Shown here: piece after piece, positions 1 through 64,000 of the stretch
How the letters are laid out: each line of letters starts with the position of its first letter
Position numbering within the stretch: position 1 is the first letter of the stretch
Assembly (NCBI GenBank): GCA_963745405.1
Contig: CAVUWY010000002.1
Location: 1,045,013 to 1,109,012 of the forward strand
Length of the DNA stretch: 64,000 nucleotides
Source: an uncultured Chloroflexia bacterium
GTDB taxonomy: Bacteria > Chloroflexota > Limnocylindria > Limnocylindrales > CSP1-4
Direction: 5' to 3'
Notes under the pieces: model-generated
Databases searched by the model: none
Told to the model about the DNA's origin: nothing
What the model saw: the letters and a program-made list of their open reading frames with translations, nothing else
Program-made: the position numbers and the translations under genes

Positions 1-1218
1 TTCTTCACGCTCCCGGCCGGCGTCTGGGTCGACCGCCTTCCGCGGCGGCGGATCCTCATCGGTGGCGATCTCGGCCGGGCCATCGTCCTGGGCTCCATCC
101 CGGTCGCCTGGGGCCTCGGGGTCCTGACGATCTGGCAGCTCTACGTCGTCGGTTTCGCCAACGGCGTCCTTACGGTCTTCTTCGACGTCGCCGACCAGTC
201 CTACCTGCCGACCGTCGTCGACAGGGAGGAGCTCGTCGAGGGCAATGCCAAGCTCCAGGTCAGCGCGTCCGCCGCACAGATCCTCGGCCAGCCCATCGGT
301 GGCTCGATCATCGCCCTCGTGAGCGCCCCGTTCGCGGTGACGATCGACGCCCTGAGCTATGTCGGGTCGGCGACGCTCATCTCCCGGGTGAAGCGGGTGG
401 AGGCCTCACGGACCGGACCCGGCGGGGAGGGAGGCGATGCACCCGCCCGTTCCGGCATGCGGACGGAGATGGCCGAAGGCCTCCGCTACGTCCTCGGCAA
501 CCCGATCCTCCGCAGCATCGCCGCCTGCACGGGCTCGTCGAACCTCTGCACGAATATCGTGTTCGCGGTCTTCGCCGTCTACGTATACCGCGATCTCGGA
601 CTCAGTCCTGCGGCCATCGGCCTGGTCGGCGGCATCGCCGGGTTCGGGATCCTTGCCGGGGCGCTCATCGCGAACCGCCTGGCGACGCGGTTCGGTGTCG
701 GAAGGACGATCGTCGGCTCGGCCCTCCTATACGGACCGGCCGGCCTCCTCATCCCGCTCGCGCCCGCCGATGCTCCCATCCCATTCTTCGCCGCCGCGAT
801 GTTCCTCTCGAGCGCGCTCGCCATCGTCTACAACGTCAACCAGGTCAGCCTGCGCCAGGCGATCACCCCGGAGCGCCTCCTCGGTCGTCTCAACGGGACG
901 ATGCGGTTCCTCGTCTGGGGGACGATGCCGATCGGGTCGCTGCTCGGTGGCATCCTCGCCACGGTGCTCGGCACCCACGAGGCCATCTGGATCGGATCGA
1001 TCCTCCTGGTCTTCACGTTCGTGCCGCTCCTCTTCTCGCCCGTCCTCCCGCTCCAGAAGATCCCACCGCAGGCGACCGACGAGATGGCCGCGGCGGGACC
1101 GGTCGCCACGATCGGGCAGCTGACGGGCGACTCGGGCGGCCGCCTCGTCGGTGGAGCGGTCGACGAGCGCGTGGTCGGTGGATCCGTCGAACCGGCGACC
1201 TACCCCGAACCCGACTGA
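1..1218 (+). CDS. MFS transporter (MFS_3/EntS-like), N-terminus cut by window edge
   Basis: Frame 1 is open from base 1 (FFTLPAGVWVDRLPRRRILIGGDL...) and runs into listed ORF 319..1218. It shows repeated hydrophobic TM segments and is paralogous to the MFS half of 26523..28682. Confidence 0.85.
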   Translation, partial: FFTLPAGVWVDRLPRRRILIGGDLGRAIVLGSIPVAWGLGVLTIWQLYVVGFANGVLTVFFDVADQSYLPTVVDREELVEGNAKLQVSASAAQILGQPIGGSIIALVSAPFAVTIDALSYVGSATLISRVKRVEASRTGPGGEGGDAPARSGMRTEMAEGLRYVLGNPILRSIAACTGSSNLCTNIVFAVFAVYVYRDLGLSPAAIGLVGGIAGFGILAGALIANRLATRFGVGRTIVGSALLYGPAGLLIPLAPADAPIPFFAAAMFLSSALAIVYNVNQVSLRQAITPERLLGRLNGTMRFLVWGTMPIGSLLGGILATVLGTHEAIWIGSILLVFTFVPLLFSPVLPLQKIPPQATDEMAAAGPVATIGQLTGDSGGRLVGGAVDERVVGGSVEPATYPEPD

Positions 1219-1242
1219 GCCGACGCGCCGTCCCGGCCGCGG

Positions 1243-2922
1243 TCAGCCGCGGTCGACCATCGGGATCCGGACCCCGCGCTCACGGGCGACCTCGAGGGCG
1301 CGCTCGTAGCCCGCATCGGCGTGGCGGATGACGCCCATGCCGGGATCGGCCGTCAGGACCCGCTCGAGCTTGCGAGCCGCCAGATCGGTGCCGTCGGCGA
1401 CGGCCACCATACCGGCATGCTGGGAGTAGCCGATCCCCGTCCCGCCACCGTGGTGGATCGAGACCCACGTCGCGCCGGCGGCCGTGTTCACGAGGGCGTT
1501 GAGGAGCGGCCAGTCGGCGATCGCGTCCGAGCCATCGCGCATCGCCTCGGTCTCCCGGTTCGGTGAGGCCACGGAGCCTGCATCGAGGTGATCGCGGCCG
1601 ATGACGATCGGCGCCGACACGACGCCCGATCTCACGAGCTCGTTGAAGGCAAGTCCGGCTCGCGCCCGCTCCCCGTAGCCGAGCCAGCAGATCCGGGCCG
1701 GCAGCCCCTGGTACGGAACGCTCGACTCGGCCATCTCGATCCAACGGCGGAGGCCGGCGTCGTCGGGGAACAGCTCGAGGACGGCCCGGTCGGTGGCCGC
1801 GATGTCGGCCGGATCGCCCGACAGGGCGACCCAGCGGAACGGACCCCGGCCCTCGCAGAATTGGGGCCGGATGAAGGCCGGCACGAAGCCGGGGTACGCG
1901 AAGGCGTCCTCGACGCCGGCCTCCTTCGCCATGGCCCGCAGGTTGTTGCCGTAGTCGAAGACGATCGATCCAGCCGCCTGGAAGGCGAGCAGTGCCCGGA
2001 CCTGGGCGCCCATCGACTCGACGGCACGACGGACGTAGACGTCCGGCTGGGCGGACCGGAGGGCGAGGGCGTCGGGCAGGGCGATCTCGGCCGGGATGTA
2101 GCCGCCGAGGGCGTCGTGGGCCGAGGTCTGGTCGGTGACCACGTCGAAGCGTTCGCCCCGGCGGGCGAGCTCCGGCTCGATCTCGGCGGCGTTGCCGACG
2201 AGGGCGATCGACAGGGGACGGCCCGTCGTCGCGGCCTCGTTAGCCCAGGCGAGCGCCTCCTCGACCGATCCGGTCAGCCGGTCGACATAGCCGATGTCGA
2301 GTCGTCGCCGTGCTCGCGCCTCGTCGACCTCGATGACGATCGCGACGCCCTCGTTCATCGTGACCGCGAGGGGCTGGGCGCCACCCATCCCGCCGAGCCC
2401 GGCGGTGAGGACGACTCGGCCGCGGAGCGTCCCGCCGAAGTGCTGGCGGGCGCACTCGGCGAAGGTCTCGTACGTGCCCTGGAGGATGCCCTGGGTCCCG
2501 ATGTAGATCCAGGACCCGGCGGTCATCTGGCCGTACATCGTGAGGCCGGCCCGCTCGAGCTCGCGGAAGACCTCCCAGTTCGCCCAACGACCGACGAGAT
2601 TCGAGTTGGCGATGAGCACCCGCGGCGCCCACTCGTGGGTCCGGAACACGCCGACGGGCTTGCCGCTCTGGATGAGCAGGGTCTCGTCGTCGGCCAGGGC
2701 CCGCAGCTCGCGGACGATCGCGTCGAAGGCCGCCCACGACCGGGCGGCCCGGCCGGTGCCCCCGTAGACGACGAGGGCGTCGGGATCCTCGGCCACCTCC
2801 GGGTCGAGGTTGTTCATGAGCATCCGGAGCGCCGCCTCCTGCTGCCAGCCGCGGCAGGACAGCTCCGTCCCCCGCGGGGCACGGACGGGTCGGGCGCCCG
2901 GGAGGGCGGTCGCGGCGGTCAC
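1243..2922 (-). CDS. hutU: urocanate hydratase
   Basis: The C-terminal 559 aa of the listed 840-aa ORF read as urocanase throughout ([39 protein letters not shown]). The GTG at 2922 overlaps the stop of the upstream ORF (GTGA). The Arg/Pro-rich upstream extension is rejected. Confidence 0.95.
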
Positions 2923-3644
2923 TGGAGGCCTTCGATGACCAGCTCGCCGAGCCGGCCCGGGCCGACCGAGCTGATCGAGACGATCCGGTCGTCGCCGTCG
3001 GCGAGATGGACGTGGTAGGTGAGAAGCCCGCCGGCGCAGTGGCCGATGTACGCCTGGTGTCCGCCGATCGTCGATTCGGCCGTTCCGGCGACGCCCCCGG
3101 CCTGGGAGCAGGCACCCGTGTCGAACGTTTCGCGCCAGCTGCGGAAGTACTCGTCCGAGAAGACACCGGGCTGGAGCCGGACGACCGAGACGACCGCGAG
3201 GTCGCCGCTCGTCGGCTGGGCGGCGACGGCGACCGCCAGGGCCGACAGGTCGGCCACGTGGGACGGGTCGGCGGCGTCCTGCGCCGCCGTGTCGGGGTCG
3301 GGGCTCAGGACGACACCGCCGACCGAGGGCGGCAGGACGGCGAGGAGAGACGGGTCGACGACGACGGACCCACCGGAGACGCCGGCGAGGGGCGAGCCGG
3401 ACACGGCGGGCGCGGTCGGGCCGGCAGTCGACGGGCCGTCGATCGGCCGTGGTGTGCCGGTCTCGGCCGGGAGCAGCGAGCCGGCGACTCCTCCCTGGCC
3501 GGGCGACGTCGAGGGCCCGAATGCGCCGGCGAACACGGCGATCGATCCGCCGATGAGCACGCCGATCACGACGAACACCGCGACCGTCGCGACCGGTCCG
3601 GGACGTCGGGAGCCACGGTTCGTGCGTCGGGGACCGGACGCCAC
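2919..3644 (-). CDS. membrane-anchored hypothetical protein (one N-terminal TM helix, Pro/Gly/Ser linker, C-terminal globular part)
   Basis: Listed 241-aa ORF with a clear TM segment ([26 protein letters not shown]). Its start overlaps the VOC stop and its stop overlaps the hutU start, so it sits inside the operon. Confidence 0.6.
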
Positions 3645-4066
3645 TAGCCGGAGATCCGCTCCGGATCGGAATCGGGCCTGACGTAGGCGGACTCGTAGAA
3701 CTGCAGCGGATTGCCCTCGGGATCCCAGAAGAAGCAGAACGCTCCCCAGGCGGTCCGCACGACATCCTCGTGGCGAACCCCGGCGCCGGCCAGGCGCCGC
3801 ATGGCGAGCTCGAGGTTGTCGACGATCACCTCGGGGACCACGCCTCCCTTGCGGAAGTCCTTGGGCTCGGCGCTCGCCACGCCGCCGGCGATGAGTGAGA
3901 GGCTCGTCCCCTGGGTGGCATCGAAGCGGACGAAGCGGGGCGTTCGGTACAGCAGCCGGAGGCCGATGACGTCGCGGTAGAAGCGGAGCTCTTCCTCGAT
4001 GTCCTCGACGAAGACGAGCGCGCCGCGGACCTTGGAGACACTGCCCAGGGCACGGATCGATGCCAC
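3644..4066 (-). CDS. VOC (glyoxalase/bleomycin-resistance fold) family protein
   Basis: Sequence ...[24 protein letters not shown]...[20 protein letters not shown]. The GTG at 4066 is preceded by GGGAGG at 6-nt spacing. The longer listed start at 4144 runs into the tandem repeat. Confidence 0.75.
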
Positions 4067-4120
4067 CGCTGACCTCCCATCGGATCGGGCCGTCGTGGAC
4101 GGTGACGGTACACCCCCGAC

Positions 4121-4234
4121 GACCGCCGATGCCGGGACGGTCACGACTGGCGACGGACGACCGCCGATGCCGGGACGGTCACAGCTCCCGACGGACGACC
4201 GCCGATGCCGGGACGGTCACAGCTCCCGACGGAC
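4121..4234. repeat. 38-bp tandem repeat, 3 copies
   Basis: The unit gaccgccgatgccgggacggtcacagctcccgacggac occurs at 4121-4158 (a 6-nt block, gactgg vs agctcc, differs at 5 positions), 4159-4196 and 4197-4234. The last copy contains the final codons and the stop of the GNAT gene. Confidence 0.9.
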
Positions 4235-4969
4235 GACCGGGAACCGGTCGTCGTCGACGACGAGGGTGAAACCGGCCGCCTGCCAGAACGCCGGCGTGGC
4301 GGCGCTCGTCGCGTCGGCCGGGCGATCGAGCTCCGGGTAGGCCTCGACCGCGGCGAAGCCCCGTTGGGCCAGGTCGTCGCAGACGGCTGCGACCAGCCGT
4401 GCTGCGTGGCCGGCTCCGCGCCCCGCGGCCGTCGTGGCGATGCAGGTGATCACGGCCGGCAGCGGCGCGTCGGGCAACTGGCGGTACAGCTCACGGACCC
4501 GGGCGGCCCGGGGGTACGCCGAGAGCGGTCCGAATTGGGCGTAGGCGACCGGCCGATCGTCGACGAGGAGGACCTTGGCGTAGCTGCCGAAGACCGCCGC
4601 GCCCCGGCTCAGGAGTGCGAGCTTGCGAGGCGCGTCCGCAGCCACCCTGGGTCGGGTGGCCGGGCGCGGCGCGAACGGGTTGTCGGCGACGGGGTCGGCG
4701 ACCGGCGCGAAGGGGTTCGCCGCCGGGCCACCGCCGCTCGGGGCGAACGGATTGAAGGCGACCGGGTCGTCGTCCTCGCCGAACGGGTTGCGCGGCCGGG
4801 CCGGCGGGGCGGGTGTCCTGGCCGGCGCGGTGGGGCGGGCTCGCTTCGAGCCGCGGTCGGCGTCCTCCCAGTAGTCGCAGCTGCGATGGTCGAAGGCCGG
4901 GTCGGCGCACGGCGGCAGCAGCTCGAAGGTCGCCTCGTCGGTGACATCGACGATCCGGACGTCGGTCAC
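4217..4969 (-). CDS. GNAT family N-acetyltransferase with low-complexity NPF-repeat insert
   Basis: The C-terminal 250 aa of the listed 608-aa ORF, with the GTG at 4969 overlapping the hutH stop (GTGA). The acetyl-CoA-binding-like segment reads [21 protein letters not shown], and the insert carries four NPF(G/A) motifs. Confidence 0.75.
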
Positions 4970-6623
4970 GGCCGGGGTCCCGATCCACCCCCGCCGGAGG
5001 GATCGGCCAGCTCGGCGAGGCCGCCGTCGTGGACGAGGGCGATCGCGGCGGCGAGGTCCGGGCCGGGCTCTCGATCGTCGTGGAGGGCCGGAACGACGGC
5101 CCGCACCCGCGCCAGCGCCTCGACGACCCCGGCACCGGGGCGGGCATCCGGGACGAGGCCGAGCCGGAATTCGAGGGCCTGGGCGGCGCAGATGAGCTCG
5201 ATCGCGACGATCCGCTCGACGTGCTCGAGGACCGCCCGGGCGTGGCGGGCCGCGACCGAACCCATCGAGACGTGGTCCTCCTGGTTCGCGCTGGTCGGGA
5301 TCGAGTCGACCGAGGCAGGGTGGGCGAGGACCCGGTTCTCGGCCACGAGGGCGGCGGCCGTGTACTGGAGGAGCATGAGGCCGCTGTTCGTTCCCGGGTC
5401 CGGCGAGAGGAATGCCGGCAGGCCGCCGTTCAGATGGGCATCGAGGAGGAGTGCCGTCCGCCGTTCCGAGATCGAGCCGAGCTCGGCGACCGCGATCTTG
5501 GCCATGTCGGCGGCGAGGGCGATCGGCTCGCCGTGGAAGTTCCCGCCGCTGATCACGAGCCCGCCACCGGTCGCCAGCGTGTCCGGGTCGGCGACCCCGC
5601 CGCCGGGGAAGACGAGCGGGTTGTCGGTCGCCGAGTTGAGCTCGATGTCGAGGACCCGCCGGAGGTGGTCGAGCGTGTCGCGGACCGCACCGTGGACCTG
5701 CGGTACGCAACGGAGCGAGTACGGGTCCTGGACCTTGTGGGCGTCGACCGTGGTGGCTCTGCTGGAGACTCGATCCGCGGAGGAGGTGGCGCAGCTCGGC
5801 GGCGACCGCGACCTGCCCGGGATGGGGCCGGGCCAGCTGGTAGGCGGCCGAGAACGCGACCTCGGTACCGAGGAGGGCCTCCACCGACATCGCCGCCGCG
5901 ACGCTGGCCGTCCGGGCGAGCCGGTCGGCGTCGGCGAGCATGAGCGCGGCGAGCGCACCCATCATCTGGGTCCCGTTGAGGAGCGGCGAGCCCCTCCTTC
6001 GCCTCGAGGACGAGCGGCTCGAGCTCGGCCTCGCGCAGGGCAAGCAGGGCCGGCACTCGCTGTCCGCGGAACTCGACCTCGCCCCGGCCGATCAAGGGCA
6101 GGGCCAGGTGGGCGAGCGGGGCAAGGTCGCCGGACGCCCCCACGCTCCCCTGTTCGGGGACGACCGGGTGGATGCCCGCGGCGAGGAAGGCTAGGAGCCG
6201 GTCGACGAGGAGCGGCCGGCAGCCGCTGTGGCCGAGGGCGAGAGTGTTCGCCCGGAGCAGGAGCATCGCCCGGACGACCTCGCGCGGGAACGGCGGACCG
6301 ACGCCGGCGGCATGGCTGCGGAGGAGGTTCTCCTGGAGGCGGCGGGTCTCCGCGGCCGGGACGACGGTCGTCGCCAGGTCGCCGAAGCCGGTGGTGACCC
6401 CGTAGACGACAGCGCCCTCGGCGACGAGCCGCTCGATGACCTCGCGGGCCTCCTGCATCCGGGCTCTGGCGTGGACGTCGAGGCTCGCCTGCGCCCCGTG
6501 CCGGGCGACCGACTCGACATCGGCGATCGTCAGGTCGGCCCCGGTCAGCACGACCGTCCCATCGAGGCCGGGCGGCCCGACGGGGACGAAGTGGGCGGGC
6601 TCCGGCTGCTCGGCGTGCGTCAC
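4966..6623 (-). pseudogene. hutH: histidine ammonia-lyase interrupted by two +1 frame disruptions
   Basis: HAL sequence is spread over three frames. The N-terminal part lies in ORF 5553..7298 (...GFGDLA...GSVGASGDLAPLAHL...LEAKEGLA). The middle lies in ORF 4217..6043 ([14 protein letters not shown]...ELRHLLRGS). The C-terminal part lies in ORF 4966..5958 ([21 protein letters not shown]...[11 protein letters not shown]). The extra bases are at about 5984 and 5749. Confidence 0.85.
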
Positions 6624-6653
6624 GCTCCGAGGATAGCCCGCGGTCCCTCGGCT

Positions 6654-7322
6654 ATGCTGCCCGCCGTGCTTGCCTTCATCGACACGATCGTCATCCCGTT
6701 CCTCGACAGCCTCTACGGAGCCGTCGGCTATCTCGGCGTCTTCCTCGCGATGGCGATCGAGTCGGCGATGATCCCGCTCCCCTCCGAGCTGATCCTCCCG
6801 TACGCCGGATTCCTCATCTCGGACCCGACCCAGCTCGAGCCGCTCAGCCACTCCCCGTGGGCGTTCTGGATCGTCGTCATCGTGGCGACGCTCGGGAATA
6901 CGGTCGGCTCCCTCATCGGCTACGCCATCGGCGCCTACGGAGGGCGGCCGTTCCTCGACCGGTGGGGCAAGTACGTCCTCATCAGCCCCCACGACATCGA
7001 GCTCGCCGAACGCTTCTTCGATCGATACGGCGCCGCGACCGCGTTCTTCAGCCGTCTGCTTCCAGTGGTCCGGACCTTCATCAGCTTTCCGGCCGGGGTG
7101 GCCCGCATGCCGCTCGCGACGTTCATCGTCTTCTCGACGGCCGGGGCGTTCCTCTGGTCGACCGCCCTCGTCTTCGCCGGGACGCAACTCGGGGCGCACT
7201 GGGAGGACATCCGCCACACCCTCCAGCCGTTCGACACGCTGCTCGTGGTCATCGTCGTCGCCCTCGTCGCCCTGTTCGTCTGGTGGCGGGTGGGCCACCC
7301 CGGCTGGAGACGGGCCGCCTGA
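6654..7322 (+). CDS. DedA/SNARE-associated family membrane protein
   Basis: ATG at 6654 within listed ORF 6228..7322. Motifs: ...AIESAMIPLPSELILPYAGFL...GRPFLDRWGKYVLI...FFSRLLPVVRTFISFPAGVARM. Confidence 0.85.
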   Translation: MLPAVLAFIDTIVIPFLDSLYGAVGYLGVFLAMAIESAMIPLPSELILPYAGFLISDPTQLEPLSHSPWAFWIVVIVATLGNTVGSLIGYAIGAYGGRPFLDRWGKYVLISPHDIELAERFFDRYGAATAFFSRLLPVVRTFISFPAGVARMPLATFIVFSTAGAFLWSTALVFAGTQLGAHWEDIRHTLQPFDTLLVVIVVALVALFVWWRVGHPGWRRAA

Positions 7323-7328
7323 GCCCGC

Positions 7329-8039
7329 TCACGCCCAGGGCGTGGCTCCCGGCGGGCGCACGTGGGCGAGGTCGTTGAGGAGGATGAGCCTCGCGTCGGA
7401 CGGCCCCGTCCCGTGCTCGAAGCGGAGGACGGTGAGGTTCACCTGGTCCTGCTGAAGGCGGAGGCGGAACTCGCGGACGGGCAGGCCGAGGGCGACGCAG
7501 ACGAGGATCCGGTTGAAGGAGCTGTGGGCGACCGCCAGGATCGGCAGCGCCGGGTCGACCGGGGATCCCGCGCCCCCGCCACGCGGTGGGGCGTCGTTCG
7601 CTGCGGCGTTGGCCGCGAGCAGGTCGATGAGGAAGTCGCGCGCCCGGATCGCCACGTCGTCGCCGGATTCGCCGCCCGGGCAGCGGATCCCGGCCGGATC
7701 CGCCTCCCAGGCCTGTCGGCGGGTGGCGTCCCGCGCGTCGATCTCGGCGTAGGTCAGGCCCTCCCACTCGCCGTAGTCCATCTCGGCGAGGCGGGCATCG
7801 GTCTCGACGGCGGGCACCCGTCCCGACAGGCCGGCGGCGACGATCCTCGCGGTCTGGTGCGCCCGGACCAGGGGACTGGCGACGATACCGGCGAAGGAGA
7901 CCTCCGCCAGCCGGCCCGCCAGGGCGTGGGCCTGCGCTCGGCCCTCCTCGGACAGCGCGATATCGAGCTTCTGTCCGAGATGCTGCTCGGGCACTGAACG
8001 AGGCGTCAGGCCATGCCGAGTGAGGACGAGCGTGAGCAT
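7329..8039 (-). CDS. histidine phosphatase family protein (phosphoglycerate-mutase-like)
   Basis: Listed 236-aa ORF with the RHG motif at the N-terminus (LVLTRHGLT), SPLVRAHQTA, and a later H in LAVAHSSF. Confidence 0.85.
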   Translation of the reverse strand: MLTLVLTRHGLTPRSVPEQHLGQKLDIALSEEGRAQAHALAGRLAEVSFAGIVASPLVRAHQTARIVAAGLSGRVPAVETDARLAEMDYGEWEGLTYAEIDARDATRRQAWEADPAGIRCPGGESGDDVAIRARDFLIDLLAANAAANDAPPRGGGAGSPVDPALPILAVAHSSFNRILVCVALGLPVREFRLRLQQDQVNLTVLRFEHGTGPSDARLILLNDLAHVRPPGATPWA

Positions 8040-8078
8040 CGCGGCAAAGTGTAGGATGCCGGCCGGAGGTGGCAGCCG

Positions 8079-8291
8079 ATGTCAGATGGACACGATCAGT
8101 CGCAGGTCGAGCCGGCCCACCACGACGCCCATGACGAGGTGCACGACGACGCCCATGGCGGCGGCACCGCGCATGACGCCCACGACACGCCGGCCCTCGG
8201 CCCGGCCGACTGGACGGCCTGGATCTTCGGGATCGCCGGGGTCGTGATCGGCGTCCTGATGTGGGCGGCCTTCGCGATCGCGACTTCCTGA
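8079..8291 (+). CDS. small His/Asp-rich single-pass membrane protein
   Basis: Listed 70-aa ORF with GGAGG 9 nt upstream of the ATG. The N-terminal AHHDAHDEVHDDAHGGGTAHDAHD tract is followed by one TM helix. Confidence 0.55.
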   Translation: MSDGHDQSQVEPAHHDAHDEVHDDAHGGGTAHDAHDTPALGPADWTAWIFGIAGVVIGVLMWAAFAIATS

Positions 8292-8334
8292 CGAGGTCTG
8301 CGGGACTGACCCGGCGACCTTGGTCTCGCTCGGG

Positions 8335-8625
8335 CTACGTGCCCCGATAGTTCGAGACCTCCTTGCGGCCGCCGAACACACCGACGCCCCACGTCCCGAA
8401 GTCGAGTGCGACCGCGGCGATGATGAAGATCCAGTTGAGGAGACTGAGGCCGTTCGGCTGGACGAGTCCGTACATGAGCGTGGTCCAGGGCAGGAACAGC
8501 CACCCGAGGCCCAACCAGACCGCCGAGCCGAGCAGCCCGTTCCAGTAGGCCTGGTCGTTCGACCAGCCCACGAGCAGGAAGAGGCGGGGTGCGATCACCC
8601 CCATGACCAGTGAGATGCAGCCCAT
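8335..8625 (-). CDS. small polytopic membrane protein, unknown function
   Basis: The internal ATG at 8625 is preceded by GGAGGGAG at 6-nt spacing. The 96-aa product has three hydrophobic segments rich in Trp/Leu. Confidence 0.55.
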   Translation of the reverse strand: MGCISLVMGVIAPRLFLLVGWSNDQAYWNGLLGSAVWLGLGWLFLPWTTLMYGLVQPNGLSLLNWIFIIAAVALDFGTWGVGVFGGRKEVSNYRGT

Positions 8626-8763
8626 CGATGACTCCCTCCGGGGGCCGATCCTCGACGGGCGCGCTGGACGCACCGCCTGGGCTCGGCCGGTCGGCGAAGA
8701 CTACGGCATCGGCGAGCCCGCGGATAGGGTCTTTTGCGCCAGGCTGATCAACACGGGATCGTC

Positions 8764-10473
8764 CTAGAAGAGCCCGACGACCTCGCCGTTCTCGTCGATG
8801 TCGATGTTCTCGCCGCCCGGATGCGAGGGCAGCCCCGGCATCGTCCGCATCTCGCCGGCATAGGCGGTCAGGAAGCCGGCCCCGGCCGATAGGCGGACGT
8901 CGCGGATCGGGACCCGGAAGCCGGTCGGCCGCCCCATGAGCGTCGGATCGTGGCTCAGCGAGTACTGCGTCTTGGCCATGCAGATCGGCAGGTTCCCGAA
9001 CCCAAGACCCTCGATCTGGCGGATCGCCTTCGCCGCGGCGGGCAGCAGGTCGACTCCGTCGGCGCCGTAGATCCGGGTCGCGATGGTCTCGATCTTGGCC
9101 GCCACCGGCATGTCATCCGGGTAGAGGTAGTCGAACCGCGGCGCGCCTTCCTCGGCGGCTGCCCAGACCGCCGCGGCGAGGGCCTCGGCGCCGGCCCCGC
9201 CATCGGCGAAATGGGTCGCGAGGACCGCGTTCCGTGCTCCGGCGGCGAGGGCCACCTCGCGGATGGCGGCATGCTCGGCCGGCGTGTCGGTCGGGAAGGC
9301 GTTGATGGCGACGACCGCCGGGACCCCGAAGGCGGCGACGTTCTCGATCTGTTTGGCCAGGTTCGCCGCGCCGGCCCGGACCGCCTCGACGTTCTCCGCC
9401 GAGAGGGCGGCGTCGAGCGGCTTGCCGGCGACGATCTTGCCGACACCACCGTGCATCTTGAGGGCCCGGACCGTCGCCACGATGCATGCCGCGTCGGGCC
9501 GGATGCCCGAGGTCCGGCATTTGATGTCGAAGAACTTCTCGGCCCCCATGTCCGCCCCGAAGCCGGCCTCGGTGCAGACGATCTCGTTGGTGGCGAGGGC
9601 CAGCCGGTCGGCGAGGATCGAGTTGTTGCCGTGGGCGATGTTACCGAACGGGCCGCAGTGGACGAAGGCGGCGCCGCCCTCGAGCGTCTGAAGCAGGTTG
9701 GGCTTCAGGGCGTCGCGGAGGAGGACCGTCATCGCCCCGGCGACCTTGAGGTCCTCGGCCGTCACCGGCGAGCCGTCCATGGTCGTGGCGAGGACCATCC
9801 GGCCGAGCCGGGCGCGCAGGTCGTGGAGGTCCGAGGCGAGGGCGAGGACGGCCATGACCTCGGATGCGACGGTGATCTGCCACTCCGTCTCGCGCGGCGG
9901 ACCGTTCTCGCGTCCGCCGAGCCCGACGATCGCCCGCCGGATCGCCCGGTCGCTGATGTCGACGACGCGCGGCCACACGACGGAGGCCTGGTCGATCCCC
10001 AGCGGGTTCTTGTGGTGAAGGCTGTTATCGAGGAAGGCGGCGGCAAGGTTGTGGGCGGCGCCGATGGCGTGGTTGTCGCCGGTCAGGTGGAGGTTGAAGT
10101 CCTCCATCGGGATGACCTGGCTGTAGCCGCCACCCGCGGCCCCTCCCTTGATCCCGAACACCGGCCCGAGGCTCGGCTGGCGGATGGCGACGGCCGCTCG
10201 GTGCCCGATCCGGTTCAACCCCTGGGTGAGACCGATGGTCGTCGTCGTCTTGCCCTCGCCGAGCGGGGTCGGGCTTATCGCCGTGACGACGACGTACTTG
10301 CCGCGCGGGTTCGCCGCTTCGAGGCGGCGGATCGCCTCGATCGTGACCTTGGCCTTGGACGGCCCATAGAGTTCCAGCTCGTCGTCGCGGATCCCGAGCT
10401 CGGCGGCGACGTCGACGATCGGCCGAGGGGAGACCGCCCGGGCGATCTGGAGGTCGGACGGGAACCCGCTCAT
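8764..10473 (-). CDS. fhs: formate--tetrahydrofolate ligase
   Basis: The C-terminal 569 aa of the listed 1017-aa ORF read as Fhs (TPLGEGKTTTTIGL, GIKGGAAGGGY, FVHCGPFGNIAHG, ICMAKTQYSLS). The ATG at 10473 overlaps the folD stop (ATGA). Confidence 0.95.
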   Translation of the reverse strand: MSGFPSDLQIARAVSPRPIVDVAAELGIRDDELELYGPSKAKVTIEAIRRLEAANPRGKYVVVTAISPTPLGEGKTTTTIGLTQGLNRIGHRAAVAIRQPSLGPVFGIKGGAAGGGYSQVIPMEDFNLHLTGDNHAIGAAHNLAAAFLDNSLHHKNPLGIDQASVVWPRVVDISDRAIRRAIVGLGGRENGPPRETEWQITVASEVMAVLALASDLHDLRARLGRMVLATTMDGSPVTAEDLKVAGAMTVLLRDALKPNLLQTLEGGAAFVHCGPFGNIAHGNNSILADRLALATNEIVCTEAGFGADMGAEKFFDIKCRTSGIRPDAACIVATVRALKMHGGVGKIVAGKPLDAALSAENVEAVRAGAANLAKQIENVAAFGVPAVVAINAFPTDTPAEHAAIREVALAAGARNAVLATHFADGGAGAEALAAAVWAAAEEGAPRFDYLYPDDMPVAAKIETIATRIYGADGVDLLPAAAKAIRQIEGLGFGNLPICMAKTQYSLSHDPTLMGRPTGFRVPIRDVRLSAGAGFLTAYAGEMRTMPGLPSHPGGENIDIDENGEVVGLF

Positions 10474-11444
10474 GAGAAGCTCCCGACCGGCCGGGCCGCC
10501 GCGACGACCCGGACGGCCGGCCGCGGGCCGTCTGCCGGGGTCGCCTTCGGCCGAGCGCTCCGGCGCGGTCGCGGGCGGGGACGCTCGGCGCGCGCCTGGG
10601 CTTCCGCGGCCTGCACGAGGTGGGTCATGAGAAGGGCGTTGGTCACCGGCCCGACGCCGCCGGGCACCGGGGAGAGGGCCGATGCGACCGCGCCGACCGA
10701 GACCGGATCGACATCGCCGACGATCCGGCCACCCACGACGTTGATCCCGACATCGACCACGACCGCACCCCGTTTGATCATCTGGCCGGTGATGAGGCCC
10801 GGCTTCCCCACGGCGACGACGACGATGTCCGCCGTCTTGAGCTGGGCCGCCAGGTTCGGCGTCCGCGAATGGCAGAGCGTGACGGTGGCGTTCTCGCGGA
10901 GCAGGAGGAGCGCCGCCGGCTTTCCGACGACGTTCGAGCGCCCGACGACGACGGCCCGCTTGCCGGCGATCGCGATCCCCGATCGCTTCAGGATCTCGAC
11001 CGACGCCTGGGCGGTCGTCGGCAGGAACCCGTCGTGGCCGAGGGTCAGGCGTCCGGCGTTGAGCGGATGGATGCCGTCGATGTCCTTGGCCGGATCGAGC
11101 GTGTCGGTGACCGCCGAGAGCGGGATCCGCTTCGGCAGTGGCATCTGGACGATGATCCCCGCCACGAGCGGATCCTCGTTGAGCTGGGTGATCGTCGCCC
11201 GGAGACGGGCCGTCGAGGCGGCCCCGGGCACCTCGACGAGACGGCCGGCGATGCCGACGCTCCGGCACGTCCGCAGGATCTGCTGCAGGTAGACCGCAGA
11301 CGGCGCGTCCCGACCGACGAGCACGACGGCCAGCGTCGGAGCGAAACCGTGACGCCGGCGGAACGACGCCACGTCGGCCTTCACCCGGGCCTTGATCTCG
11401 GCGGCGATCGGGGCACCGAGCAGGGAAGAAGCTTGCGGGCTCAC
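10470..11444 (-). CDS. folD: bifunctional methylene-THF dehydrogenase / methenyl-THF cyclohydrolase, with about 40-aa basic C-terminal tail
   Basis: FolD motifs are present (LAVVLVGRDAPSAVY, DIDGIHPLNAG, VVVGRSNVVGKP, SPVPGGVGPVT). The GTG at 11444 overlaps the upstream stop (GTGA). Confidence 0.9.
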   Translation of the reverse strand: MSPQASSLLGAPIAAEIKARVKADVASFRRRHGFAPTLAVVLVGRDAPSAVYLQQILRTCRSVGIAGRLVEVPGAASTARLRATITQLNEDPLVAGIIVQMPLPKRIPLSAVTDTLDPAKDIDGIHPLNAGRLTLGHDGFLPTTAQASVEILKRSGIAIAGKRAVVVGRSNVVGKPAALLLLRENATVTLCHSRTPNLAAQLKTADIVVVAVGKPGLITGQMIKRGAVVVDVGINVVGGRIVGDVDPVSVGAVASALSPVPGGVGPVTNALLMTHLVQAAEAQARAERPRPRPRRSARPKATPADGPRPAVRVVAAARPVGSFS

Positions 11445-12121
11445 CCGGCCATGCCCTCGTCGACCGGTGGGCGAGCGGCACCCGAGGCGACGACCGCGCG
11501 CGTCTCGGCAGCGAGGATCGCCACCTCGGCCAGGAGCCCGTCGACCCGCGCCGACAGGGTGGCCGCCAGCGCCTCGTCGCCGATGGATGGCAGGTTGATC
11601 TCGACGTTGGCCGCGGCGCCGCGAGCAGCCGCCTCTCCGAGCAATGCAGCCACGGCGAGGTCGCTCGAGGCGTTCGGGTTGCTCCGTCCGGCCAGCGACT
11701 CCGCCGTTGCGACGAGGTCTCGACACGCCTCGACGACCTCGAGCGGCACGGTCGATGCAGCGCGGGCCGCCGTGTGGAGCGACTCCGATCGTGTCGCTCG
11801 CTCCGCGTCGGTCTCACGGGGCAGCTTCATGGCGGCCGCATAGCCGCCGTATGCCGTGGCATCTTCGTCGGCGAGCCTGAGCAGCCGGTCCCCGAGTTCG
11901 TGGCCCGTCTGTCGCGCGGCTGCGAGGAGGCTCGCGTGGGCGGCGTACTTCGGCCGGTCGATCGAGAGGGACGCGACCATCGCGACGAGCTCCGCTCCGA
12001 GCGCCGCTGCGACCGCCGAGGCGCTGCCCCCGCCCGGCACGGGATCGGCCGAGCCGAGGCGTGCAGCAAAGCCGCCGACAGTCAGGTCGCGAAACGGGAC
12101 GGCGGCGTCCTCCGGTGCCAC
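11441..12121 (-). CDS. cyclodeaminase/cyclohydrolase family protein (FTCD C-terminal domain / FchA-like)
   Basis: Sequence reads ...FAARLGSADPVPGGGSASAVAAALGAELVAMVASLS...ATAYGGYAAAMKLP. The preferred start is the GTG at 12121, which lies 7 nt downstream of a TACAAT hexamer (12134-12129, minus strand), a leaderless-type geometry. An alternative ATG lies at 12175. Confidence 0.8.
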   Translation of the reverse strand: MAPEDAAVPFRDLTVGGFAARLGSADPVPGGGSASAVAAALGAELVAMVASLSIDRPKYAAHASLLAAARQTGHELGDRLLRLADEDATAYGGYAAAMKLPRETDAERATRSESLHTAARAASTVPLEVVEACRDLVATAESLAGRSNPNASSDLAVAALLGEAAARGAAANVEINLPSIGDEALAATLSARVDGLLAEVAILAAETRAVVASGAARPPVDEGMAG

Positions 12122-12251
12122 GCCGCCGATTGTAGGTCGGCCGGTCGGGGGTGGGCGCGGTACCGGCGCGCCCATGTCCCAGACCGGCCGTAGCCCGGCC
12201 GGATGGGAGGGCACCCCGGCAGGGCTGCTCGACGGGTGTCGGTCGTCGAGC

Positions 12252-12275
12252 GTCTGTGGTTGCGGACGGTCCGCC
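12252..12275 (-). terminator. GC-rich hairpin downstream of the small SOS ORF
   Basis: GCGGACGG-N8-CCGTCCGC is a perfect 8-bp stem about 35 nt after the stop at 12309. It has no U-tract, so it would be an I-shaped type terminator. Confidence 0.4.
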
Positions 12276-12308
12276 CGCCGTCCGCGTCAGCGAGCCATCG
12301 AGCGACGT

Positions 12309-12578
12309 TCAGGCCGCCGGGCTCGCCTCGTCCAGGCCGTCGATCGTCCAGCGTCGCGTCCGATGTCCGAACACGAGGGCCAGGCGAGCGCGCGGCGTCT
12401 CGACCTCGAAGATCGTCCGCGGTCCGATCTCCATGCTGTAGGCCGCGGTCTCGTCACGGACGGCCGCCAACCTGGTGACGGGAAGCCGCTCGGCTCCCCA
12501 GGCGATCTCGCGCGGTCGCCCGTCGAACCAATCCGTCCGAACGCGGACGGGCACCGGTTCCACTCTGATCATCGCCAT
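12309..12578 (-). CDS. small hypothetical protein (89 aa) behind a dual-LexA-box promoter
   Basis: Listed ORF with GGAAAGGAG 7 nt upstream of the ATG at 12578. It has no TM segment and no family was recognised. Confidence 0.65.
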   Translation of the reverse strand: MAMIRVEPVPVRVRTDWFDGRPREIAWGAERLPVTRLAAVRDETAAYSMEIGPRTIFEVETPRARLALVFGHRTRRWTIDGLDEASPAA

Positions 12579-12646
12579 CGCTGGGCTCCTTTCCGGGGGC
12601 TATGTCGATCCCGCCGGACGGCCTGGGCACTTCGGGCTCGTCTGCA

Positions 12647-12699
12647 GAACGTCTGTTCTATCTGGCGTCGACTCTAGGCGAACGCCTGTTCTATGTCAA
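12647..12699 (-). promoter_or_regulatory. SOS-type promoter with two LexA (Cheo-type) boxes
   Basis: On the minus strand: TTGACA (12699-12694), a 17-nt spacer, then TAGAGT (12676-12671). Box GAACAGGCGTTC (12680-12691) fills the spacer, and a second box GAACAGACGTTC (12647-12658) lies just downstream of the -10. Confidence 0.7.
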
Positions 12700-12906
12700 G
12701 CGGTTCTGCGGCATCGTCCGCGGGGTCCGTGCCACCTGTCTGGCACTCTCACCACAGGTTCCGAACCCGTGCGGTTCCCGACGTGCCTCAGACCGCTGAT
12801 GCATCGCGAGGGCATCAGATCGGAAGGCCTGTCCCGACCGTCTTGATCAGCGCTTGCCGCGATGCATCCACGTGCATCGCGAGGAGAACGAGCCATCGAC
12901 GGGCGA

Positions 12907-14247
12907 TCAGTCCCGGACCTCGTGGCCCTCGCCTTCGTCGGGTCCTGACGCCGCTCGGGCCGACGCACCCGAGACCCCCGGCTCCGACCCGGCCCGAGCC
13001 CCATCACCAGCCCGGTCCCCAGCCGCAGCCGCAGTCCCCGAGCGGTGCTCCGGGGCGGTCATCGGGTCTCGCTCGAAGGGGGCCGGCAGGCCGCTCCCGA
13101 GAAGCCGGGCCCGGGTCAGCGTCCGCACGCCGTAGCGTTTCCTGATCGCATCCTCGGCCTCGACCAGGCGATGGCGACGGGCCTCGTCCGTACCGAAGAG
13201 CGAGAGCTGATCCCGCACGCCGAGGTTCGACGCGGTCACGCCGAGGAGCCGCACCCGCAGCCCTCGGACCTCCGGCCTGGCGAGCTCGATGGCGGTCCTC
13301 CAGATCGGCTCGGTCAGGTCGGTCGGCTCGGGCAAGGTCCGGCGTCGGGTCACCGTCCGGAACGACGAGTCGCGGATCTTCACCGTCACCGTCGCGGCAC
13401 GGACGCCGGATGCCCGCAGGCGGCCCGAGACGCCCTCGGCCATCGCGAGCAGCGTCCGCTCGATCACCTCCGGGTCGCTCGTGTCGATGTCGAAGGTGTG
13501 CTCGTGGCCGATCGACTTCGCCGCCGCGCGGTCGGAGACAGGATCGGGGTCGACGCCTCGTGCCCGCGCGGCCAACGCAGCCCCGTTGCGCCCGAACCGG
13601 CGCTCGACGTGGGTCGGATCGAGGGCGGCCAGGTCGCCGATCGTCGTCACCCCGAGCTCGCGGAGCGCGGCCGCAGTCTGCCCGCCGACGCCCCACAGCC
13701 GGCCGATCGGCAAGGGTGCGAGGAAGGACGCCTCCTCGCCCGGTGGCACGACGACGAGCGCATCGGGCTTGCGGAGGTCCGAGGCGACCTTGGCCACGAG
13801 CTTCGTCGTGGCGACGCCGACCGACGCGGTGAGTCCAACCTCGTCCTCGATCGCCCGACGGATCGCCCGACCGATCGCCTCGCCGTCCCCGAACAGCGCC
13901 TGCGAGGCGGTCACGTCGAGGAACGCCTCGTCGATCGAGATGGGCTCGACGAGCGGGGTGAAGCGGCGGAGGATCGTCATCACCTCGACGCTCACGTCCT
14001 GGTACTTGGCCCCGTCGACCGGCAGGAACACGGCCTGCGGACAGAGCGCCGCCGCCGTCCGGAGGGGCATCGCCGAGTGGACCCCGAATGCCCGCGCTTC
14101 GTAGCTCGCGGCAGAGACGACTCCCCGATCCGTGGGTCCGCCGCCGCCGACGACCACCGGCCGGCCGCGCAGCTCCGGCCGGTCGCGCTGCTCGACCGAG
14201 GCGAAGAACGCATCGAGATCGACGTGGAGGATGGTCCGCTCGGCCAT
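12907..14247 (-). CDS. dinB: DNA polymerase IV (Y-family)
   Basis: Begins MAERTILHVDLDAFFASVEQ, with SIDEAFLDVT and GVATTKLVAKVAS. The start is the ATG at 14247. The product is 446 aa with a Gly/Ala/Ser-rich C-terminal tail. Confidence 0.92.
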   Translation of the reverse strand: MAERTILHVDLDAFFASVEQRDRPELRGRPVVVGGGGPTDRGVVSAASYEARAFGVHSAMPLRTAAALCPQAVFLPVDGAKYQDVSVEVMTILRRFTPLVEPISIDEAFLDVTASQALFGDGEAIGRAIRRAIEDEVGLTASVGVATTKLVAKVASDLRKPDALVVVPPGEEASFLAPLPIGRLWGVGGQTAAALRELGVTTIGDLAALDPTHVERRFGRNGAALAARARGVDPDPVSDRAAAKSIGHEHTFDIDTSDPEVIERTLLAMAEGVSGRLRASGVRAATVTVKIRDSSFRTVTRRRTLPEPTDLTEPIWRTAIELARPEVRGLRVRLLGVTASNLGVRDQLSLFGTDEARRHRLVEAEDAIRKRYGVRTLTRARLLGSGLPAPFERDPMTAPEHRSGTAAAAGDRAGDGARAGSEPGVSGASARAASGPDEGEGHEVRD

Positions 14248-14254
14248 GCCGTCC

Positions 14255-15487
14255 TCAGGCCACCCAGTCGCCGTGGAGGAACGACGAGAGGAGGAGGGCA
14301 AGGAACATCGTCGATCCGATGACCCAGGCGAGCTGGAGCCGGGGGCTGCGGACCTCCGCGAGGACGACGAAGGCCGGGAAGACGACCGCGACGAGGCGGG
14401 CCGTCGAGGTGAGCGGGGTGGGCTGGATCCGGGTCGCGATGAGGGCGAGCTGGGCCGCTGCGAGGAGCGTGTACGACAGCGGCAGTCGCCGGATGCCGAC
14501 CACGAGCAGGACGAGGAAGAGGGCCAGCGTCACCAGGTTCAGCGCCTCGAGTGGATCGTGGTGGTCGATAGTCCACTGCCAGGCGGCCGCGAAGACGTCC
14601 CATGGCGGGTGGAAGTTCTTGCCGCCCCAGGCGTCCTGCGTGTCGAGCGGCGTCTGGCCGGTGACGAGCCCGGAGAAGACGAGGAAGCCGACGAAGCCGA
14701 CGAAGGGCGCGAGGACCGCCAGCCCCGGCACGATCATGGGCCGGAACGAGGCCACAAGACCGGCCGACGCGGTCGGCCGAGCCTCCCGCCACGCACAGAA
14801 CGCCTCCCAGCCGAGGGGCAGGACGAGGAAGAGGCCCTGGATCCGGGTCAGCGAGGCAAGGACGGCCGCCACGACGGCCAACCACCACAGCCGCTCCCTC
14901 GCGGCCAGCACCGCCCAGACGGTCGTGGCCAGGAAGACCGACTCGGTGAACGGAACGAAGAAGAAGAACGCCGCCGGCCAGATCGAGATCGCGACGACCG
15001 TCCGGCGTGCGGTCTCCCGGTCGAAGTCGCGCGCGACGAGGCGTTCGAGTCCGATCATCGCGGCGATGTAGCCGATCCCGGCGACGATGAGCCCGCCCAG
15101 AGCGATCGATATGCCGGGCAACCGCCCGACGATCCCCATGAGGGCCGGGAAGAGCGGCCAGAAGTTGGCGCTGTCGATGCCCGGCTCGTAGCCGAACGTC
15201 GCGACCTTGCTGTACCAGCAGGCGTCCCAGCGCTGGAAGACCCCGACGAGGGGGAACGCCGCGCCCTGGTCGGCGAGCGGCGGGATCGTCGTCCAGCCGT
15301 CGCGGGCAAGCTCGAAGTGACATGGTCCCGGGAGGGTCGCGGTCGCCCATAGGTAGGCGGCGACGAGCCCGAAGACGACCCGCAGGGTGACGAAGAGAAA
15401 GAGGGCGTCCACGACGCCGGGCGTCGCTATCGAGCGCCACGAGCGGGCGGGCGCGGGGGCGGGGACGGTCAATCGCATCTCCGGCAT
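14255..15487 (-). CDS. GT-C fold membrane mannosyltransferase-like protein (PIG-V/GT76-like)
   Basis: About 10 TM segments, with motifs FQRWDACWYSKVATFGYE and ANFWPLFPALMGIV. It is a paralogue of 45871..47046. The start (ATG 15487) is uncertain. Confidence 0.8.
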   Translation of the reverse strand: MPEMRLTVPAPAPARSWRSIATPGVVDALFLFVTLRVVFGLVAAYLWATATLPGPCHFELARDGWTTIPPLADQGAAFPLVGVFQRWDACWYSKVATFGYEPGIDSANFWPLFPALMGIVGRLPGISIALGGLIVAGIGYIAAMIGLERLVARDFDRETARRTVVAISIWPAAFFFFVPFTESVFLATTVWAVLAARERLWWLAVVAAVLASLTRIQGLFLVLPLGWEAFCAWREARPTASAGLVASFRPMIVPGLAVLAPFVGFVGFLVFSGLVTGQTPLDTQDAWGGKNFHPPWDVFAAAWQWTIDHHDPLEALNLVTLALFLVLLVVGIRRLPLSYTLLAAAQLALIATRIQPTPLTSTARLVAVVFPAFVVLAEVRSPRLQLAWVIGSTMFLALLLSSFLHGDWVA

Positions 15488-15538
15488 GATCGACCCCGGC
15501 GGGGATCGGCCCTCCGCCGGAGTGTATCGTTCGCGTCC

Positions 15539-16801
15539 ATGGATCGGGCCGTCGCGGCAGCGGGCAGCGAAGTCGTCGAGGAGCCCTCCTCCTTCATCGG
15601 GCGGGCCGTCGAGCGCCACGCCGACGCCCTCCGCGCCGTCGCCATCGCCGTCGCGACCATCGGCGTGTACGTCTACACCTCGTCACGCGATCGGCAATCG
15701 CTCGATTACTTCGTCCGTCTCGCCTCGGCGTTCCTCGACGGTCGCATCTACCTGACCGACGCGCCGTCCTGGCTCAACGAGCTCATCCCCCACGCGCCCG
15801 GCGTGTACTACGTCGCCTATCCGCCCATGCCGGGCGTCCTGCTCGTGCCGTTCGTCCTCGTCTGGGGCCCGGACTTCCCGCAGCAGCTCGCCAGCTGCGT
15901 GTTCGGCGGCATCGGGGTCGGCCTCGCCTGGCTCGTCCTCGGCGAATTCGCCCTGACCTACCGGGTCCGACTGTTCCTGACCGCCGTGTTCGGCTTCGGG
16001 ACCGTCCTCTGGTTCGTGTCGGAGGTCGGCTCGGGCTGGTACCTGTCCCACAGTGCGGCGGTCATGCTGATGATGGGGGCCGTCCTCCTGGCCCTCCGCC
16101 GGCAGGCCCCGTTCGCCGTCGGGCTGCTCCTCGGGGCGGCAGCCCTGTGCCGGCTTCCCGTCGCGCTGACGCTCCCCTTCTTCGCGGCGATGCTGCTCGA
16201 CCTCGGCTGGCCGCCACGGATCCCGGCCGATCGCCGCGACGCCCTGAGCCGAGCCGTTCGACTCGGGGCTGGCATGGCCATCCCGATCGGCGCCTACGCG
16301 CTCTACAACATCGCCCGCTACGGGACGCCGATCGATCAGAGCTACGTCCTGATCCCGGGGGTCCTCGACGACCCCATCTACGCGAAGGACGGCATCCTGT
16401 CGATCACCTATATCCCCCGTCATATCTTCGCGATCTTCCTGCGCAGCTGGAACTACGTCGACGACCCGCCGTTCTTCCAGCCGTCGTGGTGGGGGCTCTC
16501 ACTCTTCCTCACCACGCCACTCTTCCTGTGGCTGGCGAGGGCCCGCCTTGGCGACCCGCGGGTGGCCTGGGCGGCGATCGCCACCGCGCTGGCCCTCGTC
16601 CCCATCGTCACCCACGGCAACGTCGGGATCAGCCAGTTCGGCTACCGCTTCAGCCTCGACGTCCAGCCGCTCCTGTTCGTCATCCTGGCGACCGTCTTCG
16701 AGCGGGGCATGTCGCGCCTGGCGGCGGCCGCCGGCGTCGTCTCGATCGCCGTCTGCGCCTACGCCATCTGGGCGATCAGCATCGGCTTCGTCTCGTATTG
16801 A
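15539..16801 (+). CDS. GT-C fold membrane glycosyltransferase (ArnT/PMT-like)
   Basis: Listed 420-aa polytopic ORF and a paralogue of 48034..49242 (shared ...YRFSLD/YRYALDS... and PPFFQPSWWG/PPYFQPDGLG segments). It is divergent from 14255..15487. Confidence 0.8.
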   Translation: MDRAVAAAGSEVVEEPSSFIGRAVERHADALRAVAIAVATIGVYVYTSSRDRQSLDYFVRLASAFLDGRIYLTDAPSWLNELIPHAPGVYYVAYPPMPGVLLVPFVLVWGPDFPQQLASCVFGGIGVGLAWLVLGEFALTYRVRLFLTAVFGFGTVLWFVSEVGSGWYLSHSAAVMLMMGAVLLALRRQAPFAVGLLLGAAALCRLPVALTLPFFAAMLLDLGWPPRIPADRRDALSRAVRLGAGMAIPIGAYALYNIARYGTPIDQSYVLIPGVLDDPIYAKDGILSITYIPRHIFAIFLRSWNYVDDPPFFQPSWWGLSLFLTTPLFLWLARARLGDPRVAWAAIATALALVPIVTHGNVGISQFGYRFSLDVQPLLFVILATVFERGMSRLAAAAGVVSIAVCAYAIWAISIGFVSY

Positions 16802-16876
16802 GCTCCCGCCGAGTCAGCTCCCCGGGCGCCGGACGGCCGGGGTCGAGCGGGCCGGCCTGGGCGGGTCGGCCGGACC

Positions 16877-17323
16877 TCAGCCCTTGGGCTCGACGACGAT
16901 GGTGACCTCGGGCGTCATGCCCGAGAAGACCTTGACGGCCACCTTGTAGGTGCCGAGGGCCTTGAGCGGCTCCTCGAGGTCGACCTTGTGGCGATCGATC
17001 TCGATCCCCCGCCGGGCGAGCGCGTCGGCGATGTCCTTGGCGGTGATGGAGCCGTACAGCTTGCCGCCATCGCCGACCTTGACGCCCATCGTCAGCGTCG
17101 TACTGGCGATCCGGGTGGCGTAGATCTCGGCTTCCTCGCGCTCGCGCCGCCGCTTATCCTCGCGACTGGCGATGTCGTGCTGCCAGGCCCGATAGGCGCC
17201 GCCGGCGGCCGGGACCGCGAGCTTCTGGGGGATGAGGAAGTTCGTCGCGTAGCCGTCGGCGACGGTCTTGAGCTCACCGCTCTTGCCGAGCTTGGCGACG
17301 TCGCTGGTCAGGATCACCTTCAC
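16877..17323 (-). CDS. rplI: 50S ribosomal protein L9
   Basis: The C-terminal 148 aa of the listed 356-aa ORF begin VKVILTSDVAKLGKSGELKTVADGYATNFLIPQKLA. The GTG at 17323 overlaps the upstream stop (GTGA). Confidence 0.92.
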   Translation of the reverse strand: MKVILTSDVAKLGKSGELKTVADGYATNFLIPQKLAVPAAGGAYRAWQHDIASREDKRRREREEAEIYATRIASTTLTMGVKVGDGGKLYGSITAKDIADALARRGIEIDRHKVDLEEPLKALGTYKVAVKVFSGMTPEVTIVVEPKG

Positions 17324-17841
17324 GCTGGGTTGCCCTCTCTGTTGAGCCAGGCCCGGGTCCGCGGACCGAGGCCGGATGTCTTGATCGCCTGCCCGGCTGC
17401 CTCGACGGCCCGGGGCACGCGACGGATCACGCGGCGGACGGGCTTCGGCGTCAGGCGCCTGATCTGGGCGATGTCCTGTTCGAAGGCCGCCGGCTCGATG
17501 CCGAGTTGATGGAGCTTCTCGTTGAGCAGTTCCGGCGGGACGCCGTCGAGGAACAGCTCGACGGCGAGGACGACGACGACGAGATCGTCGAGGCCGCCGA
17601 TCACCGGGATGTCGTCCGGGATCAGGTCCCGTCCCAGAACGAGGTAGCCGGCCGCGCCGGCCAGCAGGGCCGTCCGCGCCTTCGGCATCCGCCGGTCCTG
17701 GACGAGCGCCGCGATGAGCCGGGCGTACATCGGCGCCCGACCGGCCAGCGGCAGGAACGCGGCGTAGCCGAGCATCCGGCGGACGACCACGCCGGAGCGG
17801 CTGCCGCCCTGGGCCCGACCCGTCGATCGTGAGCGTGCCAT
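17320..17841 (-). CDS. DUF1232 (YkvA-like) membrane protein
   Basis: Listed 173-aa ORF containing the DLIPDDIPVIGGLDD signature of DUF1232. Confidence 0.75.
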   Translation of the reverse strand: MARSRSTGRAQGGSRSGVVVRRMLGYAAFLPLAGRAPMYARLIAALVQDRRMPKARTALLAGAAGYLVLGRDLIPDDIPVIGGLDDLVVVVLAVELFLDGVPPELLNEKLHQLGIEPAAFEQDIAQIRRLTPKPVRRVIRRVPRAVEAAGQAIKTSGLGPRTRAWLNREGNPA

Positions 17842-18007
17842 CCCGGCTGGTCACACCTCGAATACGAAGGGCGGGCCACGCTGGCTCGCCCGGGTCGAGC
17901 AGTGTACCGCGCAGTCCGGTTCCGGGACACGGCATGCCGACGGCCACGGGACGCCCGACGGGCCGCCCATCGCCCGGCGGGGTCCCTTGCCGCGAGGGGA
18001 CCCGCGC

Positions 18008-18035
18008 TTGACATCGAACACCCGTTCTGTATCAT
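18008..18035 (+). promoter_or_regulatory. lexA promoter with embedded LexA box
   Basis: TTGACA (18008-18013), a 16-nt spacer, then TATCAT (18030-18035). GAACACCCGTTC (18016-18027) lies in the spacer, and GGAAGGAGG precedes the GTG at 18055. Confidence 0.75.
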
Positions 18036-18054
18036 CAGCGGGAAGGAGGCGCCC

Positions 18055-18705
18055 GTGACCAGACATGACGCCGAGCGCAAGGTGAAGATCCTCGATTACA
18101 TCGCGGCCACCCTGCGCGCCCGCGGGTATCCGCCCTCGGTCCGGGAGATCGCCCGAGCGGTCGGCCTGGCCTCGACGTCGGCCGTCCACCATCATCTCCA
18201 GATCCTCGAGCGGGACGGCTACCTGGAGCGTGGCGCGGCCCAGTCGCGTGCCATCCGGCTGACCCCCACCGCCGCGATCCGCCTCGGCCTGGCGGCCGAG
18301 CTCGTGCCCCAGGCGGGCGCCGCGGAGTCGCGGGTCCTGCCCGTCATCGGCGAGGTCGCGGCCGGCGGCCCGATCGAGGCGTACCAGGACGCGTCGGAGA
18401 CGATGGCCGTCCCGGAGATGCTCGCTCCCAGCGGTGACGCCTACGTCCTCAAGGTCCGTGGCGACTCGATGATCGAGGCCCACATCGCGGACGGTGACTT
18501 CGTCCTCATCCGGCCCCAGTCGACCGCCCGCAACGGCGACATCGTCGTGGCCCAGGTCGAGGAGAACGCGGTCACCCTGAAGCGGTTCTTCAAGGAGAAG
18601 GACAAGGTCCGCCTCAAGCCGGCCAACGCGTCCTATCCGGACCAGGTCTACGACGACGTCCGGATCCAGGGGAAGCTCATCGGCGTCATCCGCCGGCTCG
18701 ACTGA
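18055..18705 (+). CDS. lexA: LexA repressor
   Basis: Contains the wHTH (GYPPSVREIARAVGLASTSAVHHHL), the cleavage-site region (VAAG) and the S24 peptidase motifs (KVRGDSMIEA...LKRF). Confidence 0.93.
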   Translation: MTRHDAERKVKILDYIAATLRARGYPPSVREIARAVGLASTSAVHHHLQILERDGYLERGAAQSRAIRLTPTAAIRLGLAAELVPQAGAAESRVLPVIGEVAAGGPIEAYQDASETMAVPEMLAPSGDAYVLKVRGDSMIEAHIADGDFVLIRPQSTARNGDIVVAQVEENAVTLKRFFKEKDKVRLKPANASYPDQVYDDVRIQGKLIGVIRRLD

Positions 18706-18742
18706 GTCTCCGCTCGATCGCCGCCGGCCATCGCCGGTTCAT

Positions 18743-18796
18743 ATGTCCACCGGATCGTCCACAGCCCGCCCACAGTCGGCCGCAGTTCGTGGATGA
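18743..18796. promoter_or_regulatory. cluster of four DnaA-box-like 9-mers upstream of dnaB
   Basis: aTGTCCACc (18743-18751), TcGTCCACA (18755-18763) and ccGcCCACA (18766-18774) lie on the plus strand, and TcATCCACg is the reverse complement of 18788-18796. Against TTGTCCACA/TTATCCACA they match 7/9, 8/9, 6/9 and 7/9. Confidence 0.25.
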
Positions 18797-18883
18797 GCCA
18801 GGACGATCCTGCGGTATTCGGGTGAGGGAAACGGCCGTCCGCAGCCCTACGATCGGCGGCATCCCTCCCTATCGGAGTCCCGC

Positions 18884-20233
18884 GTGATCGACCGCCTCCC
18901 GCCGCAGAGCCTCGAAGCAGAGCAGTCCGTGCTCGGCGCGCTCCTCATCGACCGTGACGCGATCATCGAGGTCGCCGACTTCCTCCGCCCGGAGGACTTC
19001 TACCGGCCGGCGAACGGCTCCATCTACTCGGCCGTCCTCGACCTGTACGAGCGTCGCGAGCCGATCGACATCGTGACCGTCGCCGAGACGCTCGAACGGG
19101 ACGGAGCGCTCGAGACCATCGGCGGGCGGACCTACCTCTCGAGCCTGGCCAACCAGACGCCGACCGCGGTCCACGCCGTCCCCTACGCTCGGATCGTCGA
19201 GCGCAAGGCGGTCCTCCGCAACCTCATCGCCGCCGCGGGCCGGATCGCCGGCATCGGATACGAGGATCCTGCCGAGATCCAGGAAGCGGTCGACCGGGCC
19301 GAGAGCGAGCTCTTCACGGTGAGCCAGCGGCGGATCACCGTCGGGTTCAGCCGTCTCAATCGCCTCCTCCACGACGCCTACGACCGGCTCGACTACCTCC
19401 ATGCTCATCGGGGCGAGATCAACGGCATCCGGACCGGCTTCAACGACCTCGATGCGCTGACGACCGGGTTGCAGAAGAGCGACCTCGTGATCGTCGCGGC
19501 GCGGCCATCGGTCGGCAAGACGAGCCTCGCCCTCAACATCGCCGAGCACGCCGCCGTCATCGACCGGAAGAGCGTCGGCGTGTTCAGCCTGGAGATGAGC
19601 AAGGAGCAGCTGGTCCTGCGGCTCCTGTCGAGCGTCGCCAACATCGACAGCCAGCGGCTCCGCAGCGGGTTCCTCGAGGAGCTCGACTTCGCCCGGATCG
19701 CACCCGCGATGAACTCGCTGTCCGAGGCCCCGATGTACATCGACGACACGCCGAGCATCTCGACGATGGAATTGCGCACGAAGGCCCGTCGACTGCAGGC
19801 CGAGTCCGGCCTCGACCTGATCATCGTCGACTACCTCCAATTGATGCAGGCCTCGACGACGAGCCGGGACGCGAACCGGGTCCAGGAAGTGTCGGAGATC
19901 TCCCGCGGACTCAAGTCCCTCGCTCGTGAGTTGTCGGTGCCCGTGATCGCCCTCTCCCAGCTGTCCCGTCAACCGGAGATGCGCGAGAGCAAGGAGCCAC
20001 GCCTGTCCGACCTCCGCGAGTCCGGCGCGATCGAACAGGACGCCGACCTCGTCCTGTTCCTGTGGCGCGACAAGGAACGGTCGCAGGACGACGGCGAGCA
20101 GGACGGCGAGGTCGTGAAACTCAAGCTCGCCAAGCACCGCAACGGCCCGACCGGCGAGATCGACCTGTGGTTCAAGAAGCGGCAGACCCGCTTCGTGAGC
20201 TACGCCGGCGAGCGCTACGCGGAGGCCGGCTGA
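18884..20233 (+). CDS. dnaB: replicative DNA helicase
   Basis: Listed 449-aa ORF with PPQSLEAEQSVLGALL, GFNDLD, ARPSVGKTSLALN and IVDYLQLM. Confidence 0.95.
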   Translation: MIDRLPPQSLEAEQSVLGALLIDRDAIIEVADFLRPEDFYRPANGSIYSAVLDLYERREPIDIVTVAETLERDGALETIGGRTYLSSLANQTPTAVHAVPYARIVERKAVLRNLIAAAGRIAGIGYEDPAEIQEAVDRAESELFTVSQRRITVGFSRLNRLLHDAYDRLDYLHAHRGEINGIRTGFNDLDALTTGLQKSDLVIVAARPSVGKTSLALNIAEHAAVIDRKSVGVFSLEMSKEQLVLRLLSSVANIDSQRLRSGFLEELDFARIAPAMNSLSEAPMYIDDTPSISTMELRTKARRLQAESGLDLIIVDYLQLMQASTTSRDANRVQEVSEISRGLKSLARELSVPVIALSQLSRQPEMRESKEPRLSDLRESGAIEQDADLVLFLWRDKERSQDDGEQDGEVVKLKLAKHRNGPTGEIDLWFKKRQTRFVSYAGERYAEAG

Positions 20234-20483
20234 GCACGATTCGGTGCGGCGCCGCACCGATGGAGCGGCCTGCTTCGCAGCCGTTTCCGTCGTCCCTTGG
20301 GGCTCGATCGCCCGTCGCCGTCGCTCCTCTGCGGATTTCGTGCGAAAACCTACGAAAATCCACGTGAAAACTCGGTGCGCACACGCTTGACTGCGCGCGT
20401 ATCCTCCCCTCCATGTTCGTGGCCAGCGGACTCGGGGCCCCGCTGACCCGCAGTCGACGTCAGCGCGTGGAGGTTCGACGAGG

Positions 20484-20792
20484 GTGTTCGAGGACCGCGT
20501 ACTGACCTGCCGTGATTGCTCCGAAGAATTCATCTTCTCGAGCGGCGAGCAGGCCTTCTTTGCGAGCAAGAGTCTGCAGAACGATCCCCAGCGGTGTCCG
20601 AACTGCAGAGCGGCAGCCAAGCGAGCACGAACGGTGGGTGGGCCCCGCGAATACCACACGGCGATCTGCGGCGATTGCGGTGGCCAGGCCACGGTCCCGT
20701 TCGCGCCGCGTAACGATCGCCCGGTCTACTGCAGCTCCTGCTTCGACAAGGTCCGGGCGAGCTCGAGTTCGGAGAGCGCGAGTCCCGTCTGA
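20484..20792 (+). CDS. zinc-ribbon protein (two CxxC...CxxC units)
   Basis: Listed 102-aa ORF with CRDC...CPNC and CGDC...CSSC. GGAGG lies 10 nt upstream of the GTG. Confidence 0.7.
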   Translation: MFEDRVLTCRDCSEEFIFSSGEQAFFASKSLQNDPQRCPNCRAAAKRARTVGGPREYHTAICGDCGGQATVPFAPRNDRPVYCSSCFDKVRASSSSESASPV

Positions 20793-20870
20793 CCCGGCGT
20801 CCATCCTCGCGCCTAGACTCTCGTCGAGCCCCGCACGGGCGTGGCCGACCCGCGAGCGAGGGAGACACCG

Positions 20871-21074
20871 ATGGGCGTGATCATCATCCGGGAGATGGTC
20901 GGTACGAGCCCGCGCTCGTGGAGCGATGCAGCCCGCCAGGCCGTCGCCACCGCATCGCGGACCGTCCGCAACATCCGGACGGTCGAAGTCGTGAAGTCCT
21001 CGGCGATCGTCGAGGACAGCGAGATCGTCGAATACCGGGTCGAGCTCAAGATCGGCTTCGAGTACGAGGGCTGA
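20871..21074 (+). CDS. dodecin family flavin-binding protein
   Basis: The ATG at 20871 is preceded by GAGGGAG. The 67-aa product reads ...EMVGTSPRSWSDAARQAV...YRVELKIGFEYE, typical of dodecins. Confidence 0.8.
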   Translation: MGVIIIREMVGTSPRSWSDAARQAVATASRTVRNIRTVEVVKSSAIVEDSEIVEYRVELKIGFEYEG

Positions 21075-21262
21075 CCAGGGCCGCTCCTGATCCGCACACC
21101 GAGAAGCGTCCACCGACCAACGCCGGCTGCCGAGCGCGTGCCTCGCAGCTAATCGACAGGTGAGCCCTCCGGGCGACCATCCGCCCATGGCGCTCCGACG
21201 GCCCGCCGGCCCGATCCAACCCAGCCCGGCCGCCCGATCGGTCGGCTCGGCACCAGTGCGGA

Positions 21263-21292
21263 TTGACGCGGCGCCCGGCGCATCCGTATCGT
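21263..21292 (+). promoter_or_regulatory. candidate promoter of the STAND regulator gene
   Basis: TTGACG (21263-21268), an 18-nt spacer, then TATCGT (21287-21292). Its position argues against the upstream ATG at 21187 as the start. Confidence 0.4.
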
Positions 21293-21423
21293 CTCAACGA
21301 CCCGACGTCTCCGCGACCCTCGCTCCCGGCAAGCCCAATGCCGCTTCGCGACCGCCTATCGCCGTCGGACCTGGCCGTCACGCGACCGCGGTACCGCCCA
21401 GTGCCCGCCTGGTCTCCGCCGAC

Positions 21424-24400
21424 GTGAACAACTTTCCGATCCAGCAATCGAAGGTCCAGGTCCCGCCGTTGCGGGATCAGACGCTGGCACGCGACCGTCT
21501 CCTCGAGTGGCTCCACGCGAAGGTCACTCATCGGCTGGTCTTCCTCATCGCCGAGGCGGGCTACGGCAAGACCACCCTGCTGGCCGACTTCACCCGGCGC
21601 AGTCGCCTCCGGGTGATGTGGTATCGCCTGGACGAGACCGACCGCGACTGGGTCACCGTCCTCAACCACCTGGTGGCGGCGGGCCGGGTGGCGGACCCCT
21701 CGTTCGGCTCCTCCACGTGGTCGCTCCTCGGCGAGCTCGACACGGGCGTGGCTCCGATGCAGCACATCGTGGCGACCTACATCCGCGAACTCCAGGACAT
21801 CGGGCAGCAGCCGGCGGCGCTCATCCTCGACGATTACCACCGCGTCGAGGACGTGCCGGAGATCCAGTACATCGTCCGCGAGATCGTCGCCCACGCACCG
21901 GACCGCCTCGCGATCGTCGTCGCCAGCCGACGACAGCCGTCGCTCCCGATCGCCCGCCTCCGTGCGCTCGGCGAGCTCGCCGAGCTGACCCGCGAGGACC
22001 TCCGTTTCGATCCGTCCGAGACCGAGCGGCTGTTTCGGGAGACCTACGGCAGACCGCTCGAACCCGACGTGCTCCACGAGCTCAACGATCGGACCGAGGG
22101 CTGGGCCGCCTCACTCCAGCTCGTCCAGGCGGCCCTCCGCGAGCGGTCGATGGGGGAGGCGCGGGCGTTCGTCCAGTCACTCAGCGGAGCGCGCGGGACG
22201 CTCCACGACTACCTGGCCGAGGAGGTCGTCGGCGACCTCGCTCCCGAGCTCCAGGCGTTCCTCATGCGGACGTCGATCCTCGCCGAGCTCGATCTGGAGG
22301 TCGCGGCCCTCGTTGCGGGGATCGACCACGCGACCGCGGAGCGCTTCGTCGACGATGCCGCGAGGGCTGGTCTCCTGCCCCGGACCGACGATCGGGCCCC
22401 GTCGAGGTACCACCCTCTCGTCCGGACGTTCCTCGAGGACCGTCTACGCCGCGAGATCGGCGACTCGGGAGTGGCCGATCTCCATCGGACGGTCGCCCGA
22501 TTCGGCGAATCGCGTGACTGGAAGCTCGCCGCCCAGCACTACGCGGCGGCCGGCGACACGGACGAGATCCATCGCGTCCTCGTCGCCTCGATCCAGGACA
22601 TCATGGGCGGCGGCGGCTTCGCGGTCGCGGAGTCGTACGTCCGCCGCCATCCGGAGTTCGGCGCCGACCCGACCTTCGGCCTCTTCCTCTCCCGGCGCGA
22701 CCTCTACGCAGGCGACTTCGAGCGCGCCCGCTCCCGCGCCAGCGCCGCGGTCGACGCCTTCCCTGCCGAGTCAGGCACCCACCTCTCGCACCTCGCCCTG
22801 GCGAATCAAATGTCGATCGTGGCAATGACCGGAGCGATCGACAAGGCTGCGGAACTGGCGGATGAACTGCATTCCAGACGCCCGGAATATGGGTTGGACC
22901 TCATTGCTCGCGCGACGATTGGTACAGCCGTGGTTTCCACGGATGGCGACCTTCAAGCTTTTGAGCGATTGCTCATCGAGGCGATGAGCCATCAATCGCG
23001 CCGGAGGCAGCATCACTACGTGGGGATTACGAGCCTGAACCTCGCCGTTACGTGCATTGCGATCGGAACTAATTTCGATGCGTTAGACCACGCGAATCGG
23101 GCGATCGGTCTCCTCTCTTCGACTTCGGAGGGCACTGAGCTCCCCACAGCTCGAATCGCACGCGCAGAGGCATTGATTCGTATCGGCGAAATCGCGGAAG
23201 GGGGAGCGGAGCTCAGACGAGCCGAAGCAGCGCGGGGGCCGGCACGCCAGATGGCTCTGCTGGAAGCCGCCGATATCGAGTCGCGATATGGCCGCCAGGG
23301 CGAGGCCTTGCGTCTCCTTGCCGAGGTCGACGAAACATCTCTGGTTCCAGGCGAGGCCGACTTTCGGAGAATTGTGCTTGCCGAACTGGTTGGCCGGGAG
23401 GGCGACTTCGAACGCGCCAGCGTCCTGCTCGCTGAGTCCAGCGAGATGAGGCTGCGTGAGACCGCTGCGTTCCGCGGTCGGTGGCTCATGGAGGGAGCTC
23501 GGCTTCAGTTTCGAGCCGGAAGAGATGGCCGCGAACTACTTGATCAGGCCCGACTGGTGCTCCGCCGACAAGGAGCGGCTTACTGGCTCCAGACCGCCGA
23601 CCTCATCGATGCCACACACCAAGACGCGCCACGACTTAGCGAAGTCATTTCTAACGTACTCGCATCACAACCTTCGATCGCGAGTGTTTGCGCAGACGAA
23701 CTCGCGCCGCGCCTTGGACAACTCCCAAGTGGGCCCACCGAATTGCTGCACCAAGAGGCTCGACTTAGACCCGAACGCTGGAGACCAATCGTAAGGCGAG
23801 CGGTACTCGATGGCTCGTCGTCCTCCGCGCTGGCGGCCGCCGTCATCCTGGACGAAATCGGAGAGGCCTCCGATGTTCCGTTGCTCCGCGAGTTTGCCCG
23901 CGTTCGAAAGGGCGAGGCCGTGTCGCTCGGCCGAGGCCTTGCGCGCCGAACGGCTCCGCGGTCCCACATTAATGATCTGGGCCGCGTTTCGATCGCAGTC
24001 GGAGATCGCGTCGAGGACAACTCCGCGATACGGCGCAAGGTGCTGTCGCTGGTCTGCTTCCTCACGACGCGTCCCGGTTTCGCTGCGACGCGGGACCAGG
24101 TGCTCGATGCGCTATGGCCGGACTTGGAGCCCGACGTGGCGGTCAATTCCCTAAATCAGACGATCTACTTTCTCAGAAGGGTCTTCGAGCCCTCCTATCG
24201 CGAGGATGAGTCGGCTCAATACGTTCACCACTCGGGAGAAGTGGTCCGGCTAGACACCGAACTCGTGTCGAGTCAGAGCAACCGCTGTCAAGACCTCTGC
24301 CGCGATGCCCGTCTCACGCTCGACCCTGATCTGGTCGACCGCCTAACGGCCTCTTACACGAATCGGTTCGCACTGGACTTCGAGTACGAGGAATGGGCCG

Positions 24401-24525
24401 CGCCATTTCGGCAGACACTTCACGCCGCCTACCTGGACGTCGTCGAACAGGCGATTCGCGGAGAGATCGCTCGCGGGCAATTTGATCGCGCGGGGTACCT
24501 ACGCCCGTTCCGCCATGAGGGTTGA
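21424..24525 (+). CDS. STAND P-loop NTPase - TPR-like repeats - OmpR-type wHTH - BTAD regulator; 3' end truncated by a frameshift
   Basis: Walker A is IAEAGYGKTTLL, Walker B is ALILDDYH, and a MalT-like TEGWAASLQLV segment follows. The C-terminal wHTH reads RRKVLSLVCFLTTRPGFAATRDQVLDALWPDLE...LNQTIYFLRRVF. The last BTAD helices (ARSAMRVDPEADPVEGALLQIYRSTGSYSAAAEQ) continue in another frame to a TGA at 24656-24658. Start is the GTG at 21424 (alternatives 21160/21187). Confidence 0.8.
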   Translation: MNNFPIQQSKVQVPPLRDQTLARDRLLEWLHAKVTHRLVFLIAEAGYGKTTLLADFTRRSRLRVMWYRLDETDRDWVTVLNHLVAAGRVADPSFGSSTWSLLGELDTGVAPMQHIVATYIRELQDIGQQPAALILDDYHRVEDVPEIQYIVREIVAHAPDRLAIVVASRRQPSLPIARLRALGELAELTREDLRFDPSETERLFRETYGRPLEPDVLHELNDRTEGWAASLQLVQAALRERSMGEARAFVQSLSGARGTLHDYLAEEVVGDLAPELQAFLMRTSILAELDLEVAALVAGIDHATAERFVDDAARAGLLPRTDDRAPSRYHPLVRTFLEDRLRREIGDSGVADLHRTVARFGESRDWKLAAQHYAAAGDTDEIHRVLVASIQDIMGGGGFAVAESYVRRHPEFGADPTFGLFLSRRDLYAGDFERARSRASAAVDAFPAESGTHLSHLALANQMSIVAMTGAIDKAAELADELHSRRPEYGLDLIARATIGTAVVSTDGDLQAFERLLIEAMSHQSRRRQHHYVGITSLNLAVTCIAIGTNFDALDHANRAIGLLSSTSEGTELPTARIARAEALIRIGEIAEGGAELRRAEAARGPARQMALLEAADIESRYGRQGEALRLLAEVDETSLVPGEADFRRIVLAELVGREGDFERASVLLAESSEMRLRETAAFRGRWLMEGARLQFRAGRDGRELLDQARLVLRRQGAAYWLQTADLIDATHQDAPRLSEVISNVLASQPSIASVCADELAPRLGQLPSGPTELLHQEARLRPERWRPIVRRAVLDGSSSSALAAAVILDEIGEASDVPLLREFARVRKGEAVSLGRGLARRTAPRSHINDLGRVSIAVGDRVEDNSAIRRKVLSLVCFLTTRPGFAATRDQVLDALWPDLEPDVAVNSLNQTIYFLRRVFEPSYREDESAQYVHHSGEVVRLDTELVSSQSNRCQDLCRDARLTLDPDLVDRLTASYTNRFALDFEYEEWAAPFRQTLHAAYLDVVEQAIRGEIARGQFDRAGYLRPFRHEG

Positions 24526-24684
24526 CCCAGAGGCTGACCCAGTCGAAGGGGCTCTCTTGCAGATCTACCGGTCTACCGGGTCGTACTCGGCTGCAGCAGA
24601 GCAAGCGTCCCACTACCACTCGCTTGGCTTCGACGACGATGTTCTCGCCGGTGCGTGAATCGACTCGATAGGTAACGTGCCGTA

Positions 24685-24714
24685 TTGACCGGTGGCGTCC
24701 GGCATCCCTATAGT
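24685..24714 (+). promoter_or_regulatory. strong sigma-70-type promoter in non-coding DNA
   Basis: TTGACC (24685-24690), an 18-nt spacer, then TATAGT (24709-24714). Confidence 0.5.
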
Positions 24715-24720
24715 CCGGCC

Positions 24721-24853
24721 CACTTCGTAGTACTCCAGTACTAGGAAGCAAAGTTAAGTACCTCGGACGCGCCGATGCACCACCTGAAATGGGCACTTAG
24801 GGTGGGGCGGAGCGAGTAGTGCAACCGACCGACCTAGTCATTAGGTCGGTTTT
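24721..24853 (+). ncRNA. candidate small RNA (about 130 nt) bounded by promoter and intrinsic terminator
   Basis: It starts about 7 nt after the TATAGT and ends at a hairpin plus U-tract. It contains the palindrome TAGTACTccAGTACTA (24728-24743). The longest ORF spotted inside is only 14 codons, and no known RNA family was recognised. Confidence 0.3.
24829..24853 (+). terminator. rho-independent terminator
   Basis: CCGACCTA-gtcat-TAGGTCGG (8-bp stem, 5-nt loop) followed by TTTT. Confidence 0.55.
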
Positions 24854-24939
24854 CGTGTCTCAAGGGACACGGAGGCCGCGAGGAGGATCGAGCGTGACGC
24901 CCGAAACGCTCAACAAGGGCTGGTAGTCGCGGCTCGCTG

Positions 24940-24965
24940 GAGTACGACCGATGCGGTTCGTACTC
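24940..24965 (+). other. hairpin enclosing the SD and start codon of a small hydrophobic ORF
   Basis: GAGTACGA (24940-24947) pairs perfectly with TCGTACTC (24958-24965). The SD GGAG (24939-24942) is in the left arm and the ATG at 24951 is in the loop. Confidence 0.35.
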
Positions 24966-25040
24966 TTGCGTCTGGCTGCCGCTCTGAGCGCTATCGTCGC
25001 TCTCGCGCTGGCAGGGGGGGCGTCCCTAAGGGGCTTCTAG
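24951..25040 (+). CDS. 29-aa hydrophobic peptide ORF (signal-peptide-like or small membrane peptide)
   Basis: MRFVLLRLAAALSAIVALALAGGASLRGF, with GGAG 8 nt upstream. It is below the ORF-track cutoff and could equally be a gene remnant. Confidence 0.25.
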   Translation: MRFVLLRLAAALSAIVALALAGGASLRGF

Positions 25041-25104
25041 TACGTTGGTCGGGTTCTGAGGCGAAGTCGGAGGGATTAGAGTTCGGCTCGATACCGAGAT
25101 CCAC

Positions 25105-27016
25105 ATGAGGACTCAGTTGCCGAAGGCCCTGAAGCTCTACATCTCTGGGCTCGTGTCGCCGCTGCAGTTGCAACGGTCGTCACGAGCCTTGTCGTTTCCC
25201 ATCGACCCTCGCATTGCCATCCTCGGCGCGGATGGGTCGGACGCGTTCAGCGGAGGCTGGGTTGGCCTCGCGTTCTGGATCATCGTCACGCTCATGGCCT
25301 CGGCCTTGCCCGTTCGAGATGCCCGGAGGTACTCTGGCTCGCGGTTTCGATTGCGCCGATCATCGCGGCGATGAGCCTTGGCGGGCCGACTGCGGCAGCG
25401 TGGGTCGCCCTGATCGGGTCGACCGAGCTCCGTGAGATACGCGGGCGAATCCCCTGGTACGGAACGCTCGCCAATCACGCCGGGATTGTTCTTCCTGCGA
25501 TCGTCGGGGCCGTCGGTAATGCAGGCGGTCGGGCGGTCGACGCCGGATGCCACGCGTCGACTTCTTCGCGACGATTCTCGGGGCGGCGTGTCTTCTTCGT
25601 TCTGAACCTCGATTCTCGCCTCGTCGCTCAGCGCTCCGGACGCGAGCGACGAGTTCAGACGTGCGATCTGGCTGACGCTCGCGGCTATCGGCAGCCAACT
25701 TTCTCGCACTTGCACCGCTCGCCTGGTTGATGGCGCAGATCTACCAGCTGCCAGGCGTCGGCTGGTGGGCGACGTTGCTGTTCGCGCTGCCGCTGTATAC
25801 GACGCGGGTCGCGCATCACCGGTTCGTCGAGATGCGCGAGATGTTCACCCAGACGATCGAGAGCCTGGCGAACGCGGTCGACAAACGGGATCCGTTCACG
25901 AGCAACCACTCGAAGCGGGTGATGCTGATCGCGAGCGACATCGGGCGCGAGATGAAGTGCAGCGAGTCCGACATGGAGGCGCTCGAGTGGGGCGGGCTGC
26001 TCCACGACATCGGCAAGATCGGCGTCCGCGACGAGATCCTCCTCAAGCAGGAGCGATTGACCAAGGACGAGCGGATGAAGATGAACGCGCATCCCGAGCT
26101 CGGGGCCCAGATCATCGCGCCGGTCCGGCGCCTCGCGCCAGAGCTGCCGATCATCCGACACCACCACGAGTGGTACAACGGCTCGGGCTATCCGGACCGC
26201 CTCATCGGCGACGAGATCCCGCGGCTCGCCCGCATCCTCCACGTCGCCGACGCGTTCGAGGCGATGACCGCCAAGCGGCCTTATCGGATGACACCGCTCA
26301 CCGCCGAACAGGCGCTCGGGGAGCTGCGCAAGTTCGCCGGTGTGCAGTTCGATCCGGTCGTGGTCGACGCATTCGTCCGGACGCCGTGGGTCGACGGCGT
26401 GAGCGATCCCGGCCGCTCGACGGATCTCCGCCCGATCCCGCTGCTCGCCCAGGCCGCGGGGCGTCTCACGGCCTGCCACGGGCAGATCCGAGGCAGGCTC
26501 CGCCTCCGACATCCGCTAGCGCGTGCTGATCCTCGGCGTCGCGCTCGGCCTCGTCGCCGGGTTCCTCCTCGGCGGGGACATCTTCAACCTCCTCGCCAAC
26601 ACGCGGCGCCTGCGCTGGCTCGCCCTTCTTGCCCTCGGCGCGATCGTCCGGTTCGGCACCGAGGCGGCCCTGAATGCCGGCATCGGGATCGCCGACACCC
26701 TCCGACTGCCGTTGTTCGTCTTCGCCTTCTCGCTCCTGCTAGTCGGTTGCTGGGCCAACCGCCGCGAACCGGGCTTCATCATCGCCTTCGTCGGGATCGC
26801 CGCGAACCTCGTGCCGATCGTCGTCAACGGCGGCTACATGCCGATCTGGGAGCCGAGCCTCGTCGCTGCCGGGTTCACGCCCGCCGACGTGCACTCGCAG
26901 TTCCACACGATCCTCCCGCCGCCCCTCGACCTCAACTTCCTCCTCCACGCCGGACCGCTCGGCGACGTCATCCCGATCCCGGTGCCGATCATCCAGAACG
27001 TCGCCTCGATCGGTGA
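25105..27016 (+). pseudogene. HD-GYP domain protein with decayed N-terminal membrane domain
   Basis: The catalytic part is intact in the frame of ORF 25727..27016 (HSKRV, LLHDIGKIG, HHHEWYNGSGYPDRL). The upstream membrane-domain segments are scattered over all three frames between 25105 and 25727 and need at least five frame changes to join. The open frame runs to 27016, but that would overlap the next gene by 494 nt. The authentic stop is probably TAG 26517-26519 or TGA 26527-26529 in another frame. Confidence 0.7.
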
Positions 27017-28682
27017 CTCGTTCCTTGCCGCAGGCCTGGCGTTCTTCGCATTCGCCAGCGTCATCCGTGTGCCGGACCGCGATGGCGCCACCGCCCGGTA
27101 CGGCTCGACGTCCGCCTCGGACACCGGCGCAGGCGCACCTTCGCGCCCGCTCGTGGGCCTGGCCGGAGCGGCCCGCCTGCCGCGGACAGTGGACGAGGCG
27201 GTACGCGGGCAGGGGATCCGCGCCGAGACGGGCCTGACGGCCGGTCTGGCCGAGGCCTCGCTCCTCGAGCGGTCGCTCTTCCTCGGCGGGACCGGGCAGG
27301 GCCTTGCCTCGCCGGCCCTCGCCCCGCTGCCGGGCGAGTTCGAGACCACCGTCCGCGGGGCCCATCCGGCCACGATGATCGGCTCGCTCCCGGGCGCGGT
27401 CGGTCGACAGGTCGGCGGACCGCCGATCACCGCCCGGGCGAGGCGTCAGCCGTACGTCCGACTCGCCCTGAACGGCTCGTTCTCGGCGCTCTGGGTGGGC
27501 CAGCTCATCAGCCTGTTCGGCGACCGGGTCCACCAGGTCGCGCTGGCCTTCCTCGTCCTCCGGGCGACGAACAGCGCGCTCGCGGTCGCCCTCGTGTTCC
27601 TCGCCGCCTCGCTCCCGAACCTCGTCCTCGGGCCCGTGGCGGGGACGTTCGTCGACCGCTGGGACCACCAGGAGGTGATGGTCGTCAGCGACCTCCTCCG
27701 GGGCGCCATCGTCCTGCTCATCCCGATCGCGGCGGTGACGAACCTCGCCCTCGTCTATCCGCTCGTCTTCGGCGTCACCGCGATCTCGCTCTTCTTCCGG
27801 CCGGCCCGGACGGCGATCATCCCCCGCATCGTCGGCGAGGACGACCTCCTCACCGCGAACTCGGCGATGTGGCTGGGCGACACGATGGCCGACATCGTGG
27901 GCTACCCGCTGGCCGGCCTGTTCGTGGCCTTCCTCGGGGCCGGCCTGCCGCTGGCGTTCTGGGTCGATGCCGGGACCTACGTGGCGTCGGCTCTCCTCAT
28001 CGCATCGATGGCGATCCCGCCGCTCCACCGGGCCGCCGGCGCGGCCGCCGAGGCCACGGCCGGCATGTTCGGCCGATTCACGGCCGAGCTTCGTGAGGGC
28101 TGGGACTTCCTCCGCCACGAGACGGTCCTGCTCGCCAACACGCTGCAGGCGACCGTCGCCCAGTTCACCCTCGGCGTCCTTGTCGCCCTCACGGCTGTCT
28201 ACGCCAGCCAGGCCATCCAGCTCGGGACGTGGGACGCGACCGCCGCCTACGCTTTCCTCGAGACGGCCATCGGTGTCGGCAACCTCATCGGCGGGTTCGC
28301 CGTCGGCCTCATCGGGATGCGCCTGGCCAAGGGCCGGATGGTCATCGGGGGCTACGCGGCGTGGGGCCTGTGCGTCGCCCTGCTCGCCGTCGCCGGACAG
28401 CTCCCGCTCGCGATCGGCCTCATGTTCGGTACGGGCGTCGCGAACATGGTCTTCATCATCCCGAGCCAGACGCTGTTCCAGGAGCGGACGCCGGCCGATC
28501 TCATCGGGCGGGTCGTCGGCTTCCGCTTCAGCCTCGTGTTCGGTTCGTCGACCATCGCGATGGCCGTGGCCGGGCTGCTGGCAGGAGTGTTCGGACCGGC
28601 CCCGGTCATCGGCGTGTTCGGGTTGATGACGATGCTCGCCGGCCTGGCCGGACTGCTCGTTCCCTCCGTCCGCGACGCCTGA
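26523..28682 (+). CDS. DUF5317 domain fused to an MFS (MFS_3) transporter
   Basis: The N-terminal ~190 aa match the DUF5317 pattern as recalled (LLGG...NRREPGFIIAFVGIAANLVPIVVNGGYMPI...LGDVIPIP...NVASIGDSFL). A disordered linker of about 130 aa follows, then a 12-TM MFS paralogous to 1..1218. Confidence 0.8.
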   Translation: MLILGVALGLVAGFLLGGDIFNLLANTRRLRWLALLALGAIVRFGTEAALNAGIGIADTLRLPLFVFAFSLLLVGCWANRREPGFIIAFVGIAANLVPIVVNGGYMPIWEPSLVAAGFTPADVHSQFHTILPPPLDLNFLLHAGPLGDVIPIPVPIIQNVASIGDSFLAAGLAFFAFASVIRVPDRDGATARYGSTSASDTGAGAPSRPLVGLAGAARLPRTVDEAVRGQGIRAETGLTAGLAEASLLERSLFLGGTGQGLASPALAPLPGEFETTVRGAHPATMIGSLPGAVGRQVGGPPITARARRQPYVRLALNGSFSALWVGQLISLFGDRVHQVALAFLVLRATNSALAVALVFLAASLPNLVLGPVAGTFVDRWDHQEVMVVSDLLRGAIVLLIPIAAVTNLALVYPLVFGVTAISLFFRPARTAIIPRIVGEDDLLTANSAMWLGDTMADIVGYPLAGLFVAFLGAGLPLAFWVDAGTYVASALLIASMAIPPLHRAAGAAAEATAGMFGRFTAELREGWDFLRHETVLLANTLQATVAQFTLGVLVALTAVYASQAIQLGTWDATAAYAFLETAIGVGNLIGGFAVGLIGMRLAKGRMVIGGYAAWGLCVALLAVAGQLPLAIGLMFGTGVANMVFIIPSQTLFQERTPADLIGRVVGFRFSLVFGSSTIAMAVAGLLAGVFGPAPVIGVFGLMTMLAGLAGLLVPSVRDA

Positions 28683-28830
28683 GGCGTGCCGGCGTGCGAT
28701 TCGAATACACTGGCGCCCGCACGCGAGGGCAGGCGCGTCCACTCGCGACCCGAGCGGCCCATCCGCGTTCCGAGCGACCCGATCGGTCGCCGCTGCCGGC
28801 CCACCACCCCAGAGGAGTGACTCCGACCCC

Positions 28831-29561
28831 ATGACCGACCGCGAGAAGGGCTCGCCGCTCGACGAGACGCCGGGCGCCGACCCGACCGACGAGGCCCCTC
28901 AGGACGAGGCTCCCGAGGACGAGGCGCCCGAGGACGAAGCGCCCGAGGACGAAGCGCCCGAGGCGAGGGGGACGAGGGGGACGACGACGAGTCGGTCGAG
29001 GACGACGAGGGCGAGGCCGAGGACCAAGACGAAAGCGCCCCCGGCGACGGCTCGACCGCGGCGGTCTACCCGCTGGGTGAGGAAACCACGCTCGAAGCGG
29101 CCGACGACGCGGTCCGCGACGAGGGGATCGCGACAGCCGCTGCGGCCGCGGAGCGGGCGGCCGGTCGACCGGCACCGAGCGCGGCGGCGATCTCGGCTGC
29201 CGAGCGAGCCGTCCACATCGACGACCGCATCTCGAAGTTCTTCGTGATCGGGATCGTCGTGACGTTCATCGGGATCGTCCTGTACGGGATGCTCGGCGGC
29301 GTCGGTGGCACCTTGACCCCGATCGCCACGCCCCCTCCGCCGCCGACGGAAGCCCCGTCACCGAGCGCCTCCGAGAGCGCCGCGCCATCCGAATCGCCAT
29401 CGGTCAACCCGACCATCACGCCGGTCCCGACGCCGAACCCCTCGTTCGTCTTCCCGAGCCCGACCGCGTCCCCGTCGGCAGCGCCGTCGGAGTCGCCGGC
29501 CGCGTCCCCGTCGGGCTCTCCCGAGGCCCCATCGCCGTCGGCGTCACCGGCGGCCTCCTGA
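28831..29561 (+). pseudogene. acidic-repeat / single-TM / Pro-Ser-rich membrane protein split by one frame disruption
   Basis: ATG 28831 (AGAGGAG upstream) opens MTDREKGSPLDE...(EAPED)n. The product continues in the frame of ORF 29244..29561 as EGDEGDDDESVEDDEGEAEDQDE...RISKFFVIGIVVTFIGIVLYGML...PPPPPTEAPSPSAS. That frame has no start codon before 29244. Confidence 0.55.
28891..28964 (+). repeat. 15-bp coding tandem repeat, about 5 copies (EAPED)
   Basis: gaggcccctcaggac / gaggctcccgaggac / gaggcgcccgaggac / gaagcgcccgaggac / gaagcgcccgaggc. The frame disruption lies at the end of the last unit. Confidence 0.85.
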
Positions 29562-29631
29562 CCCGAGCGGAGCCGAGCGCGCCCACCGCCTCGCGCGAGC
29601 GGTCGGCAGGCGTCGGTATACTCGGCCGGCC

Positions 29632-30720
29632 ATGACCCACGTCTTCGTCGCGCCCCACCCCGACGACGTCGCGCTCTCGTGTGGCGGGCTCATCGCGGGG
29701 CTTCGCGAGCTCGGCCAGAACGTGACGATCCTCACCGTCTTCTCGGGCGACGGCGAGATGACGAACCTCAGTCCGTATCAGCGCGAGGCACTCGGCTTCG
29801 GGTCGAAGGCCATCTGGCCGAATACCGAGGCGTTCAACCGGACGAGCATCCGCTCCGACTACCCGGCTCATCCCGACCCCGACGACACGCTGCCGCCGTG
29901 GCAGGCGACGACCGACCGCCTCGACGCGACTCAGTCGTTCGCGGACGCCGAGGCGAAGCGGTTCTGGCAGCGCTCGTCGTGGTACCGGCGGGCGGAGATC
30001 CACAACGTCCCGCTGGGCGGCGAGCCACTCATCGACGAGCAGCCGAACCAGGGCGCCGTCATGACCGAGGAGCTCATGGACGCTGCCGAGGCCGGCGACC
30101 CCACGGCCGCCCGGCGCCTCGAGGACGAGCGGTTCGCCCTGTTCGCAGAGGCGTCCCTCGTCCTGCTCGACCTGCCGGACGCGGTCTTCCGCGGCTACGA
30201 GTCCGACGACGAGCTCCTCGGCAGCCCGCGGATCGACGACGATCCGGCGCTCGAGGCCGTCCGTCGCGAGATCGTCCGCCTCGAGCCGCAGAAGGTCTAC
30301 CTGCCGCTCGGCGTCGGCGACCACGTCGACCACCAGCTCATCCGGCGGGTGGGGATGTCGCTCCTGGCCGACGGACGGCGCTGGGTGATGCCGGGGCCCG
30401 AGTGGGCGGGCATCGTGACGTTCTACGAGGACTTCCCGTACTCGTGGTGGCGCGGCTTCTCGAAGCTCGACGACCTGCCGGCCGAGGCCCGGGCCGAGAT
30501 CCCGGACGGCGTCTCGCTGTGGGCCGAGTACGCCGACATCATCGACCAGGTCGAGCGCAAGATCACCGGTATCAGCCTCTACGAGAGTCAGCTCGATCGC
30601 CTCTTCGGGGGCCGCCTCAAGATGGCCGATGCGACCCGCCGCGAGGCCCGCCGCATCGCCGAGCTCGGCGGCCTCGAGGGCTCGTTCGCCGAGCGCTACT
30701 GGACCTCGGTCCGCGTCTGA
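29632..30720 (+). CDS. PIG-L family deacetylase (LmbE-like) with a large insertion
   Basis: VFVAPHPDDVALSCGG at the N-terminus and GDHVDHQ later. Listed 362-aa ORF. Confidence 0.85.
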   Translation: MTHVFVAPHPDDVALSCGGLIAGLRELGQNVTILTVFSGDGEMTNLSPYQREALGFGSKAIWPNTEAFNRTSIRSDYPAHPDPDDTLPPWQATTDRLDATQSFADAEAKRFWQRSSWYRRAEIHNVPLGGEPLIDEQPNQGAVMTEELMDAAEAGDPTAARRLEDERFALFAEASLVLLDLPDAVFRGYESDDELLGSPRIDDDPALEAVRREIVRLEPQKVYLPLGVGDHVDHQLIRRVGMSLLADGRRWVMPGPEWAGIVTFYEDFPYSWWRGFSKLDDLPAEARAEIPDGVSLWAEYADIIDQVERKITGISLYESQLDRLFGGRLKMADATRREARRIAELGGLEGSFAERYWTSVRV

Positions 30721-30790
30721 CCCTCCGGCCCGGCCGGGCCAGGACCAACGGGGCGGGGCCGGACTCGACGGCCATTCCTATCATCGTGCG

Positions 30791-31684
30791 GTGGTGATCG
30801 ACTCGTCGAGGGCGTTCGGCCTCCGACTGCGTGCGCTCTCGATCCGGTATCGGAACCCGCTCCTGCTCGGCCTGTCGATCGGCGGGGTGATCCTCACCGT
30901 CGGCCTGTTCCGCATCGCGGGCACGCCCGGCTTCGACCTGTACGCCTACTGGGCGGTCGATCCGCTCGATCCGTACGGCGCGACGGGCGGCTTCGGAGCC
31001 TTCCACTACAGCCCGGTCCTCGCTGTGGCGTTCCTGCCGCTCAAGCTCCTGCCGTGGCCGGCCGTCTACTGGGTCTGGTTCGCCATCCTCGTGGGCGTCC
31101 TCATCTGGCTCACCCGCTGGTGGGCGCTCGCGTCGCTCCTCTTCGTGCCGGTCGCCCTCGAGCTGTACGAGGGCAACATCCACCTCCTCATCGCCGCCGC
31201 GGTCGTCCTCGGGCTGCGCTGGCCGGCTGCCTGGTCGTTCCTCCTCCTGACCAAGATCACCCCCGGCGTGACCGTCGTCTGGTTCGCCGTCCGCGGGGAG
31301 TGGCGCTCATTGCTTGTGACGCTCGCGTTCACGGCCACCTTCGTCGCCGCGAGCTTCATCGCGATGCCCGAGGTGTGGCGCTCGTGGATCGCCCACCTCA
31401 CGGTCGCCGAGCCCGTCACGACGCCCAATCAGATCCCGATCCCCCTCCTCGTGCGCCTCCCGATCGCCGTCCTCGTCATCGCCTGGGGCGCCCGCACGAA
31501 TCGGCCGTGGACCCTCGCCGTCGGGACGACGCTGGCCCTCCCCGTCGTCTGGTTCCACGGCCTGGCGGTGCTCATCGCGATCCCGGCCCTGCTCGATGCC
31601 CGCCGGACGCGCGTCGCTCCGGTCGCCGCCTGGTTCGGCGGCCTCGCCTCCCGGCCGAAGGTCAGGCGGCCAGACCCTGCTTGA
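30791..31684 (+). CDS. GT87/DUF2029-like GT-C membrane glycosyltransferase
   Basis: A polytopic protein and close paralogue of 47043..47933 (LLFVPVALELYEGNIHLLIAAAVVLGLRWPAAWSFLLLTKITPG vs LLFQPVVASIALGNIEILIAAAIVAGFRWPATWSFVLLSKVTPG). The GTG start is uncertain. Confidence 0.8.
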   Translation: MVIDSSRAFGLRLRALSIRYRNPLLLGLSIGGVILTVGLFRIAGTPGFDLYAYWAVDPLDPYGATGGFGAFHYSPVLAVAFLPLKLLPWPAVYWVWFAILVGVLIWLTRWWALASLLFVPVALELYEGNIHLLIAAAVVLGLRWPAAWSFLLLTKITPGVTVVWFAVRGEWRSLLVTLAFTATFVAASFIAMPEVWRSWIAHLTVAEPVTTPNQIPIPLLVRLPIAVLVIAWGARTNRPWTLAVGTTLALPVVWFHGLAVLIAIPALLDARRTRVAPVAAWFGGLASRPKVRRPDPA

Positions 31685-32648
31685 CCGGGCCGTCGAGCGG
31701 CGCCTCCTTGGCGGCGGCCGGCTGGCGGTGCTCGGAGCCCGGGGCGACCAGGGCGATCAGGAGCGCCGGCGTCTGGAATCCGATCGCCGGTGAACCGAGG
31801 ACCATCGTGAGGACGGCCACCCGGTACGACAGGGCCGCGTTCTTCCGCGTCAGGAGGATCGCGATGCAGCCGACGACTTCGGCGATCGTGGTGGCCGCGC
31901 CGATATGGGTCATCCCACTCAGGCTCCACGGCTGGGGAACGGCGGAGCGGAGCACGTCGAGGTAGGCGAGGTGAGCGTCGATCCCGGCGCCCGCGATACC
32001 GACGACCAGGCCGACGACGACGGCTCCGGCGCACCAGGCGAGCGCCCGCCAGTTCCGCTGGCCGATGAGCCAGAAGACGAACACCGCCGGGGTGATCTTG
32101 AGGATGACCATGAGCCCGACGAGCGCACCGATCCACGGCCGGTCCCGGTAGACCCAGCAGATGACCATCCCGGCGACGAAGAACCCGGCGATGTTGCCGA
32201 TCGTCAGCTGGAGGCCGATCCCGATGGAGCAGGCAGCGACGATCGCGATAGCCGCCGGCCGGAGCCCGCGGAGCACGTAGAACACCGCCCACAACATCGC
32301 GATCGCGTCGGCGACGAGAAAGATCACAATGCCGCTCATGGCGGGCAGGGCCGCGAGCGGCCGCCACAGCACGCCGATGAGGGGCGGATAGAGGAGCGGC
32401 GCCGTCCAGTACGGTGGATTGGCGGCGACGTACCGATCGCCCGCCTGCAGCGCGTACAGGAGGTGGCCGGCATTCAGCCGCTCACCGGCGGCGAGATACG
32501 TGATCGCGTCGTAGCCGACCTGGGCGAACAGCCCCGTGACGAGAACCCAGATCATGACCGCGGCGAGAGCCAGGACCGCCTCGACCCGCAGGATCCGGAC
32601 GCGGGATCGATCTCTCGGCTCGGGCCCAGCGCCGGCGGCAGCGGTCAT
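31662..32648 (-). CDS. GT87/DUF2029-like GT-C membrane glycosyltransferase
   Basis: Carries DAITYLAAGERLNAGHLLYA, NPPYWTAPLLYPP and a KITPAVF segment. The start is the ATG at 32648, 11 nt after the epimerase stop. Confidence 0.8.
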   Translation of the reverse strand: MTAAAGAGPEPRDRSRVRILRVEAVLALAAVMIWVLVTGLFAQVGYDAITYLAAGERLNAGHLLYALQAGDRYVAANPPYWTAPLLYPPLIGVLWRPLAALPAMSGIVIFLVADAIAMLWAVFYVLRGLRPAAIAIVAACSIGIGLQLTIGNIAGFFVAGMVICWVYRDRPWIGALVGLMVILKITPAVFVFWLIGQRNWRALAWCAGAVVVGLVVGIAGAGIDAHLAYLDVLRSAVPQPWSLSGMTHIGAATTIAEVVGCIAILLTRKNAALSYRVAVLTMVLGSPAIGFQTPALLIALVAPGSEHRQPAAAKEAPLDGPVKQGLAA

Positions 32649-32659
32649 GAGATCGTGTC

Positions 32660-33670
32660 TCAGGTCGCCGTCGCGGCGGGCGCTGCCTCGGCTCCGACGG
32701 TCGTTCCCGTTGCTGCGAAGCCGGCCTCGAGGAACCACTCCGCCGTCCGGTCGAGACCGCGCTGCATCCGGACCTGGGGGACCCAGTGGAGCATCCGCCG
32801 GGCCTTCTCGATGTTCACGACACGGCGCCGGATGTTGTCGATGTCGCGGCGATCGAGGCTCTTGACCGTGATCTCCCGGTCCGTCGCGATGCCGATCATC
32901 TTCGCCAGGTCGGCGACGGACGTCTCGATGCCTGTCCCGACGTTGAAGACCTCGCCCTCCGCCCGCGGGTGGATCGCGGCGAGGAGCGTCGCCTCGACCG
33001 CGTCGTCGATGTAGGTGAAGTCGCGGGTCTGCAGGCCGTCGCCGTGGATCTGGAGCGGCTCCCCGGCGTAGGCGCTGGTGAGGAACTTGCTGACGACCCC
33101 GCAGTACGGATTGTCGGGGCGCTGGCCCGGTCCGAAGATGTTCGAGTAGCGGACGACCGATATCGGCAGGCCGTAGCTCTCGTAGAAGGCGAGGCAGTAG
33201 TGCTCGCCGCCGAGCTTGCTCACGGCGTACGGGCTGAGCGGCACGACGCCGTCGTCCTCGTTGATGGGGATCGAGCGCGGGTTGCCGTAGATCGACGTCG
33301 ACGAGCTGTAGACGACCCGCTCCGTGCGCGCCTCGCGGGCCGCCATCAGCACGTTGAGCGTGCCGCCGATGTTGGTCGCGAAGTCGTCCCGCGGGTTCTT
33401 CGTGCTGGCGATGATGTTGCGGGCGGCGAGGTGGAAGACGAGCGAGTTGGCGGTGACGAGCTCCTTGACGAGCGCCTCGTCGTTGACCGAGCCCTGGACG
33501 AACTGGGCGGCGGCCGGGATCGTCTCCGCAAGGCCGGTGAACAGGTCGTCGAGGACGGTGACCTTCGCGCCCGCGTCGACGAGCCGCCGAACCACCGCGC
33601 CGCCGACGAAGCCCGCCCCACCCGTGACGAGGATCCGCCGGCCGCCGAACGAGCGTTCCATCGACATCAT
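32660..33670 (-). CDS. NAD-dependent sugar epimerase/dehydratase (extended SDR)
   Basis: ILVTGGAGFVGG (GxxGxxG) and YAVSKLGGE (YxxxK). The ATG at 33670 forms an ATGA overlap with the restored GT2 stop. It is listed as the C-terminal part of a 619-aa fusion ORF. Confidence 0.88.
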   Translation of the reverse strand: MMSMERSFGGRRILVTGGAGFVGGAVVRRLVDAGAKVTVLDDLFTGLAETIPAAAQFVQGSVNDEALVKELVTANSLVFHLAARNIIASTKNPRDDFATNIGGTLNVLMAAREARTERVVYSSSTSIYGNPRSIPINEDDGVVPLSPYAVSKLGGEHYCLAFYESYGLPISVVRYSNIFGPGQRPDNPYCGVVSKFLTSAYAGEPLQIHGDGLQTRDFTYIDDAVEATLLAAIHPRAEGEVFNVGTGIETSVADLAKMIGIATDREITVKSLDRRDIDNIRRRVVNIEKARRMLHWVPQVRMQRGLDRTAEWFLEAGFAATGTTVGAEAAPAATAT

Positions 33671-34405
33671 CGCTTCACCCCGGTGCGGAGGAGGATGGCC
33701 GGCCGGAAGAGCCGCCACCAGTCGCGGACGCCGCGCATCTTCGTGTAGCCCTCCTTGGCGTGATAGACCACCGTGCACGGGTACTCGATGAGCCGGTAAC
33801 CGCGCCGGATCGCCTTGTACAGCACGTACGGCTCGAGGTCGTAGCTCGTCGAGCCAGGCCTGGCCGATGTCGATCTTGGGGTCGTCGAGGATGCTCGCCC
33901 GGAAGACCCGGAAGCCGTTCGTGGCGTCGGTCACCCGGCGGAAGGCGAGGACGCTGAAGACGGCCGAGTAGAGCCGCGTCCCGAAGCTCCGGCCGCCGGT
34001 CGCGCCGACGACCGCGCCTCCCCGCATCCAGCGGGAACCCTGGACGTAGTCCGCGTCCGCGGCGAGCAGCGCGTCGAACGCCCCGACCAGCTCGGCGGGG
34101 ACGTGCTGGTCGTCGCCGGAGAGGAGGGCGAGGTACGGCCGGCCGCGGTTCATCCCCGCGTACCAGCCGTCGCGGATGGCCGCCCCGACGCCGCCGCGCA
34201 CTTCGTGGCGGATGACGAGGGCGGCACCGTGGGCCCGGGCCTCGTCGCCGGTGCCGTCGGTCGAGCCGTCGTCGACGACGATCGCCTCGAAGCGCCCGTC
34301 GCGGGGCAGCTTGTCGAGGACGCGGCCGATCTTGCCGGCCTCGTTGAGAGCCGGGATGACGACGGCGACGATCGGTTCGGGATGTTCAGAGGCGGGCGTG
34401 GTCAA
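33667..34405 (-). pseudogene. GT2 polyprenyl-phosphate-sugar synthase-like glycosyltransferase with +1 frame disruption
   Basis: VAVVIPALNE and VVDDGSTDGT are followed up to ...IDIGQAWLDE. An extra base at about 33844 then throws out the conserved tail YDLEPYVLYKAIRRGYRLIEYPCTVVYHAKEGYTKMRGVRDWWRLFRP...KR-stop (33669-33667). As sequenced, the N-terminal part reads through into the epimerase frame. The start (TTG 34405 or ATG 34519) is uncertain. Confidence 0.75.
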
Positions 34406-34527
34406 CGCGATCTCACTGGCCGGTGACGATTTGGGTTCTCCCCGTACCTTGCCGAGCGTGGCGCGCCGGAGCAACGCACTGATGGTACCGGTGGTGCCCA
34501 GCGCTCGGCGGAGTAGCATCCGGCCCG

Positions 34528-35522
34528 ATGGACGCCGCTGCGCGACAGCGCCTGCTTTCGGTCGCCCTCGTGGCGATCGCCTTCGGACTGCTCGCGGTGA
34601 CGCTCGCGGTCTACTTCACCCGTGGATTCATCCCCGGCGATGCGCTCGTCTACCTCGGTGCCGGCGAACGTCTCAACGCCGGCCATCAGCTCTATGCGCT
34701 CTCGCCCGGCGACCGCTACGTCGGGGCCAATCCGCCGTACTGGACGGTGCCGACGCTGTCGCCACCGTTCATGGGGGTGCTGTTCCGGCCGCTGGCCCTG
34801 CTGCCGCCCGACCTCGGTGCGTACGTGTGGTGGGTCGGCACGATCGAGCGCCATCGCGCTGACGCTCGTCCTGCTCGTCCGGCGGGCGCCGATCCGCACG
34901 AGCGTCGCCGTGATCCTGCTCGGCATCCCGCTGACGTACGAGATCGGCGTCGGTAACGTCAACGCCTTCATCCTCGCCGGGGCGGTCGGCATCTGGTGGG
35001 CCTCGACCCGCGGGCCACGAGCGGGCGGCCGGCGTCATCGCCGCCTTCCTCGTCATGGTCAAGCTCTGGCCGATCGCCCTCGCCTGGTGGCTCGTCACCC
35101 AGCGACGATGGGAGTCGTCCAGGCGGGCTCGTCGCCGGCGTCGTCCTCGTCGGCGATCTCCGTGCTCGGCGCGGGCCTCGACGCCCACCTCACCTACCTC
35201 CAGGTGATCCGCGACACGACGTCGATCGGGACGAGCGTCCTCAGCGTGGCCGGCATCGCCCGTTACGTCGGCGTGCCGGAGTCGATCGCGGCGCTCCTGC
35301 CGTGGGTCGTCTTCGTCGGCGGGTGCGCCCTCGCCTGGGTGTTCCGCGACCGACCCGGCCGTCAGCTACTCGTGCGCGATCGTCGCGATGACCCTCGGCT
35401 CATCGGTCGTGAACATCAACTCGTACGCGTTGCTCCTGGCGACGCTGGCGCCCGCCGCGTGGCCGGCACCGAAGGCCATTCGCTCATCTCAGCCGATGGG
35501 GTCGCCCGCTCTGGCAACGTGA
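34528..35522 (+). pseudogene. GT87/DUF2029-like glycosyltransferase with at least five frame disruptions
   Basis: Recognisable GT87 segments alternate between frames: DALVYLGAGERLNAGHQLYA...WWVGT, then AIALTLVLLVRR...GIWWA, then AAGVIAAFLVMVKLWPIALAWWLVTQRRWE, then GGLVAGVVLVG, then ISVLGAGLDAHLTYLQV...AWVFRDRPG, then AVSYSCAIVAMTLGSSVVNINSYALLLATLAP, ending at TGA 35520-35522. Confidence 0.75.
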
Positions 35523-35680
35523 GGTGCCTCATCACCCGACCGAGCCATCTGTGCGGGCGCGGGCGAAGGAGCCCGCCACCTGAACGGATCCTGAGCAGAT
35601 TCCTCCTTGTGGTGGGTCGTCGGGGGTAGTACTTTTCACCCCCTACCGTCGTCGACGGTCTCCGTGCCCAGGGAGACCTA

Positions 35681-36631
35681 TTGCCGGTCCCAGCGCGTGG
35701 GGGACGGCGTCAGCGGCTGGCCGACGGCCAGCTGGGAAGAGCTGCGGCACTCCTGGCCGTCTTTGTCGCAGCACTTGCCCTTGGGCTCCTTGCCGCATGC
35801 AGCTGGGTGCAGTTCACCCATCCGGCGATCGATGCCAACGGCCTCCCGTACCCGCCCGACGCTCTGACCTACCTCGCCGCCGGGGAGCGCCTGAACGCAG
35901 GTCACGCGCTCTACAGACTCGCGCCGGGCGACCGGCCGGTATGGATCAACCCGCCGTACTGGACCGTACCGCTCCTGTCGCCGCCGCTCATCGCGGTCGT
36001 GTGGCGGCCGCTTGCCCTCATCGGCTCGGCGGCGGTGTACGGCTGGTGGGCAGCGGGGATCCTGGCCGTCCTCACCGCGCTAGTCGTGCTCATGCGCCGC
36101 CGGCCCGCCTCGGTCGGGGTCCTCGTCGCGCTTCTCAGCCTGCCGCTCGCGATCGAGCTGTACACGTCGAACCTGAACTCAGTCATCCTCGCCGCCGCCG
36201 TGCTGACGTGGATCCTCTGGCGTCGCGATCTCGTGGGCCCGGCCGCGGCGTTGGTGGTCCTTCTTGCCGCCCTCAAGGTCCTTCCGGTCTTCCTCGTTCT
36301 GTGGGTTCTCGCGGTCTCATGGCGTCGGGCGATCTGGCCGGTATTACTGGCCGCGGCGGTACTGCTCGCGATAGAGCTCCTGGGGGCCGGCCTCGAAGCG
36401 CACCTCGAGTACCTCCGCATCCTCCTCTCGACGGCCGGCGGCGGGGCGACGAGCCTGAGTCTCGCCGGGGCCACGGGGGTTCGGGGCCTGCCGATGCTCG
36501 CGGCGATATGCGCCACAGTGGCCATCGTCGTGCTCCGACGCTGGCCGGGGCTTTCCTTCTCGATCGCGGTCGCCGCCATGGCCGTTGTGACACCGAGCGT
36601 CTACTGGAACACGTTCACGGCTGGTCGCTGA
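35681..36631 (+). CDS. GT87/DUF2029-like GT-C membrane glycosyltransferase
   Basis: Listed 316-aa ORF starting at a TTG preceded by AGGGAGA. It carries DALTYLAAGERLNAGHALYR, NPPYWTVPLLSPP and AALKVLPVF. Confidence 0.75.
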   Translation: MPVPARGGRRQRLADGQLGRAAALLAVFVAALALGLLAACSWVQFTHPAIDANGLPYPPDALTYLAAGERLNAGHALYRLAPGDRPVWINPPYWTVPLLSPPLIAVVWRPLALIGSAAVYGWWAAGILAVLTALVVLMRRRPASVGVLVALLSLPLAIELYTSNLNSVILAAAVLTWILWRRDLVGPAAALVVLLAALKVLPVFLVLWVLAVSWRRAIWPVLLAAAVLLAIELLGAGLEAHLEYLRILLSTAGGGATSLSLAGATGVRGLPMLAAICATVAIVVLRRWPGLSFSIAVAAMAVVTPSVYWNTFTAGR

Positions 36632-36789
36632 CTCAGCATCGCATGGGCTCTGCCGGATGCGGTGCTCGCTCGACCCGCTGTTCCCGGTGGGTGAGCGTGC
36701 GCCCTCCGTGCAGATCGTTCCCGAGGCGCCCACCGTGAGGTCGGCCCTGCCAACGCTGCCAAGTCCACAGTCATCAGCCGCGGGACGGC

Positions 36790-37030
36790 TCAGCTCGCAA
36801 CGGCCTCCCTGAAGCGGGCCATATGGGCGCTGGCGTCGGAGGCACATCGGTCCGCGGCCTCCTCTCGTCTCTCGATCCCACTGATCGCCTGCTACGGGCG
36901 TTCAGCGCCGTCGTTGCAGTCAGCATCCAACGCACGAGTGCGCTGAGACCTCGGCCCGGCGGACAGCGCCGGGGTCGAGCCAACGGCACCAGAGATCGAG
37001 TCCTGGAACAGAATTGAATCGATAGGCCAT
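36790..37030 (-). pseudogene. remnant of the 3' end of a GT4 glycosyltransferase gene
   Basis: The end reads ...HMARFREAVAS-stop versus ...RIARLSEAVAS-stop in the intact GT4 (38670..). At the DNA level tcagctcgcaacggcctccctgaagcgggc compares with tcagctcgcgacggcctcgctgaggcgggc. The upstream part (FQDSISGAVG vs IEDGVTGLLV) lies in another frame. Confidence 0.45.
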
Positions 37031-37060
37031 CTGGCGACGTCGACGTAGTACCTCCGTCCG

Positions 37061-37260
37061 ATGCGCCCGGTCCGGCTCGCGATGGCTGTTCTGGTCGGTC
37101 TGGCCACGCTCACAAGCTGGTGGCCGCTGAGTTGGGTCAACCTCGACGGCGACTGGATGGTGGCAGCCTCGCGCGAATTCCTGGCCGGTGGCGATCCGTA
37201 CTCCGTACCCGGCTACCTCTATTCCCCGCTCGCTCCGATCCTCACCATCCCTCTGGCGAG
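37061..37260 (+). pseudogene. N-terminal fragment of a GT87/DUF2029-like gene
   Basis: MRPVRLAMAVLVGLATLTSWW...DWMVAASREFLAGGDPYSVPGYLYSPLAPILTIPLA, after which the frame degenerates. Confidence 0.45.
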
Positions 37261-37438
37261 TCGGCGGCCGTTGGCACCCGGTCGCAGGACAGGCTCGACT
37301 CGACGACTCGGGACGACTGGCGCAGACCGGTACGGCCTCGCCGCTGCATTGGCGCTGTCCGCCGATCGACGTCCGACGTGCTCGATCCTGGCCGATCAAT
37401 CACGTCCCAGTCGCCGGCCCGAGCTAGGCGATGACCGG

Positions 37439-37790
37439 GATCGAGCATCAACGGGAAGTTACCGAGGACGTAGAACGGGCCGACCATCTCGCCGCGGGCG
37501 TTCGTGAGGACCACGAACCAGTCGCGCATCAGCGGGAGCAGCAGGAGCGATGCGACCAGCAGGCCCCCGAGGACCGCCCACCATCGTCGATCCCGGGCGC
37601 CGATGAGCATGAACGGAGCGAGCGTCGGTTTGACGAGGACGAGCGCTGCCGGCCAGCCGAGCAGAAGACCTCCGCACACGGCGGCCAGGTCCATATGGCC
37701 GGATTCCCCAGCACGACAAGACCGATGGAGGTCGGCAGGGCGAGGAGGCATAGCGCGGCGACGAGGGACCAGCCTGTATGGGCGCACCTT
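37439..37790 (-). pseudogene. central fragment of a GT87/DUF2029-like gene in opposite orientation, internally frameshifted
   Basis: GWSLVAALCLLALPTSIGLVVLG in one frame is followed by MDLAAVCGGLLLGWPAALVLVKPTLAPFMLIGARDRRWWAVLGGLLVASLLLLP in another. No N- or C-terminal parts are present on this strand. Confidence 0.45.
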
Positions 37791-38669
37791 CGATAGGGGT
37801 CTGGGCACGGGATCGCGTCTTCAGCCGCCAATTGGTCGGGCTGTCACCCGATTCGTCGGTGCTCGGTCCGCCGTATGTAAACCGTCGCCATATCCGGCTT
37901 CTTACGGGCCTCCTGGGTTCACTCGCGGCGCGTACGAGCCGTCCTCGCAGATCGGTTGAGGACTCGCTCGGCTTCACAGACAGATTCGATCGGCCTTCGC
38001 GCGGTAGCCGTGCCCAGTCATCGCCGGCCACGGGTCATGGCCGACACCGAACGGCGGCGGAACGTTGGCGTCACTGCGTTCTTCGTCCTGTCGGGCTATC
38101 GATCACGAGCTTGTCGTCGCCGAACGCGAGCGTCATGGCCGGATCGACCTTCTGGCGATCGACCGCCGACGGGCGAGGCGTCGTCGTCGACTGATCGACC
38201 GTCATAGCCGTGCGGTGCGTTGAGCTTGGTCGGCACTGGCAAACGCTCCCATGCTCACGGGCATCGCCGCGTCCCTCACGCTCGCGACTCGATCGGCGAC
38301 CTTCAGCCGTTGTATTCGGCCGAACCGCGTTCGCGAGCCCGCCGCTGTACGCGGCCGCCACCCGGCGCGGGCTCGCTTCGTATTCGCTGCTGCGTTCGGG
38401 GCGGTGGCGAGTCTGACGGGCGCCGCTCTGGTCGCGATGGGGGACCGCGGTCGCCCATGCCACTCTCGCGGCGGACGCCTCGCGGCTGCAGCGCCCCGAC
38501 GGCCCTCCGCTGAGGCGGACGTGACCGATAGAAGCCCGTCCCGAGCGAGCGGCGATGGCTCCGGCCTCGTCGGTCCCATGCCGCGGACGGCATGGAGGCC
38601 AACACTTCCATCGCGCTGCTGCCGCCGATTCTCGAGCCGTCGCCGTCGGTCGCCTGACGAATTGGCGAT

Positions 38670-39872
38670 TCAGCTCGCGACGGCCTCGCTGAGGCGGGCG
38701 ATCCGGGCACCGTCGTCGTAGATGCCCTCGATGGCGTTGACCATCAGCTGGATGCAGAAGCGGTCGTGGACCATGTCGTGGGCGGACCGGGCGAGCTGGT
38801 CGGCCAGCGGGTGGTCGTGCAGGACGCGGACGAGCGCGGCCGCCAGGGCGGCCGGGTCGTGCGGTGGCACGAGGAGTCCCGTCACGCCGTCCTCGATCAT
38901 CTCGGGGATGCCGCCGACGTTGCTGGCGACGACCGGTCGTGACAGGGCCATCGCCTCGAGGATCGTCAGTCCCTGGGCCTCGCGATACGAAGGCAGGACG
39001 GCGACGTCGAGCGCGGCGGTCACGGCCGGGATGTCGTCGCGGCGGCCGGTGAACACGACGCGGTGGGCGATCCGGAGCTCGCGCACCTGTGCCTCGAGCG
39101 CGTCCCAGCGACTCCCCTCGCCGACGATGAGGAGGTACGCGTCGGGGCACTCGCGGAGGACGAGGGGCCATGCTTCGAGCAGGGTCGGGTGGCCCTTCTC
39201 CGGCTCGAGCCGGGCGACGACGCCGACGATCTGGGCGCCGGGCTCCATCCCGAAGTCCTCGCGGAGGGTGCAGCACGGCTCCTGGTGGTCGTATCGGTCG
39301 AGGTCGACCCCGTTGTAGACGAGGCTGACCGGTGAGAGGCCGCCTCGCTCATCGGCGATCTTGTCGACGATGGCCCGCGAGACCGCGATGAGGCGGTCCA
39401 TCGAGGGAGTCAGGGCTCGGAGCGTCGCTCGATCCTCGGCCGACCGGACCCGCGACGAGTGGACAGTCGAGAGGACGTATGGACGAGGCAGGCCGCGCTC
39501 GGCCAGCCGGAGGGCGGCTCGCGTCCCGACGATCTCGGCCCGGTACATGTGGTCGTGGAGGACGTCGGGGCGGACCTGCTCGAGGTAGTCGGCGAGCGCG
39601 TCCACCGCGTCGTCGTCATCGGGCTCGTCGATGACGCCGACCGGGAAGCCGAGCCGGCCGATCTTCCGGGCGGCGCTGCCCGCCGACAGCGAGACCACCC
39701 GGACGTCATAGCGGTCGCGGTCGATCCGCGACAGCAGGCTGTAGAGATGCTCCTGGGCCCCGCCGTTCGATCCGGTGGCGAGGACCTCGACGACCCGGAC
39801 GCGGGTGTCGCCGGGAACGTCGAGGCGGACCACCGGCTCGAAGCAGGGGTCGCCGACGCGTGGCGCCGTCAT
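38670..39872 (-). CDS. GT4 family (GT-B fold) glycosyltransferase
   Basis: The tail reads ...LPSYREAQGLTILEAMALSRPVVASNVGGIPEMIEDGVTGLLV (E-x7-E region). The ATG at 39872 lies 4 nt after the upstream stop, with AGGGA upstream. Confidence 0.88.
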   Translation of the reverse strand: MTAPRVGDPCFEPVVRLDVPGDTRVRVVEVLATGSNGGAQEHLYSLLSRIDRDRYDVRVVSLSAGSAARKIGRLGFPVGVIDEPDDDDAVDALADYLEQVRPDVLHDHMYRAEIVGTRAALRLAERGLPRPYVLSTVHSSRVRSAEDRATLRALTPSMDRLIAVSRAIVDKIADERGGLSPVSLVYNGVDLDRYDHQEPCCTLREDFGMEPGAQIVGVVARLEPEKGHPTLLEAWPLVLRECPDAYLLIVGEGSRWDALEAQVRELRIAHRVVFTGRRDDIPAVTAALDVAVLPSYREAQGLTILEAMALSRPVVASNVGGIPEMIEDGVTGLLVPPHDPAALAAALVRVLHDHPLADQLARSAHDMVHDRFCIQLMVNAIEGIYDDGARIARLSEAVAS

Positions 39873-39876
39873 CTGG

Positions 39877-41139
39877 TCATCCCTGCCGAGCGGTTCGTCG
39901 GACGAGGATCCGGCGGATCGGCTCATCCTCGGCGCCCCACTCGTACTTGTACGGCTCGTCGCCCCGGAGGAAGTCGAGCCGCTCCCGGCCGGCCTCGATC
40001 GCCGCCTGCACGTAGCAGGCGACGAGGACGACCCCCGGCGAGAGCTCGCGGGCGTCCGGATCGATGCCGGCGTTGTAGTAGCTGAGCGAACGGCCGTCGT
40101 CGAGATGGATGCCGGCCGCGATCCGCCGACCCCCGACCGTCAGGAAGCTGAGCCGGGCCGGACCGGCGGCGCCGAACTCCTCGAACAGGCGGCGGACGAA
40201 GACCCGGCTGGCGTCGCCGCCCGGCGTGGCCGGGAAGAGCCCCCGCTCGCCCCAACGGCGCTGGTGGAGGTCGATGAAGGCATCGAGGTCGACGAGCGGA
40301 TCGGTCGACTCGGTGAGGGCGACCTCACCGGCCGCCTCCGCTCGGCGCAGCTTGCGCCGGATCTCGTGTCGCGACTTCTTGCCGAGCGTGTCGAGATAAC
40401 CCTCGAAATCGACCCCGGCGGGCAGGGTGACGACCGGGCAGACGTCCTCGCGCTCGCTGACGACGTCCCAGCCGTTCGCCGGGGCGGCCGCTCTGAATGC
40501 GCGCTCCAGTACGTCGACGATCGGATCGGCGCAGCGCAGTCGCCGCAGGTCGACGACGTCCCACGGCTCGGGGTGATCGTCGCCCGGCGCGGCCGGCTCG
40601 GCCAGGTGGCCGACGAGCGCCCGGGCGACCTCGCCGAGGTCGGCGCCCGAGGTGAGGATCGTCGCGTAGTCCGCGTGGTAGCTCGCCCCGAAGAAGATCG
40701 CCTTGTCCGTCGGCGGGACCGGCGTCAGCCACATGTCGCCGCCATGGCGGATGGCCGACCTCTCGAGCTCGTCGGTCGGCTCGACCTCGTGGCGATGCAT
40801 GAGCGGGACGATCGCCACCGGCAGCGCATCGCCGGGGGCGTCGACCGCCTCGATGAGGAGGGTGTGATCGTGGGCGTTGGCGCCGTACGCGTCCCACCAG
40901 GCCCGATGGAACGACCAGCGGCTGAACGCGGTGGCGGCCGGGGTCAGTTCGACGAGGCGGTCCCACGTCGGGCGGGGGATGTCATCGAAGGCGACGTGGC
41001 GGACCCGGAGGTCCTTCGACGGGCGCCGCGCGGCCGCGGACCGGCGGTTCGGGACAGAGCCTCGGATCGGTGAGGTGAGGATGGCGGCGGCGGCCGCCGG
41101 GGGACAGGCGGGCTCGCTGTCGAGCACGGGGGAGGTCAC
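39877..41139 (-). CDS. GNAT-fold acyl/aminoacyl-transferase-like protein (CelD/BioF2/FemAB-like, PF13480-type)
   Basis: Listed 420-aa ORF with ...FEGYLDTLGKKSRHEIRRKLRRAE...YYNAGIDPDARELSPGVVL...DFLRGDEPYKYEWGA. Confidence 0.8.
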   Translation of the reverse strand: MTSPVLDSEPACPPAAAAAILTSPIRGSVPNRRSAAARRPSKDLRVRHVAFDDIPRPTWDRLVELTPAATAFSRWSFHRAWWDAYGANAHDHTLLIEAVDAPGDALPVAIVPLMHRHEVEPTDELERSAIRHGGDMWLTPVPPTDKAIFFGASYHADYATILTSGADLGEVARALVGHLAEPAAPGDDHPEPWDVVDLRRLRCADPIVDVLERAFRAAAPANGWDVVSEREDVCPVVTLPAGVDFEGYLDTLGKKSRHEIRRKLRRAEAAGEVALTESTDPLVDLDAFIDLHQRRWGERGLFPATPGGDASRVFVRRLFEEFGAAGPARLSFLTVGGRRIAAGIHLDDGRSLSYYNAGIDPDARELSPGVVLVACYVQAAIEAGRERLDFLRGDEPYKYEWGAEDEPIRRILVRRTARQG

Positions 41140-41245
41140 GCCCGCGAGGATAGCACCGGATCGAGAAAGGCAGTTGCGGGCGCAACTGACCGCCGACGAG
41201 GGCGCGCGGCCGGCCGAGGATCCATCTGGAGAGCCGCCTCCGGCC

Positions 41246-43633
41246 CTACGGCACCACCTGGTCGGGGCTGAGCTGCGGCGACGGCGGTCCGAAGAGGTGG
41301 CGGAGCAGGAAGTACTCGGGGTACGGGCGGTCGTCGGTCACGAGCGGACCAGGCCCCGCGAACTGGGACACCTGGTCGCCCTGGAGCCGGATGATGTGCG
41401 GCACGAGGTCCACCCAACCTTCGACGTCCGTGCGCGGCGAGTCGTACGCCGACGAGATGTCCTCGAGAACGCCGGGTCGGGAGAGGACCGACCGCATGTT
41501 CGCGTCGGTGAACCCGAACGGCTCCTCGGACCCGAACATGTAGTGGCCGAATCCGCCCGGCCCCTCGGCGACCATCACGTTCGGGAAGACGTCGTCGAAC
41601 GTCCGCACGTGGGCCTTGAACTCGTCGAGCGTCTGGTCGTAGGGGACCCACTGCATCATGATGCCGCCGGGGTTCAGGCGCGCTTTCGAAGCCTGGTAGA
41701 ACTCCAGCGACGAGATGACGGATACACCGGCTCCCTGCACGGGTGGCGGTGGGTCGACCACGATGATGTCGTAGGTCCGATCGGTCAGCTCCACGTGATT
41801 TCGGCCGTCGCTGATGATCACGTGCCCGTTCGGATCGGCCAGGACTTCGGCGGCGTCCGGATAGAAGTTGCCGAACATGTCCGGGACCGAGGGGACGAGC
41901 TCGACTGCATCGGCCTTGAGCCCGGCGATGAGGGCGGCCCGGTAGGCGCTGCCCATCCCGAAGGCGATCGTCAGCTCGGTCGTCGAGGCCGGCCGGAGCA
42001 TGAGCGGGAGGATCGGCATGAGCTTGGCGTCGACGGTCAGGAGGGTCATCGAGACCCCGGTGACCCACAGCTGCTTCGCCCCGTGGAGCTGTCCCGCCTG
42101 GACCGAGGCGATCTCGTCCTCGGCCGTCTGGTAGACGACGCCGCCGGCCTTCTGGATCCGGGCGATGCTCGGATCGATGAAGAGCCCGCCGCCCGCGATG
42201 GTTACGACGAGGCCGAGCGCCACGACGGCACCGGCCGTGCCCGTCACTACGCGCGGCACCGGCCGCTCGATGCGCCCGCCGATGGCGACCGCGACCCCGG
42301 TCACGGCATTGACGATCGCGACGAGCCCGAGCGCGACCGGCGATCCGACGAGCGGGATGACGATGAACGGGATGGCGAAGGTCGCGATGATCGCCCCAAG
42401 CGTGTTCGAGGCGAGGAGAAGCCCCGATCGACTACCGACCTCGTCGTCCCGGCCCGCTATCAGCGCCGACGCGGCCGGGAACGTCAGACCCATGACGAAC
42501 GTCGTGGGCAGGACGATGAGGATCGTGCTGCGGGCAAAATCGCCGAAGAGATCGCCGATCGAGGTGGGGAGAGCCAGCGGCTGGTCGACGATGCTGCCGA
42601 CGAGGACGACCACCCCGAGCGTCGCCAGGACGGCGATGGCGATCTGGCCCACCGCCAGGAGGTCCATCACGCTCTTGAGCCGTGGTCGCAGGAAGTTGAA
42701 CGCGAGGGCGCCGAGGGCGAGGCCCGACAGGAAGACCACGAGGATGAGGCTGAACACGTACGTGTAGTTGCCGGTCCCCGATGCGATGAGACGGGTCCAG
42801 AGGACCTGGTAGGCGAGCGACGTGAGGCCTGACACGAAGGCGAGCACGACCGCGAGCCGGGCTCGGCGATCGAGTCGTCGCCCGGTCGAGCCGCTCGCGG
42901 CGGGTGCGATCTCCGTGGGCGGCGGGACCGCGGACGGCGTGGCCACGGTCGCCGCCGGCGGGGCCGTGACCGGTTCGGTCGCCGGCAGGTCCGTCTTCCC
43001 TTCCTCGAGCGCGTGCCGCGCGCGCGCGTCGAGGGCCAGGGCGATGACGCCGGCCGCACCCGAACAGACAGCTCCGACGATCAGCGTCCCCGACAGGCCG
43101 AGGAGCTCGATCAGGACGAAGCCCGCCGCGGCCGCGCCGACGATCGCCCCGATCGTGTTCGCGGCGTACAGCCGCCCGAACGCCGTGCTCAGGTCGCCGG
43201 CCCCTCGGCTCAGGTGGCGGGTCAGGGTCGGGAGCGTGGCGCCCATCAGGATCGTCGCCGGCCCGAGGGCGAGGAGCGACAGGACGAAGCGGACGAGGGC
43301 GAGGGCGAGGGGCGCGGTCTCGAGCGTGCCGAATGCCCCGCGGTAGACCTCGTGGAGGAGTCGGAACGTGATCGGCGTCGCCAGCACGACGACGACGAGG
43401 ATCAGCTCGAGGAGGCCGTAGAGGCGCAGCGGGCGTCTGACCCGGTCGGCGAGCCGCCCGCCGAGCGCGCTGCCGATCGCCATGCCACCGAAGAATCCGG
43501 TCAGGATCGCGGAGACGGCCTGGGTCGTGTTCCCGAAGACGAGGACGAGCTGGCGTGCCCAGACGACCTCATAGATGAGTCCCGCCGCGCCCGACAGGAC
43601 GAAGATGAGGAGCACGGGGAGGGATCTGCGCAT
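41246..43633 (-). CDS. polytopic membrane protein fused to a spermidine-synthase-fold domain
   Basis: Listed 795-aa ORF with about 14 TM segments (LSGAAGLIYEVVWARQL twice-repeated architecture). A C-terminal Rossmann-type domain follows (AFGMGSAY...AVELVP...DGRNHV...YDIIVVDPPPP...GGIMMQW). Confidence 0.85.
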   Translation of the reverse strand: MRRSLPVLLIFVLSGAAGLIYEVVWARQLVLVFGNTTQAVSAILTGFFGGMAIGSALGGRLADRVRRPLRLYGLLELILVVVVLATPITFRLLHEVYRGAFGTLETAPLALALVRFVLSLLALGPATILMGATLPTLTRHLSRGAGDLSTAFGRLYAANTIGAIVGAAAAGFVLIELLGLSGTLIVGAVCSGAAGVIALALDARARHALEEGKTDLPATEPVTAPPAATVATPSAVPPPTEIAPAASGSTGRRLDRRARLAVVLAFVSGLTSLAYQVLWTRLIASGTGNYTYVFSLILVVFLSGLALGALAFNFLRPRLKSVMDLLAVGQIAIAVLATLGVVVLVGSIVDQPLALPTSIGDLFGDFARSTILIVLPTTFVMGLTFPAASALIAGRDDEVGSRSGLLLASNTLGAIIATFAIPFIVIPLVGSPVALGLVAIVNAVTGVAVAIGGRIERPVPRVVTGTAGAVVALGLVVTIAGGGLFIDPSIARIQKAGGVVYQTAEDEIASVQAGQLHGAKQLWVTGVSMTLLTVDAKLMPILPLMLRPASTTELTIAFGMGSAYRAALIAGLKADAVELVPSVPDMFGNFYPDAAEVLADPNGHVIISDGRNHVELTDRTYDIIVVDPPPPVQGAGVSVISSLEFYQASKARLNPGGIMMQWVPYDQTLDEFKAHVRTFDDVFPNVMVAEGPGGFGHYMFGSEEPFGFTDANMRSVLSRPGVLEDISSAYDSPRTDVEGWVDLVPHIIRLQGDQVSQFAGPGPLVTDDRPYPEYFLLRHLFGPPSPQLSPDQVVP

Positions 43634-43705
43634 CGAGGAAGGGTAGCCGGTCGGGGCCCGGCGTCGGCGGCGCGCCCACCGCCGCTTCCGCCGCGGCCGC
43701 GGCGG

Positions 43706-45874
43706 TCATGCCGCGGACGCCACCGCGTCGGCCGCCGCCGGGCCGTCGGCGAGCTCGAGATCGCGGTCGGCGAGGAAGCGGACCCGATGGGCGAGCAGAT
43801 AGGCCATGCCGTAGAGGAGCGCGACGACGAGGAGGAGGGCCTGGTAGCCGGTGATGAGGGCGAGGTACTCGATCGCCCCGCCGACCATCGCCCCGAGGAG
43901 GTTCGAGGCGAAGGCCATGTCGGCCGTCCGGGTGTCACGGAAGCTGTAGGAGAAGATGAGGTTGGCGATGAAGATCGGGGCGAAGGTGAGGGCGGCCGCC
44001 AGGACGTAGCGGAGCCAGGCCGGCTCGATGAGGAGTGAATCGGGCGGCAGGAGGTAGCCGACGGCGAGGACCGCCGCGAGGGCGACGTACATCGGCCGGG
44101 AATCGCGGATCGCGAAGCGGGCGTTGATGCCGATCGCCGCCAGGACCGAGGCGAGCACGGCGAAGAAGACGAGGCTGTTGACGATCCATGTACTGCCGAA
44201 CAGGAGACTGAACGTCACGAGGCTCCGCGTCTCGAGCAGGAGGAACGCGACGCCGAGGACGAAGAAGTGCGGGCTGAACCGCCGTAGCGACGTACCGGAC
44301 AGGTGAGCGCCCCGGGCGACCAGCAGCACCGCCCACAGGAGCACGAGGCCGAGCGCGACGAGGTAGTACGCGCCGATCCCCGGGTCCTTCAGGTACAGGA
44401 ACGGCCAGTCGTCGGTGGCGGGCGGTGGGGTGACCGCGACGAGGTCGTCGACCCGGTCGACGCTGTCGCCGGGGGGAGCGGCACCGTTGAGCGCGGCGAT
44501 GCCGGGGCCGTCGGCGAGGGTGGCCGCGTACCCGGCGGTCGCGCCGTCGGGGCCGGCCCCGACGCCCGCGTAGACGCGGGCGATCGGCGGTGTGCCGAAG
44601 CTCGAGGCGAGCATGCCGTCGAGCTTCTGCACCAGCCAGGGCTCGCGGTAGTAGTTGTACATGACGAAGATGCCGCCGGGCGCCAGGTGGTCCTTGACGC
44701 TGGCGAAGGCACCGGTCGTGAAGAGGAACGACTCGAGCCGCAGGTTGGCCGACGTGCTGACGAGGGTCAGCGAATCGGGCAGGGCGAAGATGACGAGGTC
44801 GTAGCGTTTGGGCGTCGTGTGGAGGAAGGCCCGCCCGTCGTCGACGTAGCGGTGGACCCGCGGATCGCTGTACGGCTGGTCGGGATGGTCGCGGACACCG
44901 ATCGCCTGGATCGCCGGGTCGATCTCGACCGCGTCGATCGAGTCGACGCCGTGGGACAGCTGGAGGGCGACGTCGGTGCCGCTGCCCGCCCCGACGATGA
45001 GGACGTTGCCGAAGTGGCGGTCCGGGAACCAGCGGTAGATCTGCTCGTAGAACGTCTGCCTCGCCTGGTCGACCGGCAGCATCGCCTGGTGGGGCACCCC
45101 GTTCGCGTCGATGGCGTGGAGGCCGCCATCACCGGTGTACTCGGACAGCCGGTAGTAGGGCGACCAGACGTCGCCACCGGCCTGGGCGCCGACCGAGAGG
45201 CCGACGACGCCGACCATCGCGATCGCCGTCAAGGCGGACCAGCGGGTCAGGCCGACGCCGAGGCCCATCAGGGCGAGCATGATCCCGACGACCGAGAACC
45301 ACGCCACCGGCGTCGTCCCCAGGGCGGACAGGACGCTGAAAGCCGCGATGCCCGACATCGAGCCGATGATGTCGATGGCGTAGGCCCGCAGCGGCGGCAT
45401 CGACGTCAGCAGCCCGCCGAGCGGCAACGCCAGACCGGCCATCAGGACCGTGACGAGCATGACGATGAGCGGCAGGACGAGGAAGTTCGCGTCGGCGGCA
45501 TGGCCCACGGAGCCGAAGAAGAGCTCGTCCGGAGACCCGAGCTGGACGTTGATCTGGGCATGGGTGACGAGCAGGACGACCGCGAACAGCAGCGGGCCGA
45601 ACGGCGAGATCGGGACGCGGCGCGGGTCGCGCCCGAAGAGGATCCCGGCGCCGATGCCGAGGAAGCTCGCCATGAGGAGGAAGTTCGAGAAGTAGCCGAC
45701 GTACACGACGTTGGCCGGCACCCAGCGGATGACGAGCAGCTCGACGAACAGGATCGTGGCGCTCGTGAGGAAGAGCCGAACGGCCGGACGGGCGAGGGCC
45801 GGGACCGGCGGGAGGATCACCGGCGCGGCGGCGCGGGGTGTGGGGGCGCGGTCGAGCCGCAGGTCGGTGGTCAC
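43706..45874 (-). CDS. polytopic membrane protein with central spermidine-synthase-fold domain and C-terminal TM bundle
   Basis: The GTG at 45874 overlaps the upstream stop (GTGA). The N-terminal TMs are followed by VLIVGAGSGTDVA...AVEIDPAI...DDGRAFL...YDLVIFALPDS...GGIFVMYNY, then five more TM segments. Confidence 0.85.
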   Translation of the reverse strand: MTTDLRLDRAPTPRAAAPVILPPVPALARPAVRLFLTSATILFVELLVIRWVPANVVYVGYFSNFLLMASFLGIGAGILFGRDPRRVPISPFGPLLFAVVLLVTHAQINVQLGSPDELFFGSVGHAADANFLVLPLIVMLVTVLMAGLALPLGGLLTSMPPLRAYAIDIIGSMSGIAAFSVLSALGTTPVAWFSVVGIMLALMGLGVGLTRWSALTAIAMVGVVGLSVGAQAGGDVWSPYYRLSEYTGDGGLHAIDANGVPHQAMLPVDQARQTFYEQIYRWFPDRHFGNVLIVGAGSGTDVALQLSHGVDSIDAVEIDPAIQAIGVRDHPDQPYSDPRVHRYVDDGRAFLHTTPKRYDLVIFALPDSLTLVSTSANLRLESFLFTTGAFASVKDHLAPGGIFVMYNYYREPWLVQKLDGMLASSFGTPPIARVYAGVGAGPDGATAGYAATLADGPGIAALNGAAPPGDSVDRVDDLVAVTPPPATDDWPFLYLKDPGIGAYYLVALGLVLLWAVLLVARGAHLSGTSLRRFSPHFFVLGVAFLLLETRSLVTFSLLFGSTWIVNSLVFFAVLASVLAAIGINARFAIRDSRPMYVALAAVLAVGYLLPPDSLLIEPAWLRYVLAAALTFAPIFIANLIFSYSFRDTRTADMAFASNLLGAMVGGAIEYLALITGYQALLLVVALLYGMAYLLAHRVRFLADRDLELADGPAAADAVASAA

Positions 45875-47046
45875 GGGACGTAGTACCCCCCGAACATGAG
45901 GACGGCGAAGAGCGTCATGAGGCCGGCCGAGAGGATCGGCCACGAGTGGCGGAACCACGAGGCGCGGCGGCCGGCGAGGATCCAGGCGTAGGGGAAGGCG
46001 AGCATCGCGATCCGCCCGACGGCCTCGAGGAGACCGCTCGAGAACTCGAGCCCCAGGGTGAGGATCGGGATGAGCCCGTACTCGAGCGGGATCCTGTCGT
46101 GGCGGAGGTAGACGAGGAGGAAGACCGCCACGCCGACGATGAGGAGCAGCGTCGCCTGGTACGGCGAGAAGAGGCTGGCGATGCTGCCGCCGTTCGCGGC
46201 GGCCGTGCCGACCCCCGTCCGGCCGAAGCCGGCCTGCGCGTCGAGGTAGCCGCTCGAGCTGCCGGTGAGCTGGGCGACGTAGAGCAGGAACGAGCCGGCG
46301 GTGAGCGGCCCGAGGGCGAGCCAGCCGAGTGACGGTCGCGGCCGCCAGCCGTCGCGGCGGAGGAAGACGATCGCGAGCGGCAGGAGGAGCACGACCCCCT
46401 GGAGGCGGCACAGGCAGGCCAGCCCGAAGAGCACTCCGGCGAGGAGGCGTCGATCGCGCTCGGCGGCGAGGAACGCGCCGACGGCGAGGGCGAAGAACAG
46501 GCTCTCCGTGTACGACATCGAGTAGACGGCCGCGAACGGGAAGATCGTCATGTACACCGCCGCGAGGCGGGCCCGGCGCCGCCCGACGACCGACTCGCCG
46601 AGCGACACGAACAGCCCCAGGCCGATGAGGAAGGCGACGTTGCTGACGACCACCGCGACGAGGCCGGCATAGGCCGGCCACGGGACGGAGAGCAGCCGCA
46701 CGACGGCCGGGTAGAGGGGGAGGAACGCGACGTTGCTGTACGTGTCGGCGACCGGAGCCGCGTGGTACCCGTCGCGGACGATGCCGAGGTAGAACGCGCC
46801 GTCCCAGCTCGTCAGGCTGCGGAGGATCGGGGCGTAGTCGCCCGACGTGAGGCTCGGGTTCCGGATGATGAGCGTCTCGGCGACGATCGCGGCGAACAGG
46901 ACCAGCAGCCGCGAGACGAGGAAGACCGAGACGAGACCACGGTCGAGGGCGACCGCGGCCCGCGCGCCGGCGAGCGCCGCGCTCAGGTCGAACCGGCGGG
47001 ATGGCGCCTGGGCGGACTCTGCCGCCCGTGCCGAGCCGGCGGTCAT
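45871..47046 (-). CDS. GT-C fold membrane mannosyltransferase-like protein (PIG-V/GT76-like)
   Basis: The ATG at 47046 overlaps the upstream stop (ATGA). Motifs SWDGAFYLGIVRDGY, AFLPLYPAVVRLL and MSYTESLFFAL are present. It is a paralogue of 14255..15487. Confidence 0.8.
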   Translation of the reverse strand: MTAGSARAAESAQAPSRRFDLSAALAGARAAVALDRGLVSVFLVSRLLVLFAAIVAETLIIRNPSLTSGDYAPILRSLTSWDGAFYLGIVRDGYHAAPVADTYSNVAFLPLYPAVVRLLSVPWPAYAGLVAVVVSNVAFLIGLGLFVSLGESVVGRRRARLAAVYMTIFPFAAVYSMSYTESLFFALAVGAFLAAERDRRLLAGVLFGLACLCRLQGVVLLLPLAIVFLRRDGWRPRPSLGWLALGPLTAGSFLLYVAQLTGSSSGYLDAQAGFGRTGVGTAAANGGSIASLFSPYQATLLLIVGVAVFLLVYLRHDRIPLEYGLIPILTLGLEFSSGLLEAVGRIAMLAFPYAWILAGRRASWFRHSWPILSAGLMTLFAVLMFGGYYVP

Positions 47047-47933
47047 CGCGGCACCTCGGCCGTGGCGGTCCGGTGCGGCAGGATGCGCGAGGTCACCGCG
47101 AGGATCGCGCCCCGGACGGTGAAGCCGGGCGTGCGGATCGCGACGCCGCAGACGCCTACGGCCATGATCGCGGTGAGCGTGTACCAGCCGACCGGGACGG
47201 CGATCGCGGCGCCGATCGGCACGGTCCAGCGGCGGTCCGTGCGAGCGCCCCAGGCGACGATCGCCGCGCCGATAGCCACCCGCAGCCACAACGGCCCCGG
47301 CAGGACCGGGAGGGTGACCTGCGTCCCGGTGTTGCCGCGCAGGACGTCGAACCAGTCGAACCACAGCTGCGGGGCCAGGACGAACGAGACGGCGACGATC
47401 GCGGCCGTCGCTCCGAGCGCGATCCCGAGGCTCCGCCACTCGCGCCGGACGGCGAACCAGACGAGACCGATCCCGGGAGTCACCTTCGAGAGGAGGACGA
47501 ACGACCAGGTCGCCGGCCAGCGGAAGCCGGCCACGATCGCGGCCGCGATGAGGATCTCGATATTGCCGAGGGCGATCGACGCGACCACGGGCTGGAAGAG
47601 GAGCAGCGGCAGGGCGAGTCGGCCGGCCGTCCAGGCCAGGGCGATCACGAGGATCATCGTCCAGACCGCCACGAACACGTTGAGCGGCAGGAGACGGAGC
47701 GGCGCCAGCAGCTGGGCGAAGGCCGGCGAATAGAGGTAGGCGTAGTCGCCACCGACCTGCGAGCGAGCGTACGGATCGTCGAGGGTGGCCAAGTAGTAGG
47801 CCTTCGAGTCCTGGCTCTCGGGGGCGCCACCGGCGAGCTGCCACGCGGCGTACAGGGCGCCGATGGCGAGGACGGCGACGATCGGTCCGTACCGCACGAC
47901 GCGGTCCGGCAATGCTGGGGTCATCCGACGCAT
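47043..47933 (-). CDS. GT87/DUF2029-like GT-C membrane glycosyltransferase
   Basis: A paralogue of 30791..31684. The start is uncertain (ATG 47933 or 47924, or GTG 47978). Confidence 0.78.
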   Translation of the reverse strand: MRRMTPALPDRVVRYGPIVAVLAIGALYAAWQLAGGAPESQDSKAYYLATLDDPYARSQVGGDYAYLYSPAFAQLLAPLRLLPLNVFVAVWTMILVIALAWTAGRLALPLLLFQPVVASIALGNIEILIAAAIVAGFRWPATWSFVLLSKVTPGIGLVWFAVRREWRSLGIALGATAAIVAVSFVLAPQLWFDWFDVLRGNTGTQVTLPVLPGPLWLRVAIGAAIVAWGARTDRRWTVPIGAAIAVPVGWYTLTAIMAVGVCGVAIRTPGFTVRGAILAVTSRILPHRTATAEVPR

Positions 47934-48033
47934 CTTCGGTGCAGTCCCGGGCGGTTCGGCATCCCCCGTGAGTACCACGGCCGCAGGATACCGGCCGGGT
48001 CCAGCCTGCCGGCCCGTCTCTACCGACGATCGC

Positions 48034-49242
48034 TCAGATGTTGTAGGCCCAGTAGACCCCGGCGAGGTTGACGACCACCCCGAACACGATGAGCGCTCGC
48101 CAGCCCCAGCCGAGGCCGCGCCGGGCGGCGGCCAGGGCGCAGAGCAGCAGCACGAACGGGATCGAGTCGAGCGCGTAGCGGTAGCCGTACTGGAGCCAGC
48201 CGCCGCCGTAGTAGAGCAGCGTCGGGATGAGGACGAGGACGGCGGCGACCGCCAGCCACCGGGCGAGGCCGGTCCGCCACGGCGCGAGGACCGCGAGGAG
48301 GAGCCCCGGGCTCGTCAGGAAGATCGACATGCCGAGGCCGTCGGGCTGGAAGTACGGCGGGTCGGGGATCGGCTTCGGGAGGTGGAGGAACAGGTAGTCG
48401 ATGTTCATCCCGACGTGGGACAGGGAGAACAGGCCCTGTTCGCGGAGCGCCTCGAGGAACGGTGGCAGCGTCGCCAGCGCGTAACCGGACTCGAACGGGC
48501 TCCCGAACCGGTCGTTGTTGTACCAGAAGAAGAAGGCCAGGCTCGGGAGGAAGCCCAGGGTCAGCTCGATCCAGGACTCGAAAGGCCAGGACCGGACATC
48601 GGTCCAGCGCCGGCCCTCCGGCGGCGACCAGACGAGGACGGCGTAGACGGGCAGGGCGAAGGCGAGTGGCGCCCGCGTCAGGAAGGCCGCCCCCGCGAGG
48701 AGGCCGATGAGCCAGGCGCGCCGCTTGCCGAGCAGCTCGAGCAGGGCGCACAGGGTGAGGAAGGTCGCGATGAGATGGCCGGTGTGCCACACCCCGCCCC
48801 GGGTCGTGACCCACCAGATGGCGGTCGAGAACCCGAGGAGGACGGCGATCCACAGGCGCGTGCCGATGGTCGTGACGCCCGCCCGGCCGGCCAGCCAGAA
48901 GGCGAGGCCGACGTCGACGGCGGCGATGACCGAGTTGACGATCGGCTGCCACGTGTCGGCCTGGAACGGACCGGTGAGCCAGACGAGCGGCATGAGGGCG
49001 ATCGCCGGAAACGGTGCGAACGGCACGAAGATCTTGCCGTCGGGCCCGTAGATCACGTCGTTCGGGCCCGGGACGAAGCTCAGCCACGTCTGACCGCGGA
49101 GGAACGCCGCGGCCAGGTAGAAGAGGTCGCCGCGTCCGGCATCGAACTGCCGCGAGCTCAGGAGGTAGATCACGAACGAGGCCGCGACGAGGACGGCCCC
49201 GGTGACGAGGACTGGCGCGCGCGAGCGCAACTCGGCGATCAC
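48034..49242 (-). CDS. GT-C fold membrane glycosyltransferase (ArnT/PMT-like)
   Basis: The GTG at 49242 overlaps the upstream stop (GTGA). The 402-aa polytopic product is a paralogue of 15539..16801. Confidence 0.8.
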   Translation of the reverse strand: MIAELRSRAPVLVTGAVLVAASFVIYLLSSRQFDAGRGDLFYLAAAFLRGQTWLSFVPGPNDVIYGPDGKIFVPFAPFPAIALMPLVWLTGPFQADTWQPIVNSVIAAVDVGLAFWLAGRAGVTTIGTRLWIAVLLGFSTAIWWVTTRGGVWHTGHLIATFLTLCALLELLGKRRAWLIGLLAGAAFLTRAPLAFALPVYAVLVWSPPEGRRWTDVRSWPFESWIELTLGFLPSLAFFFWYNNDRFGSPFESGYALATLPPFLEALREQGLFSLSHVGMNIDYLFLHLPKPIPDPPYFQPDGLGMSIFLTSPGLLLAVLAPWRTGLARWLAVAAVLVLIPTLLYYGGGWLQYGYRYALDSIPFVLLLCALAAARRGLGWGWRALIVFGVVVNLAGVYWAYNI

Positions 49243-50429
49243 CCCGGTCGGGTCGCGGGGATCCCGGGGCTCGCGGCGGCGGTCGGAGCCGTCGCCCGCG
49301 GTCGGCGCTCGGCCGTGAGGATCGGCGCGATGAGCCCGATGAACATGATCGGCGGATAGGTCGCCGGGCCGAGCCACGGCAGGAGCGGCAGGGCGATCGC
49401 CCACCAGTGACCTCGCTCGAGGAGGAGGGCCACCGGGATGAGGAGGAGCATCGCGTAATGCTCCCAGAGAAGCGGCGAGACGAGCTGGCTGCCGACGACC
49501 GTCGTCACGTACGAGGTGACCGGGTCCGCCCGCCACCAGGCGTAGAGGACGACGACGACCGTGGCGACGACGCCGAGCCACTGGACCGCGGTCGCCACGC
49601 CGAGCTCGACGCCCGCCCCGTAGAGGAGCGCGCCGAGGGTGAAGTTGTGCGGCGTCGTGACGGGAGCGCTGACCCGGCCGAGGATGGCCACGTAGTCGTT
49701 CCACGTCCCGGGACCGGTCACGATCGTGGTCGCCACCGCCGCGACGGCAAGGACGACGATCCCGATGACGGCTGCCCGGTAGCGCCGGGTCACGACGGCC
49801 CAGCCGAACAGCAGCGCCGGCTGGACCTTCACGATCGTCCCGAACGCCATCGCGACCCCCAGCGGACCCGGCCGGTCGCGCCAACGCCAGCCGGCGGCGA
49901 AGGAGAGGAACAGGAGCGGCCCGACCTGGCCGAGCTTGACCGAGTAGAGGTACGGCCAGCAGATGCCCGCCAGGAGGAGGACCGTCCAGCGGACGCTCGG
50001 GCGGACCGGGAGGAGAGCGCAGCCGAGGGCGAACGCGGCGGCGAGGACGACCGTCCAGACCATCGGCCCGCTCCCTGCCGGCAGCCACGTGAACGGGATC
50101 ATGAGGACGGCGAACGGCGGCGGATAGAGGAAGATCGCGAACCCGCCGGCGACGTCGACCGCCGGGTCGTATAACGGCTGCCCGGCCAACAGGCGGTTCG
50201 CCGCCTGGACGTACGCCTGGAAGTCGTAGCCGAGGGTGTCGCGAGCCGCCCAGGCGATCGCCGCCGTCCCGCCGATGAAGACGAGGAGGGCGACGATCGG
50301 GAGCGCCGCCCGGGCCAGCCGGACGGCCGGCGACGGGTCGGCAGGCGACGGGTCGGCGGCCGATGCGGAAGCGGGTGGCGCCGCCGGGGCCGTCCCGTCG
50401 ACCTCGGCCGCGGGACCGCCGGCGGTCAT
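49239..50429 (-). CDS. GT87/DUF2029-like GT-C membrane glycosyltransferase
   Basis: The ATG at 50429 overlaps the GT2 stop (ATGA). It carries DFQAYVQAANRLLAGQPLYD, FLYPPPFAVL and VKVQPALLF. Confidence 0.8.
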   Translation of the reverse strand: MTAGGPAAEVDGTAPAAPPASASAADPSPADPSPAVRLARAALPIVALLVFIGGTAAIAWAARDTLGYDFQAYVQAANRLLAGQPLYDPAVDVAGGFAIFLYPPPFAVLMIPFTWLPAGSGPMVWTVVLAAAFALGCALLPVRPSVRWTVLLLAGICWPYLYSVKLGQVGPLLFLSFAAGWRWRDRPGPLGVAMAFGTIVKVQPALLFGWAVVTRRYRAAVIGIVVLAVAAVATTIVTGPGTWNDYVAILGRVSAPVTTPHNFTLGALLYGAGVELGVATAVQWLGVVATVVVVLYAWWRADPVTSYVTTVVGSQLVSPLLWEHYAMLLLIPVALLLERGHWWAIALPLLPWLGPATYPPIMFIGLIAPILTAERRPRATAPTAAASPGIPATRPG

Positions 50430-51253
50430 CGATCGAGGCCGGGCCGGGGATCCACTGCGGCCCGCCGCATCCGGCGATGGAGCAACGGGATGCGGATGAC
50501 GTCGAAGCCGACCCGGAGGGCAAGGCCCGGCGAGGCCCGCATGCGCGATCCGCGGCGATCGGTCCAGCGGATCGGCACGACGGCGATCCGATAGCCCCGC
50601 CGCCGGGCGAGGTAGATGAGCTCGACGTCGAACACGATGCTCGTGATCCGCTGGTCGGCGAACAGGTCGTGAGCGGCGGCGCCGGTGAACCCCTTGAAGC
50701 CACACTGGGTGTCCTGGACGTCGCCGACGACCCACAGGCTGGCGAAGGCATGGAACGCCCGGCCGAGCAGGCGGCGGTAGAGCGGCTGCGAGCCGCGCAT
50801 GTCGGAACCGTCCGGCTGGATGCGGCTGCCGAGCGCGACGTCGTGGTCGACGAGGGCCTCGACGATGAGCGGGATCTGGTCCGGCGGCGTCGCCATGTCG
50901 GCGTCGGCGAAGACGATGAGCTCGGACGTCGAGGCCAGCATCCCCGCCCGGACCGCCGCCCCCTTGCCGCCGTGAGGGACGCTGAGGAGGGCGAGCTGGG
51001 GCGGGTCCCGCTGTCCGTCGCCCCCCGCCACCGCCTCGGGACGAGCCTGGACGAGGGCGGCCGTGTCGTCGGCGCTGCCGTCGTCGACGACGAGGACGTG
51101 GATGCTCTCGGGGAGTCGCCCGGCACCCGGAGCTCCGTCGCGGGCGAGCTGGCCGCGACGGCGAAGGTAGCCGAAGAGCTCGTCGAGGGCGGGGCCGATC
51201 CGCTCCGATTCGTTGTACGCGGGCAGGACGATCGTGAGCGTCCGCGCTTCCAT
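50426..51253 (-). CDS. GT2 polyprenyl-phosphate-sugar synthase-like glycosyltransferase
   Basis: The start is the ATG at 51253. Motifs LTIVLPAYNES, VVDDGSADDT, FADADMATP and QCGFKGF are present. Confidence 0.88.
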   Translation of the reverse strand: MEARTLTIVLPAYNESERIGPALDELFGYLRRRGQLARDGAPGAGRLPESIHVLVVDDGSADDTAALVQARPEAVAGGDGQRDPPQLALLSVPHGGKGAAVRAGMLASTSELIVFADADMATPPDQIPLIVEALVDHDVALGSRIQPDGSDMRGSQPLYRRLLGRAFHAFASLWVVGDVQDTQCGFKGFTGAAAHDLFADQRITSIVFDVELIYLARRRGYRIAVVPIRWTDRRGSRMRASPGLALRVGFDVIRIPLLHRRMRRAAVDPRPGLDR

Positions 51254-51341
51254 GGCGGGCAGTGTACGTTCCGACGCGGAGGACGACGGCGGTACTCTCG
51301 GGCCAGTTCTGACCGGACCCGACTGAGGCATCATCCCGACC

Positions 51342-52181
51342 ATGCAGTCGCCCTCGGACCTCGACGCGACACTCGGCGGGCCGTCGGAGGCGGCCTTCGA
51401 CCGGGGCCGATTCGTCCGCCGCCTGGCCGTCGCCGGCTCGTTCGCCGTCATCGCCGTCCAGGTCGCCCTCTTCGCCTGGGGCTGGATCCTCGACCACGAT
51501 CGGATCCCCCTCGGCCTCGACTGGCTCGGCTACCGGGCCGGCTTCGAGCGCTTCCTCGCGACCGGCTCCCCGTACGCCCCGTTCGAGCTGGCCGGATCGT
51601 TCACGCCCCAGCACCTCGACTTCATCCACCCGCCGAACTTCCTCGTCCTCGTCGCGCCGTTCGCGGTCCTCCCCCATCCGATCGACTTCATCCTGTGGGA
51701 CGCCGTCCCGATCGCGATCTTCGTGTACCTCCTCCGTCACCTCGCCTGGTGGGGCTGGCCGCTCGTCGCGATCCTCTCGACGACGAACTCGCTCCAGTAC
51801 CCGATCCTCAACGGCAACAGCTCGCTCTGGATGTGCGCTGCGTTCGGGCTCGGCATCCGGGTCGGCTGGTCGGCCGGGCTGCTGGCGATGAAGCCGACCC
51901 TCCTGCCACTCGCCTTCGTCGGCCTGCGCCGACCGGTACCCGCCCTGGTCCTGGCGATCGTGCCGATCGTGTTGACCCTGCCCCTGTTCCCGGACTACCT
52001 GACGGTGATCCGCAACATGGAGGGGATCCCGCTCTCGTACTCCCTGAGCAACTACTCGCTCATCGCCCTGGCGGCGCTGCCGTGGTTCGTCGAGTGGGTC
52101 GAGCGGCGCCGGCTGGCCGGCGGCCTCAGCCTTCGGCGGGGGTCGACGCGAGCGGGACTGGGGATCGCCCGACCGTCCTGA
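51342..52181 (+). CDS. short GT87/DUF2029-like polytopic membrane protein
   Basis: Listed 279-aa ORF with LDWLGYRAGFERFLATGSPYAP and LLAMKPTLLPLAFV. Its 3' end overlaps the convergent gene by 56 nt. Confidence 0.65.
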   Translation: MQSPSDLDATLGGPSEAAFDRGRFVRRLAVAGSFAVIAVQVALFAWGWILDHDRIPLGLDWLGYRAGFERFLATGSPYAPFELAGSFTPQHLDFIHPPNFLVLVAPFAVLPHPIDFILWDAVPIAIFVYLLRHLAWWGWPLVAILSTTNSLQYPILNGNSSLWMCAAFGLGIRVGWSAGLLAMKPTLLPLAFVGLRRPVPALVLAIVPIVLTLPLFPDYLTVIRNMEGIPLSYSLSNYSLIALAALPWFVEWVERRRLAGGLSLRRGSTRAGLGIARPS

Positions 52182-53391
52182 CCGGGACGGCCGCGACCGC
52201 GGCGACGACGAGCCCGACCGCAAGCCACAGGATCACCGGCGCGGCGATGGCCAGGCCGGCGACCACGAGGGCGACCGCGAGGAGGCCGCCGACGAGTGCC
52301 GCCCGCTCGGTGCCGTGAGCCGCCACTCCTGCCCACACGGCGAAGGGCACGAGCGCGACCGGGTAGTGGAACCAGGTGATCGGCAGGACCACGAGGGACA
52401 GGACCACGGCGATCGCGAGTGACGTCGCGGGCGGCCGTGCCCAGCGGGCGGCGATCGCGATCCCTGCCAGTGCCCCGACCGCGAAGACCGGGGCGAGTCG
52501 GCTGGCGAGCGACGGGTCGCCGAGCAGGAGGGCGAGCTGGCTGGCCGGTCCGATGTTCAGCGCTGAGACGAGGTCGACGCCGCCGCCCGCCCGGAGCACG
52601 CCGACGTAGTCCTGCCATGGGCCGATGCCCCAGACGACGAGGCTCGCCCCGACCACCAGGGCCAGTGCCGCGACCGCGGCGACGAGGCTCGTCCATGCGG
52701 CCGGCCACCGACCGGCATCGACCGCGGCGTCGGCGCCCCTGCCGCTGCGCCGCAGGCTCAGCCCGGCGATGGCGAGCCACAGGAGGAGCGCCCCCGGCTG
52801 GAGCTTGGCGACGGTCACGAGGCCGAGGGCGATGCCGCCGCCGACCCGCCAGCGCGACGAGCCGCCGAGGATCGAGACGAGGACGGCGCCGTAGGCGAGC
52901 GGATACCAGGCGTCGACGTTGCCGAACAGGAGGGCGATGGCGAACGGATAGATGAACGGGGCGAGGGCGAGGGTCGGGACGACGACGTCGACGGCGCGGA
53001 GCCGGCCGATGCCCGCCAATCCCATGGCCACGGCCCCGAGACCGAGCGTCGCCAGGAGGCCCATCGCTACCAGTACGACCGCGTCATCGAAGCCGCCCAG
53101 CAGCGAGGCCGCCTGGGCCACCGGCGGCGGGTACGAATAGAAGAGGCTCTCGACCTGGGTACCGCCGCCGACCGCCCCGGCGAGGTAGGGGCTCTGGCCG
53201 GCGGCGACCCGTCGTCCGGCGTCGAGGATCAGGGTCAGGTCGAACCCGGCGTGCGGCGGCTGCTGGGCGAGGAGTGTCGCGGCGAGCAGGATCAGCCCCA
53301 CCCAACCGGTGACGCCGACGACCGTCCAGACGAGCAGGCGGAAGCGGCGATCGGCGAAGGGACGGAGGAATTGGGCAGCCATCCGGGCCAT
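52126..53391 (-). CDS. GT87/DUF2029-like GT-C membrane glycosyltransferase
   Basis: Listed 421-aa ORF with FDLTLILDAGRRVAAGQSPY, FYSYPPPVA and TVAKLQPGALLLW. Confidence 0.78.
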   Translation of the reverse strand: MARMAAQFLRPFADRRFRLLVWTVVGVTGWVGLILLAATLLAQQPPHAGFDLTLILDAGRRVAAGQSPYLAGAVGGGTQVESLFYSYPPPVAQAASLLGGFDDAVVLVAMGLLATLGLGAVAMGLAGIGRLRAVDVVVPTLALAPFIYPFAIALLFGNVDAWYPLAYGAVLVSILGGSSRWRVGGGIALGLVTVAKLQPGALLLWLAIAGLSLRRSGRGADAAVDAGRWPAAWTSLVAAVAALALVVGASLVVWGIGPWQDYVGVLRAGGGVDLVSALNIGPASQLALLLGDPSLASRLAPVFAVGALAGIAIAARWARPPATSLAIAVVLSLVVLPITWFHYPVALVPFAVWAGVAAHGTERAALVGGLLAVALVVAGLAIAAPVILWLAVGLVVAAVAAVPVRTVGRSPVPLASTPAEG

Positions 53392-53497
53392 GCTAGACGC
53401 CCGTCGGGGCCATCGACGGGCGGTACTCGTCGCGCCTGGAGATGGCCAATTCGTACCGGTCGGAGGGCCTGATACCCGGTGCTAAGCTGCACCGGCC

Positions 53498-55153
53498 GTG
53501 CGTACCCCCCTGCTGCTTTTCGCGTACGCGCTGGTCGTCCGGGCGATCCTCATCGCGCTCTATCCGGACCCCGCCTACCCCGATTCCTATTACTACGTCG
53601 ACGTCGCGCGGGCCCTCCACGCGGGCCAGGGATTCAACGTCGACTTCATCTGGGCCTTCGTCGAGACGGGCGGCAAGCTGCCCGCCGATCCCCACCTGCC
53701 CATCCCGAGCAACGCCCACTGGCTGCCGCTCGCCTCGATCGTCCAGGTGCCCTTCCTGGCGATCTTCGGGACCTCGCCGGTGGCCTCGCAGATCCCGTTC
53801 GCGATCATCGGCGCGACGGTCGCCCCTCTGACCTGGGCGATCGCCAACGACGCGGGCGCGCGCCGCTCGGTCGCCATCGGGGCGGCGCTCATGACGGCCA
53901 TCCCGGCCGCCTCGACCGTCTTCATGGGCCAGCCCGACAACTTCTCGCTCTACCAGCCGATCGGGGCGGCGGCGCTGTGGATGGGCGCCCGCGCCCTGCG
54001 CGGGGATCGGCGGGCCTTCGCCCTCGGCGGTCTCCTCGTGGGCCTCGCCTCGCTCGCCCGCAACGATGGCGTCCTCATCGGCCTCGCCCTGGCCATCGTC
54101 TTCTTCTGGGACCGCTGGCGGGCCTGGCGGGAGCGGCAAGCCGGCGGCGACCGCCGGCCGGTGATCGGCTGGGGTCAGGCTGTCGCCTGCTTCGGCCTGT
54201 TCCTCGTCGCCGTCGGACCGTGGTGGATCCGCCAGCTGGCAGTCTTCGGCAGCATCTCGCCCTCGACGTCGTCGGGCCGGATCCTCTTCATCCGGACGAT
54301 CACGGACATGAACAGCATCACCACCCCGGCGACGCTCCAGAGCTTCCTCGGCCAGGGCATCGGGCCGCTCCTCGAGAGCCGGATCCTCGGCTTCGTCGCG
54401 GCCGTCGGCAACTACGTGATCATCGTCCTGTCGTTCGTGCTCACCCCATTCCTCTTCATCGGGGCCTGGGCCCGGCGTCGGTCGATCGATTACCGGGTCT
54501 TCTTCATCTATTCGGCTCTCCTGTTCGCCGCGGCCGGCCTCTTCTTCGCCATCCACGTCCCCCTCGGGATGTTCCTCCACTCGGCGGTCGCCCTCGTCCC
54601 CCACACGTACATCCTCGTCCTCGAGGGTGTCGTGGCCGCGGTCGCCTGGATGGCCGCCCGCCGCCCGAAGTGGAACCAGGACGAGGCGACCCGCTTCTTC
54701 CTCGGCGCCACGGTCGGAGTGACGATCCTCACCGGCGTGCTCGGCACGTGGAAGGTCCAGGAGGAGTGGGGCAAGGAGCGCCACGACCGCCAGGAGCTGA
54801 ACGCGGCGATGAACCGGCTCGGCATCGGCATGAACGAGCTCGTCATGAGCGGCGACGCGTCGGGCACGAAGTACTTCACCGGGCGCGGCGGCGTCGTCAC
54901 CGTCAGCGACCCGATCGACGTGGTCGGGCAGGTCGGGGCGGCCTACGGCATCCGCTGGCTCGTCCTCGAGCGCGACCACATCGTCGACTCGCTCGGACCG
55001 GTCCTCGGGGGGAAGTCGCGGCCGTCGTGGATCGGGCCGCCGGTCTGGTCGCTCGACGAGACGCCGCCCGAGAACGCCGACGACACCTACCCTGACATCG
55101 CCCTCTACCCGACCTGCTTCGAGCCGGGTGACACACGGTGCGCGGCCCCGTGA
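53498..55153 (+). CDS. GT-C fold membrane glycosyltransferase (PMT_2/ArnT, GT39/GT83-like)
   Basis: Listed 551-aa ORF with an N-terminal ...YPDSYYYVDVARALHAGQGF... loop, many TM segments and a soluble C-terminal domain. It is a paralogue of the next gene. Confidence 0.82.
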   Translation: MRTPLLLFAYALVVRAILIALYPDPAYPDSYYYVDVARALHAGQGFNVDFIWAFVETGGKLPADPHLPIPSNAHWLPLASIVQVPFLAIFGTSPVASQIPFAIIGATVAPLTWAIANDAGARRSVAIGAALMTAIPAASTVFMGQPDNFSLYQPIGAAALWMGARALRGDRRAFALGGLLVGLASLARNDGVLIGLALAIVFFWDRWRAWRERQAGGDRRPVIGWGQAVACFGLFLVAVGPWWIRQLAVFGSISPSTSSGRILFIRTITDMNSITTPATLQSFLGQGIGPLLESRILGFVAAVGNYVIIVLSFVLTPFLFIGAWARRRSIDYRVFFIYSALLFAAAGLFFAIHVPLGMFLHSAVALVPHTYILVLEGVVAAVAWMAARRPKWNQDEATRFFLGATVGVTILTGVLGTWKVQEEWGKERHDRQELNAAMNRLGIGMNELVMSGDASGTKYFTGRGGVVTVSDPIDVVGQVGAAYGIRWLVLERDHIVDSLGPVLGGKSRPSWIGPPVWSLDETPPENADDTYPDIALYPTCFEPGDTRCAAP

Positions 55154-56811
55154 CCCGCCGCGAAGCGTGGCTGAGCGCCGGCGGGCTATTCCTCCTCGCC
55201 CTCGTGATCCGTTCGCTCATCGCCTCGACCATCCCGTTCCCGACGCCCGAGGACACTGCCTATTACTACGGTGTCGCCCGCAACGTCGTCGAGGGCCGCG
55301 GCCTCGTGTCCGACGCCATATGGAGCTACGGCACGCCGCCACTCGTCTTCCCCCGGCCGGCCTTCGAGGTCTGGCTGCCGCTGCCGACCCTGCTCGCGAT
55401 CATCCCGATGACGATCCTTGGCACGGGCTTCCACGCGGCCCAGGTGACGACCGTCATCCTCGGCTCGCTGGTCCCCGTCCTCGCCTGGCGGATCGCCGCC
55501 GATCTCGCCGTCGAACTCGAGATGCCGGTCGGGCGCGCCCGGACGCTTGCCGTCGGGTCGGGGGTGACGGCGGCCGTCTCCCTGCCGCTCCTCCTCCACG
55601 GCGTCCTGCCCGACTCGACGACGCCGTATACCGTCTTCTCCCTTGCCGCGTGCCTGCTCATGGTCCGCCTCATCCGGGAGCTGCGCGGCGCGCGGGCCCT
55701 CGACCGCCGCCTGATCGGTCTGGGCGTCCTCTTCGGCCTGGCGGCGCTGACCCGCAATGAAGTCGTCTGGCTCGGCCTGACCTGGGTCGCGGTCGCCTGG
55801 TGGGGTGCCCGCCGGATGTCGCCGTCGTGGCGATCGACCCTGCTCCGGCTCGTCGGGGTACCGGCTGTCGTGGGCCTGGCGATCCTCAGCCCGTGGCTCA
55901 TCCGCGACTGGATCGTCTTCGGAAGCCCGCTGCCGGGCCAGGCGGCGACCAACGCCCTGTCGATCACCGGCTTCGACATCTTCGCCTACGCCGATCCGCC
56001 GACCCTGTCGCGCTACCTCGCCCAGGGACCCGCCTTCCTGGTCTCGAGCCGGATCGACGGCTTGATCCACAACCTCTTCTCGGTCCTCCTCGTGCCGAGC
56101 TTCCCGGTCGGCCTCGTCGGCCTCGTCTCGCTCGTCGCGGTCCGCCGGGTCGGGACGGCCCGATCGCTGCGGCCGCTCGTCCTCCTGTCGGTACTCACGT
56201 TCACGGCGACGACCCTCCTCTTCCCGGTCGCGACGACCTGGGGGACGTTCCTCCACGCCTCGGGTCCGATCCAGGTCCTCCTCATCGTCGGCTGCCTGGC
56301 CGGCCTCGATGCGTTCATCGTCCGGGTCGGGGTGCTGCGGGGCTGGACGAAGCCGGTCGCCTGGCTCGGCCCGACTCTCACGGTCGCGACCTCGGTCCTG
56401 TTCAGCTTCGCGATCCTCGGCTACGCCCAGCAGTCCCGCGACGTGCAGGAGCGCTACGCCGCCCTCGGGCCGGCGCTGACCGCCGCCGGGCTGAGCCAGG
56501 ACGAGATCGACGCACCCGTCATCGCCGACTTCCCGATCTGGTACGCGGAAGGGATGCGCCACTCGTCGCTCGCGCTGCCCGATGAGCCGCCGTCCGACGT
56601 GATCTCCCTGGCCCAGCGATTCGGGGCCCGCCTCCTCGTGCTCAGCGCGGACGGCCACGGTAGCTGGCCGGCCGTGATCGACGCCGGTCCGACCGGCGCC
56701 GGCGGCCCGGCCGCGGCCTGTTTCCACGAGGTGCACCTGACGCCACCGGCCGATCCGGTCGCCCGCGACGCGCTGTCCGGCACCCGGGTATTCCGGATCG
56801 CCTGCTCGTGA
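55138..56811 (+). CDS. GT-C fold membrane glycosyltransferase (PMT_2/ArnT, GT39/GT83-like)
   Basis: Listed 557-aa ORF with ...PEDTAYYYGVARNVVEGRGL.... It overlaps the preceding paralogue by 16 nt. Confidence 0.82.
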   Translation: MRGPVTRREAWLSAGGLFLLALVIRSLIASTIPFPTPEDTAYYYGVARNVVEGRGLVSDAIWSYGTPPLVFPRPAFEVWLPLPTLLAIIPMTILGTGFHAAQVTTVILGSLVPVLAWRIAADLAVELEMPVGRARTLAVGSGVTAAVSLPLLLHGVLPDSTTPYTVFSLAACLLMVRLIRELRGARALDRRLIGLGVLFGLAALTRNEVVWLGLTWVAVAWWGARRMSPSWRSTLLRLVGVPAVVGLAILSPWLIRDWIVFGSPLPGQAATNALSITGFDIFAYADPPTLSRYLAQGPAFLVSSRIDGLIHNLFSVLLVPSFPVGLVGLVSLVAVRRVGTARSLRPLVLLSVLTFTATTLLFPVATTWGTFLHASGPIQVLLIVGCLAGLDAFIVRVGVLRGWTKPVAWLGPTLTVATSVLFSFAILGYAQQSRDVQERYAALGPALTAAGLSQDEIDAPVIADFPIWYAEGMRHSSLALPDEPPSDVISLAQRFGARLLVLSADGHGSWPAVIDAGPTGAGGPAAACFHEVHLTPPADPVARDALSGTRVFRIACS

Positions 56812-57908
56812 ACGACGATGGTCCGCCCATGAACGACCCGCGCTCGAGCGCTGATGCCCGCGTCGGGGCCCTCACGGCCGATGCCTATACTCGGGAGGTG
56901 GTGGACATCGCCCCTGCCGACGCCGATGGTCGCGACAACCGCTTCGACGGGCTCCATGCCGAGGCGAAGGCAGTCCTCGGCCGATCCGCGAACGATCTGC
57001 GCGCGGTCCGCGACCGCTACCGCGAGGCCTATCACGAGGAGCTCGCCCGCTGGCAGGCCGGCCGCGACGAACTCGACAGCACGGAGCCGGACCTCTCGCC
57101 TCGAGGTGACGAAGAGGCGGGTGAGCTCGGCCTCCACCAGTCGGAGCTCTCGAAGCTCGAGCTCACCCAGCGGAGCCTCGAGAACATGTGGCTGTTCCTC
57201 GAACGGGGCGACGCGAGCCTCATCGGCGGTCCGGCCGAGCCGACCTTCCCGGGCGACGTCCAGATGCGCATCGTCGAGGCCCAGGAGGCCGAGCGGGGGC
57301 GGCTGGCCCAGGAGGTCCACGACGGGCCGGCCCAGGCGCTCAGCAACGCCATCTTCCAGGTCGAGTACATCGAGCGCGTGCTCGACCAGGACGTGCGGAT
57401 GGCCCGGACCGAGCTCCGCTTCCTGCGCGACCTCCTCCGCCGCGAGCTCGGCGACGTGCGGACCTTCATCACCCAGCTGCGGCCGCCGGTCCTCGACCAG
57501 CTCGGCCTGGATGGGGCGATCGCCGACACGGCAGCGACGACGACGGCCCTGAGCGGCCTGCCCATCGAGACCGACCTCGAGGCGCCGGCCGATCGGCTGG
57601 CCGAGGCGGAACAGACGGTCGTCCTGCGCGTGGTGCAGGAAGCCCTGCAGAATGTACGGAAACACGCGGCGGCCACACGAGTGACCGTCTCGAGCCGGAT
57701 GTCCGGCGCCGACTGGATCCTGGAGGTACGTGACGATGGCCGTGGCTTCGATGCGGGGGCGGTCGCTGCCCGCGGCCGCCGGAATTTCGGACTCCAGTTC
57801 ATGAGGGAACGGGCGGCGTTGATCGGGGCCCGTCTCGAAGTACGATCGCGTCCCGCCGGGGGCACGGTCGTGGTCCTCGCGGTCCCGACCGGAGAGGAGA
57901 GAGGATGA
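56808..57908 (+). CDS. cytoplasmic sensor histidine kinase (HisKA_3, DegS-like)
   Basis: GTGA overlap with the upstream gene. The H-box is EVHDGPAQALSN, the N-box is QEALQNVRKH, G1 is VRDDGRGFD, and G2 is GLQFMRERAALIGA. No TM segment is present. Confidence 0.88.
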   Translation: MNDDGPPMNDPRSSADARVGALTADAYTREVVDIAPADADGRDNRFDGLHAEAKAVLGRSANDLRAVRDRYREAYHEELARWQAGRDELDSTEPDLSPRGDEEAGELGLHQSELSKLELTQRSLENMWLFLERGDASLIGGPAEPTFPGDVQMRIVEAQEAERGRLAQEVHDGPAQALSNAIFQVEYIERVLDQDVRMARTELRFLRDLLRRELGDVRTFITQLRPPVLDQLGLDGAIADTAATTTALSGLPIETDLEAPADRLAEAEQTVVLRVVQEALQNVRKHAAATRVTVSSRMSGADWILEVRDDGRGFDAGAVAARGRRNFGLQFMRERAALIGARLEVRSRPAGGTVVVLAVPTGEERG

Positions 57909-58651
57909 GCGCGATGGATTACGGCGGCCCGGAGCGACGGCGCGGGGGTCCAGACCGGCGAGCGGCCGGCGAGAAGACACGGATCCTCATCGTCGACGAC
58001 CATGCCCTGTTCCGGGTGGGCATCCGCAACATCCTCGAGAAGGAGGACGACTTCGACGTCGTCGGCGAGGCCGATGACAGCCGCAGCGCCTTCGACATCG
58101 CGGTCGAGACCTCGCCCGACATCATCCTCATGGACCTCTCGCTGCCGCCCCCCGGCGGGATCGAGACGACCTCGCGGATCAAGCGCGAGCTGCCGAGCTC
58201 GGCGATCATCGTGCTGGCCGTCAGCGAGGACGAGGATGCCCTGTTCGACGCGATCAAGGCCGGTGCCGCCGCGTTCATCCTCAAGGACGTCGGCCCCGAC
58301 GACCTCGTCACGATCGTTCGGCGCGTCTTCCTCGGCGAATACCTCATCAACGACAAGGTCTTCGCCAAGCCGGCGGTCGCCTCGCGGGTACTCAAGGAGT
58401 TCCGTGAGCTGGCCGTCTACGGTCAGGAGGCCGCCCCGATCTTCGCCCCGCTGTCGCCCCGCGAGGTCGAGATCCTCGACAACATCGCCCAGGGCATGAC
58501 CAACAAGCAGGTCGCCTACGCGCTGTCCATCAGCGAGCAGACGGTCAAGAACCACATGTCGAGCATCCTCCGCAAGCTGTCGGTGAACGACCGGACGCAG
58601 GCCGTCGTGTACGCCATGCGCCAGGGCTGGATCCGCATGCCGGAGGACTGA
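57905..58651 (+). CDS. NarL/LuxR-family response regulator (DegU-like)
   Basis: ATGA overlap with the kinase. The REC domain reads ILIVDDH...IILMDLSLP, and the C-terminal HTH reads LSPREVEILDNIAQGMTNKQVAYALSISEQTVKNHM. Confidence 0.92.
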   Translation: MSAMDYGGPERRRGGPDRRAAGEKTRILIVDDHALFRVGIRNILEKEDDFDVVGEADDSRSAFDIAVETSPDIILMDLSLPPPGGIETTSRIKRELPSSAIIVLAVSEDEDALFDAIKAGAAAFILKDVGPDDLVTIVRRVFLGEYLINDKVFAKPAVASRVLKEFRELAVYGQEAAPIFAPLSPREVEILDNIAQGMTNKQVAYALSISEQTVKNHMSSILRKLSVNDRTQAVVYAMRQGWIRMPED

Positions 58652-58679
58652 TCGACCCGGCCCTCCGACCCGCGAGCCG

Positions 58680-59954
58680 ATGACCGAATCCGTCGAGACC
58701 GCACCGTCCGCCGCCCCGCCGTCGCCTGCCGACGTCCGCTCCGCGGTCGGGCGCGACCTCGAGGCCCTCGACCGCGAACTCGCGGAGATCGAACTGCTGG
58801 CCGAGCAGGCGCGCGACGAATCCGGGCGCCACGAGGCGAAGCGCCAGGTCGCCGCCGATCAGCTGGCCGCCCTCGGCCGGGCGACGGCGCCCGACCCGGC
58901 GATGGTCACCGAGCTCAACGCCCAGCTCCTCGAGCTGACGCGGCGGGCCGCCCTCATGTCGGCCCAGGTCGAGGTCCTCGACGGCAAGACGAAGGTGCTC
59001 CATCGCTATCGCGACGGGCTCGCCACGATCGAGGCCGACCTCGGCGCCGGCCTCGCCGCCGGCGGGGCTCGAGCGCTCGGGCCCGGGACGAGCGGCCCGG
59101 ACGGTGGGCCCGCCGACGGCCAGGCCCCGTTCGGCGACGAATCAGGGGTGTCGCGGGTCGTGCTCGCCGCCCAGGAGGACCTCCGCCGCGAGATCGCCCG
59201 GGCGATGCACGACGGCCCGGCGCAGAGCCTGACCAACATCGTCCTGCAGGCCCAGATCGTCGACCGGCTCGTCGCCCGTGACCCGACCCTCGCCCGGGTC
59301 GAGGTCCACCAGCTCGTGCAGATGGTCCAGCAGACGCTCGAAGCGACGAAGTCGTTCATCTTCGACGTCCGTCCGATGGTCCTCGACGACCTCGGGCTCG
59401 TCCCGACGCTCCGCCGGGCGGCCCGCGACCGCGGCCAGCGGGCGGGCGTGCCGGTCGAATTCGCCTCGCTCGGACCGGACCGGCGGCTGCCGATGGATCT
59501 CGAGAGCGGCCTCTTCCGGCTCATCGACGAAGCCCTCGTCGCGTTCCTCGGCTCGGGACCCGGCCGGGTCGTCATCGAGCTCGACTGGAGCGACCATCTC
59601 GACGCGTCGGTGGCGGTCCGCGAGGCGCTCCCCGAGCTGGTCGGCGCCGAGGGTGGCGGCGAGCCGGTCGCCGAGGGCGCGGCGGTCGTGCGCTCGCGCG
59701 ACAGCGGCCGGCGCGGCCGCGGCGTGCCCGAGGAGATGCCGGCGGCCCTGGCAGCGATGATCGAGGACCGCCGGGTGGACGCCTCGGCCGCGGCGGAACA
59801 GGCCCGCCGGGACCGGCTCGGGGCGTTGCCGGCGGCGATCTGGCGGGAGATCGAGAGCCGGGCCGCGGTGCTCGGCATCGGGGCGGAACTGCTCGAGGAA
59901 GGGACCGCCCTGCGACTGGTGGCCCGGCTGCCGGCCGTCGTCGAGGCGGGCTGA
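58680..59954 (+). CDS. DegS-like protein with H-box but degenerate ATP-binding domain (pseudo-kinase candidate)
   Basis: It has a coiled-coil N-terminus and the H-box AMHDGPAQSLTN. The positions of the N- and G1-boxes read IDEALVAFLGSG and WSDHLDASV. About 90 aa are inserted before a G2-like WREIESRAAVLGIGAEL. Confidence 0.7.
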   Translation: MTESVETAPSAAPPSPADVRSAVGRDLEALDRELAEIELLAEQARDESGRHEAKRQVAADQLAALGRATAPDPAMVTELNAQLLELTRRAALMSAQVEVLDGKTKVLHRYRDGLATIEADLGAGLAAGGARALGPGTSGPDGGPADGQAPFGDESGVSRVVLAAQEDLRREIARAMHDGPAQSLTNIVLQAQIVDRLVARDPTLARVEVHQLVQMVQQTLEATKSFIFDVRPMVLDDLGLVPTLRRAARDRGQRAGVPVEFASLGPDRRLPMDLESGLFRLIDEALVAFLGSGPGRVVIELDWSDHLDASVAVREALPELVGAEGGGEPVAEGAAVVRSRDSGRRGRGVPEEMPAALAAMIEDRRVDASAAAEQARRDRLGALPAAIWREIESRAAVLGIGAELLEEGTALRLVARLPAVVEAG

Positions 59955-59960
59955 GAAGTC

Positions 59961-60119
59961 GTGGCCGGTCGGCGTGGTTCTCTCGGTCAGGGGATCGTCG
60001 AGTACGGGATCATCCTGAGCGGGATGGCCGCCGTGGCCGCCGTGATCCTCCTGCTCTTCCCCGAAACGGTGGCCCAGCTCCTCGGGCTCATCGGGACCGC
60101 CATCGATAGTGCCAGATAG
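59961..60119 (+). CDS. divergent Flp-family pilin (52 aa), not in ORF track
   Basis: The GTG at 59961 lies 6 nt after the preceding stop. VAGRRGSLGQG/IVEYGIILSGMAAVAAVILLLF... carries the G-x4-EY prepilin-peptidase-type motif and a hydrophobic helix. Confidence 0.6.
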   Translation: MAGRRGSLGQGIVEYGIILSGMAAVAAVILLLFPETVAQLLGLIGTAIDSAR

Positions 60120-60223
60120 CACGCTGGTACCAAAATCCTACATCGCGCACCACGGATCCACTCGTATATTCAGGCCCGCCCTCACCTGAGAGGCGACAGC
60201 ACTCATCCAGGAGGCCAAACTAG

Positions 60224-60394
60224 ATGGCACTCGTCAATGCGTTCCTCGCCTCGCTGCAGAGCGACGAGGAAGGCCAGGGTCTCGCCGAGTACGCGCTGAT
60301 CCTCGCCCTCATCGCGATCGTCGCGATCATCGCCCTCATCTTCCTGGGCGGCCAGGTCAGCAAGATCCTCAGCAACGTCGGCAACTCGGTCTAG
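60224..60394 (+). CDS. flp: Flp family type IVb pilin
   Basis: CAGGAGG lies upstream of the ATG. MALVNAFLASLQSDEEGQG/LAEYALILALIAIVAIIALIFLGG... (56 aa). Confidence 0.88.
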   Translation: MALVNAFLASLQSDEEGQGLAEYALILALIAIVAIIALIFLGGQVSKILSNVGNSV

Positions 60395-60430
60395 CTCCCT
60401 CGACCGGGCGCACCGGTTCAGAAACGTCGG

Positions 60431-60455
60431 ACGCCCGGGCCAGCGGCCCGGGCGT
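60431..60455 (+). terminator. hairpin terminator after flp copy 1
   Basis: ACGCCCGGGCC-agc-GGCCCGGGCGT is a perfect 11-bp stem followed by a T-containing tail. Confidence 0.6.
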
Positions 60456-60514
60456 TCGTCTACCCCCGGTGCGCCGACGCATCGGGCTCCGGTCCCGATA
60501 GGGATCGGTGCGTA

Positions 60515-60543
60515 TTGACACCATCCGGGCCGCTCCGTACCGT
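60515..60543 (+). promoter_or_regulatory. candidate promoter of flp copy 2
   Basis: TTGACA (60515-60520), a 17-nt spacer, then TACCGT (60538-60543). Confidence 0.5.
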
Positions 60544-60617
60544 GGCGCGGCCCACCGCCCACCTCGCTTCCCATTTCGACATGGGAGGACTCCTGAGGAA
60601 AGGAGGTAACCGACAAG

Positions 60618-60788
60618 ATGGTTCTCATCTCATCGTTCATCGCATCGCTTCGGCGCGACGATGAAGGACAGGGTCTCGCCGAATATGCACTCATCCTCGC
60701 CCTGATCGCGATCATCGCGATCATCGCCCTGATCTTCCTGGGGGGCCAGGTGAGCAAGATCCTCAGCGCAGTCGGTAACTCCGTCTAG
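60618..60788 (+). CDS. flp: Flp family type IVb pilin
   Basis: AAGGAGG lies upstream of the ATG. MVLISSFIASLRRDDEGQG/LAEYALILALIAIIAIIALIFLGG... (56 aa). Confidence 0.88.
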   Translation: MVLISSFIASLRRDDEGQGLAEYALILALIAIIAIIALIFLGGQVSKILSAVGNSV

Positions 60789-60807
60789 CGCTCAGACAGC
60801 GACTCTC

Positions 60808-60840
60808 GACGACCGTCCGGGCAGAGCTCGGGCGGTCGTC
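60808..60840 (+). terminator. hairpin terminator after flp copy 2
   Basis: GACGACCGTCCG...CGGGCGGTCGTC forms a 12-bp stem with one G-U pair. Confidence 0.55.
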
Positions 60841-60903
60841 CTGGTCTCGACGCCGGCCGACGCGCAGTGCGTCGGACCCGCGGGACGACCTCTCCCGGGC
60901 GCC

Positions 60904-60932
60904 TTGACACGTTCGGAGCAGGTCCCTAGTGT
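60904..60932 (+). promoter_or_regulatory. candidate promoter of flp copy 3
   Basis: TTGACA (60904-60909), a 17-nt spacer, then TAGTGT (60927-60932). Confidence 0.5.
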
Positions 60933-61034
60933 GACCCGGCCATCGGAGCCGGACCCCGACGCTCAGCGTGGAGGGCCCGGCGGACCCACGAGGTGGGACC
61001 CGATGGACTCTTGATGAAAGGAGGTAAACAAGTC

Positions 61035-61205
61035 GTGGCTTTCTTTTCTGCTCTCATCGCTTCCCTCAAGACTGACGAGGAAGGCCAGGGTCTCGCCGAG
61101 TACGCGCTGATCCTCGCCCTCATCGCGATCGTCGCGATCATCGCCCTCATCTTCCTGGGCGGCCAGGTCAGCAAGATCCTCAGCAACGTCGGCAACTCGG
61201 TCTAG
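61035..61205 (+). CDS. flp: Flp family type IVb pilin
   Basis: The GTG at 61035 lies 9 nt after AAGGAGG, inside listed ORF 60993..61205. VAFFSALIASLKTDEEGQG/LAEYALILALIAIVAIIALIFLGG... (56 aa). Confidence 0.88.
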   Translation: MAFFSALIASLKTDEEGQGLAEYALILALIAIVAIIALIFLGGQVSKILSNVGNSV

Positions 61206-61253
61206 CACCGATGCCTTCGGGCGGCGTCAACGGCGCCGTCAGCGCTTCAGTGG

Positions 61254-61284
61254 CGACGGCCCTTCCCTCGGGAGGGCCGTCGCG
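61254..61284 (+). terminator. hairpin terminator after flp copy 3
   Basis: GCGACGGCCCT(t)CCC-tc-GGGAGGGCCGTCGC forms a stem of about 14 bp. Confidence 0.6.
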
Positions 61285-61448
61285 ATTCGGTCCCGACGCC
61301 CGTCTGCCAGGACCCTCCGGACGGAGCACGGGAGTACCCGGTTTTCATGCCAATTCTTCCTAATGGTCCTAGCCCTTTGGTATAGTCGCGCCGCCTTTGG
61401 GCGGTGCTACAGTGGTGCCACCTGTCACACGGCTGGGGAGTACAAAAC

Positions 61449-62408
61449 TTGAAGCGGTCCAACAGGCTTGTCCTGCTCATCGGCGCCCTTTTGGCGGTCG
61501 TCGCCTTCGTCGGGGTGATCCTCCTGCTTGGGCAGGGGACCGGCGGCGGCGGTCCGCAAGCTACGCCGACCGCCCCCACCACCGCCCAGGTCGTCAAGGC
61601 CACGGTCGACATCCCCGCCGGGACCGTCGTCACGAGCACGATGGTCGACGTCGAGACGGTGCCGATCGCCGCCTCGGCGGATTCGATCTCTGACCCGGGC
61701 CTCGTGATCGGCAAGACGATCCGCGAGAACACCAAGGCCGGCGCGATCCTCAGCTTCAGCGCCTTCATCGATACCGGCCAGACCAGCAACGTGACCGACA
61801 ACATCCCGCAGGGCCTGCGAGCCATGGCGGTCGAGGTCGATCAGGTGACCGGCGTCGGGACCTTGATCCACACGGGCGACACGGTCGACCTGATCATCGC
61901 GATGGACATCCAGAGCGTGGTCCCCGATCCGAAGAACGCGCCCCAGGTGGTCAACGTCGGAACGCCGCAGTCGACGGTCAAGATGATCATCCAGAACCTG
62001 AAGGTGGTCGGAACCCTGCTCCCGACCGTGACGACGACCGGTGAGGCGACCCCGCCGCCGGCCGCCGCCTCACCGACTCCGAACCCCGGGGCCACCCAGC
62101 CGCCGACGTCGTTGAAGAACCCGGCCACGGCGTTCGAGATCGTCATGGTCGCCGTCACCGCCAACCAGGCGGAAGCGATCCGCTACGCCCAGCTGAACGG
62201 CCAGTCCGGCCAGGTGGCCGATCGGGGCCAGACGTCGATCTCCCTCGTCCTCCGCTCACCGCGCGACTACATCGCGGTCGATGCCAGCGGCAGCCCGATC
62301 CCGGGTGCCAGCCCGCTCATCCCGCCGCTCGAGGTCACCGACGGCGTCACCCTCAAGACGCTCATCACCAAGTACGGCGTGATCCCGCCGGACGTCATCA
62401 TCAAGTAG
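61449..62408 (+). CDS. cpaB: Flp pilus assembly protein CpaB/RcpC
   Basis: The TTG at 61449 lies 8 nt after GGGGAG. An N-terminal TM (LVLLIGALLAVVAFVGVILLL) is followed by a SAF-like domain (VVKATVDIPAGTVVTSTMV), a Pro-rich insert and the C-terminal CpaB region. An alternative GTG lies at 61404. Confidence 0.85.
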   Translation: MKRSNRLVLLIGALLAVVAFVGVILLLGQGTGGGGPQATPTAPTTAQVVKATVDIPAGTVVTSTMVDVETVPIAASADSISDPGLVIGKTIRENTKAGAILSFSAFIDTGQTSNVTDNIPQGLRAMAVEVDQVTGVGTLIHTGDTVDLIIAMDIQSVVPDPKNAPQVVNVGTPQSTVKMIIQNLKVVGTLLPTVTTTGEATPPPAAASPTPNPGATQPPTSLKNPATAFEIVMVAVTANQAEAIRYAQLNGQSGQVADRGQTSISLVLRSPRDYIAVDASGSPIPGASPLIPPLEVTDGVTLKTLITKYGVIPPDVIIK

Positions 62409-62550
62409 TCGCCGGGAACCAACCGGCGTCGTCTGGACGGCCCGCTGCCCACCTCGGGAGCGGGCCGGTTCCATCAGAACGGCATCCAGATACCGATAGT
62501 CCGCGAACCACCGTCCAAGCCACTCATAGCAACCCGATATCGCGAGCATC

Positions 62551-63795
62551 ATGGCCGACCAGATCCGAGTCCTCATCGTCGATGACATCCCAGAGACGCG
62601 AGACCACCTCACGAAGCTCCTCGGCTTCGAGAGCGACATCGAGGTGGTCGGTGTAGCCGCGTCCGGGACCGAGGCGATCGAGCAGGCCGGAACGCTCCGT
62701 CCGGACGTCGTCCTCATGGACATCAACATGCCGGACATGGATGGCATCACCGCCACGGAGCACCTCTCGACGGAGGTCCCGAGCGCCGCGGTCGTGATGA
62801 TGTCGGTCCAGGGCGAGGCCGACTACCTTCGCCGCTCGATGCTCGCCGGGGCGCGCGAGTTCCTCGTCAAGCCGTTCAGCAGCGACGAGCTCACCGCTTC
62901 GATCCGCCAGGTCTATGCGCGAGAGCGCGAGAAGGCGAGCCGCTACGTGGCGATGCCGGCCGCCGCGGCCGCCGCCGGCAACGGCCAGGCGCCGGGGACC
63001 GTGATCGCCGTGTTCAGCCCCAAGGGCGGCGTCGGCCGGACGACCATCGCGGTCAACCTGGCAGTCGCGGCCGCGACCGAGATCGGCAAGAAGGTCGTCC
63101 TCATGGACGCCTCCTTCCAGTTCGGCGACGTCGGCGTGCTGCTCAACCTCAACCCGAAGAACAAGTCGATCGTCGACCTGGTCCCGGAGCTCGAGGCGGC
63201 CGGTGAGGTCGAGTCGATCGACACGTTCGTGATCAACCACTCGTCGGGCGTGCGCGTCCTCCTCGCCCCGCCGTCGCCGGAGATGGCCGAGCTCATCACG
63301 CCGGCGAGCGTGAAGCGGGTCATCGAGGTCCTCCGCGCCACCCACGAGCTCGTCATCGTCGACTGCTCGGCGTTCTTCAACGACACGACCCTGGCCGTCC
63401 TCGACTCGGCCGACGTGATCCTCACGATGCTCACCCTCGAGATCACGAGCATCAAGAACATGCGCCTGTTCCTCGAGGTTGCCGACCAGCTCGGCTACGA
63501 GCAGGGCAAGGTCTCGCTCGTGCTCAATCGAGCGGACTCGACCCTTGGGATCCGCGTCGCCGACGTCGAGCACTCGATCGGCCGCAAGGTCGATCACTCG
63601 ATCGTGAGCGACGGCCGGAGCGTGGTGTACGCATTGAATCGTGGAGTACCGTTCTTCCTGTCGAACCGGGAGGCGCAGGTCTCCCAGGACGTCCTCCGGC
63701 TGGCGACCTCGCTGACCGGTGAAGAGGCCACGGCGTCCGCTTCGGACGACGCGCGCAAGACCGCGAAGAACAAATCCCTGTTCGCATGGCGCTAG
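62551..63795 (+). CDS. cpaE: response-receiver domain fused to CpaE/TadZ-type ParA/MinD-like ATPase
   Basis: The REC domain reads VLIVDDIPETR...VVLMDINMPDMDG...KPF. The ATPase part carries a deviant Walker A (FSPKGGVGRTTIAVNLA) and VIVDCS. Confidence 0.88.
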   Translation: MADQIRVLIVDDIPETRDHLTKLLGFESDIEVVGVAASGTEAIEQAGTLRPDVVLMDINMPDMDGITATEHLSTEVPSAAVVMMSVQGEADYLRRSMLAGAREFLVKPFSSDELTASIRQVYAREREKASRYVAMPAAAAAAGNGQAPGTVIAVFSPKGGVGRTTIAVNLAVAAATEIGKKVVLMDASFQFGDVGVLLNLNPKNKSIVDLVPELEAAGEVESIDTFVINHSSGVRVLLAPPSPEMAELITPASVKRVIEVLRATHELVIVDCSAFFNDTTLAVLDSADVILTMLTLEITSIKNMRLFLEVADQLGYEQGKVSLVLNRADSTLGIRVADVEHSIGRKVDHSIVSDGRSVVYALNRGVPFFLSNREAQVSQDVLRLATSLTGEEATASASDDARKTAKNKSLFAWR

Positions 63796-63830
63796 CAGTG
63801 AGCCCTCCGGGGCACGAAGGGGTGTAGGCG

Positions 63831-64000
63831 ATGTCCCTCCTGAAGCGGATCGAGAGCGCTCGACCGGGGACCGGTCCGGGGTCTGCCCCCGGGGCGCCGG
63901 TCGCACCGGGCGGGCCCGGTGCGCCGGCCGCACCGACCGGCGGCGGCCCAGTCGCTCCGGCCCCGCGGCTCATGTCCAGCACGCCGGTCCGGGAGTCGTT
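63831..64000 (+). CDS. cpaF: probable CpaF/TadA secretion ATPase, N-terminal fragment (runs off window)
   Basis: The ATG at 63831 follows GAAGGGG. MSLLKRIESARPG... is followed by a Pro/Gly/Ala-rich linker typical of CpaF N-termini. The position after cpaE supports the call. Confidence 0.6.
   Translation, partial: MSLLKRIESARPGTGPGSAPGAPVAPGGPGAPAAPTGGGPVAPAPRLMSSTPVRES

Follow-up and report, generated by a model that had tools for sequence, protein, structure and literature searches.

What kind of regulator is encoded at 21424-24658 (+) of the 64,000-nucleotide stretch of DNA analysed here (the window), and does the organism make it whole? A preliminary description had recognised a protein that begins like MalT and ends in an OmpR-type winged helix and a BTAD, with its reading frame disrupted close to the end. 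ORF, motif and profile searches showed the coordinates and the domain order to be correct. We refer to the gene as REG, a label coined for this analysis. With the frames joined it encodes approximately 1077 amino acids, in which a MalT-clade STAND NTPase is followed by an arm, a winged-helix domain, a helical sensor, an OmpR-type winged helix and, lastly, a BTAD. MalT, AfsR and GutR are examples of STAND transcription factors, which are bacterial relatives of the NLR immune receptors; to our knowledge only a few have been studied so far. The parts of REG are as follows.

21424 to 24501 (+): main reading frame, amino acids 1-1026, with the NTPase, arm, winged-helix domain, helical sensor, OmpR-type winged helix and first part of the BTAD.
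21445 to 22599 (+): MalT-like NTPase, arm and winged-helix domain, from NCBIfam NF003420, the PDB 8bob profile and motifs.
22507 to 23946 (+): all-helical TPR-like sensor, limits approximate, from the AF2 secondary structure of an orthologue (all helices).
23980 to 24276 (+): OmpR-type winged helix (Trans_reg_C core 24031-24219), from Pfam, homologues and fold.
24265 to 24655 (+): BTAD, split by the frameshift, its last 51 codons (24503-24655) lying in the +1 frame; from Pfam on the joined frames.
24492 to 24503 (+): site of a single +1 frameshift, one base more than in orthologues, from a frameshift-aware alignment to four orthologues.

The window contains an open reading frame at 21160-24525 (+), within which two start codons come into consideration. 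A start at GTG 21424, with the translation VNNFPIQQSKVQVPPLRDQTLARDRLLEWL, is plausible and is preferred over ATG 21187: GC-content by codon position turns coding-like exactly at 21424 (0.72/0.42/0.91 for the three positions, versus 0.77/0.72/0.73 upstream). The extension that begins at ATG 21187 shows no GC3 periodicity, is predicted to be disordered and holds a conserved promoter-like site. Its frame is common to the closest orthologues, it is free of indels relative to the orthologous locus L083, and its third codon positions vary more than the others; REG may alternatively start at ATG 21187 and carry a disordered N-terminal extension.

The N-terminal two thirds form a module of the MalT/LAL type. 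The NCBIfam MalT model (NF003420) matches amino acids 8-392 at 2e-64; the score of 218 bits falls well below the equivalog cutoff of 537, and REG is therefore not a MalT orthologue. Both nucleotide-binding motifs named in the preliminary description were located, Walker A (AEAGYGKTTLL) at 21550-21582 (+) and Walker B (LILDDYH) at 21820-21840 (+), as was the histidine motif of the winged-helix domain (WHD), RYHPLV, at 22405-22422 (+). Across 115 homologues G125, G127, K128, T129, D215, D216 and H409, the last being the ADP-sensing histidine of RYHPLV, are invariant. Precomputed annotation places PF25873 (WHD_MalT) on the family, and the Pfam models AAA_16 and AAA_22 match REG weakly. A sequence-profile search of the PDB returned MalT (8bob) at 2.9e-57, and the same entry is the closest fold to a model of a full-length orthologue (pLDDT 88.8; E 3.5e-17, TM-score normalised to the target 0.71). 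The sensor that follows, some 480 amino acids long, matches TPR and the TPR domain of AfsR (8jke, 7e-7); it is the least conserved part of the protein, with a mean majority-residue fraction of 0.45 compared to 0.70-0.74 in the flanking domains.

The C-terminal end, roughly the last 225 amino acids, is a SARP module. Pfam Trans_reg_C scores 24 bits in the whole protein and 26.3-26.8 bits on C-terminal fragments (cutoff 26.2), and BTAD reaches 23.3 bits (cutoff 22.1) only when the shifted frame is joined; the presence of both domains at this end, as first described, is confirmed. In the window protein both models barely exceed their cutoffs. Among 16 homologues AAA_16 was found in all, and BTAD (best 5.3e-15) together with Trans_reg_C in 15. 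[quoted passage not shown] A profile of the C-terminal sequence matches the SARP module of AfsR (8hvr) at 8.3e-9. The comparison with the AfsR structure gave the same answer: a model of the last 242 amino acids (pLDDT 91.2) has six significant matches in the PDB, all of them SARP modules of AfsR (8k60, 8hvr) or EmbR (2ff4, 2fez), at TM-scores of 0.62-0.66.

Comparison to known systems shows what has been combined. The N-terminal 400 amino acids of REG are colinear with those of Escherichia coli MalT (NTPase, arm, and winged-helix domain with the RYHPL histidine), and in both proteins a long helical sensor leads to a C-terminal DNA-binding output. By analogy, REG would be expected to behave as MalT does, as an activator that oligomerises in response to ligand and ATP. 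The difference lies in the output, which is a LuxR/GerE helix-turn-helix in MalT and an OmpR-type winged helix plus BTAD in REG. The genome also holds a true LAL with the LuxR helix-turn-helix that REG lacks. AfsR and other large SARPs of Streptomyces possess a DNA-binding and activation module of the same kind and, like REG, are STAND switches with TPR-like sensors; however, the AfsR order is SARP, NB-ARC, TPR, whereas in REG it is reversed, with the SARP module last. The NTPase of AfsR-type proteins is an NB-ARC and that of REG belongs to the MalT clade, and the BTAD of REG is divergent (23 bits, versus 110 bits in the AfsR-type protein of the same genome). Unlike AfsR-type regulators, REG is not associated with a biosynthetic gene cluster. 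In AfsR, ATP binding relieves an inhibition that the NOD and TPR domains exert on the SARP module (PMC10936776). The SARP-LALs PimR, FilR and SanG unite, as does REG, a SARP module and a LAL-type ATPase half in one protein (PMC10972967), but their SARP module is N-terminal, ahead of the ATPase, and that of REG is C-terminal, behind a complete sensor. That characterised large SARPs have the opposite order to REG, as had been claimed at the outset, is borne out by two reviews: small, medium, large and SARP-LAL types all carry the module at the N-terminus (PMC10972967; bioRxiv 10.64898/2026.09.02.748808).

The same first description had called REG a SARP/MalT hybrid of inverted architecture; the comparison within the genome shows that it is not an AfsR in reverse. 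REG is 35% identical (E 1.8e-41) to the canonical LuxR-type LAL of its own genome; its match to the genome's AfsR-type protein is confined to the P-loop (154 amino acids, 27%, E 0.001). Because the NTPase is nearer to the LAL than to the AfsR-type protein, and is of the MalT/LAL clade rather than an NB-ARC, REG is better described as a MalT/LAL protein whose output domain has been swapped, a SARP module replacing the LuxR helix-turn-helix.

The first description was to count as refuted if this architecture proved to be that of a common and already annotated family, and it is: a protein search gave more than 1099 matches and more than 1000 full-length homologues, and the 120 matches listed are nearly all full-length, with BTAD and MalT-WHD annotations. 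JGI names the homologues "MalT / DNA-binding SARP family transcriptional activator" and NCBI "BTAD domain-containing putative transcriptional regulator". REG is an ordinary member of this large, automatically annotated family. A search of the literature found no studied family member and no paper describing the MalT-SARP domain order.

Loci number at least 555 in species-representative genomes; REG occurs in 116 of 201 genomes of the class Limnocylindria, and in nearly every genome of the host organism's own family. Outside the class no homologue was found at E 1e-90. Across Limnocylindria the genes run lexA, dnaB, Zn-finger, dodecin, REG, c-di-GMP-II riboswitch, HD-GYP; this synteny is kept in approximately 70 of 80 loci, and in dozens of genera REG has one copy, in strict synteny next to lexA and dnaB. 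In soil Limnocylindria (Chloroflexota) REG is a core gene, inherited vertically, present in a single copy and kept in synteny. The stretch of lower GC-content at 22.8-25.7 kb was considered as foreign or misassembled DNA, and this was ruled out because the orthologous locus L001 shows the dip as well.

The second part of the question concerns the frame. In a genome of about 68% GC, composition alone proved unreliable for a genome-wide frameshift rate, and frameshifts around the locus were judged by homology-based, frameshift-aware alignment; some apparent frameshifts stemmed from spurious alternative-frame query ORFs and were disregarded. Alignment to four orthologues revealed exactly one +1 shift in REG, at approximately 24503, in agreement with the position near 24502 given earlier. 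In the DNA alignment with L083 the corresponding 1-nt gap falls at 24492, its placement being ambiguous within 24492-24503. Because of the extra base the last 51 codons are out of frame. Open from 24347 onward, the +1 frame gives the displaced C-terminus of 51 amino acids as ...ARSAMRVDPEADPVEGALLQIYRSTGSYSAAAEQASHYHSLGFDDDVLAGA; the earlier restored C-terminus ending at 24658 was also right, the stop being TGA at 24656-24658.

If the frameshift is real, then this strain makes a protein of 1033 amino acids that lacks the last two helices of the BTAD, or makes none, and REG and the adjoining HD-GYP gene form a dispensable module that is in decay. The extra base does stand in the window sequence, and the HD-GYP gene too is broken, with some 10-12 frame-breaking indels between 25062 and 25700. 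Relative to L083 there are no indels over 21139-24491 (3.35 kb) and then 13 frame-breaking indels between 24492 and 25684, such that the REG frameshift stands at the edge of a 1.2-kb stretch of broken frame. Yet substitution rates by codon position in the broken parts are fully coding-like (0.18/0.14/0.52 and 0.25/0.18/0.53), those of the HD-GYP gene included, and show no sign of relaxation. This counts against decay, since real decay would add substitutions as well as indels. Sequencing runs were searched for the reads of the assembly: none held more than 21% of the sampled words, and for the 86 nt that surround the frameshift (24460-24545) no run searched held the sampled words, a point in favor of a real shift. 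Against this, a short-read contig from run X2 (one contig of 151 nt, depth about 3) matches 24503-24644 exactly and, upstream of this, is one base shorter than the window, reading through the site. Other assemblies also hold broken copies of REG; several of these are in assemblies of 1-20 contigs (G149, G176, G182 and G191), and such copies fit the consensus errors of long-read assemblies. On this evidence genuine disruption is distinctly unlikely, and the frameshift is probably an assembly artefact, a consensus error and not biology. As a consequence, the organism very likely makes the full 1077-amino-acid protein.

A different kind of alternative is that REG serves not as a housekeeping regulator but as an anti-phage sensor of the STAND type (Avs-like) with a DNA-binding effector. 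Defence systems commonly hold STAND NTPases with large helical sensors (PMC13581612), and Avs4 is among the distant fold matches. Nevertheless, PADLOC models gave no match, the single-copy and strictly syntenic position by lexA and dnaB is unlike that of defence islands, and the output is a complete SARP activator module instead of a nuclease or other killing effector; we consider a role in defence highly improbable. Programmed +1 or -1 ribosomal frameshifting to give two C-terminal isoforms, for which one could cite that both frames are open over 24347-24523, is scarcely credible given that four close orthologues read through in one frame, that in most family members of the class the gene is one uninterrupted frame, that GGG TAC CTA CGC contains no slippery heptamer, and that the site belongs to a cluster of like indels reaching into the next gene. 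We therefore return to the reading that, in our judgement, is likely to be correct: REG is a MalT/LAL-type STAND switch with a SARP tail, a core gene of Limnocylindria, and its frameshift is a consensus error.

If REG is a transcriptional activator, then the DNA around it may provide some information about its target. Four features are relevant.

21263 to 21292 (+): P1, promoter-like site (TTGACG-N18-TATCGT) upstream of REG, from a sigma-70-like search and conservation.
24667 to 24714 (+): P2, promoter (GATAGGTA-N6-CGTATTGACC-N18-TATAGT) and candidate operator, from conservation and a motif scan.
24756 to 24839 (+): c-di-GMP-II riboswitch aptamer (RF01786, 64.7 bits versus a gathering threshold of 53.5).
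25105 to 26520 (+): gene for a membrane domain plus HD-GYP, frame broken, from homology alignment.

P1 is one of only two sigma-70-like sites in 20200-25200, and in orthologous loci it is conserved as GTTGACA-N13-TCCNTATCGT. The pattern GCATCC-N-TAT-N-GT is common to P1 and P2 and occurs nowhere else in the 3.2-Mb genome. P2 begins 8 nt past the REG stop codon. Over 65 loci the conservation of its two blocks, GATAGGTA and CGTATTGACC, is 86-100%. Of 61 genomes in the family, 41 have the site, each of them a single time and at a distance of 5-90 nt behind REG, and a reversed control gave no matches. The f4 locus L082 has a variant of it. The riboswitch is likewise kept behind REG, in 8 of the 10 loci scanned.

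P2 is the best candidate for a target of REG, but this is a tentative proposal and less likely than not to be right. Its -35 and -10 elements are near consensus. SARPs bind direct repeats that overlap the -35 element; SARP-type direct or tandem repeats were found neither ahead of nor behind REG, with no clear repeat in the candidate site at 24667-24692. P2 may need no activator. Its conserved ATAGGTA block could serve another factor as a binding site, or act as an UP-like element. Adjacency to REG is a weak sign of a functional link, because gene order in the class is generally well conserved. A scan for a wider regulon of the P2 motif yielded just one extra site, in the organism's own genome, and was set aside, the site being kept as a weak lead: it lies at 60497-60520, between tandem Flp pilin genes of a tad locus. 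The look-alike recurs, diverged, in one genome of the same genus and was not found, at the stringency of the P2 scan, in 60 genomes of the family.

How REG might work can be outlined from MalT and AfsR, from which each step is carried over. REG is, in the reading preferred here, a STAND-class transcription factor, cytoplasmic and signal-sensing. At rest, an ADP-bound NTPase together with the sensor would keep the protein closed; binding of a ligand to the sensor would permit exchange of ADP for ATP, and oligomerisation. The SARP modules would then bind phased DNA sites at or beside the -35 region and recruit RNA polymerase via sigma region 4. P2, in turn, would drive the c-di-GMP-II riboswitch, a gene for a 29-amino-acid peptide and the membrane HD-GYP phosphodiesterase. 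At its most ambitious, this scheme would make REG a class-wide master regulator of Limnocylindria that couples a ligand to c-di-GMP turnover and surface adhesion, its C-terminal SARP module binding the ATAGGTA site behind its own stop codon to switch on the riboswitch/peptide/HD-GYP operon and, in this genus, the flp promoter at 60497-60520. We regard a master regulator of this scope as rather unlikely. Were it so, the ligand might be the 29-amino-acid peptide encoded downstream, or a nucleotide, and the MalT-SARP class would gain its first defined operator and regulon.

As an individual finding REG is ordinary, hundreds of public genomes being annotated with the same architecture. The practical advice is to annotate REG as an intact gene, to name it after its domains, and to treat frame breaks here as assembly errors. 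For the biology of the family the implications are broader. REG is a conserved core gene and not the regulator of an antibiotic gene cluster. It extends what is known of SARP-type activation to a phylum other than Actinomycetota and to a position other than the N-terminus, and indicates that uncultured soil bacteria use a MalT chassis with a SARP output on a large scale.

The regulator gene (REG, 21424-24658, +) lies in a long open reading frame, 21160..24525 (+), and its translation from the GTG at 21424 starts VNNFPIQQSKVQVPPLRDQTLARDRLLEWL. The preliminary description had taken it for an inverted SARP/MalT hybrid, and every element named there was recovered in place (ORF, motif location, NCBIfam and Pfam searches). 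Its motifs are:

21550-21582 (+), Walker A, AEAGYGKTTLL
21820-21840 (+), Walker B, LILDDYH
22405-22422 (+), RYHPLV histidine motif of the winged-helix domain (WHD)

The NCBIfam MalT model matches residues 8-392 (2e-64), with a score of 218 bits against an equivalog cutoff of 537; falling so far short, the likeness to MalT is restricted to the N-terminal half. AAA_16 and AAA_22 match weakly, and Trans_reg_C matches residues 870-932 (Pfam). The main frame terminates at 24525 and the +1 frame, which contains ...ARSAMRVDPEADPVEGALLQIYRSTGSYSAAAEQ..., is open from 24347 to a TGA at 24656-24658, so that both the frame disruption reported near 24502 and the restored reading to 24658 are present. BTAD exceeds its Pfam cutoff (23.3 vs 22.1 bits) only in the translation that joins both frames; Trans_reg_C then also exceeds its own (26.3 vs 26.2 bits), and both domains claimed for the C-terminus are thus confirmed.

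An AlphaFold model of an intact orthologue (P0004; 115-sequence alignment, pLDDT 88.8, pTM 0.74), with residues 1-81 disordered, has MalT as its best PDB match (8bob; E 3.5e-17, target-normalised TM-score 0.71, 29% identity); the other top match is an archaeal STAND-TPR protein (6mfv). The C-terminal 242 residues of the orthologue at locus L001, modelled on their own (pLDDT 91.2), gave exactly six PDB matches below E 1e-3, all SARP modules with TM-scores of 0.62-0.66 across the full length:

AfsR, 8k60 (two chains) and 8hvr
EmbR, 2ff4 (two chains) and 2fez

Sequence profiles gave MalT at 2.9e-57, the AfsR TPR region at 7e-7 and the AfsR SARP module at 8.3e-9. The folds and their order are established.

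The same genome encodes a canonical LAL, that is, a MalT-clade regulator with a LuxR HTH (contig C2 ~814,000-816,300, -), a small SARP (contig C2 ~2,120,700-2,121,000, -) and a canonical AfsR-type large SARP (contig C3 ~33,500, -), the last running from SARP through P-loop NOD to TPR, with BTAD at 110 bits, so that a single organism has all three domain architectures. Since the REG NTPase stands near this LAL (35% identity, E 1.8e-41) and its likeness to the AfsR-type protein is limited to the P-loop, the regulator is a MalT/LAL protein in which a SARP module has replaced the LuxR output. The reading as a circularly permuted AfsR is rejected on the same P-loop comparison. Of the hybrid proposal, then, the domain order stands, but the protein is not a permuted AfsR, its NTPase being closer to LAL. 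It shares the NTPase type of MalT/LAL but lacks the LuxR HTH that defines them, and it has a SARP module but not at the N-terminus, the position that defines SARPs. One hallmark of each parent family is missing, and the protein should be filed neither as MalT nor as an AfsR-type SARP.

The SARP module is N-terminal in the small, medium, large and SARP-LAL classes (PMC10972967; bioRxiv 2026 preprint), and a full-text search, with STAND surveys in subscription journals outside its scope, found no paper on a SARP module placed C-terminally after a MalT-type NTPase. On these grounds the family is a variant, so far unstudied, of the known STAND regulators. The preliminary description had named a common annotated family as an outcome that would count against it, and the architecture does belong to one. 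A protein search returned more than 1099 matches; nearly all of the 120 listed span the full length (coverage about 97-100%, identity 44-79%, roughly 1075-1215 aa), with a few truncated exceptions, and they have BTAD, WHD_MalT, Trans_reg_C and AAA_16 domains precomputed. Homologues are named 'ATP/maltotriose-dependent transcriptional regulator MalT/DNA-binding SARP family transcriptional activator' at JGI and 'BTAD domain-containing putative transcriptional regulator [Chloroflexota]' at NCBI. At least 555 loci in species-representative genomes hold a relative, the best 80 being labelled almost all Chloroflexia, Chloroflexota or Candidatus Limnocylindrales. REG is thus an ordinary member of this family, whose domains already supply the names given by annotation pipelines. 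It occurs in 116 of 201 genomes sampled from the class Limnocylindria, including nearly all those of the organism's own family (f1), with full-length copies also in family f4; in a phylum sample of 301 genomes all matches at E 1e-90 fell within the class. Family f2 (reduced genomes of about 1.1-1.4 Mb) has a short form of ~570 aa, ordered NTPase, WHD, wHTH, BTAD and without the roughly 450-aa sensor:

L081 1836-3770 (+), f2 short form, riboswitch absent behind the gene

Frameshift-aware alignment with four orthologues (59-79% identical) places a single +1 shift in REG at ~24503, where the orthologues are uninterrupted and read DRAG(I/V/L)xAR..A. Contig L083, which encodes P0004 (79% identical), has 78% DNA identity to the window; relative to it, 21139-24491 is indel-free, the window has one extra base at 24492-24503, and twelve further frame-breaking indels follow at 25062-25684. 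These shatter the membrane domain of the adjacent HD-GYP gene (25062-25700, +; about 10-12 single-base indels), a gene that is one ORF of 467-494 aa in relatives. Zero frameshifts were found by frameshift-aware alignment in the flanking DnaB and 719-aa DUF5317-MFS genes. Codon-position substitution rates are 0.18/0.14/0.52 in the shattered HD-GYP part and 0.25/0.18/0.53 in the displaced REG tail, against 0.16/0.10/0.54 in intact REG sequence; the broken parts still being coding-like, the indels are either extremely recent or not real. Read-through of the REG shift comes from a single low-depth, 151-nt short-read contig of a soil metagenome (run X2), which matches 24503-24644 at full identity; its upstream continuation equals the nine letters at 24493-24501, which makes it one base shorter than the window and keeps the frame. 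Other X2 contigs, from a 90-95% similar population, show single-base indels relative to the window at or near the HD-GYP break points. A search for the assembly's own reads found none. We consider it very probable that the REG frameshift is an error of the assembly consensus, which is locally poor here, and 25062-25700 looks like poor consensus sequence rather than a pseudogene.

Elsewhere, REG is split or has internal stops in several assemblies of 1-20 contigs (G149, G176, G182, G191, G038, G050, G152) and is a single frame in most many-contig assemblies. Our data suggest that long-read metagenome-assembled genomes readily acquire consensus errors at this locus.

As start codon we prefer 21424 because codon-position GC is 0.72/0.42/0.91 from there on vs 0.77/0.72/0.73 in 21187-21423, and because the upstream stretch holds a conserved promoter-like site (P1, TTGACG-N18-TATCGT, 21263-21292, +). 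The alternative is 21187, from which the two closest orthologues already align in frame; over this extension, predicted by AlphaFold to be disordered, the L083 DNA alignment has zero indels, with third codon positions more changed. A further conserved, non-coding-looking element, TCGCAGCTAATCG, lies at 21144-21155 (+), and gene callers often include the stretch from these two elements to 21424 in the translation, which adds an N-terminal extension rich in Pro and Ala.

The locus runs lexA, dnaB, treble-clef Zn-finger, dodecin, REG, c-di-GMP-II riboswitch, 29-aa hydrophobic ORF, membrane HD-GYP and DUF5317-MFS, an arrangement kept in ~70 of the 80 best species loci (of at least 555). Behind REG lie:

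24667-24714 (+), promoter-like site P2, GATAGGTA-N6-CGTATTGACC-N18-TATAGT, starting eight nucleotides past the REG stop
24756-24839 (+), c-di-GMP-II riboswitch (RF01786, 64.7 bits vs gathering threshold 53.5), ~100 nt behind REG
24951-25040 (+), 29-aa hydrophobic ORF (MRFVLLRLAAALSAIVALALAGGASLRGF), between riboswitch and HD-GYP gene

The riboswitch was found in 8 of 10 loci scanned, one f4 locus among them; with a promoter of its own (24685-24714) and a hairpin resembling a terminator (arms 24828-24836 and 24842-24850, then TTTT), it accounts for what might be read as a promoter-to-terminator sRNA. The GGAG and ATG of the 29-aa ORF sit inside an inverted repeat (arms 24935-24947 and 24958-24970), and L083 has a 29-aa gene called at the equivalent place (7048-7137). 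Across the REG 3' half, the riboswitch and the HD-GYP 5' part (22500-25500) GC falls from ~0.70 to 0.60-0.65, and GC3 from 0.91 to 0.61-0.73. Foreign origin of this stretch is rejected, since the orthologous locus L001 has an equal dip (9500-12500), making it a property of the locus.

P2 is the best candidate target of the regulator, because its conserved block sits one helical turn ahead of the -35, a position compatible with an activator site. In 65 loci the two upstream blocks are 86-100% conserved around a variable spacer, and at the f4 locus AATAGGTA-N6-GCGCTTGACA is identically arranged. When up to 2 mismatches are allowed, 41 of 61 f1 genomes each have a single match to the motif, lying 5-90 nt behind REG; as a control, the reversed motif gave zero matches in 201 genomes. 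The window organism has a second copy at 60497-60520 (+), GATAGGGATCGGTGCGTATTGACA, then N17, then TACCGT, between tandem Flp pilin genes: it sits in a stretch (59961-62408) made up of four flp paralogues and a possible CpaB-type pilus-assembly gene (61404-62408, so named from sequence inspection), ~95 nt ahead of the paralogue at 60618-60788. A diverged copy, GATAGGTA-GGTCGC-GGTTCTTGACA, adjoins flp genes on the same strand in one same-genus genome (L084); at the same stringency no flp-linked copy was detectable in 60 other family genomes. P1 and P2 share GCATCC-N-TAT-N-GT, the sole two such sites in the 3.2-Mb genome. The case for P2 as target is nevertheless weak: its -35 and -10 hexamers are near consensus, a search behind and ahead of REG found no direct repeats, and the conserved block could be an UP-like element or another factor's site. 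That the regulator acts on P2 we regard as doubtful.

The Walker A and B motifs and the WHD histidine are intact and invariant in 115 sequences. Conservation by domain, as mean majority-residue fraction, is:

NTPase, 0.73
arm and WHD, 0.70
sensor, 0.45
wHTH, 0.74
BTAD, 0.67

In AfsR the SARP domain is inhibited by the NOD and TPR domains and relieved through ATP binding (PMC10936776). By analogy, REG most probably works like both MalT and AfsR-type SARPs: it would rest ADP-bound and closed, a ligand on the sensor would bring about nucleotide exchange and then oligomerisation, and the SARP modules would settle at or beside a -35 element, touching sigma region 4. The pattern of conservation is consistent with a switch whose sensor varies while its DNA target stays constant.

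Follow-up and report, generated by a model that had tools for sequence, protein, structure and literature searches.

Two of the described systems closest to the locus considered here are introduced first. In the PIM-LM-LAM pathway of mycobacteria and corynebacteria, whose genes are scattered, the GT4 enzymes PimA/PimB' and the GT2 enzyme Ppm1 are combined with the GT-C/GT87 enzymes PimE, MptA/B/C and Rv2181; where GT87 enzymes have been characterised, their substrates are glycolipids and lipoglycans (PMC12041525). In three-component systems, a synthase charges polyprenyl phosphate with a sugar, a GT-C enzyme transfers the sugar outside the membrane and an epimerase diversifies the donor, and one example comprises a polyprenyl-phosphoribose synthase, a MATE protein and a GT136 enzyme (PMC11127046).

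The present locus lies in a stretch of 64,000 nucleotides (the window) and, like the relatives used for comparison, it comes from an uncultured Ca. Limnocylindria/Chloroflexota MAG (soil/freshwater source lineage). It displays membership of the relevant families and folds, a conserved catalytic Asp, operon-like packing and synteny. We give about even chances to the reading that it encodes a mycobacterial-style (PIM/LM/LAM) assembly line for a glycoconjugate of the cell envelope, in which case the product would be either lipid-anchored or a glycan of the wall, a lipid-anchored heteroglycan (lipoglycan) being expected. Family membership and conserved synteny lend support to the original prediction, namely that the cluster builds a complex extracytoplasmic glycan or serves a protein-glycosylation pathway.

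Since the window has a GC content of ca 71%, genes were called with a GC3 model and then annotated with Pfam and NCBIfam (Table 1). Between 29632 and 56811, 11 intact GT-C-type ORFs were found, which cover 12,495 of the 27,180 bp (46%) and consist of seven GT87 enzymes, one PIG-V-like protein (g35), the PMT_2-like pair g42/g43, and g37. In the whole window there are 13 such ORFs, as judged by Pfam, profile, structure or paralogy. The HMM and structure searches proposed with the original prediction were run and assign these ORFs to GT-C families, so that the predicted 11 intact GT-C ORFs in ca 27 kb are upheld by Pfam, profile, paralogy and AlphaFold/Foldseek. The predicted gene list is right for the GT-C set, but it had left out g33 and g34 (41246-45874, 4.6 kb), which are not glycosyltransferases. 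From g39 to g31, nine genes follow each other on the same strand, with neighbours either overlapping by 4 nt or lying no more than 121 nt apart. This packing is operon-like, g39 being the first and g31 the last gene of the core operon. Tad genes and three tandem Flp pilin genes are located farther along the window, the pilins ca 3.4 kb downstream.

Table 1. Features of the locus, the outlying pair and the adjoining regulators, with positions in the window and the evidence for each assignment.
Feature	Description	Position	Strand	Length (aa)	Evidence
g16	PIG-V-like, outlying pair	14255-15487	-		blastp to g35, E 1e-14
g17	g37 family, outlying pair	15539-16801	+		blastp to g37, E 2e-38
g26	PIG-L/LmbE-type de-N-acetylase	29632-30720	+	362	Pfam PIG-L, E 2.6e-15
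g27	Short GT87	30791-31684	+	297	Pfam GT87, 51 bits; ORF open from 30629
g28	Short GT87	31662-32555	-	297	Pfam GT87, 70.5 bits; ORF open to 32738
SDR	NAD-dependent sugar epimerase/dehydratase	32660-33670	-	336	Pfam Epimerase, E 1e-57
Upstream GT2	PpgS/AglJ-like type, frameshifted	33667-34405	-		Pfam GT2, residues 15-174
GT87 pseudogene	g28/g30 type	34549-35450	+		Frame changes near 34846 and 35357; tblastn with intact 365-aa L062_2959, three HSPs in three frames, E 3e-59; weak Pfam GT87
g30	Short GT87	35807-36631	+	274	Pfam GT87, 41.9 bits; ORF open from 35681
GT87 remnant	g40-like	37437-37735	-	~100	tblastn only
g31	Cytoplasmic GT4	38670-39872	-	400	Pfam Glycos_transf_1 and Glyco_transf_4
g32	Acetyltransf_6 (FemAB/CelD/Mig-14-like)	39877-41139	-		Pfam PF13480, E 6.6e-32
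g33	Fused MFS-like membrane domain and C-terminal spermidine-synthase-like domain	41246-43633	-	795	Pfam MFS_1 and Spermine_synth; NCBIfam NF037959 'fused MFS/spermidine synthase', 95.9 bits (cut-off 40)
g34	7 TM, spermidine-synthase-fold domain, 7 TM	43706-45874	-	722	Pfam Spermine_synth
g35	PIG-V-like GT-C	45871-47046	-	391	Pfam Mannosyl_trans2 PF04188, 32.3 bits, above cut-off
g36	Short GT87	47043-47912	-	289	Pfam GT87, 52.5 bits
g37	GT-C fold	48034-49242	-	402	No Pfam/NCBIfam model; AlphaFold and Foldseek
g38	Full-length core GT87	49239-50429	-	396	Pfam GT87, 92.7 bits
g39	Soluble GT2, first gene of core operon	50426-51253	-	275	Pfam GT2
g40	Divergent short GT87-like	51342-52181	+	279	Pfam GT87, 19.9 bits (cut-off 25)
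g41	GT87	52126-53391	-	421	Pfam GT87, 33.3 bits
g42	PMT_2-type GT-C	53498-55153	+	551	Pfam PMT_2, 38.8 bits
g43	g42 paralogue	55138-56811	+	557	No Pfam match; overlaps g42 by 16 nt
g44-g46	HisKA_3 kinase, LuxR/NarL-type response regulator, second HisKA_3 kinase	56898-59954	+		Pfam

The option was considered that the locus is no functional unit at all, being instead a paralogue graveyard or a gene-calling or assembly artefact of a high-GC MAG. In line with this option, the high GC content makes spurious ORFs abundant in the window, and there are three frameshifts and one remnant, but all of the latter fall within 33.8-37.7 kb, that is, in a single 4-kb arm and not window-wide. In all 11 intact GT-C ORFs the GC content by codon position is that of real genes, catalytic residues are retained, and for the nine that were compared with the relative L081 a homologue with 56-81% identity exists in that genome. 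The conserved synteny, with the gene order kept in L081 and L083 (independent gene calls), speaks strongly against the option, and we consider it very improbable.

The synteny extends further. In the two closest relatives g34 is 81% and 76% identical, and the core g39-g38-g37-g33/g34-g32-g31 (GT2-GT87-GT-C-SpeE-like-FemAB-like-GT4) recurs in 14 more distant Limnocylindria loci; the core proteins are 44-80% identical over these 14 loci and the two closest relatives. The copy number and order of the short GT87 genes, on the other hand, differ among the genomes. A full-text search of the literature on the Limnocylindria lineage found nothing about GT87/DUF2029, lipoglycans or clusters of glycosyltransferases, and no characterised polymer was found to be associated with the gene order seen here, the relatives all being uncultured MAGs. 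The cluster is undescribed in the literature found, and its product is presumably a so far uncharacterised envelope glycan.

We now turn to the GT87 enzymes, seven of which had been predicted. Six of them (g27, g28, g30, g36, g38 and g41) pass the gathering cut-off of PF09594, while g40 falls below it and shares 75% identity with the 261-aa product of the gene that occupies its position in L081, the closest relative; the count of seven is thus retained. When a profile of the seven was compared with 177,635 PDB sequences, the sole match was PimE (9dm5, E 7e-15). The counterpart of the catalytic Asp58 of PimE is invariant in all seven, and those of Y62 and K195 are present in six to seven of them. 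The core enzyme g38 keeps the D, Y, K, W and H counterparts of PimE D58, Y62, K195, W319 and H321, and in g27 the Asp, Tyr, Lys and Trp-His counterparts are likewise all there, while g40 has the invariant Asp and the Tyr and lacks the C-terminal W/H region. Matches to the NCBIfam PRK13375 mannosyltransferase were obtained for g38 (E 2e-12) and g28 (E 5e-10), both below cut-off. Among the short enzymes, g27 and g36 are 46% identical and g28 and g30 are paralogues with 39% identity. A 276-aa L081 gene at the position of g36 is 76% identical to it, g30 has a 331-aa GT87 homologue in L081, and homologues of g41 occur at the equivalent position in L081 and L083.

The remaining GT-C proteins are more diverse. 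The predicted PIG-V-like protein is confirmed in g35, which carries the motif 'SWDGAFYLGIVRDGY'; it matches the NCBIfam AZOBR_p60025 surface-glycopolymer family below cut-off, and the sole PDB match of its family profile is GPI mannosyltransferase 1 (E 0.008). For g37, no Pfam or NCBIfam match was found. It has 1,686 homologues, of which the best 120 are without a Pfam domain and are named 'hypothetical' if at all. With its AlphaFold (AF2) model (pLDDT 82, pTM 0.86), all of the top 30 Foldseek matches in the PDB have the GT-C fold, among them AftB, PglB, Pmt4, ALG12, STT3, AftD, ArnT and PimE. ArnT comes only 12th in this list (TM-score 0.45), and a dozen other GT-C structures match equally well, and the original description of g37 as ArnT-like has to be relaxed to generic GT-C. 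According to the model, g37 is thus a GT-C-fold member of a family that has no Pfam or NCBIfam model; hhalign relates this family to that of g42/g43 with 68% probability over 196 columns, and the g42 family to the PIG-V-like one with 92.6% probability. The predicted outlying pair at 14255-16801 is also recovered, by paralogy of g16 to g35 and of g17 to g37. The two genes are divergent, and g17 has a weak match to the NCBIfam LA_3751/LA_3752 putative glycosyltransferases.

Both predicted PMT_2-like proteins are likewise found, g42 by Pfam and g43 by its paralogy to g42 (blastp, 29% over 515 aa, E 5e-33). An acidic loop-1 motif is present in both and reads 'TPEDTAYYYG' in g43. Neither matches any PDB entry by sequence. 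These proteins are the basis for an alternative in which the pair and the GT87 enzymes carry out protein O-glycosylation with lipid-phosphate-linked sugars, the acceptors being the downstream Flp pilins, an S-layer protein, lipoproteins or other secreted proteins. Pilin glycosylation by GT-C enzymes occurs in some bacteria (TfpW), which provides a precedent, and g42 is a member of the PMT_2 family. Moreover, the block formed by g43-g42 and the adjoining g44-g45-g46 is kept in L010, L026, L034 and L083, with the regulator 77-91% identical, and in L010 and L034 the order continues to the Flp pilins. However, neither g42 nor g43 matches PMT (PF02366), PMT_4TMC or MIR in Pfam, g42 having only the broad PMT_2 match, and the mature Flp pilins are of ca 38 aa and have no Ser/Thr-rich stretch. 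The glycolipid and lipoglycan substrates of characterised GT87 enzymes (PMC12041525) also speak against it, and the GT4 and the FemAB-like enzyme of the core suggest a lipid-linked primer instead. We consider protein O-glycosylation unlikely.

Next, the enzymes that could feed the GT-C proteins are considered. Pfam bears out the predicted PIG-L, GT4, SDR epimerase and CelD/FemAB-like genes (g26, g31, 32660-33670 and g32). In g26 the PIG-L match is confined to the N-terminal part; the protein has a long insertion and contains 'PHPDD' and, farther on, 'GDHVDH'. A full-length homologue in L011 (64% identity) adjoins a g34 homologue. The epimerase is a separate gene, 88% identical to a separate epimerase of L081. 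The GT4 enzyme g31 (69-80% identity in relatives) has its best NCBIfam matches to stp2, BshA, MshA and GlcNAc-PG synthase, none of which reaches its cut-off, and in every relative compared it adjoins g32, which by its family would be an acyl- or aminoacyl-transferase. No TM segment is predicted in g39, which is 68-78% identical in relatives and lies directly 5' of g38 wherever both occur. In NCBIfam it comes closest to dolichyl-P-hexose transferase, AglJ, ArnC and PpgS, again always below cut-off, and it is a candidate for a Ppm1/DPM1-like polyprenyl-phosphate hexose synthase. The predicted pairing, in which GT2 donor synthases feed the GT-C enzymes, holds, with the GT2 proteins matching best to lipid-phosphate-sugar synthases below their cut-offs.

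Of the two GT2 genes predicted, only g39 is intact. When the 245-aa GT2 of L081 is used in tblastn against the upstream gene, its residues 1-186 align in one frame and residues 187-245 in another (the latter with 91.5% identity). The alternative frame stops at 33667, and at the DNA level there is a single additional G near 33847, which means that the gene is frameshifted by a 1-nt insertion. Its best NCBIfam GT2-domain match is PpgS, with 66 bits against a cut-off of 370. The two decayed GT87 loci of the original prediction were also located by tblastn, at 34549-35450 and 37437-37735. The latter is hit by g40-like proteins of L008, L012, L067 and L081 (E 2e-6 to 5e-12), has no Pfam match and lies in a 2-kb stretch (36631-38670) without a clean ORF, where the frame plot shows a broken coding signal. 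In this genome, decay thus affects the accessory arm between 33.7 and 38.7 kb.

The combination of GT2 and GT-C genes raises the option that the locus consists of stacked extracytoplasmic three-component units, each with a GT2 lipid-phosphate-sugar synthase and a GT-C transferase, that only add side-chain sugars, the target being a wall polymer or a peptidoglycan-linked polysaccharide with its backbone genes elsewhere in the genome, and the varying GT87 set giving antigenic or phage-receptor surface variation. GT2 and GT-C pairs are a hallmark of three-component systems (PMC11127046), the short GT87 copies vary and decay as surface-variation genes would, and no backbone PGT, polymerase or exporter is present in the window. 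In pure decoration, however, the GT4, the FemAB-like enzyme and the two large membrane proteins of the core would be superfluous, and eleven GT-C enzymes against two GT2 donor synthases is well above the usual decoration units. Also, no donor flippase of the GtrA-like/GtcA/ArnEF-type small kind or of the MATE type was found in the window. This option is possible but, in our view, rather doubtful.

The two large membrane proteins, g33 and g34, anchor the conserved module and are encoded by its most conserved genes, g34 above all. There are more than 7,900 homologues of g34, the best 120 of which are listed at 63-81% identity. The AF2 model of g34 gives the SpeE fold in Foldseek (1uir, E 1e-8), and g33, which also belongs to the conserved core, scores above the cut-off of the NF037959 subfamily. 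Unlike in SpeE, g34 has Ser in place of the acidic residue of GGG(D/E)G and Ala in place of the first catalytic Asp (D-x-x-D-P). The motifs VEID and YDDPR are still present. With the SpeE equivalog models, scores of 35-43 bits were obtained, where 250-260 would be needed. Furthermore, the domain is placed among TM helices (7+7 in g34) and is predicted to be extracytoplasmic, where dcSAM/SAM is unavailable; the acidic tail of g33 is also predicted to lie outside the membrane. Since g34-like proteins are solitary in most of the 80 fetched loci, the role of g33/g34 may lie apart from the glycan.

For the envelope glycan reading, the following sequence of events can be proposed. At the inner face of the membrane, g31, perhaps together with g32, would make a small lipid-linked primer, and g39 would charge polyprenyl phosphate with sugars from nucleotide sugars. 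In relatives where these genes are intact, the second GT2, the SDR epimerase and the PIG-L enzyme could supply an amino-sugar donor. The primer and donors would then cross to the outer face, for which the MFS-type domain of g33 is the sole flippase candidate encoded here, a role that is speculative. We take g31 and g33 of the core operon to be comparable to PimA/PimB and to an LtaA-type MFS glycolipid flippase, respectively. Outside the membrane, g38, g37 and g35 would lay the backbone, to which the short variable GT87 enzymes and the PMT_2-like pair would attach side chains, and the adjoining NarL-type two-component system would control the g42/g43 block.

No initiating phosphoglycosyltransferase (PGT), Wzx/Wzy, ABC exporter or LCP ligase was found in the window by Pfam, and this narrows the options towards a glycolipid-primed, GT-C-elongated route. 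The same absence does not discriminate among a lipoglycan, the decoration of a wall polymer and the glycosylation of proteins, and PGT or exporter genes elsewhere in the genome could alter this reading.

Finally, the locus can be compared with the known systems. With the PMT/GT39 and ArnT (GT83) enzymes it shares the acidic loop-1 motif and, through g42, the PMT_2 family, which groups ArnT- and PMT-like GT-C proteins, but the more specific domains and any PDB match by sequence are missing from g42/g43. The arm at 29.6-36.6 kb resembles the logic of the PpgS/Rv3779 galactosamine and Arn (L-Ara4N) pathways, in that modification of a nucleotide sugar by an SDR would be followed by polyprenyl loading by a GT2, de-N-acylation by g26 and transfer by a GT-C enzyme. 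However, no score comes near the respective equivalog cut-off, GT87 enzymes take the place of Rv3779 or ArnT as GT-C partners, and the GT2 is frameshifted. The three-component systems (GtrA/GtrB/GtrX; CsbB/GtcA/YfhO) have the logic of GT2, GT-C and epimerase in common with the window, which differs from them in having no small or MATE flippase and in GT-C enzymes that far outnumber the synthases; the GT4 and other enzymes of the core operon suggest de novo assembly rather than decoration. With the PIM-LM-LAM pathway, the window shares GT4 priming, a soluble GT2 and external GT87/GT-C enzymes, in addition to the PimE match and the kept counterparts of its residues. In contrast to that pathway, the genes are clustered here and belong to the phylum Chloroflexota, four of the seven GT87 enzymes are of a short form of ca 275-350 aa, no PI-specific genes were identified in the window, and the g37 family, the SpeE-like membrane proteins and the FemAB-like enzyme are added.

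Since shadow ORFs swamp raw ORF lists at the ~71% GC of the window, genes were called with a codon-position GC model (GC1/2/3 of ~0.70/0.50/0.93), and they were annotated with Pfam and NCBIfam. The 11 intact polytopic GT-C-type ORFs that had been predicted for the cluster are borne out by Pfam, paralogy and structure, and together they make up 12.5 of its 27.2 kb. The core operon, from the GT2 gene g39 through the GT4 gene g31, is tightly packed on a single strand, where neighbouring genes overlap by 4 nt or are separated by no more than 121 nt. The outlying pair is also real, g16 being a paralogue of the PIG-V-like g35 and g17 a paralogue of g37. With this pair included, there are 13 GT-C genes in ~43 kb (14.3-56.8 kb), and in all 13 an acidic/aromatic motif directly follows the first TM helix. 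Profile-profile comparison relates the family of the PMT_2-like pair g42/g43 to that of g35/g16 with 92.6% probability and to that of g37 with 68% probability, which appears to tie the GT-C families of the window loosely together. No tRNA genes were found in the window.

Six of the seven ORFs described as GT87/DUF2029-like (g27, g28, g30, g36, g38 and g41) score 33-93 bits against Pfam PF09594 (GT87; cut-off 25), but the seventh, g40, falls below the cut-off at 19.9 bits and is called only GT87-like here. A profile built from all seven has PimE (9dm5) as its sole match among 177,635 distinct PDB sequences (E 7e-15); a phmmer search of the PDB with the single sequence g38 gave nothing useful. 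In PimE, D58 at the tip of the first juxtamembrane loop is the catalytic base, Y62 is its partner and K195 binds phosphate, and all three residues are essential (PMC12041525). The position of D58 is Asp in 7/7 of the ORFs and is the sole invariant acidic residue among them. Four residues further on, the position of Y62 is occupied by Tyr in six of the seven and by Ile in g41, and K195 corresponds to a K-x-x-P motif, with Lys in 6-7 of the seven. On the donor side (W319 and H321/H322 of PimE), W and H are retained only in g38, g27 and g41; g36 has the W only, the region is altered in g28 and g30, and it is absent from the short g40. GT87s of 261-331 aa are also present in the loci of the two closest relatives (L081 and L083), where the gene calls are independent, and the short lengths are thereby confirmed as native.

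The one PIG-V-like ORF proposed for the cluster, g35, indeed scores above the cut-off of PF04188 (PIG-V / Mannosyl_trans2), at 32.3 against 22.4 bits. Its paralogue g16 has no Pfam match and is linked to PIG-V only through this paralogy (E 1e-14), and the profile of the g35/g16 family gives a weak PDB match to PIG-M (E 0.008). As to the two PMT_2-like ORFs, the assignment holds by Pfam for g42 (38.8 bits against PF13231, cut-off 26.1), whereas g43 has no Pfam match and is retained only as a paralogue of g42 (29% identity over 515 aa, E 5e-33). The profile of this family has no match among the PDB sequences, where matches came only from the GT87 and PIG-V-like profiles, and phmmer with g42 or g43 gave nothing useful. 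The pair raises the option that the cluster serves protein O-glycosylation, as does the conserved proximity of Flp pilin genes. However, GT39 protein O-mannosyltransferases carry PMT/PMT_4TMC/MIR domains, and Pfam detects neither PMT (PF02366) nor PMT_4TMC nor MIR in g42, which has PMT_2 only, or in g43, which has nothing. We consider this option to be quite improbable.

By sequence, g37 has no match in Pfam, NCBIfam or the PDB (phmmer). It has 1,686 homologues; among the best 120 listed, none carries a Pfam domain, and any name given is 'hypothetical'. With its AlphaFold (AF2) model (pLDDT 82, pTM 0.86), every one of the best 30 PDB matches by Foldseek has the GT-C fold. AftB (E 5.5e-4), PglB, Pmt4 (TM 0.55), AglB, ALG12 and STT3 rank ahead of ArnT, which comes 12th and 14th with a TM of 0.45, and AftD, PimE, ALG3/9 and PIG-U are also among the matches. 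The name 'ArnT-like' that g37 had been given can therefore not be upheld, and judging from the model it would be no more specific than 'GT-C'. Since there is no family match and the Foldseek list is entirely GT-C, g37 defines, together with g17, a paralogue of 33% identity, a GT-C family for which Pfam and NCBIfam have no model. After TM1, g37 has 'QFDAGRGDLFY' and g17 'DRQSLDYF'; across the family alignment of 21 homologues, D39 is nearly invariant, and it is a candidate for the acidic residue of the first extracytoplasmic loop.

The cluster is real and conserved. A scan with an alignment of g34, a membrane protein of the core, using one genome per species, gave 586 confirmed loci, of which 80 were kept, nearly all from MAGs labelled Ca. 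Limnocylindrales/Limnocylindria or Chloroflexota. The composition of the window fits Ca. Limnocylindria, a class with a median genome of 2.39 Mb and a median GC of 68.9% (PMC10608941). The core g39(GT2)-g38(GT87)-g37-g33/g34-g32-g31(GT4) is conserved in 14 of the 80 mapped loci, with identities of 68-78% for g39, 65-84% for g31, 49-68% for g37, 54-78% for g34, 38-79% for g33, 52-77% for g32 and 44-61% for g38. The short GT87s are 30-57% identical across related loci, and their number and position vary. In L081 and L083, whose g34 is 81% and 76% identical, the gene order is that of the window, as read from independent gene calls and precomputed Pfam. The block of g41 and g42-g43 with a two-component system recurs in four loci (L010, L026, L034 and L067), the regulator being 77-91% identical among loci.

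In two of these loci (L010 and L034), the g42/g43 block and its two-component system have Flp genes beside them. In the window itself, three nearly identical Flp/Fap pilin genes stand in tandem, followed by CpaB/RcpC and a receiver-ParA gene. Some related loci also hold genes that the window is without, and these are included in the table.

Two large genes at the centre of the cluster, g33 and g34, had been omitted from the gene list of the original prediction. Both proteins (795 and 722 aa, respectively) contain a spermidine-synthase-like domain, and g33 belongs to the 'fused MFS/spermidine synthase' subfamily of NCBIfam (95.9 bits, cut-off 40). Conservation in the locus is highest for g34, of which more than 7,900 homologues were counted, the best 120 listed being 63-81% identical. 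Many paralogues of g34 stand alone in unrelated contexts. The g34 model (pLDDT 75) consists of 7 TM helices, a SpeE-fold domain and 7 further TM helices, and Foldseek matches it to 1uir, 3o4f and 1inl at E 1e-8 to 1e-6 (1uir E 1e-8). SpeE has an acidic residue in GGG(D/E)G and two Asp in its catalytic motif D-x-x-D-P. In the g34 family, GGGEG of T. thermophilus SpeE is replaced by GAGSG, such that the acidic residue is Ser, and IIDLTDP by VFALPDS, such that the first Asp of D-x-x-D-P is Ala. Since catalytic residues are thus replaced and the scores against the NCBIfam SpeE equivalogs (35-43 bits) are far below the cut-offs (250-260), g34 is predicted not to be a canonical aminopropyltransferase. 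The SpeE-like domains of g33 and g34 are acidic, and a simple positive-inside analysis places them, with low confidence, on the extracytoplasmic side. SAM and dcSAM are unavailable outside the membrane. The domain ends in a 'TDD(W/R)P' motif in both proteins.

Two GT2 genes had been proposed as polyprenyl-phosphate-sugar synthase-like. Both contain the GT2 Pfam domain, with 'DDGS' and 'DAD' motifs, and their best NCBIfam matches are of this kind, all far under cut-off (g39 against DPhHxTase 42 bits, cut-off 375; the upstream GT2 against PpgS 66 bits, cut-off 370). g39 is soluble and Ppm1/DPM1-like, and it adjoins the GT87 gene g38; polyprenyl-phosphate mannose is a putative donor for the GT87s. 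The upstream GT2, on the other hand, is frameshifted, because it aligns to the GT2 of L081 in two frames, its alternative frame ends at a stop at 33667, and DNA alignment with the closest relative reveals one extra G near 33847. This extra G yields a spurious 'GT2-epimerase fusion' ORF of 581-619 aa. A 581-aa fusion was considered and rejected; in L081 there are two separate overlapping genes.

The two decayed GT87 loci of the original prediction are found as a pseudogene and a remnant. The remnant lies in a 2-kb gap with fragmented coding signal; Pfam finds no GT87 in the ORFs of this gap, and the remnant is seen only by tblastn with the homologues of relatives. At the equivalent place, L081 has a Hexapep gene and one of 338 aa, of which no trace is left in the window. 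Three frameshifts and one remnant thus fall within 4 kb, and no such defects are seen elsewhere in the window. Sequencing or assembly error is the less likely explanation, as the frameshift sites contain no homopolymer runs. Since the frameshifts are confined to one 4-kb arm, it is more likely that this accessory arm is truly decaying.

Coordinates of the features in the window and in related loci
Feature	Sequence	Position	Strand	Remarks
g08	window	6228-7322	+	DedA/VTT-domain membrane protein, 22 kb from the cluster
g16/g17 pair	window	14255-16801		between dinB and rplI
rplI-lexA-dnaB region	window	16877-20233
Lower-GC island	window	20233-26500		GC 0.63-0.68 against ~0.71
Dodecin gene	window	20871-21074		in the island
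1121-aa ORF	window	21160-24525		in the island; AAA-ATPase and Trans_reg_C domains
c-di-GMP-II riboswitch	window	24756-24839	+	Rfam RF01786, 64.7 bits, E 4e-12
HD-GYP-type (HD_5) phosphodiesterase gene	window	25727-26476	+	missed by the GC3 gene caller
g25	window	26523-28682	+	DUF5317 and MFS
GT-C cluster	window	29632-56811
Rejected GT2-epimerase fusion	window	32660-34405
Epimerase	window	32660-33670		intact
Upstream GT2	window	33667-34405	-	frameshifted
GT87 pseudogene, g28/g30 type	window	34549-35450	+	two frame changes; E 3e-59 to intact homologue
Gap	window	36631-38670
g40-type GT87 remnant	window	37437-37735	-	~100 aa; matched by g40-type proteins from four related loci (tblastn)
g33	window	41246-43633	-
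g34	window	43706-45874	-
Flp/Fap pilin genes	window	60224-61205	+	56 aa; starts 60224, 60618, 61035
CpaB/RcpC and receiver-ParA gene	window	61449-63795	+	the receiver-ParA gene is TadZ-like
473-480-aa protein	L008	2833-4251		also in L034 (12423-15556); weak C-terminal methyltransferase match below Pfam cut-off; window without
Sulfatase-superfamily protein	L034	12423-15556		possibly LtaS/EptA-like; window without
g34 paralogue	L078 (distant)	8678-13796		between rplI and dnaB
Hexapeptide acetyltransferase	L081	17838-19359		window without
SDR/AMP-binding/LuxE/LuxC fatty-acyl reductase set	L083	17421-21898		window without

Upstream of the cluster, the HD-GYP-type gene lies ~0.9 kb downstream of the c-di-GMP-II riboswitch, with g25 between it and the glycan cluster. 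The HD-GYP/g25/g26/g34 neighbourhood is also present in L011, and from the adjacency there may be a link between c-di-GMP and the envelope cluster. The lower-GC island may be recently acquired DNA, a possibility raised by its weak codon-position GC signal. Regarding g08, some members of the DedA/VTT family are polyprenyl-phosphate translocases.

From established GT-C and GT2 polyprenyl-phosphate sugar synthase biology, we infer the following pathway. Lipid-phosphate sugar donors would come from g39, and a lipid-linked primer would be made in the cytoplasm by the GT4 g31, possibly with the FemAB/CelD-like g32. Outside the membrane, the GT-C enzymes would then lengthen and branch this primer. 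The arm at 29.6-36.6 kb (PIG-L, GT87s, PpgS-like GT2 and epimerase), partly inactivated here, would add an amino sugar, in a logic that resembles amino-sugar addition in the PpgS/Rv3779 and Arn pathways.

Polysaccharide loci that depend on Wzx/Wzy or an ABC transporter have an initiating phosphoglycosyltransferase, a flippase/polymerase or exporter, and a ligase, whereas Pfam finds no initiating phosphoglycosyltransferase, Wzx/Wzy, ABC exporter or LCP/ligase among the scanned called ORFs of the window, and no GtrA-like flippase in the window. One reading, possible although on the unlikely side, is that the enzymes decorate a polymer made elsewhere. Because Pfam finds none of the genes just named in the window, a product that is primed on a glycolipid and polymerised by GT-C enzymes, for example a lipoglycan, fits the gene content better than a classical O-antigen/EPS locus does. 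That the GT-C enzymes independently polymerise a major lipoglycan or wall glycan of the envelope on the outer side, in mycobacterial style, with the new g37/g17 family and an outward, SAM-independent glycan step of the SpeE-fold proteins, is a proposal that we regard as doubtful. If it is true, the step of the SpeE-fold proteins would be glycan modification, chain-length control or export.

Ca. Limnocylindria are abundant in soils and lakes. To our knowledge, this class of Chloroflexota has no cultured member; little is understood of the envelope in the phylum, and for this class nothing has been described. In the papers searched, we found no description of this cluster, of a GT87/DUF2029 expansion in Chloroflexota or of a Chloroflexota lipoglycan, and nothing relevant on the cell envelope or glycosyltransferases of Limnocylindria or on a membrane spermidine synthase with GT-C enzymes. 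Thirteen GT-C genes for one task in a small genome point to a dominant surface structure, which would influence permeability and aggregation as well as recognition by phages and predators. The conserved core with its variable periphery could serve as a metagenomic marker for envelope variation, and the short GT87s, the GT-C family that lacks a Pfam model and the membrane SpeE-fold proteins are targets for biochemistry.

GT87 enzymes are known mainly from mycobacterial lipoglycan synthesis, and the present locus carries them into a phylum beyond mycobacteria. Compared with the known systems, the kinds of parts and the pathway logic are familiar. What is new is the lineage in which they occur, how densely they are packed, the short form of GT87, a GT-C family outside Pfam, and the association with membrane proteins of the SpeE fold.
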